Assembly (NCBI GenBank): GCA_035710305.1
Contig: DASTDQ010000142.1
Coordinates: 1 to 58,673 of the forward strand
DNA length: 58,673 bases
Source of the DNA: Vicinamibacterales bacterium
GTDB taxonomy: Bacteria > Acidobacteriota > Vicinamibacteria > Vicinamibacterales > UBA2999
Direction of reading: 5' to 3'
Shown here: in pieces, positions 1 through 58,673 of the stretch
Layout: the number at the start of each line of letters is the position of its first letter
Numbering within the stretch: position 1 is the stretch's first letter
Position numbers and translations under genes: made by a program
Notes under the pieces: generated by a model
What the model was told of the DNA's origin: nothing
What the model saw: the letters and a program-made list of their open reading frames with translations, nothing else
The model's database searches: none

Positions 1-70
1 CGAACCTCCCGCCGGAGATTCTACGCTTATAGCCGTGCTTGAAGTAGACCGTTTCCCCTTATGTTCGCCA

Positions 71-86
71 TGTTCCACGTGGAACA
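71..86. promoter_or_regulatory. parS: parS-like centromere site, perfect 16-bp palindrome TGTTCCACGTGGAACA
   Basis: Read directly at 71-86, 84 nt upstream of the parA start. One position differs from the conserved tGTTNCACGTGAAACa parS consensus. The sequence is self-complementary. Confidence 0.75.
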
Positions 87-169
87 GCGCTTGACGTGAG
101 AGCCAATGAGCCCTAGATTCATCCAGGGAGCACACCGCAAGGTGGGAGACAAATCTAAGATTAGTTCAT

Positions 170-973
170 ATGACAGAATCACCGCCGACTAGCGCATTTG
201 GCGCCCGAATCGTAGCGATCGCCAATCAGAAGGGTGGCGTGGGCAAGACAACGACGGCCATCAACCTGGCTACTTCGCTTGCCTTGGCGGGCAGACGGGT
301 GCTGCTGGTCGATGTTGATCCACAGGGAAATCTGACCAGCGGCATCGGCTTCAAGTCTCAACGATCCGATGGAGGCACTGTCTACGAGGCGCTTCTCGCC
401 GGCGGTCCCCCGGAGTCGTTTGTGCTTCCCACGCGTATCCCGAACCTCTCGCTCATACCCTCCGACCGAAACCTCACCGGAGCGGAGATCGAGATGGTGG
501 CCCTTCCGGAGCGGGAACACCGGCTCAAGCGCCTTTTGCACCCCTTGCGAGATCGCTTCGATCATCTCTTCGTCGACTGCCCGCCGTCGCTAGGCCTGCT
601 GACGCTGAACGCGCTCGTCGCCGCAGACGCGGTCCTGATTCCACTTCATTGCGAGTACTTCGCCCTGGAAGGACTCGCAGACCTGGTCGGAACGATGAGG
701 CGTGTTCGCGGTGGATTGAACCCCTCGCTCGACATCGAGGGCGTTCTCCTGACCATGTACGACGACAGAACCAACCTCGGTCAACTGGTAGCGCGTGACG
801 TGCGTGAGTTTTTCAAGGAAAAGGTTTTCAACACGATCATCCCTCGCAACGTGAAACTGGGCGAGGCGCCCAGCCATGGCATGCCCGGCGTCCTCTACGA
901 TGCCAAGTCACGAGGCGCCGCTGCGTACGCGGCGCTTGCCCGGGAAGTGCTCGCCCGCTACGCCGCCGCCTGA
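170..973 (+). CDS. parA: Chromosome partitioning ATPase ParA/Soj
   Basis: Deviant Walker A motif KGGVGKTTTAINLA. Full-length ParA-like sequence, immediately followed by parB. Confidence 0.95.
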   Translation: MTESPPTSAFGARIVAIANQKGGVGKTTTAINLATSLALAGRRVLLVDVDPQGNLTSGIGFKSQRSDGGTVYEALLAGGPPESFVLPTRIPNLSLIPSDRNLTGAEIEMVALPEREHRLKRLLHPLRDRFDHLFVDCPPSLGLLTLNALVAADAVLIPLHCEYFALEGLADLVGTMRRVRGGLNPSLDIEGVLLTMYDDRTNLGQLVARDVREFFKEKVFNTIIPRNVKLGEAPSHGMPGVLYDAKSRGAAAYAALAREVLARYAAA

Positions 974-987
974 AGGAGAACACAGTC

Positions 988-1857
988 ATGCTCGAACGCC
1001 GCCCCGCTCTGGGAAAGGGTCTCAGCGCGCTGATCCCGGATGTGCCGGAGCCGATCCGAACAGGTTCGCTCGAAGTCGACATCGATCTTCTGTCCCCCAA
1101 CGAGCAGCAGCCGCGGCTCCACATGGACGACGCCAGGCTGGAAGAACTGACGCAGTCGATCAAGTCCAACGGCATCATTCAGCCGATCCTCGTACGACGC
1201 GACGGGCAGGGGTATCGGATTATCGCCGGCGAGAGGCGCTGGCGCGCCGCGCAGCGAGCGGGACTGCATAAAGTGCCCGTTGTCGTGCGCGAGGTGACCC
1301 AGGGCGACAAGCAGGCGCTCGAGCTCGCCCTTGTCGAGAATCTCCAGCGCGAGAACCTGAATCCCGTGGATGAAGCGCTCGCGTATCAGCGCCTGGCAAA
1401 CGAGTTCGCCATGACCCAGGAGCAAATCGCGGCTGCAGTCGGGAAGGATCGCAGTTCCGTCGCCAATTTCATGCGACTGCTCAAACTCCCGGATGAAGTA
1501 CGTGGAGACTTGTCGGCCGGCGCTCTTTCCACGGGCCACGCGCGCGCCCTGCTGGCGCTTCCCGATGCGGCGACACAGAGGCAGACCGCCAGAGAGGTTG
1601 TTTCGCGGGCACTGTCGGTCCGCGAGACGGAGGCACTCGTCAAGAAGCTCCTCGCTCAAAGCACATCGAGACAGGAACCTGCAGCAGCCGCACGCACGAA
1701 AGACGTGCACACTCGGGCTGCCGAAGATCGGCTGCGGTTTGCGCTCGGAACAAAGGTCCAGATCGTTCGTCGGCGACAAGGTGGCAGGATCGAGATCGAG
1801 TTCACGTCGGAGAACGAATTGAACCGCCTGTTCGAACGGTTCACCGCGCAGCGCTGA
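988..1857 (+). CDS. parB: Chromosome partitioning protein ParB/Spo0J
   Basis: ParB box [11 protein letters not shown] region and C-terminal dimerisation region. Lies 15 nt after the parA stop. Confidence 0.95.
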
Positions 1858-1889
1858 CCTGGCTGAGAGTCGCGACGGATTGCGAGTCT

Positions 1890-2372
1890 GTGAGAGTCCC
1901 GAGCCGGAGATCGCTGTCGTTCGAGGAGGCGCGCGCGTTTTCGAAGGACGTGCGGAAGCGTGGCGGGATCGTGGTGTTCACCAACGGAGCGTTCGACGTG
2001 TTGCACCCCGGGCACATTCACAGCCTGAAGGAGGCCCGAGGGCTGGGAGACGCGCTCGTCGTTGGCGTGAATTCCGACCGTTCCGTCCGCGCGAACAAGG
2101 GGCCCGACCGACCGATCAACCGCGCCGAGGCCCGAGCCACGGTGCTGCTGGGACTGCTCTTTGTGGACGCGGTGGTCGTGTTCGACGAAGACACTCCGCT
2201 CGATCTCATCGCTCGGATCGAGCCCGACGTTCTCGTCAAGGGTGCCGACTGGAGCGCTGACAACATCGTCGGACGCGACCTCGTGGAAGCACGGGGCGGC
2301 CGCGTGGTTCGCCTCGATCTGACTCCAGGTTTTTCAAGCACGAGCCTGATCCAGAGGACCAGAGGGAAGTAG
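1890..2372 (+). CDS. rfaE2: D-glycero-beta-D-manno-heptose-1-phosphate adenylyltransferase (RfaE domain II-like cytidylyltransferase)
   Basis: Motif VFTNGAFDVLHPGH (the nucleotidyltransferase HxGH signature). About 160 aa, GTG start. Confidence 0.8.
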   Translation: MRVPSRRSLSFEEARAFSKDVRKRGGIVVFTNGAFDVLHPGHIHSLKEARGLGDALVVGVNSDRSVRANKGPDRPINRAEARATVLLGLLFVDAVVVFDEDTPLDLIARIEPDVLVKGADWSADNIVGRDLVEARGGRVVRLDLTPGFSSTSLIQRTRGK

Positions 2373-2384
2373 GTCCGGGGCCAC

Positions 2385-5300
2385 ATGGCGACCACGACAC
2401 CCTCGCTGACACTGCGCTCGATCCTGGGCCGTGCCGTCTCGCAGGCCAGGCTCGACCAGGGCGCGCCGGTTCTCGCCGGCCTGACAGCCTCGGCAAAGGC
2501 TCTGGCCGCGGCGGGGCTGGCGCGGAGCCGCGGAGGAGTGACGCTGGTCGTCGTCCCAACGGAGGCCGACGTCGAGCGATTCATCGCCGACCTCCGCTTC
2601 TTCTACGCCGGCCTCGAGGCCGCTTCCGATGCGGCCCTTGACCACGCCATCCTGCCCCTGCCCGCCATCCAGGTCGATCCGTATCGGGGAATGACGCCAC
2701 ACTTCCGCGTCGCGGCGGGGCGGGCGCGCGCTCTGCACGCGGCGGCAGCCGGCACGGCACGGGTGATCGTCGCGTCCTCGGCCGCGTTGTTGCCACGCGT
2801 CAGTTCTCCCGCACGTCTGCTGGCCACGTCAGTCGAACTCCGCGTAGGCAGCGAGTGTGAGCCTCAGCGCCTGGCGGATCTGCTGATCGAGGGCGGATTC
2901 ACGAGAGAGGATCCCGTCGACGAACATGGCGCATTCGCCCTTCGCGGCGGCATCGTGGATGTCTTTCCGACAGCCGACGCCGAACCGGTGCGCATCGAGT
3001 TCGTCGGCGACATGGTCGAGACGCTGCGGCGATTCGATCCGTCGACGCAGCGATCGACTGGTGCGATCGATCTGGTCCAGATCGTTCCGGCGCGGGAGCG
3101 GTTCGACGACGACGAGCCGACGTCTGTGATGGAATTCCTCGCTTCCTCGCCGGCGGGCCTGAACCTGATCGTCTCGGAGTACGAGGAGGTTCGGCAGCAG
3201 GCGCTGAAGCTTCGCGAACAACTGCAGCGCAGCTACGAGGAGACGTCCGCACGAGGCCGCCCGGCGGCGGTTCCTCCGGCGCTTGCCTTCACCGATTGGG
3301 AGGATCTCGCGGCACGAACGGCAAAGGCTCTCCGCCTCGAAGAACTGACCATCGCAGACGATGCCGCAGCGCGCCACGTGTCGTGTCAGCCGGCGATCGA
3401 GTTTCGAGGTCGTATCGGAGACTGGGCCGCGGACATCAAGCGCGCCAGGGAGAGCGGTGCAACGGTTCTCGTCGTAGCTGACAGCCCCGGAAAGGCCGAA
3501 CGCAGCGCCGAGATTCTCCGCGACTACGACATCATCGCCGTGCCACTCGACCGGGCGGAGGAGGCACACGCCGGGGCCGTTCTGATCGCCATCGGAGCGC
3601 TGTCGAAGGGGTTTCGACTGGAGGACGCCGACCTCCAGATCTACTCGGAAGCAGATGTCTTCGAGGAAGAGAGGAGGATCACCGAGGGGCGGCGAAGCCT
3701 CTCGAAAACGTTTCTTTCAGACCTGCGCGACCTGAAGGTGGGCGATCTCGTCGTTCACGTCGATCATGGCATCGGAGAATTCGTCGGGCTCAAGCAGCTC
3801 GCGACGGGCAGTCGTTCGACGCCGGCAACGGGAGCAGACCTCCAGGAATTCCTCGAGCTCCGATATCACGGGGACGACAAGCTGTTTGTTCCCGTCGAGC
3901 GCCTTGACCTCATCCAGAAGTACACCGGTGGCTCCCGGCCCGCTCTGGATCGACTGGGCGGAACCACCTGGGAAAAGGCCAAGACGCGAGTCAAGAAGGC
4001 CATGCGGGACATGGCCGAAGAGCTCCTCAAGCTGTACGCGCAACGCAAGGCCATGCCGGGGCACGCCTTCGCCGCCGACACGCATTGGCAGGAGGAATTC
4101 GAAGGCGCATTTCCGTACGAACCCACGCCCGACCAGGCGACCGCCATCGCGGACGTCAAGCGCGACATGGAAACGGCAACGCCCATGGATCGTCTGTTGT
4201 GCGGCGATGTCGGCTACGGCAAGACCGAAGTGGCCATGCGTGCCGCCTTCAAAGCCGTGATGGATGGAAAGCAGGTCGCCTTCCTCGCACCGACGACGGT
4301 CCTGGCGTTTCAGCACCTGAAAACGCTGCGCGATCGATTTGCGGCGTTTCCCGTCACCATCGACATGGTCAGCCGGTTTCGGACCCGGCAGGAAATCAAA
4401 GAGGTCGTCGGGCGTGTCGCCGAAGGCAAGGTCGACATCATTGTCGGGACGCACCGGTTGTTGTCCAAGGACGTGCAATTCAAGGACCTCGGCCTTCTCG
4501 TTGTCGACGAGGAGCAGCGCTTTGGCGTCGTCCACAAGGAACGCATCAAGCAGATGCGCAAGCGCGTCGACGTGTTGACGATGACGGCCACGCCGATTCC
4601 GAGGACGTTGAACATGTCGCTCGTCGGCATCCGCGACATGTCGATCATCGAGACGCCGCCGAAGGACCGGCTGTCGATCCAGACGAACGTCGTGAAGTTC
4701 GACGCCGCCGTTATCGAGCGGGCGATTCGCAACGAGATCGCGCGGGGAGGCCAGGTCTACTTCGTCCACAACCGCGTCGAGTCGATTTTCTCGATTGGCA
4801 ACCTGGTGCAGCGGCTCGTGCCGGAAGCGCGAATCGCGATCGGTCACGGGCAGATGGGGGAAGAAGAACTGGAACGGGCCATGCTGACGTTCGTCGATCG
4901 ACGCTGCGACATCCTGCTGGCGACGACGATCGTCGAAAACGGGCTCGACATTCCGAACGCGAACACCATCATCATCAATCGCGCGGACCGGTACGGGCTC
5001 GCGCAGCTGTACCAACTTCGAGGGCGAGTCGGCCGATCGGATCGCGCCGCGTATGCATACCTCTTGATCCCCCCGCCGGAGTCGCTGTCTCCCGTCGCGC
5101 GCAAGCGGCTCGCGGCAATCAGGGAGTTCAGCGACCTCGGGAGCGGGTTCCGAGTCGCAGCGCTCGACCTGGAGATTCGCGGCGCCGGCAATCTTCTCGG
5201 GGGGGAGCAGAGCGGTCACATCGACGCGGTCGGCTTCGAGATGTACGTGAAGCTGCTCGAAGAGGCGATCCGTCAGCTTCGGGGCGAGGAGCTCGAGGAA

Positions 5301-5912
5301 GAGGCCCGGGCCACCGTCAACCTGCGCATCGACTTGAGGATCGACGACAGTTATATCCCCGATATGAACCAGCGGCTGATGGTCTATCGAAAGGTGGCAT
5401 CGGCCAGGACGGAACCCGAGGTGAATTCCTTGCTGGAGGAGCTCCGGGATCGCTACGGGGCCCCGCCCGAGTCAGTGCTCAACCTCGCCGAGTACGGACG
5501 GACCAGAATCATGGCGGACCGGCTCGAGGTCGATTCAATCGACCGGGAGGGCCGCATGATCGTCATTAGATTCAGGCCCAATGCCCGACTCGATGGACTG
5601 CATCTCGTAAAGGTCGTGAGCGGCTGGCCGGGCGCCACCCTGGTGCCTCCCGTGTCCGTCACGCTGGATCTCGAGGCTGCGCCCGAACCGTCCGCCGAGG
5701 CTCGCCGGGCGGGGCCGAAGAGGGGCGACACCAGTCGAGGTCGTAGTCATGCGGCGCAGGGCAGCTGGTGGACCGCCCGCGCGTTGGCTGGTGAAGTGAA
5801 AGCGGGGTTCAACAAGGCCGAAGTGCTGCGCGTGCCCGAGCGCAGCCCGAGGGCCGAAGACGGTTTGTTCTCGCGCCTCCTGTCGCTGCTTCAGGCGCTC
5901 GACGCCGGGTGA
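2385..5912 (+). CDS. mfd: Transcription-repair coupling factor Mfd
   Basis: 1175 aa. Has a UvrB-homology N-terminus, a CarD-like RNAP-interaction domain (DLKVGDLVVHVDHGIGEF), superfamily-2 helicase motifs (GDVGYGKTEVA, DEEQRFG) and a TRG motif region. Confidence 0.95.
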   Translation: MATTTPSLTLRSILGRAVSQARLDQGAPVLAGLTASAKALAAAGLARSRGGVTLVVVPTEADVERFIADLRFFYAGLEAASDAALDHAILPLPAIQVDPYRGMTPHFRVAAGRARALHAAAAGTARVIVASSAALLPRVSSPARLLATSVELRVGSECEPQRLADLLIEGGFTREDPVDEHGAFALRGGIVDVFPTADAEPVRIEFVGDMVETLRRFDPSTQRSTGAIDLVQIVPARERFDDDEPTSVMEFLASSPAGLNLIVSEYEEVRQQALKLREQLQRSYEETSARGRPAAVPPALAFTDWEDLAARTAKALRLEELTIADDAAARHVSCQPAIEFRGRIGDWAADIKRARESGATVLVVADSPGKAERSAEILRDYDIIAVPLDRAEEAHAGAVLIAIGALSKGFRLEDADLQIYSEADVFEEERRITEGRRSLSKTFLSDLRDLKVGDLVVHVDHGIGEFVGLKQLATGSRSTPATGADLQEFLELRYHGDDKLFVPVERLDLIQKYTGGSRPALDRLGGTTWEKAKTRVKKAMRDMAEELLKLYAQRKAMPGHAFAADTHWQEEFEGAFPYEPTPDQATAIADVKRDMETATPMDRLLCGDVGYGKTEVAMRAAFKAVMDGKQVAFLAPTTVLAFQHLKTLRDRFAAFPVTIDMVSRFRTRQEIKEVVGRVAEGKVDIIVGTHRLLSKDVQFKDLGLLVVDEEQRFGVVHKERIKQMRKRVDVLTMTATPIPRTLNMSLVGIRDMSIIETPPKDRLSIQTNVVKFDAAVIERAIRNEIARGGQVYFVHNRVESIFSIGNLVQRLVPEARIAIGHGQMGEEELERAMLTFVDRRCDILLATTIVENGLDIPNANTIIINRADRYGLAQLYQLRGRVGRSDRAAYAYLLIPPPESLSPVARKRLAAIREFSDLGSGFRVAALDLEIRGAGNLLGGEQSGHIDAVGFEMYVKLLEEAIRQLRGEELEEEARATVNLRIDLRIDDSYIPDMNQRLMVYRKVASARTEPEVNSLLEELRDRYGAPPESVLNLAEYGRTRIMADRLEVDSIDREGRMIVIRFRPNARLDGLHLVKVVSGWPGATLVPPVSVTLDLEAAPEPSAEARRAGPKRGDTSRGRSHAAQGSWWTARALAGEVKAGFNKAEVLRVPERSPRAEDGLFSRLLSLLQALDAG

Positions 5913-5962
5913 GGCTTCCGGAGGCGGTCGATGTCATATAAAATGTTGATGTTCAAGGAATT

Positions 5963-7039
5963 GTGATGTTCAAGCGAACTGTCGTCGCGATGGCAATGGC
6001 GGCATGTGCCGCGTCTGCAACGGTCGGCGCCGAAATCCTCGAGCAGGTACTTGTCAGAGTAAACGGCGAAATCATCACCAAGACAGAGTTCGAGGCTCGC
6101 CAGGTCGCCGCGCTTGGAAACCGGCCGGAACTGGCCGGCGCCGGGCCGTCGAGTCCCGAATTGCGGAAAGCAGTCGCCGAGCTCACCCCCGATCTGATCC
6201 TGTCCGCTGTCGACGATCTGCTCCTGGTCCAGCGGGGCCGGGAGTCGGGATATGCCCTCGGCGATCAACAGTTCACGCAGATTCTCGAGAACATCAAGAC
6301 GACAAACGACCTCCAGGACGACGCCAAGTTCCGGGAAGCGCTCCGGCAGGAAGGCCTGACGCTCGCCGACCTTCGACGCAACCTCGAGCGCCAGATGCTC
6401 ATCTCGCAGGTTCAGCGCGTCGAGATTCTCGACAAGATCAGCCTCACTGACGAAGAAGCGAGAGCGTATTACGAGTCGCACCTGAAGGAGTTCACGGCGC
6501 CTGCAGAGGTCACGCTGCGCGAGATCCTGTTCGAAGTCGCCAACACGAGCCGCGGTTTCAACGTGGCTGAAGACGACGCAATCCGGGCGCGCGCTGCGGA
6601 AGTCCGGAAACGCCTGATCGGCGGCGAGCCTTTTCCGCGTCTTGCGGGTGAGTACTCGGCGTCCGGATCGAAAGCGAACGGCGGTCTCGTCGGCCCCTTG
6701 AATGTCGAGGAGCTGTCCTCAAACCTCCGCGACCTGCTGGCCGGCATGCAGGTGGGTGATCTCACCGAACCGCTCCGGACGGCGCGCGGGTACCAGCTGA
6801 TCAAGCTCGAGTCTCGAACCGACGCGAGGGTGCGGTCCTTCGAGGCCGCGCGCGGTGATATCGGCAACAAGCTCGGCGAGCAGAAGCTGCGAGTCGAACG
6901 CGAAAAGTACTTGGATCGGTTGCGGGAGCAAGCCACGATCGTCTGGCGGAACGCGGAGCTGAAGAAGGCCTATGAGACCGCGCTCAGCCGCCGACAAGCC
7001 GCGAACACTCAGGCGGCTGCGGCCGCGCCGGCGAACTGA
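5963..7039 (+). CDS. SurA-like periplasmic chaperone / PpiC-type peptidyl-prolyl isomerase
   Basis: Signal peptide, SurA N-terminal-like region and one parvulin domain. The start could be GTG 5963 or ATG 5966. Confidence 0.8.
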   Translation: MMFKRTVVAMAMAACAASATVGAEILEQVLVRVNGEIITKTEFEARQVAALGNRPELAGAGPSSPELRKAVAELTPDLILSAVDDLLLVQRGRESGYALGDQQFTQILENIKTTNDLQDDAKFREALRQEGLTLADLRRNLERQMLISQVQRVEILDKISLTDEEARAYYESHLKEFTAPAEVTLREILFEVANTSRGFNVAEDDAIRARAAEVRKRLIGGEPFPRLAGEYSASGSKANGGLVGPLNVEELSSNLRDLLAGMQVGDLTEPLRTARGYQLIKLESRTDARVRSFEAARGDIGNKLGEQKLRVEREKYLDRLREQATIVWRNAELKKAYETALSRRQAANTQAAAAAPAN

Positions 7040-7057
7040 GGTCGGCCGAGACCGTCG

Positions 7058-7600
7058 ATGAGCCAGAAGTCGACCCAGTCTGTGACGGAGATCGGTCCCT
7101 GGCGCGACGACGGGGAGAACTGGTTCGCATTGTGGATTCGGTCGCGGCACGAACAGGTTGTGCGCGAGCAGCTCGAACAGAAGCGAATCGAGACGTTCCT
7201 GCCCACCGTCACTCGTTGGAGCCGGTGGAAGGATCGCAAGAAAAAGATCGACTGGCCCCTGTTCCCGGGGTACTGCTTCGCGCGGTTCGATCCCCGCGAC
7301 CGATTGCCGGTGCTGAAGTGCACTGGCGTCGTCAACATTGTGTCGTTCGAAGGCGAACCGGCACCAATTCCGCAGCTGGAGATCGAAGGCATACGACGGC
7401 TCGTGCAGAGCGATCTGGCGTACGATCCGTGCCCCATGATTCGGGAGGGCATGATGGTCGAAGTCGTTCACGGTCCCTTGACCGGCGTCGTGGGCCGGCT
7501 CGTCCGAAAGAACGACAAAGCGCGGCTGGTGCTCTCTGTCGATCTCATCGGTCAGGCGGTGAGCGTCGAAGTTGATGCCGCCGACGTCCGGCCGTACTGA
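7058..7600 (+). CDS. NusG-family transcription antiterminator paralog (RfaH/UpxY-like)
   Basis: NGN domain (WFALWIRSRHEQ...PLFPGYCFARF) plus a C-terminal KOW motif (GMMVEVVHGPLTGVVGRLV). Not in a secE-nusG-rplK context. Confidence 0.8.
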   Translation: MSQKSTQSVTEIGPWRDDGENWFALWIRSRHEQVVREQLEQKRIETFLPTVTRWSRWKDRKKKIDWPLFPGYCFARFDPRDRLPVLKCTGVVNIVSFEGEPAPIPQLEIEGIRRLVQSDLAYDPCPMIREGMMVEVVHGPLTGVVGRLVRKNDKARLVLSVDLIGQAVSVEVDAADVRPY

Positions 7601-7606
7601 CAGCTC

Positions 7607-8653
7607 GTGAAGATCGGCTCCATCGAATTCCCATCGCCGCTGGTCGTGGCACCAATGGCCGGCATGACAGACACGGCTTTCCGCCGCCTCGTCAAGAGGC
7701 AGGGCGGCTGCGGTCTGGTGGTCACGGAGATGGTGTCGTCGGAGGGCCTGGTGCGGGGAATCGACCGCACGCTCGAGTACGCGGAATACACCGAGGAAGA
7801 GCGTCCTGTCGCCCTCCAGATTTTTGGCGGGAATCCTCACACGATGGCTGAAGCCGCCCGCATCGTCGAAGGCATGGGTGCCGATGTCGTCGACATCAAC
7901 ATGGGGTGCCCGGTAAAGAAGATTGCCAAGCACAATGCGGGCTGCAGCCTGATGCGGGAACCCGAACACGCCGCGCGAATCGTGTCGGCGATGACAACGG
8001 CGGTGAGCATACCCGTCACCGTAAAGATGCGTGCGGGATGGAGCGACGACGAGCGCAACGCGCCGACACTGGCCAGGATGGTTCAGGACGCCGGCGCTGC
8101 AGCCGTGACGATTCACGGGCGGACGGCCGAGCAGTCATACAGCGGCCTGGCTGACTGGGACCTGGTCAGCCGTGTCGCCGCCGACTTGAAGATTCCCGTG
8201 CTGGGAAGCGGCGATTGCCTGGAGCCCGAGCAGATTGTGTCCCGACTGCAGGCGGGGGTCGCCGGAGTGCTCGTCGGACGCGGCGTGCTTCGTAACCCCT
8301 GGATTCTTGCGCAGTCGTCCGACATCAGAGCCGGACGCGATCCGCGGGCGGTCACGATGGAAGACCGCGGCCGGTTTCTGCTCGATTACATCGATCTGCT
8401 GATCGACCAGCGAGAGAACGAGGCCAGAGGGTTCCGTCACACGGCCCCGGGCCCGCTGCCGGACGCGGCTCCTGCGTCGGGACGCGAGCGCTGGGTCATC
8501 AACAAGATTCGCGCGTTGTGTGCGTGGTACTCGAAGGGGCTCGATGCCGGCTCGCATCTCCGCGTGCGAGTCAACAGCGTCGATCGGGTGGCCGAGCTGC
8601 GCAGGGCTATCGAGGAATACTTCCTGGCGAACACATCGGTGGCGCCGGCCTAG
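7607..8653 (+). CDS. dus: tRNA-dihydrouridine synthase
   Basis: N-terminus PLVVAPMAGMTDTAFR and the TIM-barrel Dus signature DINMGCP..K. GTG start. Confidence 0.9.
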   Translation: MKIGSIEFPSPLVVAPMAGMTDTAFRRLVKRQGGCGLVVTEMVSSEGLVRGIDRTLEYAEYTEEERPVALQIFGGNPHTMAEAARIVEGMGADVVDINMGCPVKKIAKHNAGCSLMREPEHAARIVSAMTTAVSIPVTVKMRAGWSDDERNAPTLARMVQDAGAAAVTIHGRTAEQSYSGLADWDLVSRVAADLKIPVLGSGDCLEPEQIVSRLQAGVAGVLVGRGVLRNPWILAQSSDIRAGRDPRAVTMEDRGRFLLDYIDLLIDQRENEARGFRHTAPGPLPDAAPASGRERWVINKIRALCAWYSKGLDAGSHLRVRVNSVDRVAELRRAIEEYFLANTSVAPA

Positions 8654-8666
8654 GAACACGCGGCGA

Positions 8667-9245
8667 ATGGATTCCGACGTCTCACGGCAGCTGCGCCAGA
8701 TCGCCGAAGGTCTCCGGGCGATCAGCGAAGGGTCTTATGCCGCGCAGGTGGAACGGGCACTCGACATTCTCGAGACCGCGTTTCGTGCCGGCGGGACCCT
8801 GCTGGTCTTTGGCAACGGCGGATCTGCTGCCGACGCCGAGCACCTATGCGCGGAATTGGTCGGTCGCTTCTCGGCCGACCGCCGCCCGTTGCCGGCGATC
8901 GCGTTGACGACCAATCAGGCGTTCCTGACGGCGTGGAGCAACGACCGGCAATTCGATGACGTCTTCGCCCGTCAAATCGAGGGCGTTGGACGACCCGGCG
9001 ACGTGGCGTGGGGCATTTCGACGAGCGGTAATTCCCCGAACGTCGTCAACGGCCTCCGCCGGGCCCGCGAGCTGGGGCTGAGGACGCTGGGACTGTCGGG
9101 AGCCACCGGCGGGCCCATGGCCGAGTGGTGCGATGCCCTCATGGCGGTTCCACTCGACCAGACGCCGCGGATTCAGGAAGCGCACCTCGTCACATACCAC
9201 ACGATTTGCGGCGAGCTCGAGCGCCGGCTGTTCACCCGGGGCTGA
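8667..9245 (+). CDS. gmhA: Phosphoheptose isomerase (SIS domain)
   Basis: Motifs FGNGGSAADAEHLCAELVGRF, GISTSGNSPNV and RIQEAH closely parallel E. coli GmhA. I chose the internal ATG at 8667 because the longer ORF from 8520 overlaps the dus 3' end. Confidence 0.9.
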   Translation: MDSDVSRQLRQIAEGLRAISEGSYAAQVERALDILETAFRAGGTLLVFGNGGSAADAEHLCAELVGRFSADRRPLPAIALTTNQAFLTAWSNDRQFDDVFARQIEGVGRPGDVAWGISTSGNSPNVVNGLRRARELGLRTLGLSGATGGPMAEWCDALMAVPLDQTPRIQEAHLVTYHTICGELERRLFTRG

Positions 9246-9258
9246 GCGTGTCGGGCGG

Positions 9259-10860
9259 CTAGTGGGCCCTGCGGCGAGCCAGCGAGCGGACGAGCGAGAC
9301 CATCTGGCCGCGGTCGCTTGCTTGAGCGACCGCTTCGCGCAGTGCGACGTGGCGTCGCGCGACGGCCCGCGCGAGGGATTCGTCAACAGAACGCATCCCG
9401 GGTCCGCCGTCCTGTTGCATGCGCGCGAGCCTGTCGAAGTCGCCTGCCTCCAGCGCCCCGCACACCGCGCTGGTCGCCAGCACGACGTCCTGAACCAGCG
9501 TCCGTCCTCCGCCGATGCGACGAAGGCTGCGATAGCCGATTGCGGCTCTGAACGAGGCGGCCATTGCGCGGCGAACATGAACGTCGGAACCGGACAGCAT
9601 GCGCAACGCATCCACCGTGGTCGATGCGACGACGCCGACGATGACCAGCCGCCCGCCCGCCGCCGCCAGGACGGCTGACTGAAGCGCCTGTTCGGACTGG
9701 AGCCCGGTCACGAGAAGGATATCGGGAGCTTCCTGTGAGGCGCGGCGGATGGCGGCAGCGAAGTCTTTCTCGCTTCCGCTGATCGTTCGCCGGCTCACGA
9801 ACACGCCTGCGATGTCCTCGAGAGAGCGGCTGCGGCGCTGAAGCGAGATCAGGTACCCGCCGCGGTCGCGACTGCTCCAATCAGCCACGGCTGCCGCCAG
9901 CATCTCGACATCGGTCTCGTTCCCCGCCGCCACGACCACGAGACCCTGCGCCTCGCAGGCCAGGCGGATCTGACGCGGGATGTGCTTGTGCAAGAGGCGC
10001 AGCGACGTTGTCGGTCTGAGCTGAACGACGAGCCCCGTGCCGTCCAGGTCGCTGAAGACGCGGCAGCTGACGTAGCCGAACTCCTCGTCTTCGCGGACCC
10101 ACTCACCGTCCGGGCGCGGCTGCCATCGGCCGTCGCCGCCACGAGAGAAGATGTTTGCGACCTCGTCCACCACCGACGCATCGACGATCTCGTCGCTGAC
10201 GGGCTGAATGCGATCGTCGATTCGGGCCGCAGCATTCGAACCGGCGCGGAGAAACATCATGCTCGCGCCGAGATCGGCTGCCTGGCGAATCCACGCGGCA
10301 AGGTCCCGCGGCGGTTCAGGGCGGGACCGCGACTGTCGAACAGGTTCCGGGGTGTAAGACGGAGCGGGTCGCTCTATGTGCCTGACAGGTTCCGGCGGCG
10401 CGAACGGCCTTGCGTCGAAGCGCACCTCAGGCGCCGGTGCGACTGCGATCGGAGGCGCGGCGACAGCTTCGGGTTCGGCAGGCACGAAGACCGGCGGATG
10501 TTCGACGACCGGAATCGCTGGTGCGGGTTCCAGAACAGAAGCCGCGTTGTCAGGAAGCGAGACGATCAACTCGATCGAAAAATCGTCCCCGACGCGCTCG
10601 GCTCGGGCAGTGAGCGGATGGGGAAAAGACTCCGAATGCACCGGTTCGCTGACCACGCCGTTGGCACTCAGTTCCTGACGACCGGCACCAGACAGAATCT
10701 GTTCCGCCAGCGCTTCGACAGCGTTGATAGAGAGGACCGCAGAGGCGACGTCCTGGCGGCGCGCACCGGCGAGTACGTGCGGGCGTTCCCCCGCTCTCAT
10801 CACGAGGCGTTCACCACCTGCGCGTTCGAGTGCTGCGCAGAGCGACGGCATCAGGCTCAT
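9259..10860 (-). CDS. PilT/GspE-family ATPase homolog with all catalytic motifs degenerate (predicted pseudo-ATPase). Two PilT-type N-terminal domains are separated by a Pro/Ala-rich linker.
   Basis: The C-terminal 250 aa align colinearly with PilT (IGGGRTLVQDVVLATSAV, GMRSVDESLARAV). The Walker A GPTGSGKST position reads AAGNETDVE. Walker B/catalytic DIILVGEMRD reads DILLVTGLQS. The His box TGHLVFGTLHT reads GGRLVIVGVVAS. Confidence 0.8.
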   Translation of the reverse strand: MSLMPSLCAALERAGGERLVMRAGERPHVLAGARRQDVASAVLSINAVEALAEQILSGAGRQELSANGVVSEPVHSESFPHPLTARAERVGDDFSIELIVSLPDNAASVLEPAPAIPVVEHPPVFVPAEPEAVAAPPIAVAPAPEVRFDARPFAPPEPVRHIERPAPSYTPEPVRQSRSRPEPPRDLAAWIRQAADLGASMMFLRAGSNAAARIDDRIQPVSDEIVDASVVDEVANIFSRGGDGRWQPRPDGEWVREDEEFGYVSCRVFSDLDGTGLVVQLRPTTSLRLLHKHIPRQIRLACEAQGLVVVAAGNETDVEMLAAAVADWSSRDRGGYLISLQRRSRSLEDIAGVFVSRRTISGSEKDFAAAIRRASQEAPDILLVTGLQSEQALQSAVLAAAGGRLVIVGVVASTTVDALRMLSGSDVHVRRAMAASFRAAIGYRSLRRIGGGRTLVQDVVLATSAVCGALEAGDFDRLARMQQDGGPGMRSVDESLARAVARRHVALREAVAQASDRGQMVSLVRSLARRRAH

Positions 10861-11333
10861 AGGTCAGCGTCCTGCAGAGTAAGCGTGTCTTCGAATTGCA
10901 GCGCCGCCCGAAAAACCGGAGTCGGCGCGACCGCATGCATCGACGAACGTATGACCGTTGCGCGGAGAACCTTGCGCACCCCGCCGTAGCGAAGGAAGAC
11001 GTCCACGGTTCGACCCGGACACAGTCTCTGACTCGTTTCGGCCAGAAGACCGGTAGACGATAGATTCACGAGCCGCATCGGAAAACCGGCGACGGCCAGC
11101 CGTATCTCGACTTTGAACTGATGTGGTTCGCGCCGTGGGGCGCCGCGTCGTTCCTTGCGCTGAGGCGGAGGTTCCGGAACCGGATCCGGCTTTGCCTCTG
11201 CGGGGGACTGAGCTTTGGCCGCGGCAGGGCTCTGCCAGGACGCCTCCAGACCGGCGAAAAGGTCGTCCAGAGACGCCTTCTCGGGAAGCTTGACGACCAT
11301 CTCGTCGTCGGAATCAGAGCCCGGATCGCTCAT
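10857..11333 (-). CDS. PilZ domain protein (c-di-GMP receptor motifs intact) with acidic/Pro-rich N-terminus
   Basis: RxxxR (RGAPR) and (D/N)xSxxG (NLSSTG) motifs are present. Its stop overlaps the start of the downstream pseudo-PilT gene by 4 nt. Confidence 0.8.
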   Translation of the reverse strand: MSDPGSDSDDEMVVKLPEKASLDDLFAGLEASWQSPAAAKAQSPAEAKPDPVPEPPPQRKERRGAPRREPHQFKVEIRLAVAGFPMRLVNLSSTGLLAETSQRLCPGRTVDVFLRYGGVRKVLRATVIRSSMHAVAPTPVFRAALQFEDTLTLQDADL

Positions 11334-11345
11334 GACCGCACAAAG

Positions 11346-11361
11346 TGCAACCTGGCTGCCG
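11346..11361 (-). promoter_or_regulatory. Candidate sigma54 promoter (minus strand reads CGGCAGCCAGGTTGCA)
   Basis: GG-N10-GC spacing with TTGCA at -12. It lies only about 13 nt upstream of the annotated PilZ ATG. This implies a near-leaderless transcript or use of the internal ATG at 11300. Confidence 0.4.
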
Positions 11362-11521
11362 GCCCCTCGAGACGTTTCTTGCGCAGGGCGATGTCAGAGT
11401 TGCATTAGAATTCACAGTAATTCCCTTGAGTAACGACCTATCATAGGCGAACGATGACTGAGTCGTCCTCCCAATCCTTGAAGTTCCGGATGACTCGCGG
11501 ACGAGAGGGGAGAGGCCGTCA

Positions 11522-11887
11522 ATGGCGAAGATCCTAGTCGTCGAAGACGACGATGCGACGCGGGCCGGCTACCGGGAACTCCTGAGCCGGGCAGGGCATG
11601 AGGTTGTCGCCACGGCTACCTACCAGGAAGGGCGGCACGCCGTCGCTACCGAGAGCCCAGACCTCGTGATCGCGGACTTGCGGCTGGGTGGATTCAACGG
11701 ACTCCAGTTATTGCTGCTCAGCCCGCAGCCGATCCCGACGATCATCGTGACCGGGTTTCATGATCAGGTTCTCGAGGCTGAGGCCAGGCGCGCGGGGGCC
11801 GATTACGTCGTCAAACCTGTCTCCCCCTCCAACCTCATGACCCTGGTCCGCGAAAGGCTCGAGAGTCAGGCTGCATCTGGACGCTGA
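11522..11887 (+). CDS. Stand-alone response-regulator receiver (CheY-like)
   Basis: 121 aa. Acidic pocket VEDDD, phospho-acceptor Asp in VIADLRL, conserved T (IIVTG) and K (VVKP). Confidence 0.9.
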   Translation: MAKILVVEDDDATRAGYRELLSRAGHEVVATATYQEGRHAVATESPDLVIADLRLGGFNGLQLLLLSPQPIPTIIVTGFHDQVLEAEARRAGADYVVKPVSPSNLMTLVRERLESQAASGR

Positions 11888-12063
11888 CAAATCTGCGCGC
11901 GGGAACCCGCTACCCTGAGCGCCACGGGAGAGTTCGCTTCCACGCGACATCGAGAACGATGACGCCTCCAAGCGTTAGTCACCCGGAACGCAACCTTTCT
12001 CCGTCTCAAACGCGCCAATCCCCTTTCGTTTGCGGCCTTCTTGGGCCAATCTTGTGCTCTTAC

Positions 12064-12079
12064 TGGCGACTGGCTTGCA
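12064..12079 (+). promoter_or_regulatory. sigma54 (-24/-12) promoter TGGCGACTGGCTTGCA
   Basis: Matches TGGCACG-N4-TTGCW in geometry, with GG at positions 2-3 and TTGCA at positions 12-16. The GC dinucleotide lies 30 nt upstream of the ATG at 12109. Identical at 13/16 positions to the site at 14296. Confidence 0.7.
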
Positions 12080-12108
12080 GGAGTCGAACGGCCACTTCCC
12101 AGCGCTGA

Positions 12109-13815
12109 ATGTCGAGCATCAAGAGTCAGTTACCGGTCGCACAGGAACCGACCCTCTTCGAGGGAGCGGTCCGTGACCGCTCGTGGGAATGGCTGCTCGA
12201 ACTGCGCCGCCGGCTCAAGGTCGAACTGCTGTTGGTGGATGGACGCTGTTCGGTACTGCTGCCCGCGCGGGATCAGGCGGCCCGCCTTCAGGGTCTGCTC
12301 GAACAAACTGAACCGGTCCTGGTGTCTGCCATCAACGCGACGCTGCGCAGCAGGACAGCCCACGTCGTGGAGCTTGGCGGGCTTCAGGCAGTCTGCCTGG
12401 CGATATCACGTGATCGGGGAGACGCCGGGGCACTACTCGTCGGCAGGACCGTTCCGCCGGGGCAGGACCCACGGGCCTCCCGCGATCAGCTCCAACTGGT
12501 TACCTCGTGGTTGGCCACGGCCGTCGAGGCGCACCTTCTCAGCCCGCCGTCGCTTCTTTCGAGTGGCTTGAGTCGAGTCGCTCCCCTGGCCCAGGTGTTC
12601 GGCCAGTGCGCGGAACACGAATCCGATCGCGAGCTCGTTCGACTGTTTGGCGAGGCGGTCGCCGTCTGGCACGACATCGAAGTTTGCGGGTACGTGGAGA
12701 CGTCCAATGGCGGCTTCGCCAGAGATGTGACACTGCCCGGCGCGAACAAGGGCGAAAGGCCCCTGTCGATTTCCGCCGAGGAGTTGCCCGAGGCGACCGA
12801 ACTCACGCGACTTCCTCACGGGCATCTCGACCGATTCGGACTCCCGGTGAGTTGCGACGTTTACGTGAGCCGGTTGGCCCGGGCTGCGGAGCGATCGTGG
12901 CTCCTCGTCTTCATCGGAGCCATTGACGACTACGATCTTCAGCGCCTCGGGGCGTATCTGGCGTTGCTGGAGTTAGCCCTTGCCTTGTCGACGTCGACGA
13001 TGACCACCCGCGTGGTGAACACGATCGGCAGCAGGCTCAGCGACGTTCAGCAGACGCCGGAGATGCGCACCAGGAATGCACTAGAGGAGCTCCGCCGAAC
13101 GCTCGGCGCGTCTTCGGCCGGTCTCAAGATCGAGTCGCCAGACGGGGCGCCCTTGTTCGACGCGCTGAGCCCCGACCTTGCCGACACGTCTCGCGCGGAC
13201 CCAGGTGCGTCGAGACTAGTGCTCGTCAAACGGTCCGAACAGCATTACACTACGACCGTTTCGCTCGGTCGCTATGAGAGTCGGCAGTTCACTCCACGAG
13301 ACTACGCCGTGGCGAGCGCTGCGGCGACCGTATTCGGGCTCTGGGTTCCTGCGACGTTGAGCACCGCTGCGGGTCGGCGCGAACGCCGGGCCCTGCCGCG
13401 CGGGTTTCAAGAAGTAATTGAACGGTCGGCCTGCGAGGCAATCGAACGAGGTGTGCCCGTCGCAGTCGTTGTTCTGCTGATTCGAGATGCCATATCGCTG
13501 CCCGGGTCCACCCAGCGTTGGGTGGCGGGCATTCGGGGTCAAATGAGGGCGTCGGACGTGGCCGGGATGCTGACAGAAGGAGAAATAGGACTCCTGTTGC
13601 ACGACATCGCCAACGAGCAGGCCAAGGCCATCGCCGAACGCCTCAGGACGGTGGTGAGCGGTGCGCCCGGACGGGAGGCGATTCTGATCGGTGTGGCCAG
13701 TTGGACGCCAGGCCAGGACCCGGCCGATGGTATTGTTCGCAGGGCCCGTGCAGATGCACTCGCCGACGGTCGGCGTGCTCAAGTGTCCGTTTCACCTCGC
13801 GGAGTGAACAGCTGA
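12109..13815 (+). CDS. Multi-sensor protein ending in a degenerate GGDEF domain that keeps its RxxD I-site (predicted c-di-GMP receptor, not a cyclase)
   Basis: The C-terminal fold-level pattern is GGDEF-like. The A-site reads TEGEI instead of GG(D/E)EF. RASD sits exactly 5 residues upstream, as in canonical I-sites. The N-terminal about 400 aa looks like tandem GAF/PocR-like sensor modules (weak). Confidence 0.65.
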   Translation: MSSIKSQLPVAQEPTLFEGAVRDRSWEWLLELRRRLKVELLLVDGRCSVLLPARDQAARLQGLLEQTEPVLVSAINATLRSRTAHVVELGGLQAVCLAISRDRGDAGALLVGRTVPPGQDPRASRDQLQLVTSWLATAVEAHLLSPPSLLSSGLSRVAPLAQVFGQCAEHESDRELVRLFGEAVAVWHDIEVCGYVETSNGGFARDVTLPGANKGERPLSISAEELPEATELTRLPHGHLDRFGLPVSCDVYVSRLARAAERSWLLVFIGAIDDYDLQRLGAYLALLELALALSTSTMTTRVVNTIGSRLSDVQQTPEMRTRNALEELRRTLGASSAGLKIESPDGAPLFDALSPDLADTSRADPGASRLVLVKRSEQHYTTTVSLGRYESRQFTPRDYAVASAAATVFGLWVPATLSTAAGRRERRALPRGFQEVIERSACEAIERGVPVAVVVLLIRDAISLPGSTQRWVAGIRGQMRASDVAGMLTEGEIGLLLHDIANEQAKAIAERLRTVVSGAPGREAILIGVASWTPGQDPADGIVRRARADALADGRRAQVSVSPRGVNS

Positions 13816-14132
13816 TGGCGTTGGGGGATCGACGTTCTCGCCTGCGCCTTGAAGTCGTCGGCGCGTTGTGGGCCACGTTGGAGCTGACAGAGCCCGCCCG
13901 GGTGGTGAATATCAGCCGGGATGGGGCGCTGATCACGTCACCCGTCCCAATGACACCAGAGTCGGTCCAGCCGCTTCATCTGAAGCTGGAGGGACGAGAG
14001 GTTACCGTGGATGCACGCGTTCGCCACATCCGTCGTGTGTCCGGACCGGACGAGCCCATCCGGTACCTCGTTGGAGTCGAGTTTCTTACAGTCCCTCCCG
14101 CACTCGCCCGCGCCACGGAATGGCCGTCGTGA
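13815..14132 (+). CDS. Single-domain PilZ protein
   Basis: RxxxR (RSRLR) and NxSxxG (NISRDG) motifs. The ATG overlaps the upstream stop (TGATG). The longer ORF from 13518 is an out-of-frame overlap with the upstream gene. Confidence 0.8.
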   Translation: MALGDRRSRLRLEVVGALWATLELTEPARVVNISRDGALITSPVPMTPESVQPLHLKLEGREVTVDARVRHIRRVSGPDEPIRYLVGVEFLTVPPALARATEWPS

Positions 14133-14295
14133 GACGCCAAAATCGTGTGAGGGAAAGTCTACCGCCTAGAGTGTCTTAGCCCGGACTTGCTCAGACTTTC
14201 TGAGGGGCAGTCTCGAGATCAGAGTCTTCGCGGGCCAGTTCATAAACATCAGAATATAAAAGACTTGCGTCGGCAGACAAACGTCTGCTTGACGA

Positions 14296-14311
14296 TGGCG
14301 ACTCACTTGCA
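14296..14311 (+). promoter_or_regulatory. sigma54 (-24/-12) promoter TGGCGACTCACTTGCA
   Basis: Exact GG-N10-GC geometry with TTGCA. Lies about 65 nt upstream of the PilZ-EBP operon start. It is preceded by an AT-rich tract (14241-14262) and a palindrome (14273-14288). Confidence 0.7.
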
Positions 14312-14377
14312 GCCTCGGCAGACTTCGGGAAACCCGTAGGACATGAACGAGTCCGCGCGGTGTGCGCGAGGAGACCG

Positions 14378-14689
14378 ATGGAGGAACGGCGGCGGACCCC
14401 ACGGCAGCAGGTCGGTGAGGAATTCGCAAATCTGCCAGGGAACATGAGCGTCCGGGTTCTGGACATCAGCACCGTCGGCGTGCTGATTCAGTCCCCCCGC
14501 CTGCTCAACCCGGGATCACGCGGAAGTCTGCGCTTCACGCTTGCCGGAGCACCCTTTGCGGCAGACATTCAAGTTCGGCGCGTGTCCTCGGCGTCCGACA
14601 ACGGATCCGGGTACCGCATTGGTGCGACATTCGTGGGAATGACCATGGATCACCGACAGCTGATTGAACGGTTCATGAACAATGATTGA
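14378..14689 (+). CDS. Single-domain PilZ protein
   Basis: RxxxR (RRTPR) and DxSxxG (DISTVG) motifs. The ATG at 14378 follows a GAGGAG Shine-Dalgarno sequence. An alternative GTG lies at 14360. The 3' end overlaps the EBP start by 8 nt. Confidence 0.8.
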   Translation: MEERRRTPRQQVGEEFANLPGNMSVRVLDISTVGVLIQSPRLLNPGSRGSLRFTLAGAPFAADIQVRRVSSASDNGSGYRIGATFVGMTMDHRQLIERFMNND

Positions 14690-15809
14690 TGGTGTAGCTG
14701 AAAGCAGCACTCGAGTCGGCGCGATTGGCCCGATTGGGGCGATTCGGCCCCGATCTCACGTCCAGCTCACTGGCCGCAGCGCCGAGGTTGTCGCACTCGA
14801 ACAAGAGATCGACCGGGTCGCCCGCTCCGACGCCAAGGTTCTGATCACGGGCGAAAGCGGTGTCGGCAAGGAGATCGTCGCACGCGCGATTCACTCGCGA
14901 GGGCCTCGGTCCGGACACGTGTTTGCGCCGGTCAACTGCGCCGGTCTTCCCGAAACGCTGCTTGAATCCGAACTGTTCGGGCACGTCAAGGGCAGCTTCA
15001 CGGGGGCCTACCGCGACAAGCCTGGCAAGTTGGAAACGGCTCACATGGGTACGATCTTCCTCGACGAAGTCGGGGAGATGACGCTCCGGATGCAGGGCTT
15101 GCTTCTGCGCTTCCTGGAGACGGGTGAGCTTCAGAAGGTTGGAGCCGATGGGAGCGGCCGCATCGTCAACGTTCGCGTCATCGCGGCGACCAACCGTGAT
15201 CTGCGCGACATGATCAAGCAGGGAACCTTCAGAGAGGACCTGTTCTATCGGCTCAACGTCATCCACATCGTTGTGCCACCGCTTCGGGACCGTCGCGAGG
15301 ATATCCCGGTACTCGCGAACCAGTTCCTGTCCCACTTCACGACTGCCGGGCGATCCACGATCACGGGGATTTCCTCGGATGCGATGAAGGCCCTGATCGA
15401 GTACTCGTGGCCGGGTAATGTGCGCGAACTCGAGAACGTCATCGAGCGCCTCGTCGTCACCGTCAGCGGTCCGACGATCGAGACCGAGCATCTCTCATCG
15501 GAGATCAGAGCCTACGATGCCGTAATGCTCCGGCCCAAGCGGGAGCGACGGCGCACCGTGGCCGACGATCTGTACAAGCGCATGCTCGAGCAACACGAAT
15601 CGTTCTGGACGGCCGTGTACCCGCTGTTCATGGACCGCGAGATTACGCGAGCGAACTTGCGCGAGGTCGTCCGCCGCGGCCTCGAGGAAGCGCGGGGCAA
15701 CTACAAGATCGTGGCCCGCCTCTTCAACATGGAGGCGCGCGATTACAAGCGGTTCCTGAACTTCCTCCGGAAACACGACTGCCAGATCCCCTTCAAGGAA
15801 TACCGCTGA
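14682..15809 (+). CDS. sigma54-dependent enhancer-binding protein lacking any receiver/sensor domain (AAA+ core plus C-terminal Fis-like HTH)
   Basis: Walker A GESGVGKE, sigma54-contact loop GSFTGA (variant of GAFTGA), Walker B FLDEVGEM, R-finger region FREDLFYRLN. C-terminus GNYKIVARLFNMEARDYKRFLNFLRKH. Only about 30 aa precede the AAA+ core. Confidence 0.9.
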   Translation: MIDGVAESSTRVGAIGPIGAIRPRSHVQLTGRSAEVVALEQEIDRVARSDAKVLITGESGVGKEIVARAIHSRGPRSGHVFAPVNCAGLPETLLESELFGHVKGSFTGAYRDKPGKLETAHMGTIFLDEVGEMTLRMQGLLLRFLETGELQKVGADGSGRIVNVRVIAATNRDLRDMIKQGTFREDLFYRLNVIHIVVPPLRDRREDIPVLANQFLSHFTTAGRSTITGISSDAMKALIEYSWPGNVRELENVIERLVVTVSGPTIETEHLSSEIRAYDAVMLRPKRERRRTVADDLYKRMLEQHESFWTAVYPLFMDREITRANLREVVRRGLEEARGNYKIVARLFNMEARDYKRFLNFLRKHDCQIPFKEYR

Positions 15810-15908
15810 CCGGACCTCCTCGACGGCTCGACAACCTCGGGCCGTCGCGGGCCCATCGCACACCACCGGTTTCGCCAAGGCCCCGGTTTGCCGCAGCGGG
15901 GACGCCGG

Positions 15909-15924
15909 AGGCACGGTTGTTGCC
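15909..15924 (+). promoter_or_regulatory. sigma54 (-24/-12) promoter AGGCACGGTTGTTGCC
   Basis: GGCACG-N4-TTGC is a near-perfect match to the consensus. Lies about 80 nt upstream of the GTG start at 16004, which has a GAGGAG Shine-Dalgarno sequence. Confidence 0.7.
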
Positions 15925-16003
15925 AACTCATCAGGGCTGTGTGGCCGAGCCTGTCCGAAGGTGTTTCGACACAAGGGATTAGCCAGACCCTCCGAGGAGT
16001 CTC

Positions 16004-17536
16004 GTGACAAGGGACTCCCAAAGAGGGACCCAATTTCTGCCTGACGGAGGACTTCATCGGCTGATGCCGTCTCATGAAGCCGGCCCTGGCAGTCGTCACC
16101 TGTCCGAAGGGCAGCGCCAGTTGCTCCTCGAGCTGCACCTCAAAATCGACCGTACGTCCCCACCGCGTGAATTCCTCCGTGGGCTCGTCAACGCAATCAG
16201 CGAAGCCCTGCAGACGACCGTAGCAGTGGTCGGACGGAACGGAGATGTCTGGGTGCGAGCGGCCGCGTCGGGCCCCGCCACCCCGCGTCTGCCACTTCAG
16301 TCCGAGGGTTGGCCTCAGATCTTCGACCGCCTGAGCGCGACGGCAGGCGCACAGCTGGAGCTCTGGCGCACCGGAAGTGAGGATTGGACCTTGTTCGGAC
16401 TGGCAAGGGCGCCCCATACGCCGGTGATTCTCATTCTCGAAGGGGACTGGACGCATTGGGCCGCTGTCCTTCAACAGATGGCACAAGGTCTGTCGATCGG
16501 GGATGTCCGTGACCTCTCGCAAGCACGGCCGCTCGACAGCATCCTCCAGCGACTGTCGCACGCACTCGCCGACACTGTGGGGTTGGCCGAAGTCGGCGAA
16601 GTCGTGCTTCGGCATGTGATTCAAGCCGTGCCGAGTCGGCTGGCTTCCTTGGCGTCCGCAGCCCCCGACGGCGAACTCTCAATCGTGGCCACCCAGGGCT
16701 ATCCGCGCGAACTGGTCCAGCACCTTCGAATCGCGTCCGGCAACGGCGTGATAGGAGCAGTCCACCTCTCCAGGACACCGTTGGTCGTCTCAGACGTGTC
16801 GCTGACCCCGGGCCTTGACCGTCATCGGTCGAGGTATCGATCCAACTCGTTTGTGGCGGTTCCAATCGTAGCGGGGTCCGAAACGCTTGGCGTCGTATCG
16901 CTGACCGACCGAGTCGCCTCGGGCCCCTATACGCAGGGAGACGTCGCGGCAATCACCGTGTTGATGGGTCCGGCTGCGCTTGCGCTGGCGCGCGAACGCG
17001 TCAGACAGGAGGCCCTCGCCTACGCGCAGGCAGCCGTCGTCGACCCAGTGAGTGGCCTGTTCAACCGCCGGTATTTCGAGGCGCGTCTCGACGAGGAATT
17101 ACACCGCGCGGTTCGTCAGCTCACGTCCGTGGCGCTCTTGATGGTAGACCTGGATGAGTTCAAGGCGGTGAACGATCGCTTCGGACACATCGCCGGCGAC
17201 CTGGTGATTCGGGACATTTCGGAGATTCTTCGCCGGTCGGTGCGTATTTTCGATGTCTGCACGCGGTTCGGGGGCGAGGAGTTCGCGGTGATGATGCCCG
17301 GCGGCACCGTTGAAAGCGCAAGCGCAATTGCCGAGCGCATCCGCCATAGGGTTGAGGCTTATCAGCGGAACGAGCCGAGCTTGGCGGGACTACACGTCAC
17401 CGCGAGTATCGGCGTCGCGGTGTCTCCCCCCGGTGTTACTGCCCGAGACCTTATGGAACGGGCAGATCGTGCGCTCTACCATGCGAAGAAGGCTGGCAAG
17501 AATCGCGTCAGTACCGCCGGCACAGACCCGGTCTGA
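16004..17536 (+). CDS. GAF-domain diguanylate cyclase (GGDEF)
   Basis: Intact GGEEF A-site with an RIFD I-site 5 residues upstream. A GAF-like region (VPIVAGSETLGVVSLTD) precedes it. Confidence 0.9.
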   Translation: MTRDSQRGTQFLPDGGLHRLMPSHEAGPGSRHLSEGQRQLLLELHLKIDRTSPPREFLRGLVNAISEALQTTVAVVGRNGDVWVRAAASGPATPRLPLQSEGWPQIFDRLSATAGAQLELWRTGSEDWTLFGLARAPHTPVILILEGDWTHWAAVLQQMAQGLSIGDVRDLSQARPLDSILQRLSHALADTVGLAEVGEVVLRHVIQAVPSRLASLASAAPDGELSIVATQGYPRELVQHLRIASGNGVIGAVHLSRTPLVVSDVSLTPGLDRHRSRYRSNSFVAVPIVAGSETLGVVSLTDRVASGPYTQGDVAAITVLMGPAALALARERVRQEALAYAQAAVVDPVSGLFNRRYFEARLDEELHRAVRQLTSVALLMVDLDEFKAVNDRFGHIAGDLVIRDISEILRRSVRIFDVCTRFGGEEFAVMMPGGTVESASAIAERIRHRVEAYQRNEPSLAGLHVTASIGVAVSPPGVTARDLMERADRALYHAKKAGKNRVSTAGTDPV

Positions 17537-17556
17537 CCTGCCTGGTCTGACCTGCC
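17530..17556. repeat. Tandem duplication of 13 nt GGTCTGACCTGCC (period 14) spanning the cyclase stop codon
   Basis: Read directly. Copies are at 17530-17542 and 17544-17556. The TGA stop (17534-17536) lies in copy 1. Confidence 0.9.
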
Positions 17557-17838
17557 CAGATTCCGAATCCCTCAGAAAATCAGCAAACGCGGGTGCCCCC
17601 CCCAACAAATCGACCTGCCGGCCTCAGAAATCCACCTTTCGTGGCATGACTGACGACAGATCGTGGCGACGCCGATCCGAGCAGACTTGTGCAAAAAGTC
17701 AGAAGTTCGATCAGGCCCCCCAAGACGTTTAATACTGTAATTGTCTCTAGATCACCGAATTAGCGCAAAAGCGTGATCTTTAGGACGCTTTTCGACCACT
17801 TCTCAGTTGACCTTAGTCTCGTTAAAAAGGCAGACTTA

Positions 17839-17887
17839 TTCCCTCTGAATTAGCAAAGAACCTTTTCCCTCTGAATTAGCAAAGAAC
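17839..17887. repeat. Two perfect 23-nt direct repeats TTCCCTCTGAATTAGCAAAGAAC (period 26) in an AT-rich leader/promoter
   Basis: Copies are at 17839-17861 and 17865-17887, ending 17 nt before the EBP2 ATG. A third GAATTAGC core lies at 17757-17764 inside a 7-bp inverted repeat (17749-17755 / 17773-17779). Confidence 0.9.
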
Positions 17888-17904
17888 TTTGGAGCTTATC
17901 CCGA

Positions 17905-19098
17905 ATGTCGACACTTTCTCTACCCCGAATGCCGAAAAACCTGCCACTGCTGCTCGGCGAGAGTCCAGCCATCAGCTCTCTGCGACGTGAAATCGAGGCG
18001 GCGGCCAGGACCGACGCGAAAGTCCTCGTTCTCGGCGAAACGGGATCGGGCAAGGAAGTCGTCGCGCGACTGATTCACGAGCAGAGTGGACGTTCGTCGC
18101 GCGCGTTTGTCGCTGTCAACTGCAGCGGCATCCCTGAGACCCTCCTCGAATCCGAGCTGTTCGGTCACACACGAGGCAGCTTCACGGGCGCTTACCGCGA
18201 CAAGCCAGGGCTGGTGCGGCAAGCCGACAGAGGCACGCTGTTCCTCGACGAGCTCGGAGAGATGAGTCTCAGGATGCAGGCAGTCCTGCTGAGATTCGCC
18301 GAGACTGGCGAGATCCAGACGATCGGCGTCGACGGTGTGACGGGTCGTTCCGACGTGCGCCTCATCACGGCGACGAACCGAAACCTTCGCGAGCGGATCG
18401 ATGCTGGCGTGTTCCGCGAGGACCTGTACTTCAGGCTCAACATCATTCAGATTCATGTCCCGCCCCTGCGCGAACGAACCGAGGACGTGATGCTGCTGCT
18501 GCGTCATTACCTGCGCAGAGCCAGCGAGACGCATCGCCTCGCGTATCCGGAGTTGACGCTGGACGCCGAGCAGGTGCTCGCCTCGTATGCCTGGCCAGGC
18601 AACGTTCGCGAACTGAAGAACCTCGCGGAGCGCTTGGTCGTGCGCGAGTGGGATCGCGCCATTGGCGCCAACGATCTTCCTGCCGAGATCCGTGGAGGGC
18701 GCGACACTGTCTCGACCTCGCCGAGCTCCAGCGTGACGTTCAATCAGGACAGCGTGCCTACCGCGCGACGGCTCGAGCGAGGCTCCGGAACAGCCGATCG
18801 CTTGTGGGAACGTCTGATCGCGGGCGAGAGCTTCTGGACCGTTGTACACCAGCCGTTCAAAGCGCACGAACTCACGCGGGATGACCTCGCCGCTTTGATT
18901 CATCGCGGGCTCGAGCACACGAGAGGAAGCTATCGTGCTCTGCTCGGCGTGTTCGGTCTCCCGCCGACGGACTACAAGCGCTTCCACGCGTTCTTGTATC
19001 AGCAGAACTGCAACTTGCCTGTTGGACCGTATCGCACCGCGAGAGCAACACTGCGCCGGCAAGATCGGCCCGCGTCGGTGTACACACCGGCCTGCTGA
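17905..19098 (+). CDS. sigma54-dependent enhancer-binding protein, receiver-less paralog of 14682-15809
   Basis: GETGSGKE, GSFTGAYRDKPG (identical loop context to the paralog), FLDELGEM. Shares the C-terminal ESFWT...DYKRF...N motif block. GGAG lies 10 nt before the ATG. Confidence 0.9.
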   Translation: MSTLSLPRMPKNLPLLLGESPAISSLRREIEAAARTDAKVLVLGETGSGKEVVARLIHEQSGRSSRAFVAVNCSGIPETLLESELFGHTRGSFTGAYRDKPGLVRQADRGTLFLDELGEMSLRMQAVLLRFAETGEIQTIGVDGVTGRSDVRLITATNRNLRERIDAGVFREDLYFRLNIIQIHVPPLRERTEDVMLLLRHYLRRASETHRLAYPELTLDAEQVLASYAWPGNVRELKNLAERLVVREWDRAIGANDLPAEIRGGRDTVSTSPSSSVTFNQDSVPTARRLERGSGTADRLWERLIAGESFWTVVHQPFKAHELTRDDLAALIHRGLEHTRGSYRALLGVFGLPPTDYKRFHAFLYQQNCNLPVGPYRTARATLRRQDRPASVYTPAC

Positions 19099-19130
19099 TC
19101 GCTGGCAGTAAATCAGGAGCAGCGTTGGGG

Positions 19131-19158
19131 CGTCTGTCGCCCCACGCTGGTCCCGCCT
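19131..19158. terminator. GC-rich hairpin between convergent genes (candidate bidirectional terminator)
   Basis: 11-bp stem (one bulge) AGCGT-t-GGGGCG / CGCCCCACGCT with a 5-nt loop. No clear U-tract. Confidence 0.45.
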
Positions 19159-19160
19159 GA

Positions 19161-19514
19161 TCAGTCCTCCCGCAGAAGCGCGTTCAGCGCTTGATCTTCC
19201 CCGGTGGTGTCGAAATCGTAGATGAGGGCCTGCTCGAAACACGCGAGGAAACGAGCCCCTAGTTGCTGGTGTGCCGAGTGATCCAGATACGCACGCAGCC
19301 CGGCGACGTCGTCGAACTCCAGAAACGCGGCGTGCGTGTAGTCGTCCTTCATCAGTTGCTCGTAGGACCTCCCGAGCAGCGTCCGCCGGCCGATTCGCGC
19401 CCGCTTGATGGACGGGATTTCCTTGATTGCGGTTGAGAACGCGTCAACGAGAGCCCGCCGGTCGGCGGTGGACAGTCGGGCCTTCGGCCTGAACAAAACG
19501 GCGTGAACAATCAT
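19161..19514 (-). CDS. Dabb (stress-responsive alpha/beta barrel) family protein
   Basis: About 117 aa. The N-terminus MIVHAVLFRPK and the overall pattern are typical of Dabb domains. Confidence 0.7.
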   Translation of the reverse strand: MIVHAVLFRPKARLSTADRRALVDAFSTAIKEIPSIKRARIGRRTLLGRSYEQLMKDDYTHAAFLEFDDVAGLRAYLDHSAHQQLGARFLACFEQALIYDFDTTGEDQALNALLRED

Positions 19515-19933
19515 CGACGAGACCCTTTTCCGGGCCGCCGGTCGCGTCCGCTACTGCTCCTCGGAGCGGGCCGTGATGGGTCAGCCGGTGTGGGATTGAC
19601 GTCCCGCGCCGCATGCTTGCGCTCGAAGCGAAGCTCGCGGCGCTTCTGATTTCGAGCGCGCCTCGTCGCCTCGACCTTCTCTCGTGGGTCACGATGTTCT
19701 CCGCCGGGCCGCCATTCCCGGCCGCGTCTGAGCGCCGTCGCCGACAGCGACGCTTCACGCGCGGCTTCCTCCGAAGGCCAGAGCCTTCCTCGAGCGAACC
19801 ATTTCATGACGGCGTCGGGGTGGCGGTCCTGCAGGCGCTTAAGCGTCGGCAGGAGATCATCTTTGGAAGCCGCGCGAAAGGAGGTTGGCAGCCCCCCGGC
19901 GAGGATCGTCCAGTACGCGTATCGTGGCGGCAT
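19511..19933 (-). CDS. Hypothetical basic protein
   Basis: Coding-like N-terminal 70 aa and an Arg/Lys-rich tail. 4-nt overlap with the downstream Dabb gene. No domain recognised. Confidence 0.5.
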   Translation of the reverse strand: MPPRYAYWTILAGGLPTSFRAASKDDLLPTLKRLQDRHPDAVMKWFARGRLWPSEEAAREASLSATALRRGREWRPGGEHRDPREKVEATRRARNQKRRELRFERKHAARDVNPTPADPSRPAPRSSSGRDRRPGKGSRR

Positions 19934-19956
19934 TCGTTTCTCTCGCTGCTCCGCGA

Positions 19957-21363
19957 TCAGTCGGGTCCGATCCTCTTCAACTTCTCCACCAGCGTCGTCC
20001 TCTTGATGCGCAGCAACTCGGCGGCGCGATTCCGATTTCCACCGGTGCGGTCGAGTGCGCGCCCGATCAAGTCACGCTCGACGGCGGCGAGGTAGGCCGG
20101 CATGTCCATCCCTCCTTCCGGAAAGTCCACGAGGGGCATGGCCGTTGCCGGGGGGGTCACCTGGATTTCGGCAGGCAGGTCCGCCATTTCAATATGCTGC
20201 CGTCCCGCGCTCAGGGCCACCGCCCGCTCGACAGCGTTTTCCAGCTGACGGACGTTCCCGGGCCACTGATAGGCCATCAACGCACGCATCGCATCCTGCG
20301 ATACCTGCATCTGCGACCCGGGCGCAAACTTCTGCAGGAAGTGCTGCGCGAGAACCGGGATGTCATCGCGCCTGTCCCGCAATGGTGGCAAGTGAATGGG
20401 AATCACGTGAAGTCGGTAGTAGAGATCTTCCCGGAACGTTCCTTCGGCGACCATTCGCGCAAGGTCAGAATTGGTGGCTGCGATGACCCGCACATCCACC
20501 TTGATCGTCTGGTTGTCACCGACCCGCTCGAACTCGCGCTCCTGGAGTGCGCGGAGCAGCTTCATCTGAAGAGCGGTACTCATGGTCCCGACTTCGTCGA
20601 GGAAGAGCGTCCCCTTGTGGGCCTGCTCGAAGCGTCCCTGACGTGCGCCGATCGCGCCCGTGAAGGCCCCGCGCACGTGCCCGAAGAGTTCAGCCTCGAG
20701 CAGAGTCTCGGGTATCGCGCTGCAGTTCAAGGCGACGAATCGATGTGCGCGGCGAGGGCTGTTGTGGTGAATCGCTCTCGCCACGACCTCCTTGCCGGTT
20801 CCCGTCTCTCCGGTGATCAGGATCGTGCTGCTGGATCGCGCCACCGTCTCCAGAAGATGAAACAGCTTCTGCATTGGCCGGCTGCGGCCGAGGATGCCGC
20901 CGAACTGGTAGCGGTCCTCGAGCTGTGAACGGAGGTACGCGTTTTCCGATCGGAGCCGCCGATCTTCAAGCGCCTTGTGCAGCACGTGCGAGAGCTCGTC
21001 GAACTGAAAGGGCTTGGCGATGAAATCCGATGCGCCCCGCTTGATGGCGTCGACCGCGTCCTTGACGGTGCCGAAGCCTGTAATGACGATGGCCACGATG
21101 CCGGGGTAGCGCTCTCGAGCGGACTCGATAACCCTGGACCCATTGACTCCGGGCAGCCTCAAGTCCGTAATCACCACGTCGAACGCAAACTTCTCCAGGA
21201 GCTCCAGCGCCCGTTCTCCGCTTTCGGCCTGAACGACCTCGAAGCCACGCTCGGTCAGGCGTTCGGCCATGACCCCGCGAAGCGCGGTTTCGTCGTCCAC
21301 GAACAGGATATGGGGGATGGTTCCGGCGGCAGCCACAGCGCCAATATCTTGACACAGCCCCAA
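19957..21363 (-). CDS. NtrC-family response regulator (REC + sigma54 AAA+ + Fis HTH)
   Basis: Receiver ILFVDDE...VITDLRLPG, GETGTGKE, canonical GAFTGA, and C-terminal HTH GGNRNRAAELLRIKRTTLVEKLKR. The start could be TTG 21363 or GTG 21336. Confidence 0.9.
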   Translation of the reverse strand: MGLCQDIGAVAAAGTIPHILFVDDETALRGVMAERLTERGFEVVQAESGERALELLEKFAFDVVITDLRLPGVNGSRVIESARERYPGIVAIVITGFGTVKDAVDAIKRGASDFIAKPFQFDELSHVLHKALEDRRLRSENAYLRSQLEDRYQFGGILGRSRPMQKLFHLLETVARSSSTILITGETGTGKEVVARAIHHNSPRRAHRFVALNCSAIPETLLEAELFGHVRGAFTGAIGARQGRFEQAHKGTLFLDEVGTMSTALQMKLLRALQEREFERVGDNQTIKVDVRVIAATNSDLARMVAEGTFREDLYYRLHVIPIHLPPLRDRRDDIPVLAQHFLQKFAPGSQMQVSQDAMRALMAYQWPGNVRQLENAVERAVALSAGRQHIEMADLPAEIQVTPPATAMPLVDFPEGGMDMPAYLAAVERDLIGRALDRTGGNRNRAAELLRIKRTTLVEKLKRIGPD

Positions 21364-21365
21364 AC

Positions 21366-21393
21366 TAAGGATCGGTCAGGGAGCGGCCGATAC
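21366..21393 (+). promoter_or_regulatory. Possible sigma28/FliA-type promoter TAAG-N16-GCCGATAC
   Basis: Resembles TAAA-N15-GCCGATAA. Lies 80 nt upstream of the HTH gene that precedes the FliA-type sigma gene. The same 8-mer also occurs by chance elsewhere, so this is weak. Confidence 0.3.
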
Positions 21394-21472
21394 AGCAGTC
21401 GAACGAGCTCGGCGGGTCAAAGTGGTCCGCCGGCGTTACTAACGGCCGTCTCCAGGAGGCCCGTGAGACTAT

Positions 21473-21688
21473 ATGGACCGCCAGACCCTCTCAATCATGA
21501 AGGCGTGTGAAGCCGTCGGAGTCAGCCGGCGAACCATTTACAACTGGATTTCTGCCGGCAAGGTCGAATACGTCCGGACAGCCGGGGGCTCGATTCGCAT
21601 CTTCGCCGACACCCTGTGGCGCGACGCAGCGACGCCGGCCCGGACCCAGGAATCGGATTCTCGAACGGCGCCTGGACAGCACGCGTGA
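21473..21688 (+). CDS. Small MerR/excisionase-type (HTH_17-like) DNA-binding protein
   Basis: The stretch ACEAVGVSRRTIYNWISAGKV matches the HTH_17 pattern. 71 aa. Confidence 0.7.
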   Translation: MDRQTLSIMKACEAVGVSRRTIYNWISAGKVEYVRTAGGSIRIFADTLWRDAATPARTQESDSRTAPGQHA

Positions 21689-21924
21689 GCGTCCCTCAGG
21701 GGGTCGATGGCGTCGGCGACGTGCCGGCTAACCTCGACCTTCAGGCGTTGTTTCATCGCCTGAACAATCAGCTCGGGTCTCTCCTCGCCCACGCCGAGCT
21801 CCTCGAAACCAAGGCCCCTGACGACGTCAATCGGGCGCGCGCGGCCCAGGTCGTCAGGAGTACCCTCGATGCGATGGGCACCGTTCGAGCGATTTATCAT
21901 CAAACGGACCCTTCCGGCGAGTAG
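21685..21924 (+). CDS. DHp-only mini-protein with a HisKA_2-like H-box (no ATPase domain)
   Basis: FHRLNNQLGSLLAHAELL resembles the HRxxNxLQ H-box. The GTG start overlaps the upstream stop (GTGA). The longer ORF from 21616 overlaps the HTH gene. Confidence 0.5.
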   Translation: MSVPQGVDGVGDVPANLDLQALFHRLNNQLGSLLAHAELLETKAPDDVNRARAAQVVRSTLDAMGTVRAIYHQTDPSGE

Positions 21925-22179
21925 CCGGCTCGTTTCAGCACATCGACGGCGAGCCCTGATTCATTCCTGAGAATCTACTCAGATCCGTAATTCTGCTGTC
22001 ATCAACTTGGCGGGGACGTTGTTGTTTCCGTCAATCTGTTGGCGATTTTAGCGGTCTTTTGCCCGATTGGAAGCTCGACAGAATCGTCAGACGAGCACTG
22101 GTAAGTGGCTGTCCTGATAGTCACTTAGCTCGGGTTTTCTCACGAGATTGCACTGGGATGCGCGCCGATTCGCCCCAGT

Positions 22180-22195
22180 TGGTACCACGGTTGCC
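22180..22195 (+). promoter_or_regulatory. sigma54 (-24/-12) promoter TGGTACCACGGTTGCC
   Basis: GG-N10-GC geometry with TTGC. The GC lies 26 nt upstream of the ATG at 22221. The GGAGG Shine-Dalgarno at 22208-22212 would sit in a short leader. Confidence 0.6.
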
Positions 22196-22220
22196 TCATG
22201 TGGCGCCGGAGGTCACATTC

Positions 22221-23231
22221 ATGCGCCCCCAGATCAACTCCGAGAACCCGAGGGTTCTCGCCAGCATCCCCTTCGTGGAGCAGCTCGCCCGGCGAGTCGC
22301 CGCCACCATGCCCCATTCCATCGACATCGGCGACCTGGTGCAGGACGGGGTCATTGGGCTCATCGACGCCGCGCATCGCTTCGACGAGGCGAGAGGCATC
22401 AAGTTCGAAACCTTCGCGGAACGCCGCATTCGCGGCGCCATGATTGACGCACTACGGAAGGATGCCTGGCCCCGCGGAGTCCGACGGCAACGCCGCGAGC
22501 TCGAAGCCGCGCGCGAGGAGCTCCGGAGAGAGCTGGGGCATGAACCGTCGCTGGCGGATCTGGCGGCCAAGGTCGGGTCGGACGAAAAACGGCTGGGCAG
22601 GACGATTGTGCGAATCAACGCCATCGAATCGACCTCTCCACTTGCCAACAACGATCACCTCGACGAGTCGACGCTGCCCACCGCGTTGATACCTTCAGAG
22701 CCCGAACAGCCGGACGCCGCGTACGAGCGACAGGAAACGAAGGACCGCGTGTGCGCGGCCATCGCTTCGCTTCCGCCGCGCGAGCAGAAGGTGATCGGCC
22801 TCTACTACTACGGCGAAGCCACGATGAAGCAGATCGGCGCTGAAATCGGCGTGAACGAGTCCCGCGTGTCGCAGCTGCATGCGCGCGCCATCAGACGGCT
22901 TCGCGATGCGCTCGGCACGCTGGTGCCCGGAGCCGAGGTCGCCAAGGTCATGAGGAGCGCGATCCTCGAGTTCCAGCAGAAACCGCGTATGGCCAAGGCG
23001 ACATTGGACAGCCGCCAGGCGGTTGCCGGGACAGAACGGCTTGGCGTCGTGGTCAACTACGCCAGCGCTTCACGAACGTTGCGCAGCAAGTCGCCGAGCC
23101 GGAAGGGTTTGGCCAGCCAGCGGCAGCCGCTCTCCTCGAGAAAGCGCTCCGCGTCGGCTCCTGCCACGTCGCCGGTCACAAAGATGACGCGCCGGGCGAG
23201 CGCCGGCGTCGCTGCGGCAATCGCGCGATAG
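22221..23231 (+). CDS. fliA: FliA/WhiG-type (group 3) sigma factor with an about 100-aa C-terminal extension
   Basis: Region 2 DLVQDGVIGLIDAAHRFD...FETFAERRIRGAMIDALR. Region 4 YYYGEATMKQIGAEIGVNESRVSQLHARAIRRLR. The ATG at 22221 follows GGAGG. The frame stays open to 23231 and overlaps the convergent kinase gene by 175 nt. Confidence 0.8.
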   Translation: MRPQINSENPRVLASIPFVEQLARRVAATMPHSIDIGDLVQDGVIGLIDAAHRFDEARGIKFETFAERRIRGAMIDALRKDAWPRGVRRQRRELEAAREELRRELGHEPSLADLAAKVGSDEKRLGRTIVRINAIESTSPLANNDHLDESTLPTALIPSEPEQPDAAYERQETKDRVCAAIASLPPREQKVIGLYYYGEATMKQIGAEIGVNESRVSQLHARAIRRLRDALGTLVPGAEVAKVMRSAILEFQQKPRMAKATLDSRQAVAGTERLGVVVNYASASRTLRSKSPSRKGLASQRQPLSSRKRSASAPATSPVTKMTRRASAGVAAAIAR

Positions 23232-24607
23232 AGCGTGATCCCATCGACCTTGGGCATCTTCAGATCGCAGATGACCAGGTCGTAGCTGCGCTGATGCACG
23301 CGGGCGAGCGCTTCCTCGCCATCGCCCGCGTGATCGACTCTCAATCCTGCATCGATCAACGCCTCGCTGACGGCCATGGCGAGCGCGCGCTCGTCCTCCA
23401 CCAGCAGTACCGAGGCTCTTTGTGTCAACTCGCTCCTGGAGGCCGCCGCGCCTGGGGCTCGCGTCGTCGGGTCGACTGAGCCGGCCGGCAGTTCCACGGT
23501 GAACGACGCGCCACCAGTCGCGGGCGAGTCGACCCGAATGCTGCCTCCGTGTTCCTGAACGATGGCGTACGCCACGGTCAGTCCGAGTCCAGTGCCCTTA
23601 CCTGTTTCCTTCGTGGTGAAGAAGGGATCGAAGATCTTGCTCTTGACGTCCACAGGTATTCCTGGGCCGTCGTCTGTGACCTGGAGCACGACCGCATCTC
23701 GCTCGAGGTCGTGCCACGTTCGAAGCACCAGGGAGCCTCGGCCATGGGCGGCCATCATCGCCTGCTCGGCGTTGATGACCAGGTTCAAAAGCACCTGCTG
23801 AAGCTGGTGCGCGTCTGCCAGCACCTTCGGCAGGCCGGAAGCCAGAGCCGTGATGACCTCGATGTGACGACGATGCTCGTACGAGCGAAGCGCCAGAGTC
23901 TCGCGCACGACCTGGTTGACGTCGAGGAGCGAACGCGTGGACTGACGTTTGCGAGCGAAGGTCAGCAGGTTCCGGACGATGCGCGCGGCCCGCTCCGACT
24001 CGCCGAGAATCACGTCGAGGCCACGACGAGTCGTTTCGTCGGACGCTTTTTCAGCGAGCCTTTCAGCCCAGCTGAGAATGGTCGCCAGCGGGTTGTTCAA
24101 CTCGTGCGCGACCCCCGAGATCGTCTGACCGAGGGCAGCCATTTTCTCCGCCTGGAGCAACTGCTGATAGAGGTCGCGCGATTGCTCGTCGAGCCGCTTC
24201 CGCTCGCTGACATCACGAACGAGCGCTTCGACTCGAACACGCGTCCCGGAGCGGTCCCGGTCGGTCCGGGCAGTCACCTCGACCCAAATCGAGTCGCCGT
24301 CGTGCCGGCGGAGGCGCAGCAGATAGTCCGTGACCGCCCCATCGTTCAAGAGCCGATCGAGAAACGCGGTTCGCGCCGTCGCTTCGACGAAGCTCTCCGG
24401 TTCGAAGGGGAGGACGTTCTGGTCCGGTGTGTCGGCGGGGAAACCCAGGATCGACTTGAGGTGCGGATTCGCCGCCAGAGTTTCCCCGGGCCGATCATCG
24501 GCGCTGTCGATCGCCCCGATGTACACGCCCTCGTGCACAGCTTCGAAGAGCCGCGCGAAAGCGTTCGCCCTCTGGCCGTCTGGGACACGCCGCGGTACTG
24601 CCGCCAC
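23057..24607 (-). CDS. Hybrid sensor histidine kinase (PAS - HisKA - HATPase_c - REC)
   Basis: H-box SGVAHELNNPLATI, N/G boxes (NLVINAEQAM, DDGPGIP, GTGLGLT), C-terminal receiver VLLVEDE...VICDLKMP...AKPF. I chose GTG 24607 because the longer ORF to 24838 would overlap the upstream gene by 170 nt. Confidence 0.85.
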   Translation of the reverse strand: MAAVPRRVPDGQRANAFARLFEAVHEGVYIGAIDSADDRPGETLAANPHLKSILGFPADTPDQNVLPFEPESFVEATARTAFLDRLLNDGAVTDYLLRLRRHDGDSIWVEVTARTDRDRSGTRVRVEALVRDVSERKRLDEQSRDLYQQLLQAEKMAALGQTISGVAHELNNPLATILSWAERLAEKASDETTRRGLDVILGESERAARIVRNLLTFARKRQSTRSLLDVNQVVRETLALRSYEHRRHIEVITALASGLPKVLADAHQLQQVLLNLVINAEQAMMAAHGRGSLVLRTWHDLERDAVVLQVTDDGPGIPVDVKSKIFDPFFTTKETGKGTGLGLTVAYAIVQEHGGSIRVDSPATGGASFTVELPAGSVDPTTRAPGAAASRSELTQRASVLLVEDERALAMAVSEALIDAGLRVDHAGDGEEALARVHQRSYDLVICDLKMPKVDGITLYRAIAAATPALARRVIFVTGDVAGADAERFLEESGCRWLAKPFRLGDLLRNVREALA

Positions 24608-24668
24608 GACGCTATAGATTATAGGCGTCCCGCAGGTCGATTCTGCGAACGCCAGGCACGAATCTCTC

Positions 24669-25196
24669 TTAGTGCTGCTTCGCGTCGTGCGCCGGGCGCG
24701 GTGTCGGCGTCGACGAAGGGAAGGTCGAGCCGTACTTGCGATCGATCGCCGCACGAATCTGCGACGGCGACGCCCCCGTGTTGAAGAGCGCGAGAGCATC
24801 CAGGCCGACATCGATGCAGATCGCGCAGCCCATGCCATGGCTGTCCCACGCGGTCACTGTTCCATTGGCGGCGCGCGACTTCACGAAGCAATCATGGTTT
24901 CCGTTGTGACCGACGCGCTCGCATCCGCAGTAGCACGGAACGTATTTCAGCACTTCCGGATGTCGCGCGGCGAACTCGTACACCTGACGCACGGTCGCCA
25001 TCGGACGGGGCGGCGTGAACGGTACCGACGGAATGGCCGGCAGCGGTCCGCTGTGCGCCTTCACCGTGGCCGGCGGCGAGGGCGCGCGGGAGGTCTGCGC
25101 GTAGGTGTGCTGGACGAGGCCGATTCCTGCCGAGACGAGCAGAACCGTGCACAGTGTCAGTGTCAGGCCCCTTGTCGCCGTTGGTCTGAAAGGCAT
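24669..25196 (-). CDS. PCYCGC-motif protein (secreted or membrane-anchored, Cys-rich)
   Basis: Literal PCYCGCERVGH...HDCF...MGCAIC motifs and a hydrophobic N-terminal segment. The start is ATG 25196 (or 25244). Confidence 0.7.
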   Translation of the reverse strand: MPFRPTATRGLTLTLCTVLLVSAGIGLVQHTYAQTSRAPSPPATVKAHSGPLPAIPSVPFTPPRPMATVRQVYEFAARHPEVLKYVPCYCGCERVGHNGNHDCFVKSRAANGTVTAWDSHGMGCAICIDVGLDALALFNTGASPSQIRAAIDRKYGSTFPSSTPTPRPAHDAKQH

Positions 25197-25285
25197 GTGA
25201 CATCGTAACCCGATCCCCAGCTCATCCGCATGGAGTTCCGACACTTCCGCGCCGATACGCCCTAGAAGGCGAGGAGCGAGGACCC

Positions 25286-26476
25286 ATGCGATTGGCCGGG
25301 CGCAACGACGTTGTCCTGATGGTGGGACTGACGGTCGCCCTGTTTGTCATCTTCTCCCAGCCGGTCTCGCGGCTGCTCGACTACATCCGCGAGATCGAGG
25401 CGGCCCGGGGGCTTCACCTGCTGCCGGCCCTCTTCATCCTCGCGACCGTGTTCAGCTTCCACCAGATCCGGAAGCGGCAGGAGATGCGCGAGGAGGCCCG
25501 CGCCGTGGCCGCCGACGCCAACAGCGCGACCGAGCGCGCGTCCGAGATGTCGAGGCTCGTAGCCTTCGGCCATGCGCTGGCGCGTGCGATGGACAGCGAC
25601 TCGAGCGACTCGATTCGCGACGTCGCCGTCGCCCACATTCCGTTGCTCGTCCCCGGCAGGAATACCTGGGTGATGACCCGCGTGCGGAGCGGCCATTGGG
25701 AATCGCTCGTGGCCATCGGGGAATCGTCGCCCATCGAACGCGAGCGCGCCGCGCGCCGCGCGCTCGGGGAAGCCGAGCCGCTCGTCGGACTGGCCCCGAC
25801 TGAAATCTGCTTCCCGATGATCGTCGCGGGGACGCCGGAAGGCGTCCTCGGCGTCGCGCCGGAGCCTCCGCTCACCAACCATCAGCGAAGCGTGCTGAGC
25901 GCCGCCGCCGCGCTGCTCGCGGTGTCGCTCAAGAACTCCCAACTGCTCCGCGAAGTGCGCGAGAACAGCGTTCGGGACGGTCTCACGAGTTGCTTCAACC
26001 GGGGCCACGCACTCGAAGTGCTCGACGCCGAGATCAGGCGCGCGAGGCGTTCCAAGCTGCCGCTCTCGCTCGTCATGTTCGATCTCGACGGTTTCAAGGA
26101 GGTCAACGATCAGTACGGTCACCTCTGCGGCGACGCCGTGCTCGCATCCGTTGGAACGAAGATGAAGTCGGAGCTGCGGGGAAGCGATCTGAAGTGCCGG
26201 TGGGGCGGCGACGAGTTCATGGTCATCCTGCCGGACACGCCACTCGGCGGAGCACGACAGGTGTCAGAGAATCTGCGCCGGCAGATCGAAACGCAGACCG
26301 TCGCGTGGAACGACGACTACGTGAAGGTGACTGCCAGCTTCGGGATCACCGTGATCAACCCGGCCGATCAGGATCCCCTGACCGCGGTCGCGCGCGCCGA
26401 CGCCGCGTTGTATCGAGCCAAGGAACGCGGGCGGAACAACGTCCAGGTCCAGGAGCAGCCGGCCGCCCTCGTCTAG
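25286..26476 (+). CDS. Membrane-anchored diguanylate cyclase (GGDEF)
   Basis: Two N-terminal TM helices and a sensor region. Intact GGDEF with an RGSD I-site 5 residues upstream. Confidence 0.9.
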   Translation: MRLAGRNDVVLMVGLTVALFVIFSQPVSRLLDYIREIEAARGLHLLPALFILATVFSFHQIRKRQEMREEARAVAADANSATERASEMSRLVAFGHALARAMDSDSSDSIRDVAVAHIPLLVPGRNTWVMTRVRSGHWESLVAIGESSPIERERAARRALGEAEPLVGLAPTEICFPMIVAGTPEGVLGVAPEPPLTNHQRSVLSAAAALLAVSLKNSQLLREVRENSVRDGLTSCFNRGHALEVLDAEIRRARRSKLPLSLVMFDLDGFKEVNDQYGHLCGDAVLASVGTKMKSELRGSDLKCRWGGDEFMVILPDTPLGGARQVSENLRRQIETQTVAWNDDYVKVTASFGITVINPADQDPLTAVARADAALYRAKERGRNNVQVQEQPAALV

Positions 26477-26946
26477 GGGGCGCCCTCGCCGGACGTCCGG
26501 GGAGCCGGTCCGAGCGCGAACGTCATCGTCCCATCCACGACGACGCGTCCGTTCACGCGCGCGTATCCGTGAAGCTGACCGACGCGGCTCCGGAGGCTCT
26601 TGACCCGAGCTTCGATCTCGACCACGTCCCCCGCATAGACCTGCCGTCTGAACCGCACGCGTTCGATCCCCCTGAACAGCGGGATCCTTCCCCGGTTCTC
26701 CGGTTTCGTGAGGATGAGTATGGCGCCGACCTGTGCGATGCACTCGGTCAGAATCGTCGGGGGCAGCGACGCCGCTTCGCCCGGGTGATGCGCGAGACAG
26801 CGTTCGTTGAGCGAGACGTTCTTCACGCCCACGATCCGCTTGTCCGGCTCGAGCTCCGTGATGCGGTCCACGAGCAGAAACGGATAGCGATGCGGCAGGA
26901 TGCGCTCGATGGCGCTGTAGTCGAGGGGTAGCGTCAGAGGGTCCAT
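26473..26946 (-). CDS. fabZ: FabZ-like 3-hydroxyacyl-ACP dehydratase (hot-dog fold)
   Basis: LPHRYPFLLVDRI...VGVKNVSLNE...ECIAQ pattern. Confidence 0.8.
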   Translation of the reverse strand: MDPLTLPLDYSAIERILPHRYPFLLVDRITELEPDKRIVGVKNVSLNERCLAHHPGEAASLPPTILTECIAQVGAILILTKPENRGRIPLFRGIERVRFRRQVYAGDVVEIEARVKSLRSRVGQLHGYARVNGRVVVDGTMTFALGPAPRTSGEGAP

Positions 26947-27007
26947 CGCGAATTGTCAGTATAATTCGTTCCACCCTCGCCAAGCGTTTCGTACGTCCGC
27001 ATCTCCC

Positions 27008-28813
27008 ATGAGTGACCAGGTCCCGCACCCGCCTCAGCCCGTCGCACGCGATCAAGGAAGTGGCGGCCGCGTCCCCACTGATACCGAGCTCCTCTCGACG
27101 CTGTTCGACCTCGGGCGGGAGGTGACATCGGTGCTGGACCTCGAGGAGCTGCTGGCCAAGATTCCGCAAATCATCGCGCGCCTCACGAGGTTCAGCGCGT
27201 TCTCCGTGTATCTGCTCGACGAGAAGCGGCAGGAGCTCCGCATCGCGTACGCGGTCGGCTACCCGGAGGAGGCCTCGAACCTGCGCCTCCCCGTCGGCCA
27301 GGGTGTCGTCGGTGCCGCTGTCGCCGAAGGCCGCCCGATTCTCGTCAACGACATACGCCAGGAGCCGCGCTACCGGGGACCGCTCCGCAACATGCTCTCG
27401 CAGCTCGCCGTGCCGCTTCGCCGCAAGGGCAGGGTGATCGGCGCCCTCAATCTGCTCAACGAAGCCGAAGGGGCATTCAGTACGCAGGATGAAGCGCTGC
27501 TGCGGCAGTTCGGGGCGCACGTCGCAGTCGCGATCGAGAACGCCCGGCTGTTCAAGTCCGAGCGCCAATACAACGACACGCTCGAGACGCTCGCCGAAAT
27601 CGGCCGCGATTTGTCGTCGATTCTCGATCTCGACGCGCTGCTGACACGGATCGCCAGCCTGATGAAGCGGCTCATCGACTACCGCACATTCGGAATCCTT
27701 CTGCTCAACGAGGACTCCGGCGAGCTCGAGATGAAGTTCGCCGTTCGTTACGGGCAGGGCGCCGAGTCGAAGCACATCAAGCTCGGCGAAGGCCTCGTCG
27801 GATGGGCAGCGCTGCACAAGGAGCCGGTCCTGGTTGCCGATGTCTCCAAGGACCCTCGCTACATCAACGTCGTCGCCGACGTACGGTCGGAGCTCGTGCT
27901 CCCGATGCTCGTCAAGGATCGCTGCATCGGTGTGTTCGACCTCGAGAGCCCCGAGCTCGACGCATTCAGCAAGGAGCATCAGGAACTGCTGACGCTGCTC
28001 GCCGGCCAGGCGGCGATTGCCATCGACAACGCGCGGCTTTACGAGGAAGTTCGACACAACGAAGAGCGGATCGAGCGCGAGCTCCGGTTCGCCCGGCGCG
28101 TCCAGCACGCGCTCCTGCCGGTCGGGCCGCCGAAGACCCTGCGGGAAGCCGACGTCGCGGCGCGCTACGAGTCGGCGCACGAGCTCGGAGGGGACATTCA
28201 CGATTTCTTGGCGCCGAAGCGCGACGCGCTGGTCGTCGCCGTTGGCGACGTCTCCGGCAAGGGCGCGCCGGCGGCCTTGTACGGAATGTTCGCGGCTGAA
28301 CTGGTTCGTTCGCACACGATGGTTCGCCGCTTCTCGCATGAACGCTTCAGTGTCTCGGGAGTGCTGAAGGCCATCAACACCCTGCTGTACGAGCGGCAGC
28401 TCGAGGCGTACTACTGCACGCTGTGCTACGCCTTCTTCGACTTTTCGCGCCGAGTGCTCACGCTCTCCAATTCAGGACTCCCGTACCCGATTCAATGCAC
28501 CGCCACTTCGTGCGGGCAGATCGAATTGCCGGGGCTGCCGCTGGGCTCCTTTCCCGGGGCGACCTACGACGAAGTCGCGATCGACCTCCACAAGGGGGAT
28601 ATCTTCGTGTTCGCCACCGACGGGATCCTCGAGACACTCAACGACGGGGGGGTCGAGTTCGGTGCTCTCCGATTGGCCGAGGTCGTCCAGAGCAATCGCG
28701 ACCAGTCGGCACGGACCATCGTCGACAGGATTTTCGACGCCGCGAACGGGTTTCGAGGCAGCAGGCCGCAGGCCGATGACATGACCGCGGTCGCGGTCAA
28801 GATCACGGTGTAG
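27008..28813 (+). CDS. GAF-GAF-PP2C (SpoIIE/RsbU-type) protein phosphatase
   Basis: Two GAF modules, then the PP2C motifs ELGGDIHDF and VAVGDVSGKGAPAAL, with C-terminal DDMTAVAV. Confidence 0.9.
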   Translation: MSDQVPHPPQPVARDQGSGGRVPTDTELLSTLFDLGREVTSVLDLEELLAKIPQIIARLTRFSAFSVYLLDEKRQELRIAYAVGYPEEASNLRLPVGQGVVGAAVAEGRPILVNDIRQEPRYRGPLRNMLSQLAVPLRRKGRVIGALNLLNEAEGAFSTQDEALLRQFGAHVAVAIENARLFKSERQYNDTLETLAEIGRDLSSILDLDALLTRIASLMKRLIDYRTFGILLLNEDSGELEMKFAVRYGQGAESKHIKLGEGLVGWAALHKEPVLVADVSKDPRYINVVADVRSELVLPMLVKDRCIGVFDLESPELDAFSKEHQELLTLLAGQAAIAIDNARLYEEVRHNEERIERELRFARRVQHALLPVGPPKTLREADVAARYESAHELGGDIHDFLAPKRDALVVAVGDVSGKGAPAALYGMFAAELVRSHTMVRRFSHERFSVSGVLKAINTLLYERQLEAYYCTLCYAFFDFSRRVLTLSNSGLPYPIQCTATSCGQIELPGLPLGSFPGATYDEVAIDLHKGDIFVFATDGILETLNDGGVEFGALRLAEVVQSNRDQSARTIVDRIFDAANGFRGSRPQADDMTAVAVKITV

Positions 28814-29154
28814 CTGTTGGCGCTTGGGACCCGGTGAGGAAGACGGTCGCGTCCGGATCGTGAATAGGGCCCGGAGCACGGCGATGCCAGCGCCTGCCTG
28901 AAGGTTACGTACCCCGGTGATCCGGCGCGACCTGTCTCCCGTTAATTCAAGATGCGTGCCCCGTGATCCCGGTCGAATTGCGGCAGAATTCGAGGCTCGT
29001 TTCTCCGCGAGCGTCCACCTCTGGAGTCGCGGCCGATCTTGGCGCCGTCCCCTGAACTGTCCGATCGACCGGGCATTGACCAACTTTCAGACCCGTTCCG
29101 GCGTCTGAGTAGCTGAAACACGGTCACGGCCACATCCGGCCGAGAGGTCAACGT

Positions 29155-29994
29155 ATGAGAAAGATGATCGTCGCAGGCGGGATTCTGGCCGCTGTTGCCT
29201 TGGTCGCAGGAGTCGTCGTGGCCCTCGCCCCGTCCGCCGTCGCGCAGCAGGGGCGTTACTCCCCCTTCCTGATCACCGAGGGCCCTGGCTCGTCGATAGG
29301 TGTCGCCGTACGCGACAGCGATACCGACGAGGCTCGGAAAGCCGGGACAAACGGTGTCGTCGTTCAGGAAGTCCGCGAAGGGACGCCGGCTGCCCGCGCG
29401 GGCGTGCGCACAGGCGACCTGATTGTCGACTTCGACGGTGAGCGCGCGCGAAGCGCGAGCCAGCTCACCAGGGTTGTGCGTGAGACCGCTCCGGGGCGGG
29501 CGGTCAAGATGACCATCGTCCGCGATGCGTCCCGGCAGACGCTCGACATCACCCCCGAAGCCCGCGGGGCGGACAACATCATGTCGAACATCGTCGCCAA
29601 CGTCCGCACGACGCCCGGGGTGGACGGCCGCAACTTCGCGTTCGACTATCTGACCTTTGACGGCGCGTTCTCACGCCAACGACTCGGTGTGACCGTCACG
29701 CAGCTCACCGATCAGCTCGCGACGTATTTTGGCGTCAAGCAGGGCGTGCTCGTTTCTGAAGTGACATCGGGCTCCCCGGCGGAAACGGCAGGCGTCAAGG
29801 CCGGAGACATCATCACGACAGTAAACAGTCGCGCCGTGTCCACGGCGGACGACGTCGTTAGAGAGGTACGGGCAGCTGCACCAGGTTCGGCCGTCGAAGT
29901 TCGTGTGATGCGGGATCGGAAGCAGCTGACGTTGACGGCGAAAGTGCCGGAGCCAAGCCGTCCGCCAACTGTATTCAGCGGTCGGACGATCTAG
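29155..29994 (+). CDS. Secreted protein with two PDZ domains (no protease domain)
   Basis: Signal/anchor segment. Two PDZ-like repeats (GVVVQEVREGTPAARAGVRTGDLIV and GVLVSEVTSGSPAETAGVKAGDIIT). Confidence 0.8.
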   Translation: MRKMIVAGGILAAVALVAGVVVALAPSAVAQQGRYSPFLITEGPGSSIGVAVRDSDTDEARKAGTNGVVVQEVREGTPAARAGVRTGDLIVDFDGERARSASQLTRVVRETAPGRAVKMTIVRDASRQTLDITPEARGADNIMSNIVANVRTTPGVDGRNFAFDYLTFDGAFSRQRLGVTVTQLTDQLATYFGVKQGVLVSEVTSGSPAETAGVKAGDIITTVNSRAVSTADDVVREVRAAAPGSAVEVRVMRDRKQLTLTAKVPEPSRPPTVFSGRTI

Positions 29995-30101
29995 TGGACT
30001 GTATCAACTGGAAGAGTACCGCGGACAACGATCTTCGACCGCGATTTGCCGGCCGCGACAACGGAGCGGCCGGTAGTAATCCGCGAAGGACATACCACTA
30101 G
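29991..30101. mobile_element. CTAG-bounded MITE-like repeat, copy A (fills the whole convergent intergenic gap)
   Basis: The first 20 nt CTAGTGGACTGTATCAACTG are identical to the reverse complement of 53676-53695. About 45 further nt are recognisably homologous. The far end is an inverted CCACTAG. Both CTAG ends contain the TAG stops of the flanking genes. Confidence 0.6.
30049..30073. terminator. Perfect 8-bp GC hairpin CCGGCCGC-N9-GCGGCCGG inside repeat copy A
   Basis: Read directly. Lies between convergent genes. No U-tract. Confidence 0.45.
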
Positions 30102-31270
30102 CTGGACGCCGTCCGTTCGAACGGCAGTATGTCGGCTGGCTCAGTGGAGCTGCCCGCAGGCCAGGGTGCAACAACGGCCGACAGCTGCGCGGCGACGAGA
30201 CTCACAGTCGCCTGAGTCGTTTTGTCCGACACGCGCTCGGAATTGACCTCGACGGCCAGCACACCGATGCACCGGTCGGTTCCGAGCATCGGGGCGACGA
30301 CGGCTCCTCTCGACGTCGCCTCGCCACCCACCGTCTGCAACTGTCCTGTTCGCCATGCGGCCGCCGTCGCGTTGACTGCTCCCTTGGCGATTGGACCAAG
30401 CCGGCCTAGTTGTCCGAGGTCGTACCCGTAGGCCGCTGCCGGGAACAGTTCCTCGCCACCGGCCATCCAGACGACGACCCCCGGCGCGGCGAGCAGGTTC
30501 CCGGTCCGTTCGAGGAGACGCTCGAGGTCCTCTCTCGACTTCATGCGTCCGATTGCCGTGCAGAGGTTCGCGACCGCCGGCAGGTCGAGCGGTGCGGGTT
30601 TCAGGTCGAGCTCGAAGACCGAACGGTCCGCGGCGGCAGGCGCGGAAGGGGTGACGCTCTCGTGTACGGGCGTGGAAGACGACGAAGGCCCGCGTGTGGC
30701 GCGCACAAGGGCCCATGCGAAGAGCAGCGCCGTCAAGCCCATCGCTGCCGCAATCGTCCTCAGATCCGAGGCTCTGGCGACCGCTGCGGCCGCGATCTCT
30801 TCCGCCCGCAGCGCGCGGAACTGCTGGCGCAGCTCGCCGCGCAGCATGTGTGTCTCGCTGAAGATCAGGTCGGCGGCCATCAGATCGAGGCCGGCCCGGA
30901 CGTTTTCGCGAGCGCTGCCTTCGATCTCCGCGATCGTCGATGACGCCGCGGCCGCAGCCCGGGCGGGGGTGCTGTTCTCAGAGAGCAGTCGAGCCAGCAG
31001 CGGAGGCGTTTCCGACGCGAGATGGTGCATCGCGTTCGACGTGCGCTCCAGCGCCGGTCCGGCGGCGCCACCAGAAGCGGCGTAGGTCAGTTCTTCCTGC
31101 GCAATCTCATCGAGGTCGGCTTCGAGCCGGTCGATTCGTCGAAGGTTGTCCTGACTGATCCGTTCAACCTCATCGACGTGCCGCACGATAGTCCAGGCCC
31201 AAAAACCCGTTCCGCAGCCGGCTGCGACGAACACGGCTGCGAGCAAGGAACTGACAATCCGCGCGTGCAT
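30098..31270 (-). CDS. Membrane-anchored GAF-domain protein
   Basis: N-terminal TM segment, coiled region, second TM segment, C-terminal GAF-like module (GAVVAPMLGTDRCIGVLAVE). Confidence 0.7.
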   Translation of the reverse strand: MHARIVSSLLAAVFVAAGCGTGFWAWTIVRHVDEVERISQDNLRRIDRLEADLDEIAQEELTYAASGGAAGPALERTSNAMHHLASETPPLLARLLSENSTPARAAAAASSTIAEIEGSARENVRAGLDLMAADLIFSETHMLRGELRQQFRALRAEEIAAAAVARASDLRTIAAAMGLTALLFAWALVRATRGPSSSSTPVHESVTPSAPAAADRSVFELDLKPAPLDLPAVANLCTAIGRMKSREDLERLLERTGNLLAAPGVVVWMAGGEELFPAAAYGYDLGQLGRLGPIAKGAVNATAAAWRTGQLQTVGGEATSRGAVVAPMLGTDRCIGVLAVEVNSERVSDKTTQATVSLVAAQLSAVVAPWPAGSSTEPADILPFERTASS

Positions 31271-31316
31271 TGGAGACCTCGACAGAATACCAAAGGTCGG
31301 AGATCGGAAATCGGTG

Positions 31317-33047
31317 CTATCGAGGAGTCGCAGGAAGCTGCTTTGGATGCAGAACGACGTAAGTGGGCAAGCCGACCGCGTTGAAGCGGTTCATGACAGA
31401 TCGTACGGGCTCCTCGTTGAACGACTCCGCCTGGAACTTGATCTTCACGTAGCCGTCCAGAGCGGCTTTCACCTTTTCGTCAGCGAGAGTGGTCCTGTCC
31501 ATGACCAGACAGTTCTTGCACCAGGTCGCCCACAGGTCGATCAGTACGGGCTTCTGGTCGCGCTGAGCAACGGCCAGCCCTTCCCGAAGCGAACCGTACC
31601 AGCCGGCTTTCAGTTTCTCCTCGATGCTCGACGCAACCTCACGAGCGTCCACCCAGCGGTCGGCGAACAAACCGTAGGCGAGATAGCCGTAGTAAGCCGC
31701 CGTGGCCAGGATAAGGACGCCAAAGCCCTGCTTCACCCGAACCATCCAGGTACCGGGTTTGGGCAGCGCCGTGAGGCCTGCTCCCGCCAGCGGCCACGGG
31801 ACGGCCATGCCGATTCCAAGCAGGAACGGCAGAGCCAGTGCGGCAGCCGTTCCCCTCGCGTAGAGATCGCTCGAAAACAACACGACCTGAATCACGACAG
31901 GCGCAACACACGCCCCCGCCAACAGCGCTGCGACCGCGCCCATGCCGAAAGCCAAAGCGAGGCTCCCACGCTGCGAGCCCGTGCCGAGTGTCCCGGAGAA
32001 GCGAGAGAAGTCGATCGTCAGCACGTCGAACATCGCCAGGGCCAGCGCAATGAAGACGACGGCAATCGCCAGGTTGAACCAAGGTGAAGAGTTGATCGTG
32101 CCGAACTGGCCAGCCGTCAGGATCACGATGAGTCCCAGGACTCCGTAGACGGCAGCCATTGCACCGCCGTATACGGCACCCAGCAGAAAGCCCCTGCCTC
32201 GCGAACCCGACCCGGCTCCCGCGCCGATGATCGCAAGATTGATCGGGATCATCGGAAGCACGCAGGGCGTGAGATTGAGCGCCAGGCCTCCGAGCAGCAC
32301 GAGCAGCAGAATCGCCACGGGCCCACGGCCCTCGAAAAGCCCGCGGGGCGCGACACCAGACTCGGCATCCCTGACGAATTGGAGAAACGCGTCGGTGCCC
32401 TGGTATCCACCGGTTGTCGCGACCATCGTGAACTGGTCCAGAAGCTCGGTGCTGTCCGCGGTGGTGCCTCGGGGTGCGATCGGAATGCTTTCCCTCGCAA
32501 CCGGGGCTCGACCGCGGCCAAACGCGATGCGCCCGAAAACCTCGGGATGCCGTGCGGTCCGGGGTGCGCCTGCGCCAACGATGGTGAGTGGCCAGTGCAG
32601 GTCCGCTGTGATCGGCGGATAGCAGAGCCTCTCATCGCAGGCCTGATAGCGAAGCGTCGCGGGGACGCTGACAGCCCCGAGTGGGGCGCCAGGAGCGACG
32701 TCGAGACGAACGCCTATGGCGAATTCCTGTTCGAACACGGCCAGGGGCTCGGCCTGGCCTATTTGTTCGAAGTCGGTCGCCTCGGGGAACACGATCTCGC
32801 CGACCGTGACGCCGTCCGGCGGGTCGATGGTCAGTACGGTTGGAATCAGGCTCGGGTCGCGAGGCGCGTCCGATTGCACGTGGAACCGGTCCGGCAGACG
32901 AACCTGAAGTGCCGCACGCACGGAGGCCCCGGCAGCCGCGTCGGATTCGACAATCGGTGCCAGCTCCGCCTGGATGCCTCGAAGTTGCGCAGCGGCGACC
33001 TGGAGTGCGACAAGGAGCAGCGCAACGACCGAGACCAGCCCCCGCAC
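31317..33047 (-). CDS. dsbD: DsbD-like thiol:disulfide interchange protein (N-domain, CcdA-type TM core, C-terminal thioredoxin)
   Basis: TM-core motif LNLTPCVLPMIPI and thioredoxin WATWCKNC. The GTG at 33047 gives a signal peptide and sits 2 nt after the upstream stop. The longer ORF to 33191 overlaps that gene. Confidence 0.8.
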   Translation of the reverse strand: MRGLVSVVALLLVALQVAAAQLRGIQAELAPIVESDAAAGASVRAALQVRLPDRFHVQSDAPRDPSLIPTVLTIDPPDGVTVGEIVFPEATDFEQIGQAEPLAVFEQEFAIGVRLDVAPGAPLGAVSVPATLRYQACDERLCYPPITADLHWPLTIVGAGAPRTARHPEVFGRIAFGRGRAPVARESIPIAPRGTTADSTELLDQFTMVATTGGYQGTDAFLQFVRDAESGVAPRGLFEGRGPVAILLLVLLGGLALNLTPCVLPMIPINLAIIGAGAGSGSRGRGFLLGAVYGGAMAAVYGVLGLIVILTAGQFGTINSSPWFNLAIAVVFIALALAMFDVLTIDFSRFSGTLGTGSQRGSLALAFGMGAVAALLAGACVAPVVIQVVLFSSDLYARGTAAALALPFLLGIGMAVPWPLAGAGLTALPKPGTWMVRVKQGFGVLILATAAYYGYLAYGLFADRWVDAREVASSIEEKLKAGWYGSLREGLAVAQRDQKPVLIDLWATWCKNCLVMDRTTLADEKVKAALDGYVKIKFQAESFNEEPVRSVMNRFNAVGLPTYVVLHPKQLPATPR

Positions 33048-33049
33048 GG

Positions 33050-34852
33050 CTAGCCCACCGGCTTGAGCGGAATATACGGGCTGGCCGGACTCTCGGCTTC
33101 CATCTGGACGTTGTGGCCCTTCACGGGGGGCGCGTCCTGGTAAAGGAAGTCCCATTTCCAGCGCTCCGAGGGATTGGACGCCTGGAGCCAATTGCGCGCG
33201 GGCACAGGTCGAGTGAACGCGATCCGCTCGGCGTCGGCATAGGCCGCGGGCAGCTTCGCCGCGATCGCCCGGCGGACCTCATCGATCGTCGTGTGCGGAA
33301 GGGACGACCCCAGCAGCCGGCCCAGTGTCACGAGAATCTGCCAGTCCTCGCGCGCCTCTCCGGGCGGATTGATCGCCCGCGACGCGCCCTGCACCTTCCC
33401 CTGATCGTTCGTGTAGAGTGCGTCCTTCTCAGCCGAGGCAGCGCCCGGCAGCACGATATCGGCAGCCGCCGCCAGGTCCGACATCACGACACCCTGCACG
33501 ACGAGCATCGGCAGCGTGCCCTTCCTGCGGGCCTCGACGATCCATGAGACGTCGCCAAGTGAGCCATCCGGGCCGGGATCCAGCACGTACAAAGCTTTGA
33601 CGCGTCCCGACCCGACGGCGGTGCGCAGGGCGCCGAGGTCGGCGTCATGGCCGTTGCCCCCGCCGACGGCAAAGCCCACGTCGCGCGCGCCATTGACGTT
33701 GGGCGCGTCGGTGACCGGAATGGTGAACCGTGCCGAGGCCGGTTGACGCTTCTCGCTTCGCGTCCAGGCGACGGTCACGATGCCGGCGCCTGCCTCGCCG
33801 AGCAGGCCGTCGACGATTTCCTTGAGGACGAAGAGTTCCTCGGTGGCTGCGTGCGCGGAGACGAGAAACCGGACGGAGCCCGGGTCGGCCTGACCGGCGA
33901 TCTGGATGGCGTCCCGCAGACCCGGCTCGACGTCGTGCCACGCCGCGGGCTCGAGCGTCGAACCCCGCCTCCGCATCGGCCGGCGCAGGCGCGTCTCGCC
34001 TTCGACCCAGCTGTACTCGAAGCGTCCGATATCGCACATCCAGTAGCCGTTGACATCGAGGTTGAGCCGGGGTGTCATCCGGATCAGTCGCGAGCCCTTC
34101 GCCCACTCAGGCTTGGCCTTCAGCCACGCGCTGGTGTTGCAGCCCTTCGAGCAGCGCGTACAGATGGTGTCTACCACGCCTGGGTTGTCCCAGGGCCGGC
34201 TCCTGAATCGGTACTCCCTCGTCGTAATCGCTCCGACGGGACACACGTCCATCAGATTGCCCGAGAGCAGCGAGTGCACGCCCTCCTCGCGGAACGTCGC
34301 GATCTCGCTGCCGTTGCCGCGGTCAACGATACTGATCTGCGCGTCGCCGTCGATCTCCTTCATGAAGCGGACGCACCGCGTGCACAGGATGCAGCGGTTG
34401 CGGTTCAGCATCAGCGTGGGACCGAAATCGACGTCCGCCCTTACGCCTTCGCCGTCGAAGACCCGGCGCGGAAAGTCCATCCGGCTTTCGGCGGGGCCAA
34501 AGCTGTAGGAGAAATCCTGGAGCGGGCACTCACCGCCCTTGTCACACACCGGGCAGTCGAGCGGGTGGTTGACGAGCAGGAACTCGAGCACGCCCGCGCG
34601 GGCCTGTGTGGTCTCCGGATCCCGCGTGGTGACGACCATGCCGTCGGTGCAGAGCGTCGAACACGACGTCTGCAGCTTCGGCATCTTCTCGATCTTCACG
34701 ATGCACACGCGGCACGAGCCGTCGACGGTCAACCCCGGATGAAAGCAGTAGTAGGGGACCGAGATGCCGGCTTCGATGGCAGCCTGCAGGACGGTCTTTC
34801 CCTTCTCGACCGTCACGCGCTGCCCATCGATGGTCAGCGAAACAGTTTCCAT
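33050..34852 (-). CDS. NuoG-like Fe-S / molybdopterin-oxidoreductase-family protein
   Basis: N-terminal 2Fe-2S ferredoxin fold (CFHPGLTVDGSCRVC), then His/Cys 4Fe-4S motifs (NHPLDCPVCDKGGEC, CILCTRCVRF). No other nuo genes are adjacent. Confidence 0.8.
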   Translation of the reverse strand: METVSLTIDGQRVTVEKGKTVLQAAIEAGISVPYYCFHPGLTVDGSCRVCIVKIEKMPKLQTSCSTLCTDGMVVTTRDPETTQARAGVLEFLLVNHPLDCPVCDKGGECPLQDFSYSFGPAESRMDFPRRVFDGEGVRADVDFGPTLMLNRNRCILCTRCVRFMKEIDGDAQISIVDRGNGSEIATFREEGVHSLLSGNLMDVCPVGAITTREYRFRSRPWDNPGVVDTICTRCSKGCNTSAWLKAKPEWAKGSRLIRMTPRLNLDVNGYWMCDIGRFEYSWVEGETRLRRPMRRRGSTLEPAAWHDVEPGLRDAIQIAGQADPGSVRFLVSAHAATEELFVLKEIVDGLLGEAGAGIVTVAWTRSEKRQPASARFTIPVTDAPNVNGARDVGFAVGGGNGHDADLGALRTAVGSGRVKALYVLDPGPDGSLGDVSWIVEARRKGTLPMLVVQGVVMSDLAAAADIVLPGAASAEKDALYTNDQGKVQGASRAINPPGEAREDWQILVTLGRLLGSSLPHTTIDEVRRAIAAKLPAAYADAERIAFTRPVPARNWLQASNPSERWKWDFLYQDAPPVKGHNVQMEAESPASPYIPLKPVG

Positions 34853-34888
34853 ATCCGGGCGATCATATCCCGAGGCTCGGGCGCCCGC

Positions 34889-37552
34889 CTACTGTTCGTC
34901 GAATTCCGCGAGGGCCGCCCCGTCCAAGTTGATCTGGACGCGGCGCACGACGTCGTCGATGGGGATGGACCGCTCGACTTCCATCTCCGTGACGGGCACC
35001 GTGACGTTGACGATTCGGCCATCGCCGTAGGACAGCGTCACGGTGACGGGCAGATCGAAGACGAGGTTTCCCGTTTGCTCGAACCTGACCCGTACGTCCC
35101 GCTCACCGATGGTGGTCTGGTATCTCACACGGGGGATGCTGCTCCCGTAAATCCAGCGCTCGAAGAAGCGATCGAGCACGCGGCCCGATTCGGCTTCCAT
35201 GACACGCTCGAAGTCCTCTGTGCCCGCCTTCTGATACCGGCGGTCCATGTAGAACCTGCGCAGGCCGCGGAAGAACACCTCGTCGCCGAGCAGGCTTCTC
35301 AGCATGTGGAGGACGCCGGCGGCCTTGTTGTAGACGAGTGCGCGGAAGACCCGCGGCTCGCTCTTGACGTGGCCCAGCCGGGAGCCGAGGTACACCGGCC
35401 CCTGGTCTGATTCTGCGATCGACCATTTGCGGAACTGCCGCAGCATGTCCACGAACACGCGCTCGCCCAACGCCTTTTGCGCGAACAGCGCGGCGAAATA
35501 CTGGGCGAAGCCCTCGCTGATCCACTGTTCGTGGTAGTTCTTCCAGCCGATCGCCTGGCCCCACCACTGGTGTGCGAGCTCGTGCGCGAGGAAGAACTCC
35601 GGAAAACTCTCGAACGCCGCCGGGTCGCCGCGCCAGGGGTTTGCGGTGATGTTGGAGGCGGGCGTGTTGATGACGGCAAAGTAGCCCGGGCTGTGTCCGC
35701 CGGGCAGATCGTTTTCGAGCAGCGCCACGCTCGCTGACGTGTACGGCGCGTCGCCCATGAGCGATGCGTAGAACCGCAGGATGGCCTCGGCTTCCTTCGC
35801 CGTGTCTCGGGCCCGACCGCGCAGGCTGCTGTGCGACGACACTGCAAGAGCGATCGAGTCGACGCCCGAGCCGGGATCGGTCTGGTTGTCAATGGGCACT
35901 TTGGCTTCACCGATGCGCACGAGCCGCGAGATCACCAGCGCTAGATACCGCAGCGGCTGGTTGGCGCGGAAGGCGTACGCCTGACCCTCGCGGGCGACCT
36001 TCCCGTCCTGGAATGAAGCCGACTCGATCACCGCGGCCGGATGGCCGCTCGCCATGCACGTGTAGCCGGCCGGAACGACGATCCGGATCGAGGCCGTGGC
36101 GTAGTCCGGAACGGGATTCTGCGGATACCAGTACGAACGGTTGCTGAGGAGCAACGACGGCTCGCGCGTGTCGCCGAGCCCCCCTTGATCCTGCGCGTCG
36201 GGCGAGACGGTCACGGTGTCGGTGTCGAGATCCTGCGTCGACACCTCGCCCCCATAGGTCACGATGAGCGTGAGGTCCGAGTCCTGCTGGACGCTTTGCG
36301 GCAGATTCACCAGGACCGCGTTCTGGCTGCGGATCCGGAGGTAGAGCAGGCGGCCGTACTCGACGCTCGTGACGCCGCTGACCGCGAACGATTCCGCCAG
36401 GCGAAGCCTGAGCGTGGACAGCGAGGTCGAGCGCACGCGGATCGACAGCCGCGTACGGCCGCGCAGCGTTCGCCGTCGAGGGTCGATATAGGTCTCGACG
36501 TTGTAGTCGAGCACGTCATAGTCCCTCAGCACGTCGTCGGTGTAGAAGCGCCCGCGCGCCGCGAGCTTGGCGACCGACGGATAGAGCGCCAGCGTCCGGC
36601 GATCTTTTCTTCGGAACACGGACACGTCCTCGGCGTTCTCGGTCGTGACGGAGTAGGACAGCATGTCGAAGCGGCGCGTATCGATCTCGGCGAGAAAATC
36701 GCGGGACGGCGGAAGGAGGTACCAGTCCTCGGTGCTGAGGTCCTGCAGATCTACGTTGAAGGACTTCGGCGCGTTCTCGGCCAGCAGCTCCTCGGCGCGT
36801 CTTGCCAGCCGCGCATCCGGGGCGGCCGGCGAGAGGCTGGCCGTCGACACGCGGTTCTGGTAGTCGCTCGGGTTGAGGCGCACGAAGGCGAAGTCGAAGG
36901 GCGAGACCAGCGTGTCGTCGCCCGAGAAGAGTCGAAGCTGGCTGCGTTCCGCGGCGACAGCCGGCGAAAACGTCATCTGCCCTCGGCCGAGCAGGATCAG
37001 ACCGGTGACGCCGTCGTCGCATTCGACCCGGAAGACTGTGCCTTCCGAAAGCAGGAGCACGAGGTCTTCCGCCGTGACTTGCAGATTACGCGCCGACAGC
37101 GGACGCGCGGTGTCGAGACGCAGCTTGTACAGACCCTCAACAAACGACAGGCCTTCGACGCCGACGAACCGCCACGAGGCCAGGTCGCCATTGGGGGGGC
37201 GGCGCATGTCCATGCCGGTCGTCAGGATTCGCGCCTTGCCTTGCGTCTCGATGAAGAACTCGACGACCAGGCTGTAGCCGTCGCCCGGCGGCGCTCCTTC
37301 GAGCTGCATCCGCTCGCGCTCGCGAACGGTCGCCCTGACGCCGCCCTTGATGACGAGATCGCCGATGAACTTGTCAACGACCGCAGCAGGCACGTGCGAG
37401 GCAAAGAGCGCCGTCAGCGCGGAGGCATCAGCCTTGTTCAGCGCTTGTTCGACCTTGCGTACGAGCGGCGTAACCGGATCGGGTTCGACGGTCTGAGCTG
37501 ATATGGGGATCGCCCAGATCCAGGCGCACGCCAGCAGCGGAAGAAGTCGCAT
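34889..37552 (-). CDS. M1-family zinc metallopeptidase (aminopeptidase N-like), secreted
   Basis: HELAHQWWG followed by WISEGFAQY (HExxH-18-E). The ATG at 37552 gives a signal peptide MRLLPLLACAWIWAIPISAQ. An alternative start lies at 37600. Confidence 0.85.
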   Translation of the reverse strand: MRLLPLLACAWIWAIPISAQTVEPDPVTPLVRKVEQALNKADASALTALFASHVPAAVVDKFIGDLVIKGGVRATVRERERMQLEGAPPGDGYSLVVEFFIETQGKARILTTGMDMRRPPNGDLASWRFVGVEGLSFVEGLYKLRLDTARPLSARNLQVTAEDLVLLLSEGTVFRVECDDGVTGLILLGRGQMTFSPAVAAERSQLRLFSGDDTLVSPFDFAFVRLNPSDYQNRVSTASLSPAAPDARLARRAEELLAENAPKSFNVDLQDLSTEDWYLLPPSRDFLAEIDTRRFDMLSYSVTTENAEDVSVFRRKDRRTLALYPSVAKLAARGRFYTDDVLRDYDVLDYNVETYIDPRRRTLRGRTRLSIRVRSTSLSTLRLRLAESFAVSGVTSVEYGRLLYLRIRSQNAVLVNLPQSVQQDSDLTLIVTYGGEVSTQDLDTDTVTVSPDAQDQGGLGDTREPSLLLSNRSYWYPQNPVPDYATASIRIVVPAGYTCMASGHPAAVIESASFQDGKVAREGQAYAFRANQPLRYLALVISRLVRIGEAKVPIDNQTDPGSGVDSIALAVSSHSSLRGRARDTAKEAEAILRFYASLMGDAPYTSASVALLENDLPGGHSPGYFAVINTPASNITANPWRGDPAAFESFPEFFLAHELAHQWWGQAIGWKNYHEQWISEGFAQYFAALFAQKALGERVFVDMLRQFRKWSIAESDQGPVYLGSRLGHVKSEPRVFRALVYNKAAGVLHMLRSLLGDEVFFRGLRRFYMDRRYQKAGTEDFERVMEAESGRVLDRFFERWIYGSSIPRVRYQTTIGERDVRVRFEQTGNLVFDLPVTVTLSYGDGRIVNVTVPVTEMEVERSIPIDDVVRRVQINLDGAALAEFDEQ

Positions 37553-37618
37553 ATCGCTGGGGCCGGCACCATTAGACGCCAATTGCCTTCCGGCCGCCAC
37601 TGGCGGTTTGAGGCTGCG

Positions 37619-38785
37619 TTACACGACGGTCATCGCGTCCGGGAGCGGCGGAAGTCGGCGCGCAACGAGAACGGTCAAGTCGTCCAGCAGCCGCCGCTCC
37701 TGACTGTGCGTTTCGACGGCCGCAAACAGTGCCCAACCCAGTTCCTTGGCCGATGCCCATTCCTTGCCGTCGACGACGGACTGGACGCCGGACTCGTCGA
37801 ACGGCTGGTCGAAGGTGTTCTCGGCTTCCGTGATGCCGTCGCTGTACATCACGAGAACATCCCCCGGGACGAGGTCGACAGTACCGGCGGTATACGTGGC
37901 GTCCTCGAACATGCCGAGGGCCATGCCGCCCGCGCGCAGACGTTCGTAGTCGCCGTTCCCGCGGCGCAGCAAAGGAGGGTTCTGCCCGGCGTTGACATAG
38001 GTCATCTCGCCGGTCGATGGGTTCAGGACGGCAATGAACAGCGTCACGAATCGGGTGCGCGGCGCGTGCTTCCCAATCTGCAGGTTCAACCGGGCCACCA
38101 GGTCTGCGCCCTCGAAGCCTTCGTCCACGAGCGTTCGCATCATCGCCAGGAGCAGCGCCATCAGCAGTGCCGCCGGACTTCCCTTCCCTGCGACATCGCC
38201 GAGCGCCAGCAGCACGCGCCCGTCGGGGAGTGTGAGGATGTCGTAGAAGTCGCCGCCAACGGTGTTCGCCGGCCGCGTCATCCCGAACGCCTCGATCCCG
38301 GGCGCCTTGTGGGCGGCTCGCGGCAGCATCGACTGCTGAATCTCGCGCGCGATCTCGAGGTCGTTCTTCAGGGACAGCCGGTCGGCCACTTCCAGCAGCA
38401 CGAGGAAGTTCACGATCAGGAACCCGGTGAGCAGCCACATGGTACCGGGCGCGAACGCAGGATGCGGGATCAGAAGCCAGTGCGTTTCCTGATAGAGCTC
38501 GAGAAGGCCGACGAGACTCGCCAGGAGCGCCACCGCGTACATCGCGCGCCTCGCGGGAGACAACTTGAGCGTGAACGCCAGAAAGAGCAGCCGCGCGGTT
38601 CCAAGCACGCGCAGGTGCCACGGCTTCTTTTTGAGCTCGTCGAAATCGATGTGCCTCGAGAACAGCCGATACGCTTCGGGTGTATCGCGGGTGAACAGAC
38701 GCTCGAGCTCGGTGGTCGTGAGCCCCCTCGTATAGGTCTCGAAGAACGGGCCACCGGTCTGACGCGGCAGAGGAGGGACTTTCAT
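37619..38785 (-). CDS. Membrane-bound PP2C (SpoIIE-type) phosphatase
   Basis: TM segments, then IQQSMLP...VGGDFYD...LGDVAGKGSPAALLMA. The ATG at 38785 was verified on the sequence. The longer ORF to 39427 overlaps kbl. Confidence 0.85.
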   Translation of the reverse strand: MKVPPLPRQTGGPFFETYTRGLTTTELERLFTRDTPEAYRLFSRHIDFDELKKKPWHLRVLGTARLLFLAFTLKLSPARRAMYAVALLASLVGLLELYQETHWLLIPHPAFAPGTMWLLTGFLIVNFLVLLEVADRLSLKNDLEIAREIQQSMLPRAAHKAPGIEAFGMTRPANTVGGDFYDILTLPDGRVLLALGDVAGKGSPAALLMALLLAMMRTLVDEGFEGADLVARLNLQIGKHAPRTRFVTLFIAVLNPSTGEMTYVNAGQNPPLLRRGNGDYERLRAGGMALGMFEDATYTAGTVDLVPGDVLVMYSDGITEAENTFDQPFDESGVQSVVDGKEWASAKELGWALFAAVETHSQERRLLDDLTVLVARRLPPLPDAMTVV

Positions 38786-38823
38786 CGACGCTCGGATCTT
38801 AGATCGACCGCGGGGGCGGCGCT

Positions 38824-40005
38824 TCAGACAATTCCGAGATCGATCCCGACAGTCTTGAAGGCATCCAGCGCAAACTCGAGGTCTGCCTGCGTGTGGGTTG
38901 CGGTCACAATCGTTCGAACCCTGGCCTTGTCGCGCGCGACGGTAGGGAAGGCGATGCCCTGTGCGAACACCCCAGCCTCGAACAAACGGTCGGAGAACCT
39001 CATGGCCAGCGCGCCGTCCCCCACGATGACCGGCGTGATCGGGCTTTCGCTCGACCCGATGTCGAAGCCAAGCGCGTGCAGCCCCGACTTGAAGAAACGG
39101 GTGTTCTGCCAGAGGCGTTCCATCCACTGCGGTTCGGTCTCGAGCACGTCGAGCGCCGCAAGGCACGTTGCGGCGACCGATGGCGGGTGGGACGTGGAAA
39201 ACAGAAAGGGCCTGCCCCGGCGGTACAGGAACTCGACGAGCGACCGCGAGCCTGCGACGTAGCCCCCGAGCGCGCCAAGCGCTTTCGAGAGGGTTCCCAC
39301 TTGCACGTCTACTCGCCCGTGAAGCCCGAAGTGATCGATGGTGCCACGCCCCGCGGCTCCGAACACTCCGCTCGCGTGGGCGTCGTCGACCATCATGATG
39401 CAGCCGAACTCCTCCGCGAGATCGCACAATCCCGGCAGGGCGCCGAGATCGCCGTCCATGCTGAACACGCCGTCGGTCACGAGCAGCGTGCGCTGCGAGC
39501 GAGGCAATGCCGCGAGAATCGCGCGCGCGGCGGCGACGTCGCGATGCGGAAACACCTTGATGGCAGCCCGGCTCAGGCGAGCCCCGTCGATGATGCTCGC
39601 GTGATTCAGTTCGTCCGAGACGATGACGTCCTCGCGGCCGAGCAACGCCGCCACCGTTCCCGCGTTTGCCGTGAAGCCGCTCTGGAAGACGACCGCTGCC
39701 TCGGTGCGCTTGAACGATGCGAGGCGGCGCTCGAGCTCCATGTGGATCTGCATCGTGCCGGCAATCGTGCGGACCGATCCGCTGCCCACCCCGAACGCCT
39801 TGAGCGCGTCGAGCGCGCGCTCGCGGAGCCGCGGATGGGTCGTGAAGCCGAGATAGTTGTTCGACGACAGGTTGACGACGGACCGGTGATCGATTGAAAG
39901 ACGAGCCGCTTGTTCACCGTCGAGTACACGCAGCGGCCGGGACAGACCTTGCGCGCGCAGCGCGTTCAGTTCGTCGTCGAGGAATGCGAGCGGATCCGTG
40001 CGCAT
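38824..40005 (-). CDS. kbl: Glycine C-acetyltransferase (2-amino-3-ketobutyrate CoA ligase) / 8-amino-7-oxononanoate synthase family
   Basis: Alpha-oxoamine synthase pattern NNYLGF, SGSVRTIAGT, DDAHASG, and the SKALG PLP lysine. Confidence 0.8.
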   Translation of the reverse strand: MRTDPLAFLDDELNALRAQGLSRPLRVLDGEQAARLSIDHRSVVNLSSNNYLGFTTHPRLRERALDALKAFGVGSGSVRTIAGTMQIHMELERRLASFKRTEAAVVFQSGFTANAGTVAALLGREDVIVSDELNHASIIDGARLSRAAIKVFPHRDVAAARAILAALPRSQRTLLVTDGVFSMDGDLGALPGLCDLAEEFGCIMMVDDAHASGVFGAAGRGTIDHFGLHGRVDVQVGTLSKALGALGGYVAGSRSLVEFLYRRGRPFLFSTSHPPSVAATCLAALDVLETEPQWMERLWQNTRFFKSGLHALGFDIGSSESPITPVIVGDGALAMRFSDRLFEAGVFAQGIAFPTVARDKARVRTIVTATHTQADLEFALDAFKTVGIDLGIV

Positions 40006-40038
40006 GCGGCACCGGCCCTTTTCCGTCGCGGTCCGCCG

Positions 40039-41259
40039 CTACGCGCGCGACAGGTAGTCGCGCGTGAAGGCGCCGATGTCCGCGTAAGTCCTGGACAACT
40101 CCTCGGGGCTCGCCAGGAAGACAATCCGGAAGAACCCCTCGGCCGCCGGCAGGCCGAACCCGGATCCGTTGACGCACAGGATGCCGGTTTGCCGGAGCAG
40201 CGCCAGCACGTACTCCTCGTCGGTTCGGCCCGGCGGCAACGATACCGACGGCAGCGCGTAGAACGCAGCCTTCGGCGCAACGCAGGTCATGCCGGGGATG
40301 GCGTTCAGCATGTCAGTCGTGATCCGGGCCCGCTCCGCGAGCGCCGCTCGAAATGACACCTGATGCGATCGGTCGCCGCCAAGCGCCGCCTTCACCGCGT
40401 ACTGCATCGGAGCCGGGCTGCAGAGCCGTCCGTCCGCGAGTTTCTTCATAGCGGCCAACGCGGGGTCAAGTCTGGGCGTGGACGCCACGGCCATCCACCC
40501 CGTGCGCCACCCCGGCGCCAGGAATGCCTTCGAGAGGCTCGACAAGGAGATCACGGGAGCGTCGAGGTCCAACGTCCCGAGCAGCGGTACCGGCCCGTCG
40601 AACCCCAGGTCGCTGTACACTTCGTCGGCCATGATCGTCAGATCGTTCCGCTCGGCGAACTCGAGAAGCGCCCGGCGGGTCGCGGCCGGGTACACGGCGC
40701 CCGTCGGATTGTTCGGGTCGATGACGACGAGCACTCGCGTACGCGCCGTGATGAGACTGCGAAGATGCTCGAGATCGGGCAGCCAGTCGCGCGTCGGATC
40801 GGTGCGGTAGTACCGCGGCTGAGCGCCAATCTTCGCCAGAACCGCCGTATAAAGCGGGTAGGTCGGCGACGGGACGAGTACTTCGTCTCCTTCACCAGCC
40901 AGCGCGTTCAGTGCCAGCTCGATTGCTTCCGAGGTTCCGGTCGTGATGAGCACCCTGTCGGGGGACATGGGCACACCGCGGGAGGTGTACTCGGCCGCCA
41001 CGGCCACGCGCGCCTCCGGGATGCCCGCCGAAGGGACATAACCGTTTCGTCCGTCGCGCATCGCGCGGACCGCCGCTTCGACCATGTGCTCCGGTGTGCG
41101 AAACCCGAACGCCACAGGGTCCCCGATGTTCAGATAGCGAACGCGCGTCCCGCGCGCTTCGACGGCCGTCGCCTCGGCGACGATGTTGCGGATCGCGTAG
41201 GAGAACCGGTTAACGCGGCTTGCGACCGGAACGGGCTGAGAGTTTCGTATGGGCATCAC
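40039..41259 (-). CDS. Class I/II PLP-dependent aminotransferase (AlaA/AspC-like)
   Basis: The motif pattern NPNNPTG and SLSKAF..PGWRTGW is typical. Confidence 0.85.
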   Translation of the reverse strand: MMPIRNSQPVPVASRVNRFSYAIRNIVAEATAVEARGTRVRYLNIGDPVAFGFRTPEHMVEAAVRAMRDGRNGYVPSAGIPEARVAVAAEYTSRGVPMSPDRVLITTGTSEAIELALNALAGEGDEVLVPSPTYPLYTAVLAKIGAQPRYYRTDPTRDWLPDLEHLRSLITARTRVLVVIDPNNPTGAVYPAATRRALLEFAERNDLTIMADEVYSDLGFDGPVPLLGTLDLDAPVISLSSLSKAFLAPGWRTGWMAVASTPRLDPALAAMKKLADGRLCSPAPMQYAVKAALGGDRSHQVSFRAALAERARITTDMLNAIPGMTCVAPKAAFYALPSVSLPPGRTDEEYVLALLRQTGILCVNGSGFGLPAAEGFFRIVFLASPEELSRTYADIGAFTRDYLSRA

Positions 41260-41554
41260 TGGATAAGGCTAACCACAATTCGGCCAACGGGTTGGCTCCG
41301 AAGTCGAGGCGAGGAGCGGATCCCTTGGAGTCGAGGTCAGGCAAATATTACGTAAGCCTCGACCCCGCAGGTAACTGCGACCACTCTGAAATAATGGCAG
41401 AACTCGTGAAGCTTTGCCCGCCCCTCTCGCGAAATACATCGGTGCATCGTCCGAAGTCCTTCCGTAGCGTAAGAGTTACATCTGAGGAGCTTGCGCATAC
41501 CTGCCCAGGATAGGGAATTGGCCGTAAGTTGTTGAGCCATAACAAGCGTCGTCT

Positions 41555-42538
41555 ATGGCAAGGCCATTGATATGGCTCAGGCGCATGCGGAGCCTGGCGG
41601 CTTGGGTCGTTCCCATCGTGCTACCCACGGGGCTCTTGTCCGCTCACTCCGCCCCGCCTAACCTGCAACAGGCTCCTCAAGCCACGTTTCGGTCGGGCGT
41701 CGAGCTCGTAACAGTCACCGTTTCGGTCAGGGACCAAAAGGGCCGCGTCGTCCGGGACCTGACCCGGAAGGATTTCACGGTCATCGATAGCGGAGAGGGA
41801 GTCGACATCCGAGACTTCTATTCGGGTGACGCGCCCATCAGCCTGGCCATCCTCCTCGACATCAGCGGCAGCATGGCGGTCGGCGGCAACATCAACCGCG
41901 CCCGCGAGGCTGTAGGCGTGACGGCAAAGAGCCTTCGCGCCTCGACCGACGAGGCAGCCCTGTTCACGTTCGACTCGGGTTTGGCGGAAGTCGTCAGCTT
42001 CACGCGAGACCTCGAGCGCATCCGACGCGCAAGCCTGAAAGGGACGCCGTGGGGCAAGACGTCCTTGTACGATGCGATCGGTCAGGCGGCGACCACCGTG
42101 GGCGAGCGCGCCAACAGGCATCGCGCGCTGCTCGTCATCACCGATGGCGTCGATACCGGAAGCAAACGGACCGCGGCAGAGGTCTCGGGTGTCGCCAGCT
42201 CAATCGACGTCCCCGTGTACCTGTTGACTGTCGTGACTCCGCTGGACCACTCGGGCAGCGAGTTCGAGGTTTCAAGCGACGGCCGGGCGACGCAGACCGC
42301 GACGCTCGACGATCTGTCGCGCTGGACCGGCGGTGACATGCGCATCACCAGCACGTCTGCGCACATCGGGGCGGCCGTCCGGGATCTCCTCGCGGAGCTG
42401 CGCTATCAGTATTTGATCACATTCGAGCCGGGTGTTCGGCGCGGGTGGCACCCGCTCGAGATTCGTACGGGAGACGAGAGCTTTGTGGTTCACGCGCGCG
42501 GCGGTTACATGTCCAACCCGCCGGGCGGCGGAAGCTAG
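41555..42538 (+). CDS. VWA-domain protein with acidobacterial VWFA-related N-terminal module
   Basis: Signal peptide. FRSGVELVTVTVSVRDQKGRVVRDLTRKDFTV is typical of that family. The MIDAS-like stretch is DISGSM. Confidence 0.8.
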   Translation: MARPLIWLRRMRSLAAWVVPIVLPTGLLSAHSAPPNLQQAPQATFRSGVELVTVTVSVRDQKGRVVRDLTRKDFTVIDSGEGVDIRDFYSGDAPISLAILLDISGSMAVGGNINRAREAVGVTAKSLRASTDEAALFTFDSGLAEVVSFTRDLERIRRASLKGTPWGKTSLYDAIGQAATTVGERANRHRALLVITDGVDTGSKRTAAEVSGVASSIDVPVYLLTVVTPLDHSGSEFEVSSDGRATQTATLDDLSRWTGGDMRITSTSAHIGAAVRDLLAELRYQYLITFEPGVRRGWHPLEIRTGDESFVVHARGGYMSNPPGGGS

Positions 42539-42563
42539 CTAGTACGTACAGAGGGAGAACATC

Positions 42564-43250
42564 ATGCGGAAGAGTCTGATGGCAGGATCGATCCTCGCGC
42601 TGACCGTGGCCGTTGCCCCGGCCTGCGCGACCAAGAAGTTCGTGCGCACGGAAGTCGGCAATGTGAACTCCAAGGTGGACACGTTGGCCGGCACGCTCGA
42701 AGAGACGCAGGAACGGACGCGCCGCAACGAAGAGCGCATCGGCGTCGTCGACGAGAAGGCCGAGGCGGCGGGTCGCTCCGCCACATCGGCTCGGGCAGCG
42801 GCAGACGCGGCTGCAAACTCAGCCAGGGAAGTGGACGGCCGAGTCACCACGGTGAACAATCGCGTGAACGTGGTGGAAGCGGCGGCACGCCGGCTGATAT
42901 ACGAGGTGACTCTCAGCGAGGACCAGGGCAACTTCAAGTTCGGCAAGACGGATCTGCCGGATCCTGCCAAGGCGCGCCTCGACCAGGTGGTCGCCGACCT
43001 CAAGGCGGATCCGAAGACCATCTTCATCGAGGTTGAGGGGCATACTGACAACGTGGGGACGCCCGACGTGAACGAGCGGATCGGTCTCGAGCGAGCCGAG
43101 GCGGTCAAGAGGTACCTGTATGAACAGCACCAGGTGCCGCTCCACAAGATCAACGTGATCTCCTACGGCGAGGACAAGCCGGTCGCGCCGAACAACACCC
43201 GTGACGGTCGCGCGCAGAACCGCCGCGTGGTGGTCAAGATCCTGTCGTAG
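42564..43250 (+). CDS. OmpA-family lipoprotein with coiled-coil N-terminal region
   Basis: Lipobox-like LTVAVAPAC. The C-terminal OmpA-like domain reads GHTDNVGTP..N..L...RA..V..YL...G...P.A.N.T..GR..NRRV. Confidence 0.85.
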   Translation: MRKSLMAGSILALTVAVAPACATKKFVRTEVGNVNSKVDTLAGTLEETQERTRRNEERIGVVDEKAEAAGRSATSARAAADAAANSAREVDGRVTTVNNRVNVVEAAARRLIYEVTLSEDQGNFKFGKTDLPDPAKARLDQVVADLKADPKTIFIEVEGHTDNVGTPDVNERIGLERAEAVKRYLYEQHQVPLHKINVISYGEDKPVAPNNTRDGRAQNRRVVVKILS

Positions 43251-43268
43251 TCGCCTGCCAAGCTGGTG

Positions 43269-43304
43269 GAGCGGATCCGTTCCCGGCGAGGGACGGATTC
43301 GCTC
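43269..43304. terminator. 15-bp stem hairpin between convergent genes (candidate bidirectional terminator)
   Basis: GAGCGGATCCGTTCC-loop-GGACGGATTCGCTC with two G-U pairs. Read directly. Confidence 0.5.
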
Positions 43305-43957
43305 TACCGCATCCTCGCCAGATCGAGCGCCGCGCGAGCGAGCTCGGTCTTTCCCTTTTCCTCGCTGACGACGACGTTGTAGCGCCCTTTCGGGTCGAGC
43401 CTGGTGCCGTCGAACGCCACGATGAGCGTGCCGCCGAGCACTGGTTGCCCTCCGCCGATAGCTGCTCCGGCATTCGGCGCGGGGAACTGTGGGCCTGACG
43501 AATCGAGGCGCGGCCCGAAGCGCGGGTATGGATCCAGGCGCCTGGGAGTGACGCGCGCGCCTCCCGGCGCGACCATCTCCACCCGGTACGCCGGCACGCC
43601 GACGAACGTGTTCTGGGGATGGAAGGTCAGCTCGACCATCAGGTCGATCTGGTCCGGCGCTCCGCGGAGAACGTCGAGTGCCTCCCGCTGCCCGAATTGC
43701 GATCCCCCCCTGCGTGCGTTCGCTTCAGCCGCGAGTTCCACGCGGTGGAACGGCGTGATCACGTCGATCCAATCGACCGGTGGCTGCGACACCCGTAGTC
43801 GATAGGGCTCGTGAAACCTGGTGCGTTCTGATTCGATCCGGGATTGGCCGACGTAGAGAGCTTCTTCAATGGCCCGCCGATCGAGCTTCAGCTGAAGCGC
43901 GCTCGCAGTCATGCACGCGAACACCAACCAGCAGAGCGCCGTTGCGAGCTTGGTCAT
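43304..43957 (-). CDS. Hypothetical secreted protein
   Basis: Signal peptide and coding-like composition. No motif recognised. Confidence 0.55.
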   Translation of the reverse strand: MTKLATALCWLVFACMTASALQLKLDRRAIEEALYVGQSRIESERTRFHEPYRLRVSQPPVDWIDVITPFHRVELAAEANARRGGSQFGQREALDVLRGAPDQIDLMVELTFHPQNTFVGVPAYRVEMVAPGGARVTPRRLDPYPRFGPRLDSSGPQFPAPNAGAAIGGGQPVLGGTLIVAFDGTRLDPKGRYNVVVSEEKGKTELARAALDLARMR

Positions 43958-44004
43958 CTCGACGCATCGTAGCAGAGAGGCCGCGGGGTCGTTAGTATTG
44001 GGCC

Positions 44005-44745
44005 ATGGAACTCGACAAGAAGGTGGCCCTGATCACCGGCGGCCGGCGGATTGGGGCGGTCGTGGCCACCGAGCTTGCGCGGCGGGGCGCCGACCTTGCG
44101 CTCGTGTACCGCAAGTCCCGTGCAGAAGCCGAGGAGACCGCCAGCGCCATCCGTGCGATGGGGCGGCGATCGGTGGTGCTGCAAGCTGACGTCCGCGAGC
44201 CCGAAGCCTGTCGTCAGGCCGTCGATGCCGCGGTCGATCGCCTCGGACGCCTCGACGTGCTCGTCAACATGGCGTCGCGATACAAGGCCGTACCCTTCGA
44301 CGAGCTGACCGTCCAGGACTGGGACGATCAGCTCGATGTGGATCTTCGCGCCGCCTGGCTGTGCGCGAAAGCGGCAGCGCCTCACATGAGACGTTTGCGC
44401 GGCGGCCGAATCATCAACGTCGCCGACTGGACCGCGAGAAGCGGCCGGCCGAGGTACCACGGCTACCTTCCCTACTACGTCGCCAAGGCCGGCGTCACGG
44501 CGCTGACCGAAGCGCTCGCCCTGGAGCTTGCCTCGGATCAGATCCTGGTGAACGCGATTGCGCCCGGGCCCATCGTCGCGCCGGAAGGCATCTCCGACGA
44601 CGAGTTCGCGGCGGTGGAACGGGCCACGCCCCTCGGACGATGGGGCGGCGAGACGGAGATCGCCAAGATGGTGCTCGCGTGCATCGACAGCGACTTCGTT
44701 ACCGGCGAAACCATCCGCGTGGACGGCGGCCGGCACCTTAAGTAG
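44005..44745 (+). CDS. Short-chain dehydrogenase/reductase (SDR)
   Basis: Rossmann-fold motif TGGRRIG and catalytic YxxxK (YYVAK). Confidence 0.85.
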   Translation: MELDKKVALITGGRRIGAVVATELARRGADLALVYRKSRAEAEETASAIRAMGRRSVVLQADVREPEACRQAVDAAVDRLGRLDVLVNMASRYKAVPFDELTVQDWDDQLDVDLRAAWLCAKAAAPHMRRLRGGRIINVADWTARSGRPRYHGYLPYYVAKAGVTALTEALALELASDQILVNAIAPGPIVAPEGISDDEFAAVERATPLGRWGGETEIAKMVLACIDSDFVTGETIRVDGGRHLK

Positions 44746-45586
44746 CGCCGGCTCGCTCGAGGATGGCCGACAGCGTGCCGGACGCGTCGTGCATGGGCAG
44801 GTTGCAGATGCAGAAGTGCCGTACCCCCAGCGACCTCAATGCACGCAGGGTCCGTGCGCAGATGTCGACGGGCGTGGCGCCGGACGAGAACTCGCGCGCG
44901 AGGCCCTCGGCAGGAACCGGCATGAAGCGGCTCAGCGCCGCGATCGTCTTCGGGTTTGCGCTTCGGTAATAGAACACGCTGAACATCCCAGGCCGCGAGA
45001 CGCCACGGCGCTCGACCTCGCTCAGGAACCGGGTGACCGGCTCGAGCGCGAGATGGCTGACGACCTGCGTGAGATAGAACTCGGCGCAGAAACGGGCGTC
45101 GAGGAGGAAGTCGACCTGTTTCGCCGGCGAGGCGTGCGGATTGGCCCACCCGCCGAGCGACAACTTCGGCTCGCGCGCGCGGATCAGCGCCCGCAGATCC
45201 CACGCGTGCTCGACGCATCGCGGTCGGCCCACCGAGGTGTCGCCGCCGAGCACGACCAGCGAGGTGAACCCCTGCTGCCAGGCCTGCTCCGCGTACGAGA
45301 GGCAGAACTCCAGGGAATGCTTGCACGTCAGGAACGGGTTCACGAGCTCCCTCGGCAGCTCCCGGCCGAGGTTGGCGCTGACGTGACGGAGGTTGTTCTC
45401 TTCCTGCGTCCCGACCGCGCTGTCGGTGAGAAACACCGGAACGCGAAGCCGCGCCAGACGGCGGATCTCGTGGTAGGTGTCGATCCACGCGTCCATGCCT
45501 TCCGCCGAGCCGAGCTCCGCCCGGGGCGGCCGCAGCTCCACGGCGATCACGGCGGCATCGCCCCGGAGGGCGTCGGCCAGCATCAA
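44738..45586 (-). CDS. Methylenetetrahydrofolate-reductase-like TIM-barrel protein
   Basis: Weak by-eye resemblance to the MetF family (VELRPP..., VVLGGD). Coding-like composition. Confidence 0.45.
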   Translation of the reverse strand: MMLADALRGDAAVIAVELRPPRAELGSAEGMDAWIDTYHEIRRLARLRVPVFLTDSAVGTQEENNLRHVSANLGRELPRELVNPFLTCKHSLEFCLSYAEQAWQQGFTSLVVLGGDTSVGRPRCVEHAWDLRALIRAREPKLSLGGWANPHASPAKQVDFLLDARFCAEFYLTQVVSHLALEPVTRFLSEVERRGVSRPGMFSVFYYRSANPKTIAALSRFMPVPAEGLAREFSSGATPVDICARTLRALRSLGVRHFCICNLPMHDASGTLSAILERAGAT

Positions 45587-45706
45587 CCTACGGTGACGGT
45601 GACTCGCTCAGGCTGGACGCACGCATCACGAAATCGAACATAGTGGGGCCGAGCGTCGATACGCTCCACCAGTCATGTTGCACAGAGTACACCGGGCAGT
45701 GCGTCT

Positions 45707-47116
45707 GTGCGCCAATCCTTGATATCGTCGTCTTACGACGTGGCCACGCTCACATTCCTTGGTGCGGCACGCACCGTTACCGGCTCCAAGTACCTGCTCG
45801 AGCACGCGGGGAAACGGGTGCTGTTCGATTGCGGACTGTTCCAGGGCCTCAAGGAACTGCGGCTTCGTAACTGGGCTGACTTTCCTGTTCCCCCCGGCTC
45901 GCTCGATGCGGTCGTACTCACGCACGCGCATCTGGACCACGTGGGCTCTCTGCCGAGGCTGACCGCCCACGGCTACAAGGGGCGCGTGTTCTGCACTCCC
46001 GGCACCAAGGATCTCTGTCAGCTCGTGCTGCCGGACGCCGGTCGAATACAGGAAGAGGACGCGCGTCAGGCGAACAAGCACGGTTACTCGAAGCACGATC
46101 CGGCGCTGCCCCTGTTCACGGAAAGCGACGCCTTGAGGGCGCTGACCCTGCTTCAGCCGCTCGGCTACGAACGAGCCATCGAGGTCGCGCCGGGAATCTC
46201 GATCGAGTTTCATCCGGCGGGCCACCTGCTTGGCTCGGCTTTCGTGATCGTCCGGCTCGCCAAGGGTCCGACAGTGCTCTTCGGCGGAGACCTCGGCCGC
46301 TACGACCGGCCGATCCTGCCCGATCCCTCACCGGCCATGAACGCCGACGTGGTCCTCGTGGAGTCCACCTACGGCGACCGGGATCACCGGGCGGACGATT
46401 CGGGCGAGCAGCTGGCCGAAACCATACGCGATACCGCGGCGCGGGGCGGGAAGCTCGTGATCCCGTCGTTTGCCATCGGCCGCGTGGAGGAGTTGCTGTA
46501 CTGGGTACGGCGACTCGAGGTCGAGCGGCGCATTCCGGTGCTGCCGGTCCATGTGGACAGCCCGATGGCCGCCGAGGCGCTGAGGTACTACTCGATGCGG
46601 GTGTCTGAGCTCGATCCCGAGCTGCGGCCGACCCACGGGCCCGTGTACGCATTTGCCACCACGCGGTTCCACGTCGTCGCCTCCACGCAGCAATCAAAAG
46701 AGCTGACGGCCAGCCGCGCGAGCGCCATCGTCATCTCGTCGAGCGGGATGGCCACGGGCGGCCGCGTCCTGCACCACCTGGAGGCGACGCTGCCAGACGA
46801 AAAGAACACGGCATTGTTCGTCGGGTTCCAGGCCGCGGGCACCAGAGGGCGAAGGCTGGTGGACGGAGAGCGCGAGATCCGGATTCACGGCCGCGACGTT
46901 CCCGTGCGTGCGCGCATTGCCCGAGTCGATTCGATGTCCGCCCATGCCGACCGCGGCGAGATTCTCCGGTGGCTCCAGACGATGCCTTCCGCGCCGGGCC
47001 GGCTCTGCCTGGTCCACGGCGAACCCGCGCCGATGGCCGCGCTCAAGGGGACCATTCGCGAGAAGCTCGGGTGGGCCGCGCACTCACCAGCGCATGGAGA
47101 AACCCTTGAGCTCTGA
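45707..47116 (+). CDS. MBL-fold beta-CASP hydrolase (RNA-metabolising metallo-beta-lactamase)
   Basis: THAHLDHVGSLP motif, beta-CASP region and a C-terminal MSAHAD motif. Confidence 0.85.
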   Translation: MRQSLISSSYDVATLTFLGAARTVTGSKYLLEHAGKRVLFDCGLFQGLKELRLRNWADFPVPPGSLDAVVLTHAHLDHVGSLPRLTAHGYKGRVFCTPGTKDLCQLVLPDAGRIQEEDARQANKHGYSKHDPALPLFTESDALRALTLLQPLGYERAIEVAPGISIEFHPAGHLLGSAFVIVRLAKGPTVLFGGDLGRYDRPILPDPSPAMNADVVLVESTYGDRDHRADDSGEQLAETIRDTAARGGKLVIPSFAIGRVEELLYWVRRLEVERRIPVLPVHVDSPMAAEALRYYSMRVSELDPELRPTHGPVYAFATTRFHVVASTQQSKELTASRASAIVISSSGMATGGRVLHHLEATLPDEKNTALFVGFQAAGTRGRRLVDGEREIRIHGRDVPVRARIARVDSMSAHADRGEILRWLQTMPSAPGRLCLVHGEPAPMAALKGTIREKLGWAAHSPAHGETLEL

Positions 47117-49070
47117 GGCGCGCACCCACCTCCTCGAATGCGTCGATGACGCCGCGGTGGTGCAGTTGTACGCGGACGGATTTGCCGACCTGACGCTGCC
47201 GGAAAAGACCTTCGTCTGGCACCTGTACCTCGCCGCACTGGCCGGGCGCGACATCTACTACGACCAGCGCTACGCTCACAGCCTCGACATGCGCCGCGTG
47301 CTCGAGGGGATCCTGACGCACGGGCAGGACGTCGAGCCCCGCGTGCTCGGCGAGGTCCGCCGATACGCGAAGCTGTTCTGGATCAACAGCGGGCCGCACA
47401 ACAACCTGACGGCGCGCAAGTTCGTCCTGTCGATCACGGCCGAGGAATTGCTCGAGGCCGCCAGGTCGGCCAGCCTCGCCGGCGCGAGGTTGTCCGCGAG
47501 AGCCGACGAACCGGTTGACGCGCTCATCGAGCGTCTTGCGCCGTTGTTCCTCGACGACTCGGTCGATCCGTTCGTCACGAGCAAGTCACCCGGTGAGGGG
47601 CGCGACATGCTGCAGGCGAGCTCGAACAACCTCTACTCTGGGGTGAGCGTCCGCGACCTCGATTCCTTCGAGGAGCGCTATCCGTTGAACTCCCGTCTCA
47701 AGGGCGAGAACGGCCGACTCGTCGAAGAGGTCTACAGAGTGGGCGGACGCTATGACCGGGAGATCCGACGGATCATCGGTCACCTGCGGGACGCGATTCC
47801 ATTTGCCACGCCGCCGGCCGCCGAGTCTCTGCGGGCGCTCATCCGCTTCTACGAGACCGGGGAGGAGGCGGACAGAATCGCCTACGACATCGCCTGGGTC
47901 GGCGACAGCGAATCACCCGTGGACACCATCAACGGCTTCGTCGAAGTCTACCTGGACCCGCGAGGCGCGAAGGGCGCGTGGGAGGGCATCGTCTGCTACG
48001 TTCACGCGGCCAAGACACGCGCGCTGCAGACGTTGGCCGTGCACGCGCAATGGTTCGAGGATCACATGCCGTGGGACGCGAGGTTCCGCAAGATCGACGT
48101 CAAGGGCATCACGGTGCGAGCCATCGAGGTGGTCGTCGAGACGGGAGATTCCGGGCCCGTGTCGCCCGTCGGCATCAACCTGCCGAACGACCAGGCGATT
48201 CGCGAGCGGCACGGGAGCAAGTCGATGTCGCTGACCAATGTCAGCGACGCCTACGAGCGCTCGACTCCCGACGACATGAGAACGGAATTCGCCTGGAGCC
48301 CGGACGAGGCCGACCGCAGCCGGCGTTGGGGCGGCTTCGTGCAGGAGCTCACGACGGCCATGCACGAGGTGATCGGGCACGGATCCGGGCGGATGGCGCC
48401 GGGAGTTGCCGACTCGCCGTCCCGTCTGCTCGCGGAGCAGTACTCGGCAATCGAGGAGGCGCGCGCGGATCTCGTCGCCTTGTACTTCCTTCCCGATGCG
48501 AAGCTCGTGACGCTCGGGCTCGTGCCCGCCGGGGAGCAGGACGACATTGTGAAGGCGGAATACGAACACTACGTCCGCAACGCGCTGGTGCAGCTTCGAC
48601 GCGTGCGCGAGGGGACGAAGCTGGAAGAGGACCACATGCGCAGCCGCCAGATGATCGTGAACTGGCTGCGCGCACATACCACCTCGGTCGACGTACGTCG
48701 GCGAGACGGCAACACGTACTTCGTGATGACCGATCGAGCGGCGTTTCGCGAGGGCGTCGGGCGTCTGCTCGCCGAGGTACAGCGCATCAAGAGCGAAGGG
48801 GACCTTGCCGCCGCACGAGGGCTGTTCGAGACCTATGGCGTCCACTTCGACCCGGCTCTGCGGGACGAAGTGGTGACACGCGTCGATCGCCTGAGGCTTC
48901 CGTCGTACACCGGGTTCGTCATGCCGAGGCTGCACGCGCGGTGGAACGAGGCCGGAGCGATCGTGGACGTCGAGATGTCCTACCCGTGCGACCTCGAGGC
49001 GCAGATGCTCGAGTACTCTGCCTTCTCGCGCCACGACGATGTTCTCCAAGCGCTTTCCTCGTCACGCTGA
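47094..49070 (+). CDS. M49-family peptidase (dipeptidyl-peptidase III-like)
   Basis: HEVIGHGSG and EEARADL correspond to the M49 HExxGH / EExRAE zinc motifs. The ATG at 47094 was verified and overlaps the upstream gene by 23 nt. Confidence 0.75.
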   Translation: MEKPLSSEARTHLLECVDDAAVVQLYADGFADLTLPEKTFVWHLYLAALAGRDIYYDQRYAHSLDMRRVLEGILTHGQDVEPRVLGEVRRYAKLFWINSGPHNNLTARKFVLSITAEELLEAARSASLAGARLSARADEPVDALIERLAPLFLDDSVDPFVTSKSPGEGRDMLQASSNNLYSGVSVRDLDSFEERYPLNSRLKGENGRLVEEVYRVGGRYDREIRRIIGHLRDAIPFATPPAAESLRALIRFYETGEEADRIAYDIAWVGDSESPVDTINGFVEVYLDPRGAKGAWEGIVCYVHAAKTRALQTLAVHAQWFEDHMPWDARFRKIDVKGITVRAIEVVVETGDSGPVSPVGINLPNDQAIRERHGSKSMSLTNVSDAYERSTPDDMRTEFAWSPDEADRSRRWGGFVQELTTAMHEVIGHGSGRMAPGVADSPSRLLAEQYSAIEEARADLVALYFLPDAKLVTLGLVPAGEQDDIVKAEYEHYVRNALVQLRRVREGTKLEEDHMRSRQMIVNWLRAHTTSVDVRRRDGNTYFVMTDRAAFREGVGRLLAEVQRIKSEGDLAAARGLFETYGVHFDPALRDEVVTRVDRLRLPSYTGFVMPRLHARWNEAGAIVDVEMSYPCDLEAQMLEYSAFSRHDDVLQALSSSR

Positions 49071-50217
49071 GATCAACGAGCTGACTCGGACCCTGCAGAG
49101 GCTGCGGGCCGAGGGCGCGTCGATCACGGACCTGACTGACTCGAACCCGACCCGGGTTGGAGTCACGTATCCGGACGACCTGCTGGACGACCTGTCGAGC
49201 GAAGCCGCGCGTCGCTACGAACCGCATTCCCTCGGGCTGCGGTCCGCGCGCGAGGCAGTCGCGGCGGACTACGGTCGCCGCGGGGCCCGTGTCGATCCAG
49301 ATCACGTCGTGCTGTCGGCCAGCACGAGCGAGGCATACAGCTGGATCTTCAAGCTGCTGTGCGATCCGGGCCAGGCCGTCCTCGTGCCGGAGCCGAGCTA
49401 CCCGCTGTTCGAGCACCTGACGGGCGCCGAGGGGGTGAAGGCCGTCGCCTACCAGCTTCGTTATCACGGACGCTGGGAGATCGACATCGACTCGCTTGCC
49501 GCTGCCCCGTCGGATACGCGAGCCGTGCTCCTCGTCTCACCGAACAATCCCACTGGATCGTTCGTGTCCAGGCTGGAGGCCAATCGCATGGCCGCGCTCT
49601 GCCGCGAGCGCGGATGGGCAATCGTGGCCGACGAAGTGTTCGCGGACTACGCGCTGGACGAAGCGGCGGCCGTCACGGAATGCGCGATGAACCTCGGGGT
49701 GCTGTCGCTGACCCTCGGCGGCGCGTCGAAGACGCTCGGCCTGCCGCAGGTGAAGCTCGCATGGATGGTCGTTGACGGCCCGCCAGCCGATCGCGACCGG
49801 GCGCTCGGCGCGCTCGAGCTCATCGCGGACATGTACTTGTCGGTCAGCACGCCCGTGCAGGTTGCCGCGCCGTCGCTGCTCGCGCGGGGCGAGGCGATCA
49901 GGCGGCAGATACGAGCGCGCGTTGCCGCCAATCTGGCGCGGGCGCGGCAGCTGATACCGCGCTACCCGGCGTGTACGCCGCTGCCGGTGGAAGGCGGATG
50001 GTCGCTCGTGGTTCGCGTCCCGTCGACGCGCTCCGAGGAGGCGCTCGTGCTGGACCTGCTCGAGCGCGAACGCATCCTCGTCCACCCCGGCTACTTCTTC
50101 GACTTCCCTCACGAGGCATTCATTGTCGTCAGCCTGCTGCCTCCGGAGGAGGTCTTTGCCGACGCGCTGGATCGCGCTCTGTGCGTCGCCACCAGCGTCG
50201 GGGGCGGCCGGCCGTGA
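49039..50217 (+). CDS. Class I/II PLP-dependent aminotransferase
   Basis: Motifs SPNNPTG and GGASKTLGLPQVKLAW. Confidence 0.8.
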   Translation: MFSKRFPRHAEINELTRTLQRLRAEGASITDLTDSNPTRVGVTYPDDLLDDLSSEAARRYEPHSLGLRSAREAVAADYGRRGARVDPDHVVLSASTSEAYSWIFKLLCDPGQAVLVPEPSYPLFEHLTGAEGVKAVAYQLRYHGRWEIDIDSLAAAPSDTRAVLLVSPNNPTGSFVSRLEANRMAALCRERGWAIVADEVFADYALDEAAAVTECAMNLGVLSLTLGGASKTLGLPQVKLAWMVVDGPPADRDRALGALELIADMYLSVSTPVQVAAPSLLARGEAIRRQIRARVAANLARARQLIPRYPACTPLPVEGGWSLVVRVPSTRSEEALVLDLLERERILVHPGYFFDFPHEAFIVVSLLPPEEVFADALDRALCVATSVGGGRP

Positions 50218-51806
50218 ATCCGCCAGGCCCGCGCCGTGCTGGCATCCTCGTGCCGCTGTTCTCGATCCCGTCCGGAAGAAGCTGGGGCATCGGCGAGATC
50301 GGGGACCTCGAACGGCTGGTCTCGTGGCTCGCTTCGGCCGGCCAACGTGTGCTGCAGCTGCTGCCGATCACCGAGGTATCTCCCGGCGACGCGTCCCCGT
50401 ACGGGTCGCTCAGTGCAATGGCAATCGACCCGCAATACATCACGCTCGATGCGCTGGAGGACTTCGCCGCGACGGGAGGTGAAGGCGCACTCGCCCCCGA
50501 GGAGCGCGTGGCGTTGGACCGGGCACGCGCGGCGCCGGCGATCGACCATCGCCTCGTCCGGGATCTGAAACAGGCGGCGCTGCGCCGGGCCTTTGCGCAT
50601 TTCGTGTCGAGGGAGTGGGCGGGTGGAACAGCCAAGGCCGCCGCCCTGCGCGCGTTCACCGCTGAACAGGCGTGGTGGCTCGAGGACTACGCGCTCTTCC
50701 GCGCGCTGCACGCACGCCATGACGAAAGGCCCTGGATGGAGTGGCCGGAGCCGATCCGGTCGCGACAGCCGCACGTGATCGAGATCGAGCACCTTGCGCT
50801 CGGCAAAGAGATCCTGTTTCGTCAGTACCTGCAGTGGGTGGCGGGGGAGCAGTGGGCCCACGCACGTGCGCACGCCAGGGCCTGCGGCGTCGCCATCTTC
50901 GGCGACCTCCCTTTCGTCGTCAGCGCGGACAGCGCGGACGTGTGGGCGCGGCAGGACGAGTTCCTGCTCGAGGAATCAGTTGGCGCGCCGCCGGACGCCT
51001 TCAGCGAAACCGGACAGGACTGGAGCCTTCCTCCGTACCGGTGGGAGGTCGTGACGGCACGCGACTTTTCCTGGCTGCGGGAGCGCGTCAGGCGCTTTGC
51101 CAACCTGTTCGACGGCTGCAGGGTCGATCACGTCGTGGGCTTTTATCGAACCTTCGTGCGTCCGCCAGGCGGCGGGGCCGGCCGGTTCAGTCCAGCCGAC
51201 GAGGCCTCACAGTTGTCGCTCGGCGAACGCGCGCTCGCCGCGCTCACGTCGGCGCCGATGCAGATCGTGGCGGAGGACCTCGGAACCGTGCCCGACTTCG
51301 TCCGTGAGTCGCTGGCACGGCTGTCGATTCCGGGCTGCAAGGTGTTCCGCTGGGAGCGCCGGTGGAACGAACCCGGGCAGCCATTCAAGGACCCCATCGA
51401 GTACCCCGCCGCGGCCATGGCGACGTCCGGGACCCACGACACCGAGTCGATGGCGGTGTGGTGGGAACAGGCGCCCGTCGAGGAACGGCGAGCCGTGCTG
51501 GCGATTCCTTCGGTCAGGGCCCGGATGTCCGAAGACGATCGGGCGAGGGCCGTTGACGCGTCCGCCCTGTCGCCGGCGACGCGCGCGATCCTGCTCGAAA
51601 TCCTCTTTGCTTCCCGCTCGACGCTCCTGATCCTGCCGATCCAGGATGTGTTCGGCTGGTCTGACAGGATCAACAGGCCCGGCACCATCGGGGATCACAA
51701 CTGGACGTGGCGGCTGCCGTGGCCGAGCGACCGGATGTCCGCCCAACCCGAGGCGGCGGCCGCTGCGGACCAACTACGGGAGTGGTCGAGGCGCTACGAA
51801 CGCTGA
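50214..51806 (+). CDS. malQ: 4-alpha-glucanotransferase (amylomaltase)
   Basis: [21 protein letters not shown]-terminus and the CRVDHVVGF catalytic region. The GTG start overlaps the upstream stop (GTGA). Confidence 0.85.
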
Positions 51807-53497
51807 CTGATCCTGGCCCAGGTGTCCTTGAGCGTCACCGTCCGGTTGAAGACGGGAGCTCCCGGCGCCGAGTCGGGATCGACGGTGAAGTAACCCTGCC
51901 GTTCGAATTGAAACGTGGCACCTGCGGATGCGCCGGCGAGCATTTCTTCCACCTTGCATCCTGTCAGCACGCGGAGCGAGTCGGGGTTGAGATCGGACAG
52001 TGGGTCCCGCCCACCCTCTCCCGGATCGTCCGATCGAAAGAGGCGATCGTACAGGCGCACTTCGGCATCGGAGGCGTGCGCCGCCGACACCCAGTGGATC
52101 GTTCCCTTGACGCGGCGTGAGGCGGTCTCGCCGTTGAGCGAGCCGCGGTCGATCGTGCATCGAAGCTCGATCGGGACCCCGTCCGCGTCCTTGACGACCT
52201 GTTCGCACTTCAGGATGTACGCATACCTGAGCCGGACCTCGTTGCCCGGCGAGAGGCGGAAGAACTTCTTCGGCGGATTCTCCATGAAGTCTTCGCGCTC
52301 GATGTAGAGCACCCGGGAAAACGGAATCGTCCGGTGACCCGCGGAGGGGTTCTCCGGATTGTTGACGGCATCGACGTACTCGACGTGTCCTTCGGGGACG
52401 TTGTCGATTTCCACGCGGAGGGGCTGCAGAACGGCCAGCGCACGCTGCGCGCGCCGATTGAGATCTTCGCGCACGGTGTGCTCGAGCAGCGCCACGTCGA
52501 TCACGTTCTCCTTCTTGGCCACGCCGATGCGCGTGCAGAAGTCACGAACGGCCTCGGGCGTGTAGCCGCGCCGGCGGATGCCCGCGATGGTCGGCAAGCG
52601 CGGGTCGCTCCAGCCGCGAACGAGCCCCTGCTCGACGAGCGCGAGAAGCTTGCGCTTGCTCATCACCGTGAAGTTGAGGTTCAGGCGTGCGAACTCGATC
52701 TGCTGCGGCCGCGAGCGGAACGCCGCGTCGTGCCTGACGTTCTCGACGACCCAGTCGTAGAGCGGCCGGTGATCCTCGAACTCGAGCGTACACAGCGAGT
52801 GCGTAATGCCTTCGAGCGCATCGGAGAGGGGATGTGCGTAGTCGTAGGTCGGGTAGATGCACCAGGCATCGCCCGTCCGGTGGTGAGGGGCGTGCCTGAT
52901 GCGATACAGCGTCGGGTCGCGCATGTTGATGTTGGGCGACGCCATGTCGATCTTCGCGCGCAGCACGTGGGTACCGTCGGGGAACTCTCCTGCGCGCATG
53001 CGGCGAAAGAGATCCAGGTTCTCCTCGATGCGCCGCGCGCGATACGGGCTGTCTTTGCCCGGAGCGGTCAGCGATCCCCGGTACTCGCGAATCTGGTCGG
53101 CCGAGAGGCTGTCCACGTAGGCCTTCTCGTCCTGAATCAGCTGCTCGGCGTAGAGAAACATCTGCTCGAAGTAGTCCGAGGCGTAGAACATCCTCGAGCT
53201 CCAGTCGAAGCCGAGCCACCGCACGTCGGCCTGGATCGAGTCGACGTACTCCACGTCTTCCTTCGTGGGGTTGGTGTCATCGAAGCGCAGGTTGCAGAGG
53301 CCGCCGAACTCCGCGGCGACGCCGAAGTTGAGGCAGATCGACTTGGCGTGCCCGATGTGCAGGTATCCGTTGGGCTCGGGCGGGAACCGCGTGTGGACAC
53401 GGCTGGCGTGACGGCCCGCTCGAAGATCCTCGGCGATGATGTCGCGAATGAAGTCCTGGGAGCGTGCAGGGTCCACAGCTGTCGGCGGTTCGGGCAT
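51794..53497 (-). CDS. glnS: Glutamine--tRNA ligase
   Basis: [18 protein letters not shown] (HIGH) and VMSKRKL (KMSKS), with a GlnRS-type C-terminal anticodon-binding region. Confidence 0.95.
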
Positions 53498-53512
53498 CTG
53501 GGAAGAACGATT

Positions 53513-53540
53513 CTACCGGCTACCGGCTACCGGCGACCAG
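53513..53540. repeat. Heptamer microsatellite (CTACCGG)x3 plus one degenerate unit
   Basis: Read directly. Lies 16 nt upstream of the glnS start codon on the opposite strand and abuts MITE-like copy B. Confidence 0.85.
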
Positions 53541-53695
53541 CTAGTGGAGCGTATCAGCGAAACGTAAAGCGGGCCGCCCGTTGGCTCCCACCCCAGCGCG
53601 CAAACAACGCGCGCCGGGGACCCCGGGTTGGCCCGCGAAATCGGCGTCGAAGGGCTGTCCGAGTCGCTACAGGTTCAGTTGATACAGTCCACTAG
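53541..53695. mobile_element. CTAG-bounded MITE-like repeat, copy B, with terminal inverted repeats
   Basis: The left end is CTAGTGGAGCGTATCAGCG. The right end, reverse-complemented, is CTAGTGGACTGTATCAACTG (16 of 19 aligned positions match). Internal nested inverted repeats include GCGGGCC / GGCCCGC. The right CTAG contains the rmuC TAG stop. Confidence 0.65.
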
Positions 53696-54936
53696 TCGTC
53701 GTCAGTCAGGGCTCCCTCGGGCAGCCCCATGAGTCCGGCTTGCTTGAGGACGCGGGGCACGCGTTCGATCGGATCGGCCGGGGGAAGCTCGGGCGCAGTC
53801 GTCACGTCCAGATCGCGCAGCCGCCGGGCGCTGACGAGCACGCGCGATTCGAAGGACCCCGCGGCCTCGTTGTACGCCTGTACCGCTCCGTCCAATCGCT
53901 TGCGCACATCGTCGAAGCGATCCGCGAAGGTGGCGAGCCGTTCGTAGAACTCTTTACCGAGCCGGGCCACTTCCCGATAGTTCTCCGTCAGCGCCTCGTG
54001 CCGCCACGAGTGTGCGACCGTCGTCAGCAGCGCGATGAGCGTGATCGGGCTTGCCAGCAGGACGCGCTGCTCCAGCCCGTGTTCGATCAGCGTCAGATCC
54101 TGCTGCAGCGCCGCGCCGAACAGCGTTTCGCCCGGCAGGAACATCACGACCATCTCGGGAGAGTTGGGGAGCTCGTCCCAATACGCCTTGCTCCCCAGCC
54201 GGTCCATGTGCTCCCGGACCTGCCGCGCGTGTCCCTGCAGCCGCAGCGCGCGCTGCTCGTCGTCGGTGCACTCCTGCGCCTCGAGAAATGCTTCGAGGGG
54301 CGTCTTCGCGTCGACGACGATCTGCTTGTTTCCCGGAAGGTGGACGACGAGATCGGGACGGAACCGGCCGTTGTCGCTCGCAAGCCCGGGCTGTTCGTCG
54401 AAGTCGCACTGGTGCAGCATGCCCGAGATCTCGACGACCCGCCGCAGCTGCATTTCGCCCCAGCGCCCCCGGACGGCCGGCGTCCGAAGGGCCCTCGACA
54501 GCGTGCTTGCCGTGGATCCGAGTGCGATGACCTGCTCCGAGAGTCTCGAGTAGGCTTCGACACGCTCGCGTTCAGCGGTGTCGAGCCGCTGATCCACGCG
54601 CTTCAGCGTGTCGGCAATCGGCTGGCGGTACCCCTCGAACGATGTCTTCGCGAGATCGAAGAACGATGCGCGGTTGTCCTTCAGGGCGTCGGCGGCAAGA
54701 GATTGAAACGTGTCGCGCAAGCGCTGCTCGGCCCGGTCGACGAGGCTCTTGGCCGACTCGAGCGCCTCTTTCTGCCGCCCGGCGTCCTCGCGAACCCACT
54801 TGAGATCCTGGCGCGCGGCGGCCAGCTCCGCGGCGGCGGCAGCGCGAGCGTCGGCAACCTGACGCAAGGCGACGCTCCGCATGACGGCGAAGACCACGAG
54901 CGCGGTCACGGCGGACGCGATCAGCCACTCACTCAA
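53692..54936 (-). CDS. rmuC: DNA recombination protein RmuC
   Basis: N-terminal TM anchor, long coiled-coil, C-terminal RmuC nuclease-like domain (PDLVVHLPG...IVVDAKTP). Confidence 0.85.
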   Translation of the reverse strand: MSEWLIASAVTALVVFAVMRSVALRQVADARAAAAAELAAARQDLKWVREDAGRQKEALESAKSLVDRAEQRLRDTFQSLAADALKDNRASFFDLAKTSFEGYRQPIADTLKRVDQRLDTAERERVEAYSRLSEQVIALGSTASTLSRALRTPAVRGRWGEMQLRRVVEISGMLHQCDFDEQPGLASDNGRFRPDLVVHLPGNKQIVVDAKTPLEAFLEAQECTDDEQRALRLQGHARQVREHMDRLGSKAYWDELPNSPEMVVMFLPGETLFGAALQQDLTLIEHGLEQRVLLASPITLIALLTTVAHSWRHEALTENYREVARLGKEFYERLATFADRFDDVRKRLDGAVQAYNEAAGSFESRVLVSARRLRDLDVTTAPELPPADPIERVPRVLKQAGLMGLPEGALTDDD

Positions 54937-54995
54937 GGCTCAATGCTCACGGTTCGATGATTACACAAGGCGCCAGAAAAACATCCGATTCGTAA

Positions 54996-55973
54996 TTGCC
55001 AGCAGAACTGCACTGCGGGTTCACGAATTCCGGCCCGAATCCGCGCAGCGAGAGCGGCGCGGTCGTTGCAGCCGCGTCCGTCGTGGTTTCCCGAGTCGCG
55101 CACGAAGCGCCGTCGATCAGGCAGGACGGGTTCGGCGTCCGCCAGATCGAGGACGTTCCACGAGCCGGGAGGGTCGAGCGCCTTGCCGTGTCGCCCGCAC
55201 TCGCGACGCCCACGTCCGAACAGGCGATCCGGGCCCGCGCCGCTCATCTGAACAGGCTCGGCCCGGGACCGATCGGCCGAGTCGCCAAGATCGAGCGAAA
55301 GGCGTCGGGACTGATCATCACGAGCCTGTTGCCCGACGGCGTGCCGTTGTCGGACATCCTCGCCGCACTCGAGTTCGGCACGCTGACCTTGTCCGACGAC
55401 GAAGTGCTCGAGCTGGCGGCGTCGGTCGTTCGCGGAGCGGCCAGGATGCACGAGATGCTCGGTTCCCTCGCGCATGGCGCGCTGACGCCTGCGCACGTGG
55501 TGCTGATGCGTGACGGCACGTCGGTGTTCACCGGAGCCGTGTTCGGGGACGCGATTCAGTCGCTGCAGCGAAACCGCGAGAGCATCTGGCGCGAATTCGG
55601 CCTCGCGCTTCCAGCGGCGGCGGCCGCCCCGCGGTTCGACAAGCGGAGCGACGTCACCCAGCTGGGCGCGATCGTGCTGGCGATCGCCCTGCGCAGGAGC
55701 CTGCGTCGCGACGAGTTCCCGCGTGGGATCGGCGATCTCATCATGTTGACCACGGCCGCCTCGACGTTCGACGGCAACTCCAGGCTGCACATGTGGCTGC
55801 AGGACGGGCTGCAGCTGCACGGGCGCGTCGTGTTCGACTCGGCCGTGGACGCCTCGCGCGCCTTCGACCGCCTGCTGCCCGACGACTGCGGCGACGGGGC
55901 GGAAGCCCTGGCTCTTCGAACGGCGATCCTGCAGATGTCCGGCGCATCGTCCTCGGGCGCCTCTGCCGCTTGA
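54996..55973 (+). CDS. Hypothetical protein with degenerate protein-kinase-like core (predicted pseudokinase)
   Basis: HGALTPAHVVL occupies the HRDLKPxN position, with the catalytic Asp replaced. SDVTQLGAIVLAIAL resembles subdomain IX. No glycine-rich loop. The start is uncertain. Confidence 0.5.
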   Translation: MPAELHCGFTNSGPNPRSESGAVVAAASVVVSRVAHEAPSIRQDGFGVRQIEDVPRAGRVERLAVSPALATPTSEQAIRARAAHLNRLGPGPIGRVAKIERKASGLIITSLLPDGVPLSDILAALEFGTLTLSDDEVLELAASVVRGAARMHEMLGSLAHGALTPAHVVLMRDGTSVFTGAVFGDAIQSLQRNRESIWREFGLALPAAAAAPRFDKRSDVTQLGAIVLAIALRRSLRRDEFPRGIGDLIMLTTAASTFDGNSRLHMWLQDGLQLHGRVVFDSAVDASRAFDRLLPDDCGDGAEALALRTAILQMSGASSSGASAA

Positions 55974-56082
55974 GGGAGGACGCCGGTCCCGCGCTCCAGC
56001 GGCCAGCTTCCGCACACGCAACCCTGCTTGATACCATCGCTGATTGACGCGGCGGGCCCCGACGCGCCCGCCCGGATTGGTG

Positions 56083-57285
56083 ATGGGTCGACTGACGATT
56101 GCTCTCGCGTTGATGCCATGGCTCGCGGCGTGTGGCGGCCAGGCGCCGCCTGCCCCTGTCCTGCCCGACGTCTACCTCGCGCCCGATACGACCATTGCGC
56201 GAGGCGTCGTTGCTCCCGGCAGCACGCTCGAGACGATGCTCCTCGACCAGGGACTCGAGACCGGCGTCGTGCACGGGGTGATCGACGCCGTGCGGATGGT
56301 GTTCGATCCTCGCCGGCTCCGTTCTCTCCAGCCGTTCCTGCTGGAATTGTCTCTGGACGGCGCGCTGCGGCTCTTCGAGTACGAGATCGACGCCGCGTCC
56401 TTCCTCCGCGTCGGGCCCGGGCGTGATGCCGCGAACGCGCTTCACGCAGAGGTCGTGCCGATTCCCTCGACTCTCGTCCACGAATCGGTTCGTGGCGCCA
56501 TCGACGACGCCACGCCATCGCTGTTCCAGTCGGTTGAAGCCGTCGGTGAACAGCCCGACCTCGCCATTGCCATGGCGCAGATCTTCTCGGGCGAGATCGA
56601 CTTCAACAGCGAGCTGCAGCCTGGCGACCGCTATGCCATCGCCTTCGAGCGATTCGAGCGCGATGGTCGTCCCTCGTCCTACGGCGCAATCACGGCAGCC
56701 GAGTTCCGCAACGAGGGCCGTGTGATTCGAGCCATCCGTTTCACACCGGCCGGCCGCGAGCCTGGGTATTACGACGAAGAGGGGCGATCGCTGCGCCGAT
56801 TCTTCCTGAAGTCGCCGCTCAAATTCGAGCCGCGCGTCACCTCCGGCTTCTCGTCGCGGAGGATGCACCCGGTCCTGCACCAGGCGCGCGCGCATCGCGG
56901 CGTGGACTACGGTGCGCCGCGGGGCGCCGAGGTCGTGTCGGTGGCGTCCGGCCGGGTGCTCTCTGCCAGTTTCGACAACGCCAACGGCCGCATGGTCCGC
57001 ATCAGGCACACGTCGGGATACGTCTCTATGTATCTGCACTTGTCGTCCTTCGCCTCCGGAGTCCGCGCGGGGGCTGCCGTCGCGCAGGGGCAGACGATCG
57101 GCCGCGTCGGATCGACGGGCCTCGCAACCGGTCCGCACCTCCATTACGGACTGCAGAAGAACGGCGTGTTCGTGAACCCTCTTCGCGAGCACCGGAACAT
57201 GCCGCCGGGCGAGCCGGTCCCGAGCGCCGATCGTGCCGCGTTCAACGTCGAACGCGACCGGGCGCAGTCGCTGTTCTCGCAATAG
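56083..57285 (+). CDS. M23-family metallopeptidase (lipoprotein)
   Basis: HRGVDYGAP and GSTGLATGPHLHYG motifs. The ATG at 56083 gives the lipobox LMPWLAAC. The longer TTG-initiated ORF starts at 56044. Confidence 0.85.
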   Translation: MGRLTIALALMPWLAACGGQAPPAPVLPDVYLAPDTTIARGVVAPGSTLETMLLDQGLETGVVHGVIDAVRMVFDPRRLRSLQPFLLELSLDGALRLFEYEIDAASFLRVGPGRDAANALHAEVVPIPSTLVHESVRGAIDDATPSLFQSVEAVGEQPDLAIAMAQIFSGEIDFNSELQPGDRYAIAFERFERDGRPSSYGAITAAEFRNEGRVIRAIRFTPAGREPGYYDEEGRSLRRFFLKSPLKFEPRVTSGFSSRRMHPVLHQARAHRGVDYGAPRGAEVVSVASGRVLSASFDNANGRMVRIRHTSGYVSMYLHLSSFASGVRAGAAVAQGQTIGRVGSTGLATGPHLHYGLQKNGVFVNPLREHRNMPPGEPVPSADRAAFNVERDRAQSLFSQ

Positions 57286-57298
57286 CTCTCGTCTCCGT

Positions 57299-58519
57299 AT
57301 GGCCGCACTCGTTCCTTTCCGGGCGCTACGGCCGGCCGCGACGTCGGCGGCGCGCGTCGCCGCCGTTCCCTACGACGTCGTGAACACCAGCGAGGCGCGC
57401 GCGCTCGCATCGGACAACCCGCTCAGCTTTCTCCATGTGTCCCGAGCGGAGATCGACCTTCCCGATGGCGCCAGCCCGTACGCCGACGCGGTGTACGCGC
57501 GGGCTGCGGCGAATTTCGATCGGCTGCGGCAGCAGGCCCCGCTCGTCATGGAAGACGCGCCGCGCCTGTACGTCTACAGGCTGCGGATGGGCCGCCATTC
57601 CCAGACGGGCCTTGCCGCCTGCTTTTCGGTGGACGAGTACGAACGCCGCGTCATCCTCAGGCACGAGCACACGCGGCCGGACAAGGAGGACGACCGCACG
57701 CGACATCTGCTGACGCTCGGCGCCCAGACTGGCCCCGTCTTCCTGACCTATCGTGCGAGGCCGGCGGTGGATGGCCTCGTGGAGCGCGTGACGACGACGA
57801 CGCCGGTGTACGACTTCACCGCGATCGATGGCGTGCAGCACACGATCTGGCTCGTCGGCGCGGCGGAGGAGCGCCAGATCATCCTCGCGTTCGACGCGAT
57901 TCCGGCACTCTACATCGCCGACGGACATCACCGCGCCGCCAGCGCCGCCCGCGCGAGGCGGACGCTCGCCGGGGCGGCCCACGCCACGGGCGAGTGGGAC
58001 TGGTTTCTCGCCGTCGCGTTCCCGGATTCGGAGGTTCAGATTCTGCCGTACAACCGCGTGATCGCGGACCTGGCTGGCATGACTCCCGCCGCGTTTCTGG
58101 ACGCGTTGCGCGCTCGCGCCCTCGTCCAGTCCGGTCCCGCCGAGCCGCAGCGCCGCGGCGAGGTCGCGATGTTCCTCCAGGGTTCGTGGCACACGATCGT
58201 CCTTCCCGACGCGCCGGCAGCTGTGTCGCCTGCCGATCGGCTCGATGTGACACGCCTGCAGGCGACCGTGCTCGAGCCGTTGCTGCGGATTGGGGACGTT
58301 CGCACCGACAAGCGCATCGACTTCGTCGGGGGCGTACGCGGGACGGCCGAGCTCGAGGCCCGTGTGCGATCAGGTGTCGCGGCCCTCGCCTTCTCGATGT
58401 TTCCAGTTGACGCCGCCGACCTGATGGCGATTGCCGATGCCGGGGGCATCATGCCGCCCAAGTCCACGTGGTTCGAGCCGAAGCTCAGAGACGGACTGCT
58501 GTCGCATGTGATTAGCTAA
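57299..58519 (+). CDS. DUF1015-family protein
   Basis: N-terminus [12 protein letters not shown]...VPYDV and the later ADGHHR motif are typical of DUF1015. The ATG at 57299 was verified. Confidence 0.75.
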
Positions 58520-58523
58520 GAGG

Positions 58524-58673
58524 ATGACGACGACGCGTGTGTTCAATTTCTCCGCCGGGCCGGCGGTCATGCCGCTGCCGGTGCTCGAGCAGGCGCAGCG
58601 CGAGCTCGTGGCGCTCCCCGGCGTCGGCATGTCCGTCATGGAAATCAGTCACCGGTCCCGGACATTCGAGGAC
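58524..58673 (+). CDS. serC: Phosphoserine aminotransferase, 5' fragment (runs off the window)
   Basis: [24 protein letters not shown]...[11 protein letters not shown] parallels the E. coli SerC N-terminus. Confidence 0.85.

Follow-up and report, generated by a model that had tools for sequence, protein, structure and literature searches.

A conserved two-module regulatory locus of Vicinamibacterales with several c-di-GMP sensors and a catalytically dead PilT look-alike

We describe a chromosomal regulatory locus that is conserved in Vicinamibacterales (Acidobacteriota). Its roughly 20 signalling genes form a tightly conserved block, which includes a dead PilT look-alike and several c-di-GMP sensors and is made up of two separable modules. 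The window analysed is the complete contig (58,673 nucleotides) of a MAG from an uncultured soil acidobacterium. The analysis establishes what the genes are, whether their catalytic sites are intact, the start/stop codon overlaps, the conserved promoter motifs and the modularity. Every part belongs to a known family, but the arrangement itself is undescribed: the earlier note knew of no described system with this architecture, and no published description was found in the searchable literature. We give slightly better than even credence to the reading, predicted from sequence, that the two modules are wired into a transcriptional cascade running from sigma-54 to sigma-28, in which c-di-GMP serves as the internal signal.

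Gene content of the two modules

The gene content of positions 9259-26476 (Table 1) agrees with the earlier note, which had listed three PilZ genes with intact motifs, a dead PilT homolog, a degenerate GGDEF protein with a preserved I-site, two GGDEF proteins with intact A- and I-sites, three sigma-54 activators, a lone receiver, a hybrid kinase, a DHp-only protein and a FliA-type sigma factor. All of these were confirmed, and the domain calls (PilZ, GGDEF and AAA+ among them) are backed by HMMs, profiles or predicted folds.

Table 1. Features of the locus (positions in the window; promoter and enhancer entries are predictions)
Feature	Position	Strand	Details
Module A	9259-19098		three PilZ pairs, GAF-GGDEF cyclase, EBP2, receiver
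Pseudo-PilT	9259..10860	minus	full PilT fold, aa 187-533
PilZ1	10857..11333	minus	Pfam PilZ 26.6 bits; RxxxR and NxSxxG intact
Sigma-54-like site	11346..11361	minus	CGGCAG-N5-TTGCA; directly upstream of PilZ1; partly conserved
Decayed sigma-28-type motif	11430..11447	minus	before PilZ1
Stand-alone receiver	11522..11887	plus	acceptor Asp present
Sigma-54 site	12064..12079	plus	TGGCGA-N5-TTGCA; upstream of degenerate GGDEF gene; kept in orthologous spacers
Degenerate GGDEF protein	12109..13815	plus	three PAS/GAF-like domains and degenerate GGDEF
PilZ2	13815..14132	plus	Pfam PilZ 30.6 bits; motifs intact
Candidate enhancer for an activator	14152..14288	plus	conserved AGAC/GTCT inverted repeats, GAAAGTCT...AGACTTTC and GGCAGACAAACGTCTGC
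Sigma-54 site	14296..14311	plus	TGGCGACTCACTTGCA; invariant save one position in 13 diverged spacers
PilZ3	14360..14689	plus	Pfam PilZ 46.7 bits; motifs intact
EBP1	14682..15809	plus	sigma-54 activator; Walker A/B and GSFTGA
Sigma-54 site	15909..15924	plus	AGGCAC-N5-TTGCC; upstream of GAF-GGDEF; conserved
GAF-GGDEF diguanylate cyclase	16004..17536	plus	A-site GGEEF and I-site RIFD intact
EBP2	17905..19098	plus	sigma-54 activator; EBP1 paralogue, architecture alike
Module B	19161-26476, probably on to 28813		NtrC-type regulator, hybrid kinase, DHp-like, HTH, sigma factor, second cyclase
Dabb-domain protein	19161-19514	minus	same operon as NtrC-type gene, downstream
Basic 140-aa protein	19511-19933	minus	same operon, downstream of NtrC-type gene
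NtrC-type response regulator	19957..21363	minus	REC, sigma-54 AAA+, HTH_8; third sigma-54 activator
Sigma-28-type motif	21365..21392	plus	CTAA-N17-GCCGATA; upstream of HTH_17 gene
HTH_17 protein	21473..21688	plus	small, DNA-binding (excisionase/MerR-like)
DHp-like mini-protein	21721..21924	plus	alternative start 21685
Candidate enhancer for NtrC-type regulator	21995..22045	plus	conserved GTCA-N6-TTGGC and CGTCAA-N4-TTG(A/G)CG
Sigma-54 site	22180..22195	plus	TGGTAC-N5-TTGCC; 26 nt before sigma-factor ATG; conserved, 59 spacers
FliA/WhiG-family (sigma-28) factor	22221..23231	plus	TIGR02479 FliA_WhiG 199.9 bits, cutoff 189.6
Hybrid histidine kinase	23057..24600	minus	PAS, HisKA, HATPase, REC
PCYCGC-motif protein	24669..25244	minus	upstream of hybrid kinase
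Sigma-28-type -10 element	25251..25258	plus	GCCGATAC; upstream of second cyclase
Second diguanylate cyclase	25286..26476	plus	GGDEF and I-site RGSD intact
FabA-like dehydratase; GAF-GAF-SpoIIE phosphatase	26473..28813	minus; plus	outside the span first described

All three PilZ proteins of module A score above the Pfam cutoff (22.5 bits), and RxxxR and (D/N)xSxxG are intact in each of them and in every orthologue. Each PilZ gene overlaps its partner at the start/stop codons (3/3 pairs): the stop of PilZ1 overlaps the start of pseudo-PilT (ATGA), the PilZ2 ATG shares bases with the stop codon of the degenerate GGDEF gene (TGATG), and PilZ3 and the EBP1 start overlap by 8 nt. From these overlaps the three receptor pairs (PilZ1/pseudo-PilT, degenerate-GGDEF/PilZ2 and PilZ3/EBP1) are predicted to be translationally coupled.

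Pseudo-PilT carries, ahead of the PilT fold, an extra, nearly invariant PilT-NTD-like domain (aa 1-100) and a disordered Pro/Ala linker (aa 104-181). It has no match in Pfam, and its NCBIfam pilT_fam score of 87.8 bits, although across the full profile, is far below the cutoff of 319 bits; however, it matches PilT by PDB profile (2ewv, E=2.8e-22) and its AF2 model resembles PilT/PilU (Foldseek E ~1e-17). The catalytic sites are lost: GPTGSGKS of Walker A is replaced by AGNETDVE, and neither the Walker B Glu nor the His box is kept. The degenerate GGDEF protein is likewise missed by Pfam GGDEF (merely E=0.1), but its family profile matches PDB diguanylate cyclases (3ign, E=1e-4), with RasD...TEGEI aligned opposite RqsD...GGEEF, and the top match of its AF2 model is a phytochrome-linked cyclase (5llw, E=1e-12). 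TEGEI stands in place of GG[DE]EF, and the I-site RASD (RxxD) is invariant across the family. EBP1 and EBP2 are PspF-like in build, with no N-terminal sensory domain; hhalign did not confirm their putative DNA-binding domain (E=0.04), and the C-terminal HTH of EBP1 is divergent and missed by Pfam HTH_8.

In module B, the DHp-like mini-protein has no match in Pfam, but its profile aligns to the DHp of the neighbouring kinase (hhalign probability 96%, E=2.4e-9) with the His in register, and its H-box, LFH(R/Q)LNNQLG..LAHAELL, is conserved. The FliA/WhiG-type factor has a C-terminal basic tail of about 100 aa, and its gene shares 175 nt at the 3' end with the kinase gene; the kinase start is uncertain (the ORF is open to 24838). 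The second cyclase appears, as read from its sequence, to have a hydrophobic N-terminal segment. Elsewhere on the contig, two SpoIIE phosphatases and one GAF protein are scattered.

Conservation and modularity

Gene neighbourhoods had been proposed as a test of whether these genes co-occur, and they do form a conserved set: the gene order is shared by at least 12 species-level MAGs and many soil contigs. Identities in the relatives are 90-94% for EBP1, 86-92% for EBP2 and 85-95% for PilZ2, versus 72-82% for the housekeeping protein Mfd. Synteny comes largely from fairly close relatives with shared housekeeping flanks, so independent support for linkage is mainly from a few of the related loci compared (labelled L016, L017, L098, and L052 and L064, which share a deletion).

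These loci do not support a single self-contained 17-kb unit, as had been claimed. In L052 and L064, Dabb lies no more than about 220 nt beyond Dus; therefore the region corresponding to 8654-19160 (the SIS gene plus pseudo-PilT to EBP2) is missing as a block. In L017 the module A block is found amid unrelated genes, with a pseudo-PilT identity of 38%. Module B stays with its right-hand flank, and the right border once placed at 26476 is arbitrary, as the FabA-like and GAF-GAF-SpoIIE genes beyond it always accompany module B, with synteny as strong as that among the module B genes themselves. The PilZ1–pseudo-PilT pair, adjacent in the distant relatives L016, L017 and L098, is the deepest conserved core. 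In one subclade there is an extra pair of PilZ-like and EBP genes.

The patchy presence of module A among related genomes and its different context in L017 might suggest a horizontally mobile genomic island. But neither integrase or transposase genes nor a tRNA or direct repeats at the flanks were found, GC (0.61-0.675) is as in the remaining contig, and module A proteins diverge in step with host genes. Mobility is thus extremely unlikely, and the word island, used earlier for the span, does not apply in the mobile sense.

Predicted promoters

Five sites with sigma-54 promoter geometry had been reported in front of operons of the locus. Sigma-54-like matches across the whole window are at chance level (18 observed versus 18.3 expected), but GG/GC is intact in 10 sites, five of them in non-coding DNA (10% of the window), and all five are sense-oriented and at most 120 nt upstream of genes of the block (0.55 expected, P ~3e-4). 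Four of the five are invariant in orthologous intergenic regions that otherwise diverged. Counterparts of the site before PilZ1 occur in L016, L017 and L098; in L017, sigma-54-like sites precede PilZ1, the degenerate GGDEF gene, EBP1 and REC. Four module A operons are predicted to bear sigma-54 promoters. There is no sigma-54 site upstream of EBP2, where a conserved region (TTGACC...GGCAGACTTATT) is found, and rpoN is absent from the contig.

The sigma-28-type motif before the HTH_17 gene is the window's sole exact match to CTAA-N17-GCCGATA, and it is conserved across 34 loci. Where the motif before PilZ1 has decayed here, relatives have CTA[AC]-N17-GCCGATT, oriented to PilZ1–pseudo-PilT. A search of the loci compared (0.81 Mb) with CTA[AC]-N16-18-[GC]CCGAT[AT] gave 51 matches: 34 before HTH_17, 14 before PilZ1 and three elsewhere. 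The second cyclase gene is preceded by CCGATA[AC] in 20 out of 23 orthologous upstream regions versus a background of 1.6%, but the -35 part is not conserved there. Both the sigma-54 and the sigma-28-type promoter assignments are predictions from the motifs and their conservation.

Could the genes be independent regulators, kept together by inherited gene order and forming no common circuit, their density reflecting the regulator load of a large soil genome? The housekeeping flank Mfd-SurA-NusG-Dus is kept in most related loci, the other signalling genes of the contig (the SpoIIE phosphatases and the GAF protein) are scattered, and the window-wide count of sigma-54-like matches is that of chance. 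However, module A is gained or lost as a block and reappears in other surroundings with protein identities of 34-74%, sites of both promoter types are found repeatedly at operon starts and stay conserved amid diverged spacer, and three PilZ genes overlap the start/stop codons of their partners. We consider this explanation improbable.

In another scheme (precedents in PMC7005675 and PMC8325347), the FliA/WhiG-type factor and the small helical protein encoded upstream would form a c-di-GMP-armed sigma/anti-sigma switch of the RsiG-WhiG type controlling a programme of development or surface attachment, and the remaining locus would only set c-di-GMP levels. The sigma-28-family factor does lie directly downstream of a two-helix small protein in a c-di-GMP-rich locus, and a cyclase is among the predicted sigma-28-type targets. 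But the alignment, when inspected, had no RsiG motif E(X)3S(X)2R(X)3Q(X)3D in the small protein, which aligns with histidine-kinase DHp and has the His conserved, and RsiG has so far been reported only from Actinobacteria (PMC8325347). Such a switch is quite improbable here.

A predicted cascade and its possible output

The sigma-28-type motifs before HTH-DHp, the second cyclase and, in relatives, PilZ1 link the two modules in the predicted sigma-54 to sigma-28 cascade. In module A, EBP1 and EBP2 would activate the sigma-54 promoters of their own module, the cyclase promoter among them, and c-di-GMP-loaded PilZ partners would gate both activators in trans; together these steps would make a feedback switch. 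Gating of EBP1 by PilZ would not be universal, since PilZ2 and PilZ3 are absent from L017. In module B, the hybrid kinase, possibly via the DHp-like protein, would phosphorylate the NtrC-type regulator, which would turn on the sigma-28-type factor; this factor would then transcribe HTH-DHp, the second cyclase and (in relatives) PilZ1–pseudo-PilT.

The same parts could be the master regulators of a flagellum or a type IV pilus, a motility organelle whose structural genes lie elsewhere in the genome, in a FleQ/FlrA, FleSR/FlrBC, FliA-type hierarchy; the locus would then be one more ordinary example of a known regulatory scheme. Its sensor-less sigma-54 activators, NtrC-type two-component pair, FliA-family factor behind a sigma-54 promoter and PilT-like protein all fit, and the sigma-28-type motifs match the flagellar consensus as quoted in PMC8325347. 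But Pfam finds no flagellar, pilus, EPS or chemotaxis structural genes on the entire 58.7-kb contig (the earlier note had seen none in or next to the span), no flagellar, pilus or chemotaxis genes lie within 10 kb in any related locus, the predicted sigma-28-type targets are only regulators, a cyclase and the dead PilT, and EBP1 and EBP2 have no FleQ-type N-terminal domain. It also counts against a motility locus that the cultured Vicinamibacteraceae have been described as non-motile. We regard it as rather unlikely.

The logic elements of the two-module cascade are individually precedented: a sigma-54 to sigma-28 cascade, c-di-GMP-linked enhancer-binding proteins, a PilZ protein combined with a secretion-type ATPase plus a degenerate GGDEF receptor, and a link between a sigma-28-family factor and c-di-GMP. 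For example, in a non-flagellated bacterium a sigma-28-family factor drives pilus and cyclase/phosphodiesterase genes (PMC8325347). That the span has no obvious effector genes, as had been stated, holds for structural effectors but is otherwise debatable: PilZ1–pseudo-PilT, as the sole component that is not regulator-like and the deepest core, may itself be the output adaptor. In that role a catalytically dead PilT hexamer and PilZ1, perhaps joined by the degenerate GGDEF protein and PilZ2, would work on a machine resembling a type IV pilus, or on some other target, whose genes would lie outside the locus, an arrangement that we liken to PilB-PilZ-FimX (PMC8389850). HD-GYP genes adjoin the PilZ–pseudo-PilT pair in L017 and L098.

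Genes of the span and their family assignments

The window (58,673 bases) represents one entire contig of a Vicinamibacterales MAG. Its high GC content, which is even along its length (0.61-0.68), yields many spurious open reading frames, so a provisional gene set was built from codon-position GC and then tested with HMMs (see the table). Pfam alone missed three of the genes (the PilT homologue, the degenerate GGDEF protein and the DHp-like mini-protein), for which NCBIfam, PDB profiles, AF2 models with Foldseek, or hhalign were required. The inventory that the earlier note had read from the DNA of this span (three PilZ proteins with intact motifs, a catalytically dead PilT homologue, a degenerate GGDEF protein with a preserved I-site, two GGDEF proteins with intact A- and I-sites, three sigma-54 activators, a lone receiver, a hybrid kinase, a DHp-only protein and a FliA-type sigma factor) was borne out by these searches. 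One candidate ORF (21538-21903, minus strand) was dropped: it translates into junk-like sequence, and the opposite strand here encodes the conserved HTH_17 and DHp-like proteins. No tRNAs were found in the window, and an Rfam scan of its long spacers gave no riboswitch and no other RNA match.

Genes of the signalling span, with window positions and the searches behind the assignments
Gene	Position	Strand	Assigned by
pseudo-PilT (catalytically dead PilT homologue)	9259-10860	minus	NCBIfam, PDB profile, AF2 with Foldseek
PilZ1	10857-11333	minus	Pfam
REC (lone receiver)	11522-11887	plus	HMM
dGGDEF (degenerate GGDEF protein, 568 aa)	12109-13815	plus	PDB profile, AF2 with Foldseek
PilZ2	13815-14132	plus	Pfam
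PilZ3	14360-14689	plus	Pfam
EBP1 (sigma-54 activator)	14682-15809	plus	Pfam
GAF-GGDEF	16004-17536	plus	Pfam
EBP2 (sigma-54 activator)	17905-19098	plus	Pfam
Dabb protein	19161-19514	minus	
basic 140-aa protein	19511-19933	minus	
NtrC-type regulator	19957-21363	minus	
HTH17 (small HTH_17 protein)	21473-21688	plus	
DHp-like mini-protein	about 21721-21924	plus	hhalign
FliA/WhiG sigma factor	22221-23231	plus	TIGR02479
PAS-HisKA-HATPase-REC hybrid kinase	23057 to about 24600	minus	
PCYCGC protein	24669-25244	minus	
GGDEF2 (second GGDEF protein)	25286-26476	plus	

All three PilZ proteins pass the gathering cutoff of Pfam PF07238 (26.6, 30.6 and 46.7 bits for PilZ1, PilZ2 and PilZ3; cutoff 22.5). Each carries the c-di-GMP-binding motifs RxxxR and (D/N)xSxxG, which are kept in every orthologue, for PilZ1 including those of the distant loci L016 and L017 (related loci on MAG or metagenome contigs, as are all L-numbered loci here); by domain and motifs they are putative c-di-GMP receptors. 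Each PilZ gene overlaps the start or stop of a partner gene: ATGA for PilZ1/pseudo-PilT, TGATG for dGGDEF/PilZ2 and 8 nt for PilZ3/EBP1.

Pseudo-PilT has no match to Pfam T2SSE (PF00437) at E<=5, and it aligns end-to-end with the NCBIfam family pilT_fam (TIGR01420) at 87.8 bits, far below the cutoff of 319.1. A profile of its family retrieves the PilT structure 2ewv from the PDB (E=2.8e-22) with an alignment that spans the full PilT length. In this alignment A(A/S)xxExxxE stands in place of GPTGSGKS, Gly in place of the Walker B Glu, and hydrophobic residues in place of the His box. Walker A (GxxxxGK[ST]), the catalytic Glu of Walker B and the His box are replaced in pseudo-PilT and in all relatives of >38% identity; GxxxxGK[ST] is still present in remote relatives (24-28% identity). 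The AF2 model (pLDDT 70) begins with an extra N-terminal domain (aa 1-100), followed by a disordered linker (aa 104-181), and has the two-domain PilT fold (NTD and RecA-like CTD), and its top Foldseek matches are all PilT/PilU (E 7e-18 to 1e-16). The first 60 residues are almost invariant. The family counts 263 proteins at E<=0.001 in a word-indexed search and 3134 at E<=0.001 in an exhaustive search of 50%-identity representatives. All 12 genome matches fall in Vicinamibacteria or Acidobacteriota MAGs.

Two of the GGDEF proteins have both sites intact: GAF-GGDEF (PF00990, 151.8 bits; I-site RIFD, A-site GGEEF) and GGDEF2 (150.2 bits; I-site RGSD, A-site GGDEF). We consider dGGDEF to be no cyclase because its Pfam score is below the cutoff (12.8 bits vs 23.8, E=0.1) and its A-site reads TEGEI. 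Its I-site RxxD is kept, with R480 and D483 invariant in 21 homologues. Homology to the GGDEF fold is supported by a family profile that matches diguanylate cyclases in the PDB (3ign, E=1e-4; RasD-x5-xEGEI opposite RqsD-x5-GGEEF) and by the AF2 model (pLDDT 75), which shows three PAS/GAF-like domains plus a GGDEF-like domain and has the phytochrome-linked cyclase 5llw (E=1e-12) and DosP as its best Foldseek matches.

The three sigma-54 activators score 210-246 bits against Sigma54_activat (PF00158), with Walker A/B present and the loops GSFTGA, GSFTGA and GAFTGA. Pfam found a C-terminal Fis-type HTH (PF02954) in the NtrC-type regulator and gave no PF02954 match in EBP1 and EBP2; the C-terminal region of these two is covered by full-length alignment to PspF/NorR models, and a weak hhalign match to the NtrC HTH (E=0.04) lies in the expected register. 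Apart from its AAA+ domain, each of EBP1 and EBP2 has only a C-terminal domain and no sensory domain; both align end-to-end with PspF. In one subclade (e.g. L002 6623-8677; also L003, L008, L012, L014 and L015) an insertion between the REC and dGGDEF genes encodes two small proteins of ~100 aa and a third sensor-less activator (EBP3); the small protein adjoining EBP3 scores 22.3 bits against PilZ and has both RxxxR and NxSxxG.

The sigma factor exceeds the curated cutoff of TIGR02479 FliA_WhiG (199.9 vs 189.6 bits); regions r2 and r4 pass in Pfam, and r3, at 24.0 bits, is just below its cutoff of 25.3. This ORF and the hybrid-kinase ORF converge and share 175 nt at their 3' ends (23057-23231), and L052 and L064 have a comparable overlap of about 150-160 nt; transcriptional interference is possible. 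The basic tail of the sigma factor (roughly 100 aa) is open in relatives as well, and is either translated or an antisense-frame effect of the kinase receiver domain.

The DHp-like mini-protein hits no Pfam family, HisKA included, at E<=1. Its conserved core is LFH(R/Q)LNNQLG..LA(H/C)AELLE, and hhalign (96.2% probability, E=2.4e-9) pairs it with the adjacent hybrid kinase's DHp, keeping the phospho-acceptor His in register; this His is invariant in 17 aligned orthologues. We also considered an anti-sigma factor like RsiG, whose c-di-GMP motif E(X)3S(X)2R(X)3Q(X)3D lies on a coiled coil (PMC8325347); that motif is missing from the alignment consensus.

Two modules in related loci

All 12 genome loci and the metagenome loci share the order PilZ1-pseudoPilT / REC / dGGDEF-PilZ2 / PilZ3-EBP1 / GAF-GGDEF / EBP2 / Dabb-basic-NtrC, so the genes do co-occur across relatives. 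Loci anchored on the sigma factor give the remaining order, HTH17-DHp-sigma / kinase-(PCYCGC) / GGDEF2 / FabA-like / GAF-SpoIIE. In the same loci the identity is 90-94% for EBP1, 86-92% for EBP2, 85-95% for PilZ2 and 83-87% for REC, vs 72-82% for Mfd. The locus is among the most strongly conserved regulatory blocks of Vicinamibacterales, with activators better conserved than Mfd. Synteny alone is no proof of linkage, however, because the housekeeping flank Mfd-SurA-NusG-Dus is also common to these loci.

Loci with other borders are more informative about linkage. In L052 and L064 (sigma factor 81-83% identical) the Dabb gene follows Dus within about 220 nt, and a single block comprising the SIS gene and all genes from pseudo-PilT through EBP2 is missing. 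The diverged locus L017 (identities of 38% for pseudo-PilT, 34% for dGGDEF, 74% for EBP1 and 69% for EBP2) has the block PilZ1-pseudoPilT / dGGDEF / EBP1 / REC / GAF-GGDEF / EBP2 between an HD-GYP regulator on one side and a SpoIIAA-like gene, which adjoins EBP2, and a transporter on the other, with no gene of the housekeeping flank. In L016 and L098 a PilZ gene again lies directly upstream of pseudo-PilT. The absence of the block from L052 and L064, its relocation in L017 and the recurrence of the pair in L016 and L098 therefore divide the span into module A (9259-19098, pseudo-PilT to EBP2) and module B (19161-26476, probably extending to 28813). The PilZ-pseudoPilT pair constitutes the most ancient core of the locus. 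The borders of module A show no tRNA, integrase, flanking repeat or GC shift as a sign of a mobile element.

The proposal that 9259-26476 forms one regulatory unit thus holds as far as conservation and, very probably, co-regulation are concerned, but the unit is made of two modules and has other borders. Overall, a conserved and co-regulated two-module signalling locus is a reading in which we have high confidence.

In the two most distant loci, the neighbours of the PilZ-pseudoPilT pair include genes for HD-GYP (HD_5) c-di-GMP phosphodiesterases (L017 11861-12868; L098 323-1144, where the gene adjoins the pair); the window's own locus has no EAL or HD-GYP gene.

Predicted sigma-54 and sigma-28-type promoters

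A search for TGGCAC-N5-TTGCW with up to 2 mismatches finds 18 matches in the window, a total equal to chance (18.3). Ten of these have intact GG and GC, and five out of the ten lie in the 10% of the DNA that is non-coding: all five are within the span, in sense orientation and at most 120 nt ahead of a gene start (0.55 expected; Poisson P about 3e-4). Four of them (before dGGDEF, PilZ3, GAF-GGDEF and the sigma factor) show no or almost no change in orthologous spacers that have diverged elsewhere, and this conservation is stronger evidence than the positional count. The fifth, before PilZ1, is only partly conserved, but distant loci (L016, L017 and L098) have a sigma-54-like counterpart in the equivalent position. 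L017 has such sites before four operons of the block. The five sites noticed earlier can thus be kept as predicted sigma-54 promoters by their GG-N10-GC geometry, their position and, for four of them, their conservation.

Conserved inverted repeats lie upstream of the PilZ3 promoter (AGAC/GTCT-type) and of the sigma-factor promoter (CGTCAA-N4-TTGACG), and are candidate enhancers. The word CAGACTT, considered as a possible common enhancer element, shows no enrichment over the window as a whole (6 copies vs 4.4 expected); five of the six copies are in module A (14152-14325 and 17682-17842), four in spacers ahead of PilZ3 and EBP2 and one within the PilZ3 coding sequence. These copies fall within conserved blocks, and CAGACTT may be a shared operator half-site. 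Just upstream of EBP2 is a 26-nt tandem duplication in perfect register (17834-17885; ACTTATTCCCTCTGAATTAGCAAAGA twice, 92% identical), found in none of the aligned relatives.

Sigma-28-type motifs are seen at three places. The spacer between the NtrC-type regulator and HTH17 contains CTAA-N17-GCCGATAC (21365-21392), the sole exact match in the window, in agreement with the flagellar sigma-28 consensus (-35 TAAA, -10 GCCGATAA; PMC8325347). Among the related loci (0.81 Mb), CTA[AC]-N16-18-[GC]CCGAT[AT] occurs 51 times: 34 upstream of HTH17 (34 loci), 14 upstream of PilZ1 (14 loci, oriented towards PilZ1-pseudoPilT) and 3 elsewhere. The PilZ1 copy in the window has decayed to GGTCGTTA (11430-11447). 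Upstream of GGDEF2, GCCGATAC is present at 25251-25258, and CCGATA[AC] is found in 20 out of 23 orthologous regions, vs a background of 1.6% per 150 nt; here the conservation is limited to the -10 part, and the -35 part is not conserved. Judging by these motifs, the predicted targets of module B's FliA/WhiG-type factor are thus the operon immediately before its own gene, the cyclase GGDEF2 and the PilT-like operon of module A.

The site in the REC/PilZ1 spacer of L001-L015 (e.g. L001 9272-9299) is at the same time a direct repeat, GCCGAT-N5-GCCGAT, with its halves one helical turn apart; given this spacing it could instead, or in addition, be recognised by a response regulator.

A possible c-di-GMP switch and its precedents

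These assignments suggest the following circuit, built around control by the sigma-28-type factor and the sigma-54 activators. In module A the sensor-less EBP1 and EBP2 would drive the sigma-54 promoters, gated in trans by PilZ proteins carrying c-di-GMP from the GAF-GGDEF cyclase; this cyclase itself lies behind a sigma-54 promoter, for which reason we propose feedback. In module B the hybrid kinase would control the NtrC-type regulator, perhaps with the DHp-like protein as an intermediary, whether by His-phosphotransfer or by dimerisation. The regulator would then fire the sigma-54 promoter of the sigma-28-type gene, whose product would raise GGDEF2, HTH-DHp and PilZ1-pseudoPilT. By analogy with PilB-PilZ-FimX, the dead PilT and PilZ1, perhaps with dGGDEF-PilZ2, might form a c-di-GMP-sensing complex acting on a target outside the locus. 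As the best explanation overall we hold this with slightly more confidence than doubt; its specific protein-level steps are tentative.

In the PilB-PilZ-FimX system of Xanthomonas type IV pili, PilZ binds the N-terminal domain of the ATPase and bridges it to a degenerate GGDEF-EAL receptor (PMC8389850). The locus likewise combines a small PilZ protein, a multidomain putative c-di-GMP receptor with a degenerate GGDEF domain, and a protein of the secretion-ATPase family that has an additional domain at its N terminus; PilZ1 is translationally coupled to the PilT-like protein with its nearly invariant extra domain. The differences are that the ATPase is PilT-type here and has lost Walker A/B and the His box, whereas the Xanthomonas one is PilB-type and active; that the receptor has an I-site and no EAL; and that no pilus genes are neighbours, as they are in Xanthomonas. 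PilZ1 also keeps its c-di-GMP-binding motifs, whereas the PilZ orthologue of Xanthomonas is not known to bind c-di-GMP.

The FleQ/FlrA, FleSR/FlrBC and FliA hierarchies of Pseudomonas and Vibrio are cascades in which sigma-54 activators, an NtrC-type two-component system and a sigma-28 factor control flagellar genes. There c-di-GMP is an input to the sigma-54 activator FleQ (PMC8125075). The same elements, c-di-GMP input included, recur here; however, there are no flagellar genes, EBP1 and EBP2 lack the FleQ N-terminal domain, and sigma-28 control is predicted for regulators, a cyclase and pseudo-PilT. While c-di-GMP binds FleQ directly, the input proposed here would come via separate PilZ proteins and not via the AAA+ domain.

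A sigma-28-family factor is also tied to c-di-GMP in a non-flagellar setting in Rubrobacter (RsiG-WhiG), with a regulon of type IV pilus and cyclase/phosphodiesterase genes (PMC8325347), and the targets predicted here (a PilT-like operon and a cyclase) are parallel. Unlike that system, this one belongs to another phylum and has no RsiG motif, its small upstream protein is DHp-like, and its sigma gene lies behind a predicted sigma-54 promoter.

Sensor-less enhancer-binding proteins under control in trans are exemplified by PspF-PspA and HrpR/S-HrpV. EBP1 and EBP2 resemble PspF in being sensor-less, and EBP1 and the subclade EBP3 are each preceded by a small co-translated protein; here, though, control in trans is proposed to lie with a PilZ c-di-GMP receptor, an arrangement for which no precedent turned up in our literature searches. 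Full-text searches also found no description of a PilZ/activator pair, of a dead PilT paired with PilZ or of this locus, and nothing on point for c-di-GMP in Acidobacteria or for Vicinamibacterales motility.

The view that the architecture has no described counterpart agrees with these searches, but every logic element of the locus has a known precedent, and nothing in it overturns current understanding. No pilus or flagellar genes are nearby, as the earlier note said in describing a circuit with no effector genes, but one part of the locus may itself be an effector. The observation is confirmed and extended, and its interpretation partly supported. It is possible, if doubtful, that the locus is an undescribed kind of c-di-GMP switch, in which small PilZ proteins would regulate sensor-less activators in trans in a c-di-GMP-dependent manner, as PspA does PspF, a dead PilT hexamer with its own PilZ partner would be a c-di-GMP-controlled pseudo-enzyme effector, and the sigma-54 to sigma-28 cascade would be uncoupled from flagella.

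Vicinamibacterales are among the commonest and least cultured soil bacteria, and to our knowledge almost nothing is known about their lifestyle decisions. The locus offers three testable ideas: PilZ proteins as external c-di-GMP sensors for sigma-54 activators; a dead PilT family, always PilZ-paired, as a pseudo-enzyme effector; and a second phylum, after Actinobacteria, in which a flagellar-type sigma factor would serve a purpose other than flagella. The promoter motifs, being conserved, provide search patterns for the regulon, and hence the outputs, in complete genomes.

Two further groups of genes on the contig deserve mention. Two SpoIIE/PP2C-type phosphatases are encoded at 27008-28813 (plus strand) and at 37619 to about 38800 (minus strand), one of them with tandem GAF domains; no STAS or anti-sigma partner for them was found on the contig. 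A NusG paralogue of 180 aa (7058-7600), for which Pfam finds the NusG N-terminal domain only, lies between the SurA-like and Dus genes. Specialised NusG paralogues are usually dedicated to particular long operons. This one is 83-92% identical among relatives and better conserved than its neighbours.

Follow-up and report, generated by a model that had tools for sequence, protein, structure and literature searches.

A small PilZ gene, PilZ-1, and a gene for a PilT-like protein, here called pseudo-PilT, lie next to each other in the DNA of a Vicinamibacterales bacterium, in a stretch of 58.7 kb that was analyzed as a whole and is referred to below as the window. Both open reading frames were found on the minus strand as an earlier reading of the sequence alone had claimed, with lengths of 158 aa and 533 aa and a common ATGA through which the PilZ gene overlaps the start of the pseudo-PilT gene by 4 nt. 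All observations of that reading were borne out, and its interpretation in part. The features of the locus are collected in Table 1.

Table 1. Features of the PilZ-1/pseudo-PilT locus, in window coordinates.
Feature	Position	Strand	Basis or remark
Pseudo-PilT gene, 533 aa	9259..10860	-	order N1, disordered linker, N2, CTD
PilZ-1 gene, 158 aa, canonical-motif PilZ receptor (putative)	10857..11333	-	Pfam PF07238
ATGA stop/start overlap, PilZ-1 to pseudo-PilT	10857..10860	-	translational coupling
N1, residues 1-103, extra PilT-type N-terminal domain	10552..10860	-	model, Foldseek, hhalign, dN/dS
Pro/Ala-rich linker, residues 104-186	10303..10551	-	length and sequence variable; low pLDDT
N2, residues 187-292, canonical-position PilT N-domain	9985..10302	-	hhalign; without the conserved arginines
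CTD, residues 293-533, RecA-like ATPase fold without catalytic motifs	9262..9984	-	alignment to PilT
Ex-Walker A, AGNETDVEM for GPTGSGKST	9901..9927	-	PilT alignment
Ex-Asp box, ISLQRRSRS for ITIEDPIEY	9823..9849	-	PilT alignment
Ex-Walker B and catalytic Glu, PDILLVTGLQS for PDVIFVGEMRD	9694..9726	-	PilT alignment; PD alone retained
Ex-His box, GGRLVIVGVVAS for TGHLVFGTLHTN	9622..9657	-	PilT alignment
Acidic N-terminal peptide of PilZ-1, residues 1-32 (...VVKLPEKASLDDLFAGLEAS)	11238..11333	-	conserved core
RRxxxR c-di-GMP motif, RRGAPR, residues 62-67	11133..11150	-	invariant R62, R63, R67
[D/N]xSxxG c-di-GMP motif, NLSSTG, residues 90-95	11049..11066	-	invariant N90, S92, G95
Sigma54-type -24/-12 promoter element CGGCAGCCAGGTTGCA	11346..11361	-	pattern match, conserved in orthologues
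Divergent single-domain response regulator	11522..11887	+	Pfam Response_reg E=3e-18

Pseudo-PilT is homologous to PilT through its whole ATPase core. The NCBIfam profile TIGR01420 matches residues 187-517 over positions 2-341 of its 343 (E=8e-25), with a score of 87.8 bits that lies below the family cut-off of 319.1, Aquifex PilT (PDB 2ewv) matches residues 189-526 (E=7.8e-17), and the best Foldseek matches are PilU, PilT and PilT4, with E=1e-13 to 1e-9 for PilU and PilT. The homology was drawn from NCBIfam, PDB and fold searches because Pfam is silent on this protein: the Pfam scan gave noise alone (ADH_zinc_N, HTH_53), T2SSE (PF00437) did not match even at E<=1, and a precomputed T2SSE match is found in none of 120 homologues. 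The model of the full-length protein as a monomer has a pTM of 0.46, and its CTD was predicted with moderate confidence (pLDDT 60-70). In JGI data, these genes are labelled 'pilus retraction ATPase PilT'.

The motif readings were taken from a HMMER alignment to Aquifex PilT, and they bear out the loss of catalytic elements that had been noticed by eye. The Walker A lysine is V, the Walker B/Glu block DVIFVGEMRD reads DILLVTGLQS with Gly in place of the catalytic Glu, and the His box TGHLVFGTLHTN has become GGRLVIVGVVAS; no intact P-loop lysine or catalytic Glu emerged from the profile and PilT alignments. The Asp box is likewise replaced, with LQRRSR at the IEDPIE position, and N2 has Y, S and Q where Aquifex PilT has R93, R95 and R110, these arginines being kept in 23-31% of the clade of motif-less relatives. 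Within this clade, the Walker A Lys position holds lysine in 0/35 scored members, glycine is retained in at most 2/35 at any one of the three conserved Walker A glycine positions, both His of the His box are absent (0% at each position), and the Asp-box position differs by subclade (LQRRSRS, LRPAGSP or IEPPNGL). When 31 genuine PilTs are compared, 73 positions reach at least 85% conservation, and the clade retains 23 of them, namely structural Gly, Pro and hydrophobic residues, the Walker B PD and the C-terminal GMxxxDxxL. Neither the PD nor R358, which is the R of QRE in PilT, varies, and the PilT-specific AIRNLIRE helix is not conserved, AVCGALEAGDF being aligned with AIRNLIRENKL. The reading of pseudo-PilT as a non-motor, in which every nucleotide-handling residue is gone, the N2 arginines included, is well supported by these alignments.

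A survey of the motif-less proteins found them to be monophyletic, with about 40 clusters at 50% identity, and since an NJ tree rooted on PilT places the 37 representatives in a clade with no other members, the loss of motifs happened once. More than 120 full-length homologues with an intact ORF are found at 54-99% identity, and the clade includes members at about 35-45% identity. Over 21 orthologues, dN/dS is 0.11-0.13 for the whole gene, 0.05-0.07 for N1, 0.07-0.10 for the CTD and 0.20-0.30 for the linker, and falls at 0.035-0.07 in the blocks that were once the Asp box, Walker B and His box; frame breaks occur in two MAG loci (L011 and L012). Strain-specific decay, which the sequence-only reading had named as a possible refutation, is not upheld, because the motif loss is clade-wide and the clade is under purifying selection. 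Judged by these substitution rates, pseudo-PilT is a functional protein under purifying selection.

The presence of two PilT-type N-domains with a Pro/Ala-rich linker between them was also confirmed. Modelled alone, N1 reaches a pLDDT of 92.3 and a pTM of 0.84, and its 29 best matches in the PDB are all N-domains of PilT, PilU or PilT4 (TM 0.78-0.87, rmsd 1.6-2.7 Å). Genuine PilT N-domains are matched in hhalign by N1 with a probability of 94.9% (E=4e-8) and by N2 with E=9e-22. The relationship of N1 is significant by hhalign only with diverse profiles, a comparison of N1 with N2 through the shallow clade alignment being not significant (E=0.07), and the structure comparison agrees with it. 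The linker is predicted to be disordered (pLDDT <50), and in relatives it extends up to about 700 aa and consists in some cases of charged repeats. N1 is the most conserved section of pseudo-PilT.

The sister group of the motif-less clade keeps Walker A and is without PilZ. This Walker-A-intact family (for example P0163, P0170 and P0183) has in common with the clade the order N1, long and variable linker, N2 and CTD, a half-degenerate His box (GRLVIxGxxA), the loss of D/P/E from the Asp box and an orphan position distant from pilus genes. Unlike the clade, it retains GPRxSGK[ST], E172, QRE and the N2 arginines, is detected by Pfam T2SSE and has no adjoining PilZ gene in the three loci sampled (0/3). 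As far as such sequence features can tell, the sister family shows the origin of pseudo-PilT. N1 and the linker are older than the link with PilZ and are not PilZ-specific, because the sister group has both, while the PilZ link and the motif loss arise together at the base of the clade.

PilZ-1 matches Pfam PF07238 over residues 61-153 with 26.6 bits (cut-off 22.5), and its orthologue in the divergent lineage L016 scores 24.2 bits. Its c-di-GMP motifs are intact, as had been noted, and no change at R62, R63, R67, N90, S92 or G95 is seen among 14 orthologues, the most distant of which has 36% identity, so that PilZ-1 is predicted to bind c-di-GMP. The acidic N-terminal peptide, after which comes a variable Pro-rich spacer, has a core L-x-[LI]-D-x-L-[IFL]-A-x-[LF]-[ED] that every lineage retains, even L016, L019 and L103 with orthologues at 36-43% identity. 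The island's two further short PilZ proteins do not have this peptide, which is a candidate docking motif.

In 52/52 loci with upstream DNA, the motif-less PilT gene is immediately preceded by a PilZ orthologue, and these loci take in the divergent lineages L016, L019, L021 and L053 and the most basal one, L103. From the PilZ end to the pseudo-PilT start there are at most 7 nt in all 52 loci and so in every divergent lineage, and ATGA is the junction both here and at each of the 13 genome loci. No adjoining PilZ gene was found in 42 ordinary PilT loci. The partnership is not absolutely obligatory, since a subgroup of the clade (SAPFA) is without an orthologous PilZ: no PilZ gene adjoins P0145, and the one beside P0149 is a different, divergently oriented PilZ. 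These counts support the view that pairing with PilZ is a conserved, and apparently ancestral, feature of the clade that ordinary PilT loci do not have. Such adjacency and coupling show that the two genes are expressed together and imply that their products are made in equal amounts, but they are no proof of contact.

Before PilZ-1 lies the element CGGCAGCCAGGTTGCA, which has the GG-N10-GC core of sigma54 promoters (TGGCAC-N5-TTGCW); nowhere else on the two strands of the window is GGCAS-N5-TTGCW matched exactly. The pattern CGGCA[GA]-N5-TTGC[TA] is kept in 27 of the 31 distinct intergenic regions compared from orthologous loci, and direct reading of the sequence identified equivalent sigma54-type elements in four of five divergent lineages (L019, L021, L053 and L103); the -12 element is absent in four orthologous loci and in L016. 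The 3' end of the element lies 12 nt before the PilZ-1 ATG, a short distance that is fixed across lineages, and the transcript leader would therefore be only a few nt long, which is unusual for a sigma54 promoter. No sigma70-like promoter was found in 9100-11600, and the window has no further copy of GTGAATTCTAATGCAAC, the second block of conserved intergenic sequence. In L053, a sigma54 activator is encoded directly downstream of the pair. Transcription of the pair is probably sigma54-dependent.

The window contains 4 PilZ genes, 2 active-type GGDEF genes, the gene of 1 degenerate GGDEF protein (p568), 3 sigma54 activators, which are encoded within 10 kb, and a hybrid kinase. In this island, three PilZ genes are coupled to three different partners, the couplings besides that of PilZ-1 being p568/PilZ-2 and PilZ-3/EBP1; a sigma54-type promoter precedes each of two such operons, and another belongs to a GAF-GGDEF gene. 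The p568 protein has RASD at its I-site, TEGEI for GGDEF and no EAL domain, and no sequence relatives of it were found in the PDB; its gene, at a distance of 776 nt from the start codon of PilZ-1, is coupled to PilZ-2 and is linked to the pair only within the Vicinamibacterales group. The response regulator gene is likewise linked only within this group, being present in 13/13 genome loci and not found in the divergent lineages. In other lineages, HD-GYP-type or GGDEF-EAL genes adjoin the pseudo-PilT gene.

In agreement with the statement that the pair lies away from pilus genes, the ORFs scanned in the window include no gene for a pilus, T2SS or flagellum, and no pilus genes stand beside pseudo-PilT in the related loci with Pfam-annotated or scanned genes; the pair is linked to the pilus machine by homology alone. 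PADLOC gave no defence-system match for PilZ-1, pseudo-PilT or p568, and no c-di-GMP riboswitch is present in the window, as no Rfam family was found there. A pair of PilZ and an inactive PilT was not found described in the searchable literature, and literature searches found nothing on pili in Vicinamibacteria.

Compared with known systems, pseudo-PilT resembles PilT and PilU (TIGR01420; PF00437) in its PAS-like N-domain and RecA-like CTD, which can be aligned end to end, and in the framework Gly, Pro and hydrophobic residues and the C-terminal GMxxxDxxL. It differs from them by having no catalytic motifs, no N2 arginines and no AIRNLIRE, by the extra copy of the N-domain carried at the N-terminus on a disordered linker, and by being almost always paired with PilZ and not located beside pilus genes. 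Other cases are alike in concept only: YcgR is a PilZ protein that brakes the flagellar motor by a c-di-GMP-dependent protein-protein block, and the BcsE N-domain and the archaellum protein ArlH/FlaH are RecA-like folds kept as non-catalytic scaffolds in secretion and motility machines. To our knowledge, none of these is homologous to the pair, and none joins a stand-alone PilZ with a full-length motif-less PilT.

The analogy with the Xanthomonas PilZ-PilB-FimX system, drawn in the sequence-only reading, proved to be a loose one. What stands is that, in a pathway related to c-di-GMP, a small PilZ-fold protein has a homologue of secretion-superfamily ATPases as its partner; however, the PilZ of Xanthomonas and Pseudomonas is without binding motifs, does not bind c-di-GMP and docks on the GspE-N-type N1 of PilB (PMC11656802). 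There, the partner is an active extension motor and FimX senses the ligand, whereas here a PilZ with canonical motifs accompanies a dead PilT-type partner. Pseudo-PilT has no GspE-N/MshEN-type domain, because its N1 is a PilT-type N-domain, and type II PilZ docking features were not found. A precedent for signalling by a type IV pilus (T4P) ATPase without hydrolysis is PilB of Myxococcus xanthus, whose nucleotide-free form has been proposed as the signalling state (PMC5544727), and the motif-less clade would be a permanently nucleotide-free version of it. The M. xanthus protein is an active motor with its own c-di-GMP-binding motifs (PMC5544727), while in pseudo-PilT catalysis is gone and the c-di-GMP sensor would be a separate PilZ protein.

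On balance, the evidence leans toward the pair being an operon of two genes, transcribed with sigma54, whose products make up a c-di-GMP effector module. PilZ-1, in which RRxxxR and NxSxxG are canonical and a peptide specific to the clade sits N-terminally on a flexible spacer, would be its sensor, and pseudo-PilT would be the non-enzymatic output part, made of the N-domain/RecA-like fold and a second, tethered N-domain, and devoid of residues for nucleotide binding or hydrolysis. The two proteins may form a physical complex, in which c-di-GMP on PilZ would take the role that ATP has in real PilT rings and would act as a switch on conformation, on packing within the oligomer or on how available the tethered N1 is, the signal being relayed solely by protein-protein contact. 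Pseudo-PilT itself may form rings. A PilT/PilB-type hexamer or its platform would be the leading candidate target, with a pilus-independent partner in the surrounding sigma54/c-di-GMP network about equally possible, and the output of the pair could be that of an adaptor, a decoy or a signalling hub. A bolder version, offered only tentatively, is that a PilT-family lineage swapped ATP for c-di-GMP: the pocket was erased once, a dedicated PilZ was recruited at the same node, and c-di-GMP now acts in trans to switch either the ring or the spare N-domain on its tether, giving a signalling hub induced through sigma54 or a device that jams motors.

Other explanations have to be weighed against an effector module of this kind. 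A possible but doubtful one is that the pair is a brake or decoy of type IV pilus motors, in which the dead ring or an N1 mimic occupies the PilC/PilM platform, or enters PilT/PilB hexamers, when PilZ is loaded with c-di-GMP, and thereby stalls pilus dynamics in the way that YcgR acts on the flagellar motor. The nearest relatives by sequence and fold are indeed PilT, PilU and PilT4, and the ring-scaffold residues are retained together with the C-terminal GMxxxDxxL. In PilT-type rings, the N-domain packs on the neighboring CTD, which makes a tethered spare N-domain a plausible competitor, and pilT paralogues are frequently encoded apart from pilus clusters. In other bacteria, moreover, PilB is regulated by PilZ proteins (PMC11656802). 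Nevertheless, pilus genes were found neither in the window nor beside pseudo-PilT in related loci listed with Pfam or scanned, and the AIRNLIRE helix of real PilTs is not conserved. It is rather improbable that PilZ-1 and pseudo-PilT are merely made together and act on separate targets with no complex. The island's other small PilZ genes are coupled to unrelated partners and one subgroup of the clade has no orthologous PilZ, as such co-regulation would allow, but the overlap or spacing of at most 7 nt is kept across lineages that have no other common synteny, the PilZ link arises with the motif loss at the clade base and is absent from the sister group, and the conserved peptide of PilZ-1 is clade-specific, other PilZ proteins being without it.

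Even less credit can be given to a pseudo-PilT that still binds or hydrolyzes nucleotides through a non-canonical site, a reading that would account for the kept RecA-like fold and for the invariance of the Walker B PD and R358. The P-loop is now acidic or aliphatic, without the Walker A Lys and with hardly any of its glycines, the N2 arginines of real PilTs and of the sister group are also lost, and since the pocket residues vary between subclades, no alternative site is under common selection; a residual ATPase was therefore rejected for want of a commonly conserved pocket. Least credible of all is the idea that the gene has no function, either as a pseudogene in decay or as an artefact of annotation. 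The frame breaks in L011 and L012 would fit it, but they are most simply indel errors of MAG assemblies, and the selection analysis refutes this reading: dN/dS is about 0.1 and still lower in the ex-motif blocks, the ORF is intact in the large set of homologues, and the clade is old, as its most divergent members attest.

PilT-family ATPases are textbook motors, and a selected clade that has lost the motifs and kept the PilT fold means that this chassis has a second, non-motor use. Beyond the sequence-only reading, the analysis adds the conserved sigma54-type promoter, the c-di-GMP/sigma54 island and the Walker-A-intact sister family, and the island offers a compact system for the crossover of c-di-GMP and sigma54 in a poorly studied phylum. 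Because JGI labels the protein PilT, inferences of twitching motility from metagenomes of soil Acidobacteria count a non-motor. The coincidence of motif loss with the gain of a canonical PilZ yields the testable idea of c-di-GMP wired in trans onto a hexameric-ATPase scaffold. If this is true, the pair would be a natural counterpart of the hydrolysis-independent signalling state proposed for Myxococcus PilB, and would add to the c-di-GMP repertoire a new type of effector built from a retired secretion-motor chassis. In this lineage of soil Acidobacteria, the pair looks like a signalling device made from a retired motor.

The 533-aa PilT homologue (pseudo-PilT) and the 158-aa PilZ protein encoded just upstream of it (PilZ-1) were recovered with the boundaries and the shared ATGA described in the sequence-only reading. 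The homology to PilT through the ATPase core claimed there also holds, since the PilT/PilU model TIGR01420 aligns end to end (E=8e-25, residues 187-517 to profile positions 2-341 of 343), experimental structures of PilT and PilU can be aligned to the protein (2ewv, E=7.8e-17), and PilU, PilT and PilT4 are the best PDB folds for a model based on 45 aligned sequences, in which the CTD has moderate confidence. The TIGR01420 score is 87.8 bits, below the cut-off of 319, and a Pfam scan gave no T2SSE match even at E<=1. In a residue-level alignment to Aquifex PilT, the Walker A motif GPTGSGKST is replaced by AGNETDVEM, the Asp box IEDPIE by LQRRSR, the Walker B/Glu block VGEMRD by VTGLQS and the His box TGHLVFGTLHTN by GGRLVIVGVVAS; the substitutions first read by eye were all correct. 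The AIRNLIRE helix fails as well. Because five defining sequence features of the PilT/PilU family fail (Walker A; Asp box with Walker B/Glu; His box; AIRNLIRE helix; curated score cut-offs), the pair is, as judged from these features, not a member of that family in the functional sense. Database entries leave pseudo-PilT unnamed or label it 'pilus retraction ATPase PilT'.

Pseudo-PilT is organized as N1, linker, N2 and CTD. N1 had been proposed as a second copy of the PilT-type N-terminal domain, and both profiles and structure bear this out. With shallow alignments, the comparison of N1 and N2 was not significant (E=0.07), while profiles built from diverse sequences matched N1 to genuine PilT N-domains (94.9% probability, E=4e-8, 89 columns) and to N2 (E=2e-4). 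Modelled alone, N1 reaches a pLDDT of 92.3 and a pTM of 0.84, and its 29 best PDB matches are all PilT, PilU or PilT4 N-domains (TM 0.78-0.87, rmsd 1.6-2.7 A); DotB comes next in rank.

A profile search, run exhaustively against 1.84 billion representatives, returned 205 proteins at E<=1e-30. By their motifs, the top matches split cleanly into about 40 representatives with none of the four motifs (at least 234 bits) and proteins of 550-1236 aa with the same N1-linker-N2-CTD plan (at most 227 bits), which retain GPRxSGK[ST] and the acidic Walker B residues and are recognised by Pfam T2SSE. When an NJ tree was rooted on PilT, the 37 motif-less sequences grouped in a single clade that contained no other sequence, and the Walker-A-intact proteins were its sister group. 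Of 73 columns whose conservation among 31 genuine PilTs is 85% or higher, 23 are retained in the motif-less clade: those of the structural framework, the Walker B PD, R189 and the C-terminal GMxxxDxxL. This clade has lost every catalytic residue together with the N2 arginines R93, R95 and R110 (numbered as in Aquifex); in the sister group, 43 columns are retained, these arginines included. A new common ligand site in the emptied pocket is argued against by residues that differ between subclades, the Asp-box position reading LQRRSRS, LRPAGSP or IEPPNGL.

The sister family (proteins P0163-P0269, loci L020, L101 and L102) is large, carries the extra N-terminal PilT N-domain with an intact Walker A, and is apparently undescribed so far. 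Its linkers reach about 700 aa, that of P0173 giving weak coiled-coil-type Pfam matches; the longest linkers sampled belong to the motif-less P0137 and P0157 and consist of charged repeats that are probably coiled-coil. No pilus genes lie near sister-family members in the three loci sampled. Since the P-loop is partly eroded in several members (GSDKS, GSDLS, GPAERT), the family seems, from its sequences, prone to losing catalysis.

Strain-specific decay would be another explanation for the degenerate motifs, and the pseudo-PilT frame is indeed broken in two MAG loci, L011 and L012 (about 10001-11780), with 164 and 314 codons before the stop and two tblastn segments; these breaks are probably assembly indels and not real pseudogenes. 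Decay is ruled out by more than 120 full-length homologues of 54-99% identity found by word-indexed search, none with a precomputed T2SSE domain, by degenerate motif positions that are themselves kept throughout the close clade, and by low dN/dS. Nei-Gojobori estimates for 21 orthologues, leaving out L011 and L012, are 0.05-0.07 for N1, 0.07-0.16 for N2, 0.07-0.10 for the CTD and 0.20-0.30 for the linker, and the former Asp-box, Walker B and His-box blocks lie at 0.035-0.07. The protein is present in 13 GTDB species genomes, all Vicinamibacterales/Acidobacteriota MAGs; every genome-assigned member is an uncultured MAG, and the divergent lineages are unbinned metagenome contigs. These comparisons establish a PilT-derived protein that, by its motif content, is unable to handle nucleotides and is maintained by selection.

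PilZ-1 scores above the Pfam gathering threshold and its c-di-GMP motifs are intact as first described, with the RRxxxR and NxSxxG residues invariant in orthologues down to 36% identity. It also has an acidic peptide at its N-terminus (...LDDLIAGLE...), specific to the clade and attached through a variable Pro-rich spacer. This peptide is missing from the remaining short PilZ proteins encoded in the island, the surrounding group of c-di-GMP and sigma54 signalling genes. When a local HMM of PilZ-1 orthologues was run against the ORFs of 100 loci, an orthologue ended at or within 7 nt of the pseudo-PilT start codon in all 52 loci with upstream DNA, four divergent lineages included (L016, L019, L021, L053); the 42 ordinary PilT loci in that scan all lacked it. 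In P0158 (L103), the most basal of the members sampled, the orthologous PilZ gene overlaps the pseudo-PilT gene by 4 nt, and no PilZ lies beside Walker-A-intact relatives (0/3 loci sampled). The exception is one motif-less subgroup with SAPFAEDVA in the Walker A region, from which the orthologous PilZ is missing: P0145 has no adjacent PilZ, and HATPase_c and RR-PAS-GGDEF-EAL genes lie downstream (JGI contig), while P0149 is accompanied 140 nt upstream by a different PilZ of 170 aa, which has an additional N-terminal domain and is transcribed divergently. PilZ is the only conserved partner, since the receiver, the 568-aa protein p568, SIS and Dus, neighbours in Vicinamibacterales, are not linked to the pair in divergent lineages. 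By gene arrangement, co-expression of pseudo-PilT with a motif-intact PilZ from overlapping genes is shown to hold since the origin of the clade.

A sigma54-type element, CGGCAGCCAGGTTGCA, precedes PilZ-1 and contains the only exact GGCAS-N5-TTGCW match in the window on either strand; no sigma70-like promoter was detected in the PilZ-1/pseudo-PilT region. Of 31 distinct intergenic regions from orthologous loci, 27 keep the element; its counterparts lie 14 nt before the PilZ ATG in L019 and L021 (TGGCAC-GCCTC-TCGCA) and in L053 (TGGCAT-GCCCC-TCGCA), and 19 nt before it in L103 (GGCAT-N5-TTGCT). This short distance would imply a near-leaderless transcript, the start site being predicted 10-13 nt beyond the TTGC. 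In the PilZ-1/receiver intergenic region, orthologous loci share two further conserved blocks. One is GATRATAGGYCGATTA; the other, GGAAYAT..GAAKTTTAGTGCAAT, lies some 50-75 nt before the PilZ ATG, does not recur elsewhere in the window and may be an activator or IHF site. Three more sigma54-type sites precede island operons, two of the form TGGCGACT-N3-CTTGCA and the third AGGCACGGTTGTTGCC; the one before p568 and the second short PilZ gene (PilZ-2) is kept in the window and in all nine related loci compared with it (10 of 10 sequences). With the PilZ-1 site, four strong placements stand against a shuffle mean of 0.15, a count reached in 0 of 300 shuffles, and this pattern gives the island the appearance of a local sigma54 regulon.

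Between about 9 and 29 kb lie genes for four PilZ proteins, two active-type and one degenerate GGDEF proteins, three sigma54 activators, a sigma factor, a CheY-like receiver, a hybrid kinase and a GAF-PP2C phosphatase. As the sequence-only reading had it, the pair stands away from pilus genes: no pilus, T2SS or flagellar genes were found in the window. For p568, Pfam and PDB gave no match; its C-terminus keeps the I-site RxxD (RASD) at canonical spacing with GGDEF changed to TEGEI, and the protein appears to be a receptor for c-di-GMP and not a cyclase. The sigma54 activator EBP1 has no receiver domain and no Pfam-detectable HTH, and PilZ-3, the short PilZ protein paired with it here and in L014, may act in trans on this enhancer-binding protein. 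HD_5 genes adjoin the pair in L021 and L053, and in L053 an NtrC-type activator lies directly downstream, so the link to c-di-GMP turnover and sigma54 recurs without shared synteny. The genes at the start of the window, together with gidB adjoining parA in the related contig L014, place the island probably close to the chromosomal origin region.

Features of the gene pair, the island and related loci
Feature	Position	Strand	Remarks
parA, parB, CTP-transferase-like gene, mfd	170-5912		window start
pseudo-PilT ORF, 533 aa	9259-10860	-	shares ATGA with PilZ-1 ORF
N1	residues 1-103		most conserved part; secondary-structure elements in same order as N2
linker	residues 104-186		predicted disordered
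N2	residues 187-292		PilT N-domain, canonical position
CTD	residues 293-533		RecA-like
PilZ-1 ORF, 158 aa	10857-11333	-	shares ATGA with pseudo-PilT ORF
sigma54-type promoter element, 16-mer	11346-11361	-	GG-N10-GC geometry
PilZ-1/receiver intergenic region	11362-11521		two conserved blocks
second intergenic block, GTGAATTCTAATGCAAC	11399-11415		
sigma54-type -24/-12 match	12064-12079	+	30 nt upstream of p568/PilZ-2 operon start
p568, conserved 568-aa protein	12109-13815	+	C-terminal degenerate GGDEF, especially 13546-13587
p568 stop/PilZ-2 start overlap	13813-13817		TGATG
sigma54-type -24/-12 match	14296-14311	+	49 nt upstream of PilZ-3/EBP1 operon start
PilZ-3, third short PilZ	14360-14689	+	RRRTPR, DISTVG
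EBP1, sigma54 activator	14682-15809	+	start overlapped 8 nt (ATGATTGA) by PilZ-3 gene
sigma54-type -24/-12 match	15909-15924	+	80 nt upstream of GAF-GGDEF operon start
second receiver-less sigma54 activator	17905-19098		
second GGDEF cyclase	25286-26476	+	beyond core island
GAF-GAF-SpoIIE (PP2C) phosphatase	27008-28813	+	beyond core island
another SpoIIE-domain protein	37619-39427	-	beyond core island
HD_5 (HD-GYP-type) gene	L021 756-1613	-	adjoins pair
HD_5 (HD-GYP-type) gene	L053 9051-9893	+	by the pair
NtrC-type sigma54 activator	L053 6765-8165	+	by the pair
PilZ of P0149, 170 aa	L104 5349-5861	-	

In the mechanism that we propose, on evidence that is computational throughout, PilZ-1 and pseudo-PilT would form a complex in which c-di-GMP, through PilZ, would provide the conformational input for which real rings use ATP, and the output would pass by protein-protein contact. 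In PilT-type rings the N-domains pack against neighbouring CTDs, which makes the spare tethered N1 a plausible effector arm, though N1 is older than the PilZ link. A pilus or secretion motor is a possible target of the pair, though less likely than not; the target may instead be a partner within the local sigma54/c-di-GMP network. Signalling without hydrolysis has a useful precedent in M. xanthus PilB: a variant deficient in hydrolysis can still signal, and PilB free of nucleotide has been proposed as the signalling conformer (PMC5544727). The PilB-PilZ-FimX system is ruled out as an identity for the pair, since the PilZ of that system is not a c-di-GMP binder and has its docking site on the PilB N1 domain (PMC11656802), whereas PilZ-1 is motif-intact and pseudo-PilT lacks that docking domain. 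PADLOC and Rfam gave no matches, and a literature search found no description of a PilZ paired with an inactive PilT. We rate a PilZ adaptor with an ATPase-fold partner as a known kind of system, and the partner being a pseudoenzyme as what is new here.

What the first reader, a model, noticed from the sequence alone, without database searches (positions are those of the whole stretch)
11346..22195. Five sigma54-geometry promoters clustered in one locus, two of them near-identical
All five sites keep GG-N10-GC with TTGC at -12. They are 12064 TGGCGACTGGCTTGCA, 14296 TGGCGACTCACTTGCA, 15909 AGGCACGGTTGTTGCC, 22180 TGGTACCACGGTTGCC and, on the minus strand, 11346-11361 CGGCAGCCAGGTTGCA. Each lies 13-80 nt upstream of the first gene of an operon. 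Those operons are the degenerate GGDEF plus PilZ, the PilZ plus EBP, the GAF-GGDEF cyclase, the FliA-type sigma gene and the PilZ plus pseudo-PilT. The 12064 and 14296 sites share 13/16 positions, including an identical TGGCGACT -24 half. This hints at co-regulation by the same activator. I found no comparable sites in the other intergenic regions I read. rpoN itself is not in the window.
Basis: seen in the sequence. Interest (0 to 1): 0.65.

Follow-up and report, generated by a model that had tools for sequence, protein, structure and literature searches.

The report
Conserved sigma-54 promoter cluster in Acidobacteria
The five short DNA signals that look like start sites for sigma-54 RNA polymerase are really there, and at least four are kept intact in 12-16 related soil acidobacterial species, so they are very likely genuine promoters of a conserved signalling gene cluster: a well-supported but ordinary kind of regulatory element.

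Summary
All five GG-N10-GC/TTGC sites exist at the stated coordinates, each 12-79 nt upstream of the first gene of an operon and facing it. The loose pattern is not enriched in the window as a whole (28 found, 30 expected). It is enriched in the locus's 1.7 kb of intergenic DNA: 5 found, about 0.9 expected.

The decisive evidence is comparative. The whole cluster is syntenic in 15 species-level Vicinamibacterales (Acidobacteriota) MAGs. In four promoters GG and TTGC are 100% conserved (12-16 species) at a fixed distance from the gene, while flanks are about 50% identical and, in one promoter, the spacer varies freely. The fifth site (11346, minus strand) is kept in 9/13 relatives and implies an almost leaderless mRNA.

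Three activator (EBP) genes with intact GAFTGA/GSFTGA loops lie in the locus. Conserved candidate enhancer sites lie upstream of two promoters.

The two sites share 14/16 positions, not 13/16. The shared spacer is not conserved, and activators read upstream sites, not the core promoter.

rpoN presence and the transcription starts could not be tested. Verdict: real sigma-54 promoters, new members of a known kind, in a conserved c-di-GMP/sigma-54/FliA-WhiG regulatory island.

The parts
11346..11361 (-). Sigma-54-type -24/-12 element CGGCAGCCAGGTTGCA in front of the PilZ(158 aa)/PilT-like operon. Predicted +1 is near 11335, only 2 nt before the ATG at 11333.
   Evidence: CGGCA-N6-TTGCW is kept in 9/13 relatives and in the more distant L018. 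The GC is lost in L011/L013/L014, and L005 has a 1-nt insertion.
12064..12079 (+). Sigma-54-type promoter TGGCGACTGGCTTGCA of the 568-aa (degenerate GGDEF) + PilZ operon. Predicted +1 is near 12090 and the ATG is at 12109.
   Evidence: TGGC-N7-TTGCA is present in 16/16 species, with spacer identity 44-88% and flanks about 50%.
14296..14311 (+). Sigma-54-type promoter TGGCGACTCACTTGCA of the PilZ(103 aa)-EBP1 operon. Predicted +1 is near 14322 and the ATG is at 14378.
   Evidence: TGGCGACTYRCTTGCA in 16/16 species and TGGCGACTTGATTGCA in L018. Metatranscriptome contigs begin at 14338 and 14351, with no cover from 13987 to 14334.
15909..15924 (+). Sigma-54-type promoter AGGCACGGTTGTTGCC of the GAF-GGDEF cyclase gene. 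Predicted +1 is near 15935 and the GTG is at 16004.
   Evidence: Best PWM hit of the whole window at 14.0 bits. RGGYAYRSTTGTTGCC in 15/15 species, 71-83 nt before the start, and in L018.
22180..22195 (+). Sigma-54-type promoter TGGTACCACGGTTGCC of the FliA/WhiG-family sigma gene. Predicted +1 is near 22206, GGAGG lies at 22208-22212 and the ATG is at 22221.
   Evidence: TGGTACyNNNGTTGCC in 12/12 species, 25 nt before the ATG in 11 of them and 31 nt in one.
14682..15809 (+). EBP1: AAA+ sigma-54 activator with no N-terminal sensor domain and a GSFTGA loop. Its start overlaps the end of the PilZ gene at 14378-14689.
   Evidence: 91-94% identical in relatives. GSFTGA in 15/15.
17905..19098 (+). 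EBP2: paralogue of EBP1 (47% identity, same C-terminal domain), no sensor domain, GSFTGA loop. No canonical sigma-54 site lies upstream.
19957..21336 (-). NtrC-type response-regulator EBP (REC-AAA+-HTH_8) with a GAFTGA loop.
   Evidence: GAFTGA in 11/11 orthologues.
21998..22044 (+). Two copies of GTCA-N5-TTGGCG (21998-22012 and 22030-22044), about 200 and 170 bp upstream of the predicted fliA start. Candidate enhancer (UAS).
   Evidence: The only exact matches in the window apart from 21339-21353. The same three-site layout occurs in 11/12 relatives that hold this region; in L011 the second fliA-proximal copy is absent. Only one extra hit turned up in all 16 sequences searched.
21338..21353 (-). 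Third copy of GTCA-N5-TTGGC, at the 5' end of the NtrC-type EBP gene. Candidate autoregulatory operator.
14152..14200 (.). Convergent pair GGAAAGTCT ... CAGACTTTC (AAGTCT at 14155-14160, AGACTT at 14193-14198), about 125-165 bp upstream of the predicted PilZ-EBP1 start. Candidate enhancer.
   Evidence: Same 38-nt spacing in 16/16 species. AGACTT occurs 2.5 times per 300 nt here against 0.10 background.
14272..14289 (.). Palindrome GGCAGAC-AAAC-GTCTGC, ending 6 nt upstream of the TGGC of the -24 element of the PilZ-EBP1 promoter.
   Evidence: AGACAAACGTCT is nearly invariant in 16/16 species.
9259..11333 (-). Operon served by the 11346 site: PilZ (10857-11333) and a PilT-like protein without Walker A (9259-10860).
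12109..14132 (+). Operon served by the 12064 site: 568-aa protein with a faint C-terminal GGDEF-like match (12109-13815) and PilZ (13815-14132).
16004..17536 (+). GAF-GGDEF diguanylate cyclase (GGEEF), served by the 15909 site.
22221..23231 (+). FliA/WhiG-family sigma factor gene, served by the 22180 site.
   Evidence: TIGR02479: 199.9 bits against a cut-off of 189.6. It has the highest depth of the locus in the X27 metatranscriptome (43) and is among the highest in X30 (18-21).

Best explanation
The locus is a conserved regulatory island of soil Vicinamibacterales (Acidobacteriota). At least four, and probably five, operons in it are transcribed from sigma-54 (-24/-12) promoters. Sigma-54 RNA polymerase would sit on each GG-N10-GC element as a closed complex. 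It would fire only when a hexameric AAA+ activator, bound to upstream sites, remodels it using ATP. Three such activators are encoded in the locus. Shown here: the sites exist, face genes at promoter distance, and are under purifying selection at exactly the sigma-54 contact bases. The activators keep their sigma-54 contact loop. Inferred: the NtrC-type response regulator binds the three conserved GTCA-N5-TTGGC sites, turning on the FliA/WhiG sigma gene and regulating itself. The sensor-less paralogues EBP1/EBP2 bind the AGACTT-type repeats upstream of the PilZ-EBP1 operon and of EBP2. The outputs are a diguanylate cyclase, PilZ c-di-GMP receptors, a degenerate PilT-like protein and a second alternative sigma factor. 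Together these would form a c-di-GMP-linked sigma-54 to sigma-28-type cascade.
For: The sites are verified at the stated coordinates. The locus intergenic DNA holds 5 sites against 0.8-0.9 expected, reached in 2-3/1000 shuffles. The 15909 site is the top PWM hit of the 58.7-kb window. The cluster is syntenic in 15 species-representative MAGs. GG/GC identity is 1.00 in four promoters (n = 16, 16, 15, 12), against about 0.5 for 10-14 nt flanks. The spacer of the 568-aa promoter is only 44-88% conserved, and the distance to the start codon is fixed. Three of the sites persist in a more distant relative in which the 568-aa homologue is only 33% identical. The control regions upstream of REC, the NtrC-type gene, HTH and Dabb show no conserved block at all. 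Upstream of EBP2 there is no canonical site, only a conserved GG-N10-CC block. A fourth EBP present in some relatives carries its own high-scoring site of 12.3-13.2 bits. The three EBPs have Sigma54_activat domains and GSFTGA/GAFTGA loops conserved in 15/15, 15/15 and 11/11. A-to-S at position 2 of the loop occurs in the validated activator LevR (PMC3162934). Candidate enhancers sit at typical distances and are conserved. RNA contigs from two metatranscriptomes start 16-29 nt downstream of the predicted PilZ-EBP1 start, with no cover upstream. fliA is well expressed, with no RNA cover of the 330 nt upstream in three of four runs. No E. coli-type sigma-70 consensus precedes these genes.
Against: rpoN was not found in the window, and I could not check it in these genomes. 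No transcription start is mapped. The RNA evidence comes from assembled contigs only, and one contig (X32, 22101-22264) spans the fliA site, implying either an additional upstream start or DNA carry-over. Four of the five sites score only 8.9-10.7 bits with a generic PWM, and 12 coding positions score as well. The PWM frequencies were approximated from memory of the published consensus. The 11346 site would give a 2-nt leader with no ribosome-binding site, and it has lost its GC in three or four relatives. Assigning particular activators to particular promoters is inference from motif co-occurrence only.
Confidence: 0.8

Rival explanations
1. The five matches are chance occurrences of a short degenerate pattern in a GC-rich genome.
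For: GG-N8-TTGC is at chance level in the window as a whole (28 against 29.8). TGGC-N7-TTGC with one mismatch is also at chance (48 against 48.9). Coding hits score equally with the PWM.
Against: The intergenic DNA of the locus is enriched. All five sites face a gene start. GG and TTGC are invariant in 12-16 species while the flanks diverge to about 50%, and three sites persist in a more distant relative.
Confidence: 0.02
2. The conserved blocks are functional but are not sigma-54 promoters. They could be operators for other transcription factors, or parts of promoters read by another sigma factor, that happen to fit GG-N10-GC.
For: No start site is mapped and rpoN is unverified. In the PilZ-EBP1, GGDEF and fliA sites the spacer is also largely conserved (0.90-0.91), as an operator would be. 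The 15909 site has palindromic ends (GGCA...TGCC). One RNA contig spans the fliA site.
Against: Five different upstream regions, and a sixth in relatives, all fit the same two-block geometry with exact spacing. In the 568-aa promoter only the sigma-54 contact bases are fixed. The reverse-strand reading of the 15909 site is not conserved. Three to four EBPs with intact sigma-54 contact loops are encoded alongside.
Confidence: 0.1
3. Only four of the five are sigma-54 promoters. The 11346 element is a lineage-variable feature of the divergent PilZ/REC intergenic region and not the promoter of the PilZ/PilT-like operon.
For: The predicted start is 2 nt before the ATG (4-8 nt in most relatives) and there is no Shine-Dalgarno sequence. 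The GC is lost in L011, L013 and L014, and L005 has an insertion. In L009/L012 the same 16-mer lies on the opposite strand next to a remnant of the gene.
Against: CGGCA-N6-TTGCW is kept in 9/13 relatives at a fixed position and in the distant L018, 24 nt before the start. Leaderless mRNAs are translatable in bacteria (general knowledge).
Confidence: 0.3
4. One reading: the 12064 and 14296 promoters are driven by the same activator.
For: The two sites are 14/16 identical in the window. GTCTGCC recurs upstream of both operons in relatives, at 0.56 and 0.94 per 300 nt against 0.08 background.
Against: Core-promoter similarity does not report activator identity (established knowledge of sigma-54 systems). 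The spacer similarity is not conserved, at a mean of 3.4/7 across 16 species. The AAGTCT/AGACTT pair of the 14296 region is absent upstream of 12064, at 0.06 per 300 nt. The GTCTGCC copy upstream of 12064 is degenerate in the window.
Confidence: 0.3

Closest known systems
Sigma-54 (RpoN) -24/-12 promoters, consensus TGGCACG-N4-TTGCW (consensus from my own knowledge of the Barrios et al. 1999 compilation; general properties in PMC3162934)
   Same: GG and GC doublets are exactly 10 nt apart, with TTGC at -15..-12. The sites lie upstream of genes, EBPs are encoded nearby, and candidate enhancer sites lie 125-200 bp upstream.
   Different: None of the five matches the full consensus. -22/-21 is GA in two sites and -23 is T in the fliA site. 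Dependence on RpoN and the start sites are untested. The host lineage (Vicinamibacterales) has no experimentally studied sigma-54 regulon that I could find.
Polar-flagellum hierarchies of Vibrio and Pseudomonas, where sigma-54 plus the EBP FlrA/FleQ drive class II genes including fliA, and c-di-GMP binds the EBP (PMC6504787)
   Same: An alternative sigma of the FliA/WhiG family sits behind a sigma-54 promoter. Several EBPs form a cascade. c-di-GMP components are interwoven.
   Different: There are no flagellar or chemotaxis genes in the 58.7-kb window. c-di-GMP would be sensed by separate PilZ proteins rather than by the EBP. The targets of the sigma factor are unknown.
Sensor-less (class Ic) EBPs PspF and HrpR/S, controlled in trans by partner proteins (class definition in PMC3162934; the PspA and HrpV partners are from my own knowledge)
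   Same: EBP1 and EBP2 consist of an AAA+ domain plus a C-terminal DNA-binding region only. EBP1 aligns end to end with the PspF model (TIGR02974, residues 30-365 on positions 2-336 of 336). EBP1 sits behind a sigma-54 promoter with a small co-transcribed partner gene.
   Different: The partner is a PilZ c-di-GMP receptor, not PspA or HrpV. No interaction has been shown. The relative L018 has EBP1 without the PilZ gene.
Streptomyces sigma-WhiG with the c-di-GMP-binding anti-sigma RsiG (from my own knowledge)
   Same: A FliA/WhiG-family sigma factor embedded in c-di-GMP signalling in a lineage not known for flagella.
   Different: No RsiG-like gene was identified. Here the link would be transcriptional, through sigma-54.

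Membership tests
Sigma-54-dependent promoter | GG at -24 and GC at -12, exactly 10 nt apart, with TTGC-type -12 box | tested here: met
   All five sites meet it.
Sigma-54-dependent promoter | Located upstream of, and oriented towards, a gene at promoter distance | tested here: met
   The sites lie 12-79 nt before the start codons and all have the correct strand.
Sigma-54-dependent promoter | Contact bases under selection (conserved in orthologous regions while surrounding DNA diverges) | tested here: met
   GG/GC are 100% conserved in four promoters (n = 12-16) and 90% in the fifth. Flanks are about 50% identical. Three sites persist in the distant L018.
Sigma-54-dependent promoter | rpoN present in the same genome | not testable with these tools
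   rpoN is not in the window. Presence is inferred from conserved EBPs and from the near-universal presence of sigma-54 in diderm LPS bacteria (PMC3162934).
Sigma-54-dependent promoter | Cognate AAA+ activator with intact GAFTGA-type loop | tested here: met
   Three EBPs are in the locus. GSFTGA, GSFTGA and GAFTGA are conserved in 15/15, 15/15 and 11/11.
Sigma-54-dependent promoter | Upstream activator (enhancer) sites about 80-200 bp from the promoter | tested here: inconclusive
   Conserved repeated motifs lie at -170/-200 (fliA) and -125/-165 (PilZ-EBP1). None was identified for the other three promoters, and binding is untested.
Sigma-54-dependent promoter | Transcription start 10-14 nt downstream of the GC doublet, dependent on RpoN | tested here: inconclusive
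   Only assembled metatranscriptome contigs were available. Contig ends at 14338 and 14351 are compatible with a start near 14322. One contig spans the fliA site.
Sigma-54 to sigma-28 flagellar hierarchy (FlrA/FleQ type) | fliA-family sigma gene behind a sigma-54 promoter | tested here: met
   TIGR02479 is passed, and the conserved site lies 25 nt before the ATG.
Sigma-54 to sigma-28 flagellar hierarchy (FlrA/FleQ type) | Flagellar structural and chemotaxis genes as targets | tested here: not met
   None is in the window or in the 21-kb loci. The rest of the genome was not seen.
Sensor-less class Ic EBP (PspF/HrpRS type) | AAA+ domain plus DNA-binding region and no N-terminal regulatory domain | tested here: met
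   The Sigma54_activat domain starts at residue 30 in EBP1 and residue 16 in EBP2. EBP1 aligns end to end with the PspF model, whereas EBP2 matches it only over the AAA+ part (residues 16-251).
Sensor-less class Ic EBP (PspF/HrpRS type) | Activity controlled in trans by a partner protein | not testable with these tools
   The only evidence is a conserved gene overlap of PilZ and EBP1 in 16/16 species. The PilZ gene is absent in L018.

The most novel reading that the evidence does not exclude
The stand-alone PilZ proteins encoded next to the sensor-less activators act in trans as their missing regulatory domain. c-di-GMP made by the sigma-54-driven GAF-GGDEF cyclase would then gate EBP1/EBP2 and, through them and the NtrC-type regulator, a FliA/WhiG-family sigma factor. 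That would be a self-contained route from c-di-GMP to PilZ to EBP to sigma-54 to sigma-28. It would be a way of coupling c-di-GMP to sigma-54 that differs from direct binding to the EBP, as in FleQ and FlrA. It would operate in an abundant, almost unstudied soil lineage that is not known to be flagellated.
Probability: 0.2. Interest if true: 0.7.

Novelty: new member of a known kind. Interest (0 to 1): 0.4.

Why it matters
Vicinamibacterales are among the commonest soil bacteria, yet I found no experimental work on their gene regulation. This locus gives five to six well-footprinted sigma-54 promoters, three to four activators and candidate enhancer motifs. It is a ready-made, testable wiring diagram for how these organisms couple c-di-GMP signalling to alternative sigma factors. 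For sigma-54 biology it adds no new principle. The possibly new element is the recurrent pairing of PilZ receptors with sensor-less activators, which remains an inference.

Tried and rejected
- **Pattern counts over the whole window**. My first pattern had the wrong spacing (N9). The correct N8 pattern shows no window-wide enrichment, so this test alone neither supports nor refutes the finding.
- **Generic PWM**. It separates only the 15909 site from the coding background. Its frequencies were approximated from memory, so I used it only for ranking.
- **Single-protein scan of genome contigs**. It found nothing. An alignment-based scan was needed.
- **Rfam scan of 11000-23500 at E <= 1**. No RNA family, so the conserved leaders are not known riboswitches such as the c-di-GMP classes.
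- **Metatranscriptome contigs**. They show expression but cannot map starts. The apparent joints between 15190-15196 and 18406-18411 are assembly chimeras across conserved AAA+ words.
- **Sigma-70 and terminator consensus scan**. Nothing informative.
- **PDB sequence search with the EBP1 C-terminal domain**. It hit only a designed repeat protein, which is irrelevant.
- **Literature searches** for PilZ with EBPs, and for Vicinamibacter or Acidobacteria with sigma-54. No prior description.
- **A FliA-type autoregulatory promoter.** The conserved ...GCCGATTC block just upstream of the fliA site resembles a sigma-28 -10 box, but the -35 TAAA is missing, so I did not claim it.
- **The minus-strand reading of the 15909 site** (TGGCAACAACCGTGCC). 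Rejected because it is not conserved.

Full report
**The observation**

Reading the sequence confirms all five elements at the stated coordinates.
- 12064-12079: TGGCGACTGGCTTGCA
- 14296-14311: TGGCGACTCACTTGCA
- 15909-15924: AGGCACGGTTGTTGCC
- 22180-22195: TGGTACCACGGTTGCC
- 11346-11361, minus strand: CGGCAGCCAGGTTGCA

Each has GG and GC doublets exactly 10 nt apart, with TTGC at the -12 box. The 12064 and 14296 sites agree at 14 of 16 positions.

**Gene content**

- 10857-11333 (-): PilZ protein. It is followed by 9259-10860 (-), a PilT-like protein (87.8 bits to TIGR01420, far below the cut-off) with no Walker A motif.
- 11522-11887: a lone receiver domain.
- 12109-13815: a 568-aa protein with only a faint C-terminal GGDEF-like match, followed by a PilZ gene at 13815-14132.
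- 14378-14689: a PilZ gene whose end overlaps the start of an EBP gene, 14682-15809 (EBP1).
- 16004-17536: a GAF-GGDEF cyclase with GGEEF.
- 17905-19098: a second sensor-less EBP (EBP2).
- 19957-21336 (-): an NtrC-type REC-AAA+-HTH_8 activator.
- 22221-23231: a sigma factor that passes the FliA_WhiG model (199.9 bits against 189.6).

All three PilZ proteins keep the RxxxR and D/NxSxxG motifs. EBP1 and EBP2 carry GSFTGA and the NtrC-type protein carries GAFTGA. None of the ORFs I scanned across the window is a sigma-54 gene. The window starts with parA-parB, so it is origin-proximal.

**Is it more than chance?**

The bare pattern is not enriched. GG-N8-TTGC occurs 28 times on both strands, against 29.8 +/- 5.1 in dinucleotide shuffles. 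I also scanned with a consensus-derived PWM whose frequencies I approximated from memory of the published compilation. The 15909 site is the best hit of the window at 14.0 bits. The other four score 8.9-10.7 bits, and 12 coding positions score as high.

Location changes the picture. All five sites lie in the 1,733 nt of intergenic DNA of this locus. Shuffles of those same segments give 0.8-0.9 sites, and only 2-3 of 1000 shuffles reach five. All five face a start codon 12-79 nt away.

**Comparative test**

The 568-aa protein has hundreds of homologues in soil metagenomes. An alignment-based scan of species-representative genomes returned 15 loci, all from MAGs titled Vicinamibacteria, Vicinamibacterales or Acidobacteriota. 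The whole cluster, from dus to the hybrid kinase, is syntenic in them. I took 300 nt upstream of each orthologous start and compared them.
- **568-aa operon:** TGGC-N7-TTGCA in 16/16. Individual spacer positions are only 44-88% identical, and the 10-14 nt flanks are 48-54% identical. This is the classic footprint of a two-block promoter.
- **PilZ-EBP1 operon:** TGGCGACTYRCTTGCA in 16/16.
- **Cyclase gene:** RGGYAYRSTTGTTGCC in 15/15, 71-83 nt before the start.
- **Sigma gene:** TGGTACyNNNGTTGCC in 12/12, 25 nt before the ATG in 11 and 31 nt in one.
- **PilZ/PilT-like operon:** CGGCA-N6-TTGCW in 9/13. The GC is lost in L011, L013 and L014, and L005 has a 1-nt insertion.

The control regions upstream of the receiver gene, the NtrC-type gene, the HTH gene and the Dabb gene show no conserved block. 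Upstream of EBP2 there is no canonical GG-N10-GC site, but there is a conserved GG-N10-CC block, described under "Seen in passing".

Two extensions strengthen the picture. Relatives that carry a fourth EBP gene have a further high-scoring site in front of it, TGGAKTGATAMTTGCT at 12.3-13.2 bits. A more distant relative, L018, has a 568-aa homologue only 33% identical and a PilT-like protein 42% identical. It still has the PilZ, EBP1 and cyclase sites in place. The sigma-54 contact loops of the three activators are invariant in all orthologues. The A-to-S change at position 2 of the loop is known from the functional activator LevR (PMC3162934).

**Candidate enhancers**

GTCA-N5-TTGGCG has exactly three perfect matches in the 58.7-kb window: 21339-21353 (-), 21998-22012 and 22030-22044. 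The slightly relaxed GTCA-N5-TTGGC gives the same layout in 11 of the 12 relatives that contain this region. One copy lies at the 5' end of the NtrC-type gene. Two copies lie 31-33 bp apart, about 170 and 200 bp upstream of the predicted sigma-gene start. In L011 the second of those two copies is absent. Only one additional hit turned up in all 16 sequences searched. The simplest reading is that the adjacent NtrC-type regulator binds these sites, regulating itself and activating the sigma-gene promoter. This is inference.

Upstream of the PilZ-EBP1 promoter, a convergent pair AAGTCT...AGACTT at a constant 38-nt spacing is present in 16/16 species. AGACTT occurs 2.5 times per 300 nt there against 0.10 in the background, and it is also enriched upstream of EBP2. 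The palindrome GGYAGAC-AAAC-GTCTRCC ends a few bases upstream of the -24 element. EBP1 and EBP2 are paralogues with the same unusual C-terminal domain, so either could bind these sites.

**RNA evidence**

Only assembled contigs of soil metatranscriptomes were available. They show that EBP1, EBP2, the HTH/small-gene pair and the sigma gene are expressed. The sigma gene has the highest depth of the locus in X27 (43) and is among the highest in X30.
- **PilZ-EBP1:** contigs from two independent runs begin at 14338 and 14351, and nothing covers 13987-14334. This is compatible with a start near the predicted 14322.
- **Sigma gene:** three runs show no cover between 21939 and about 22270. One contig (X32, 22101-22264) spans the -24/-12 site, implying either a second upstream start or DNA carry-over.

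This evidence is compatible with the model but not decisive.

**The co-regulation hint**

The near-identity of the 12064 and 14296 core elements says little about activators, because sigma-54 itself reads these bases. It is also not a conserved property. Counting, the seven spacer positions of the two promoters agree at 5 in the window but at 3.4 on average across 16 species (range 1-5).

A separate observation keeps the idea alive. GTCTGCC recurs upstream of the 568-aa operon, the PilZ-EBP1 operon and EBP2 in most relatives, at 0.56-0.94 per 300 nt against 0.08 background. The copy upstream of the 568-aa gene has decayed in the window.

**The weak point**

The 11346 element would start transcription about 2 nt before the ATG (4-8 nt in most relatives), with no ribosome-binding site. 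The N-terminal codons ATGAGCGAT are conserved, so the start codon is probably right. The mRNA would then be leaderless. I rate this site as probable rather than established.

**Comparison with known systems**

The elements behave as ordinary sigma-54 promoters. The architecture resembles the polar-flagellum hierarchies, in which sigma-54 and FlrA/FleQ drive fliA and c-di-GMP acts on the activator (PMC6504787). However, no flagellar genes are in view. EBP1 and EBP2 resemble the sensor-less class Ic activators PspF and HrpR/S (PMC3162934; PspF model alignment). I found no paper describing sigma-54 regulation in Vicinamibacterales or PilZ-EBP gene pairs.

**Seen in passing**

- The best conserved non-coding DNA of the locus is a block of about 130 nt upstream of EBP2. 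It contains AGGCAGACTTATTCCC, a sigma-54-like -24 box with CC instead of GC at -12.
- A 26-nt tandem duplication (17834-17885) is unique to the window lineage.
- The sigma ORF overlaps the convergent kinase gene by 175 nt, and this overlap is conserved.

**Verdict**

Four sites are very likely genuine sigma-54 promoters and the fifth probably is. The inference about a shared activator is unsupported as argued. The finding adds new members to a known kind of element, within a conserved and so far undescribed c-di-GMP/sigma-54/FliA-WhiG regulatory island.

Noticed in passing
window 17700-17860: A non-coding block of about 130 nt upstream of EBP2 is almost invariant in 16/16 relatives. It holds GACTTT repeats, TTGACC and AGGCAGACTTATTCCC, which is GG-N10-CC: a sigma-54-like -24 box with CC instead of GC at -12, 32-35 nt before the ATG. 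There is no Rfam match. Its function is unknown.
   Followed up: partly
window 17834-17885: A perfect-register 26-nt tandem duplication (ACTTATTCCCTCTGAATTAGCAAAGA / ACCTTTTCCCTCTGAATTAGCAAAGA) lies in the EBP2 leader. It is absent from all 15 relatives.
   Followed up: partly
window 23057-23231: The FliA/WhiG ORF has a basic, Ser-rich C-terminal extension of about 100 aa. This extension overlaps the 3' end of the convergent hybrid histidine kinase gene by 175 nt. The frame stays open and about 94% identical in relatives.
   Followed up: partly
window 21338-21353, 21998-22012, 22030-22044: GTCA-N5-TTGGC occurs exactly three times per locus in the window and in 11 of the 12 relatives that hold this region (L011 has two copies), and almost nowhere else. 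One copy lies at the NtrC-type gene and two lie upstream of the fliA promoter.
   Followed up: yes
L004 8516, L009 8511, L013 8517: Some relatives carry a fourth EBP gene, preceded in L004 by a PilZ-like ORF, between the receiver gene and the 568-aa gene. It has its own strong sigma-54-type site, TGGAKTGATAMTTGCT.
   Followed up: partly
L009 7315-7355 (also L012): The PilZ/PilT-like operon is missing here and only an ATGAGCG remnant is left. The identical 16-mer CGGCAGCCAGGTTGCA lies on the opposite strand inside a perfect palindrome, CCAGGTTGCACAACCTGG, facing the receiver gene.
   Followed up: partly
L018 5809-6001: In a more distant relative, EBP1 keeps its TGGCGACT...TTGCA site but has no PilZ gene between promoter and start (176-nt leader). 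The PilZ-EBP pairing is therefore not obligatory.
   Followed up: partly
window 22140-22178: A conserved block, CACG..GTTGCACTGGGATGCGCGCCGATTC, lies directly upstream of the fliA -24 box. Its 3' end resembles a sigma-28 -10 box (GCCGATAA), but no TAAA -35 is present. One RNA contig (X32, 22101-22264) covers this region.
   Followed up: partly
window 170-1857: parA and parB open the window, so the regulatory island lies about 10-20 kb from the partition genes. It is probably close to the replication origin.
   Followed up: no
window 15190-15196 joined to 18406-18411 in RNA contigs: Metatranscriptome contigs join EBP1 to EBP2 through 25-36 unrelated letters. These look like chimeric assemblies across conserved AAA+ words of other EBP genes, not real transcripts.
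   Followed up: no
window 25286-28813 and 37619-39427: More signalling genes lie downstream. They are a second GGDEF protein, a tandem-GAF SpoIIE/PP2C phosphatase and another SpoIIE-type phosphatase. None has a canonical sigma-54 site upstream.
   Followed up: partly
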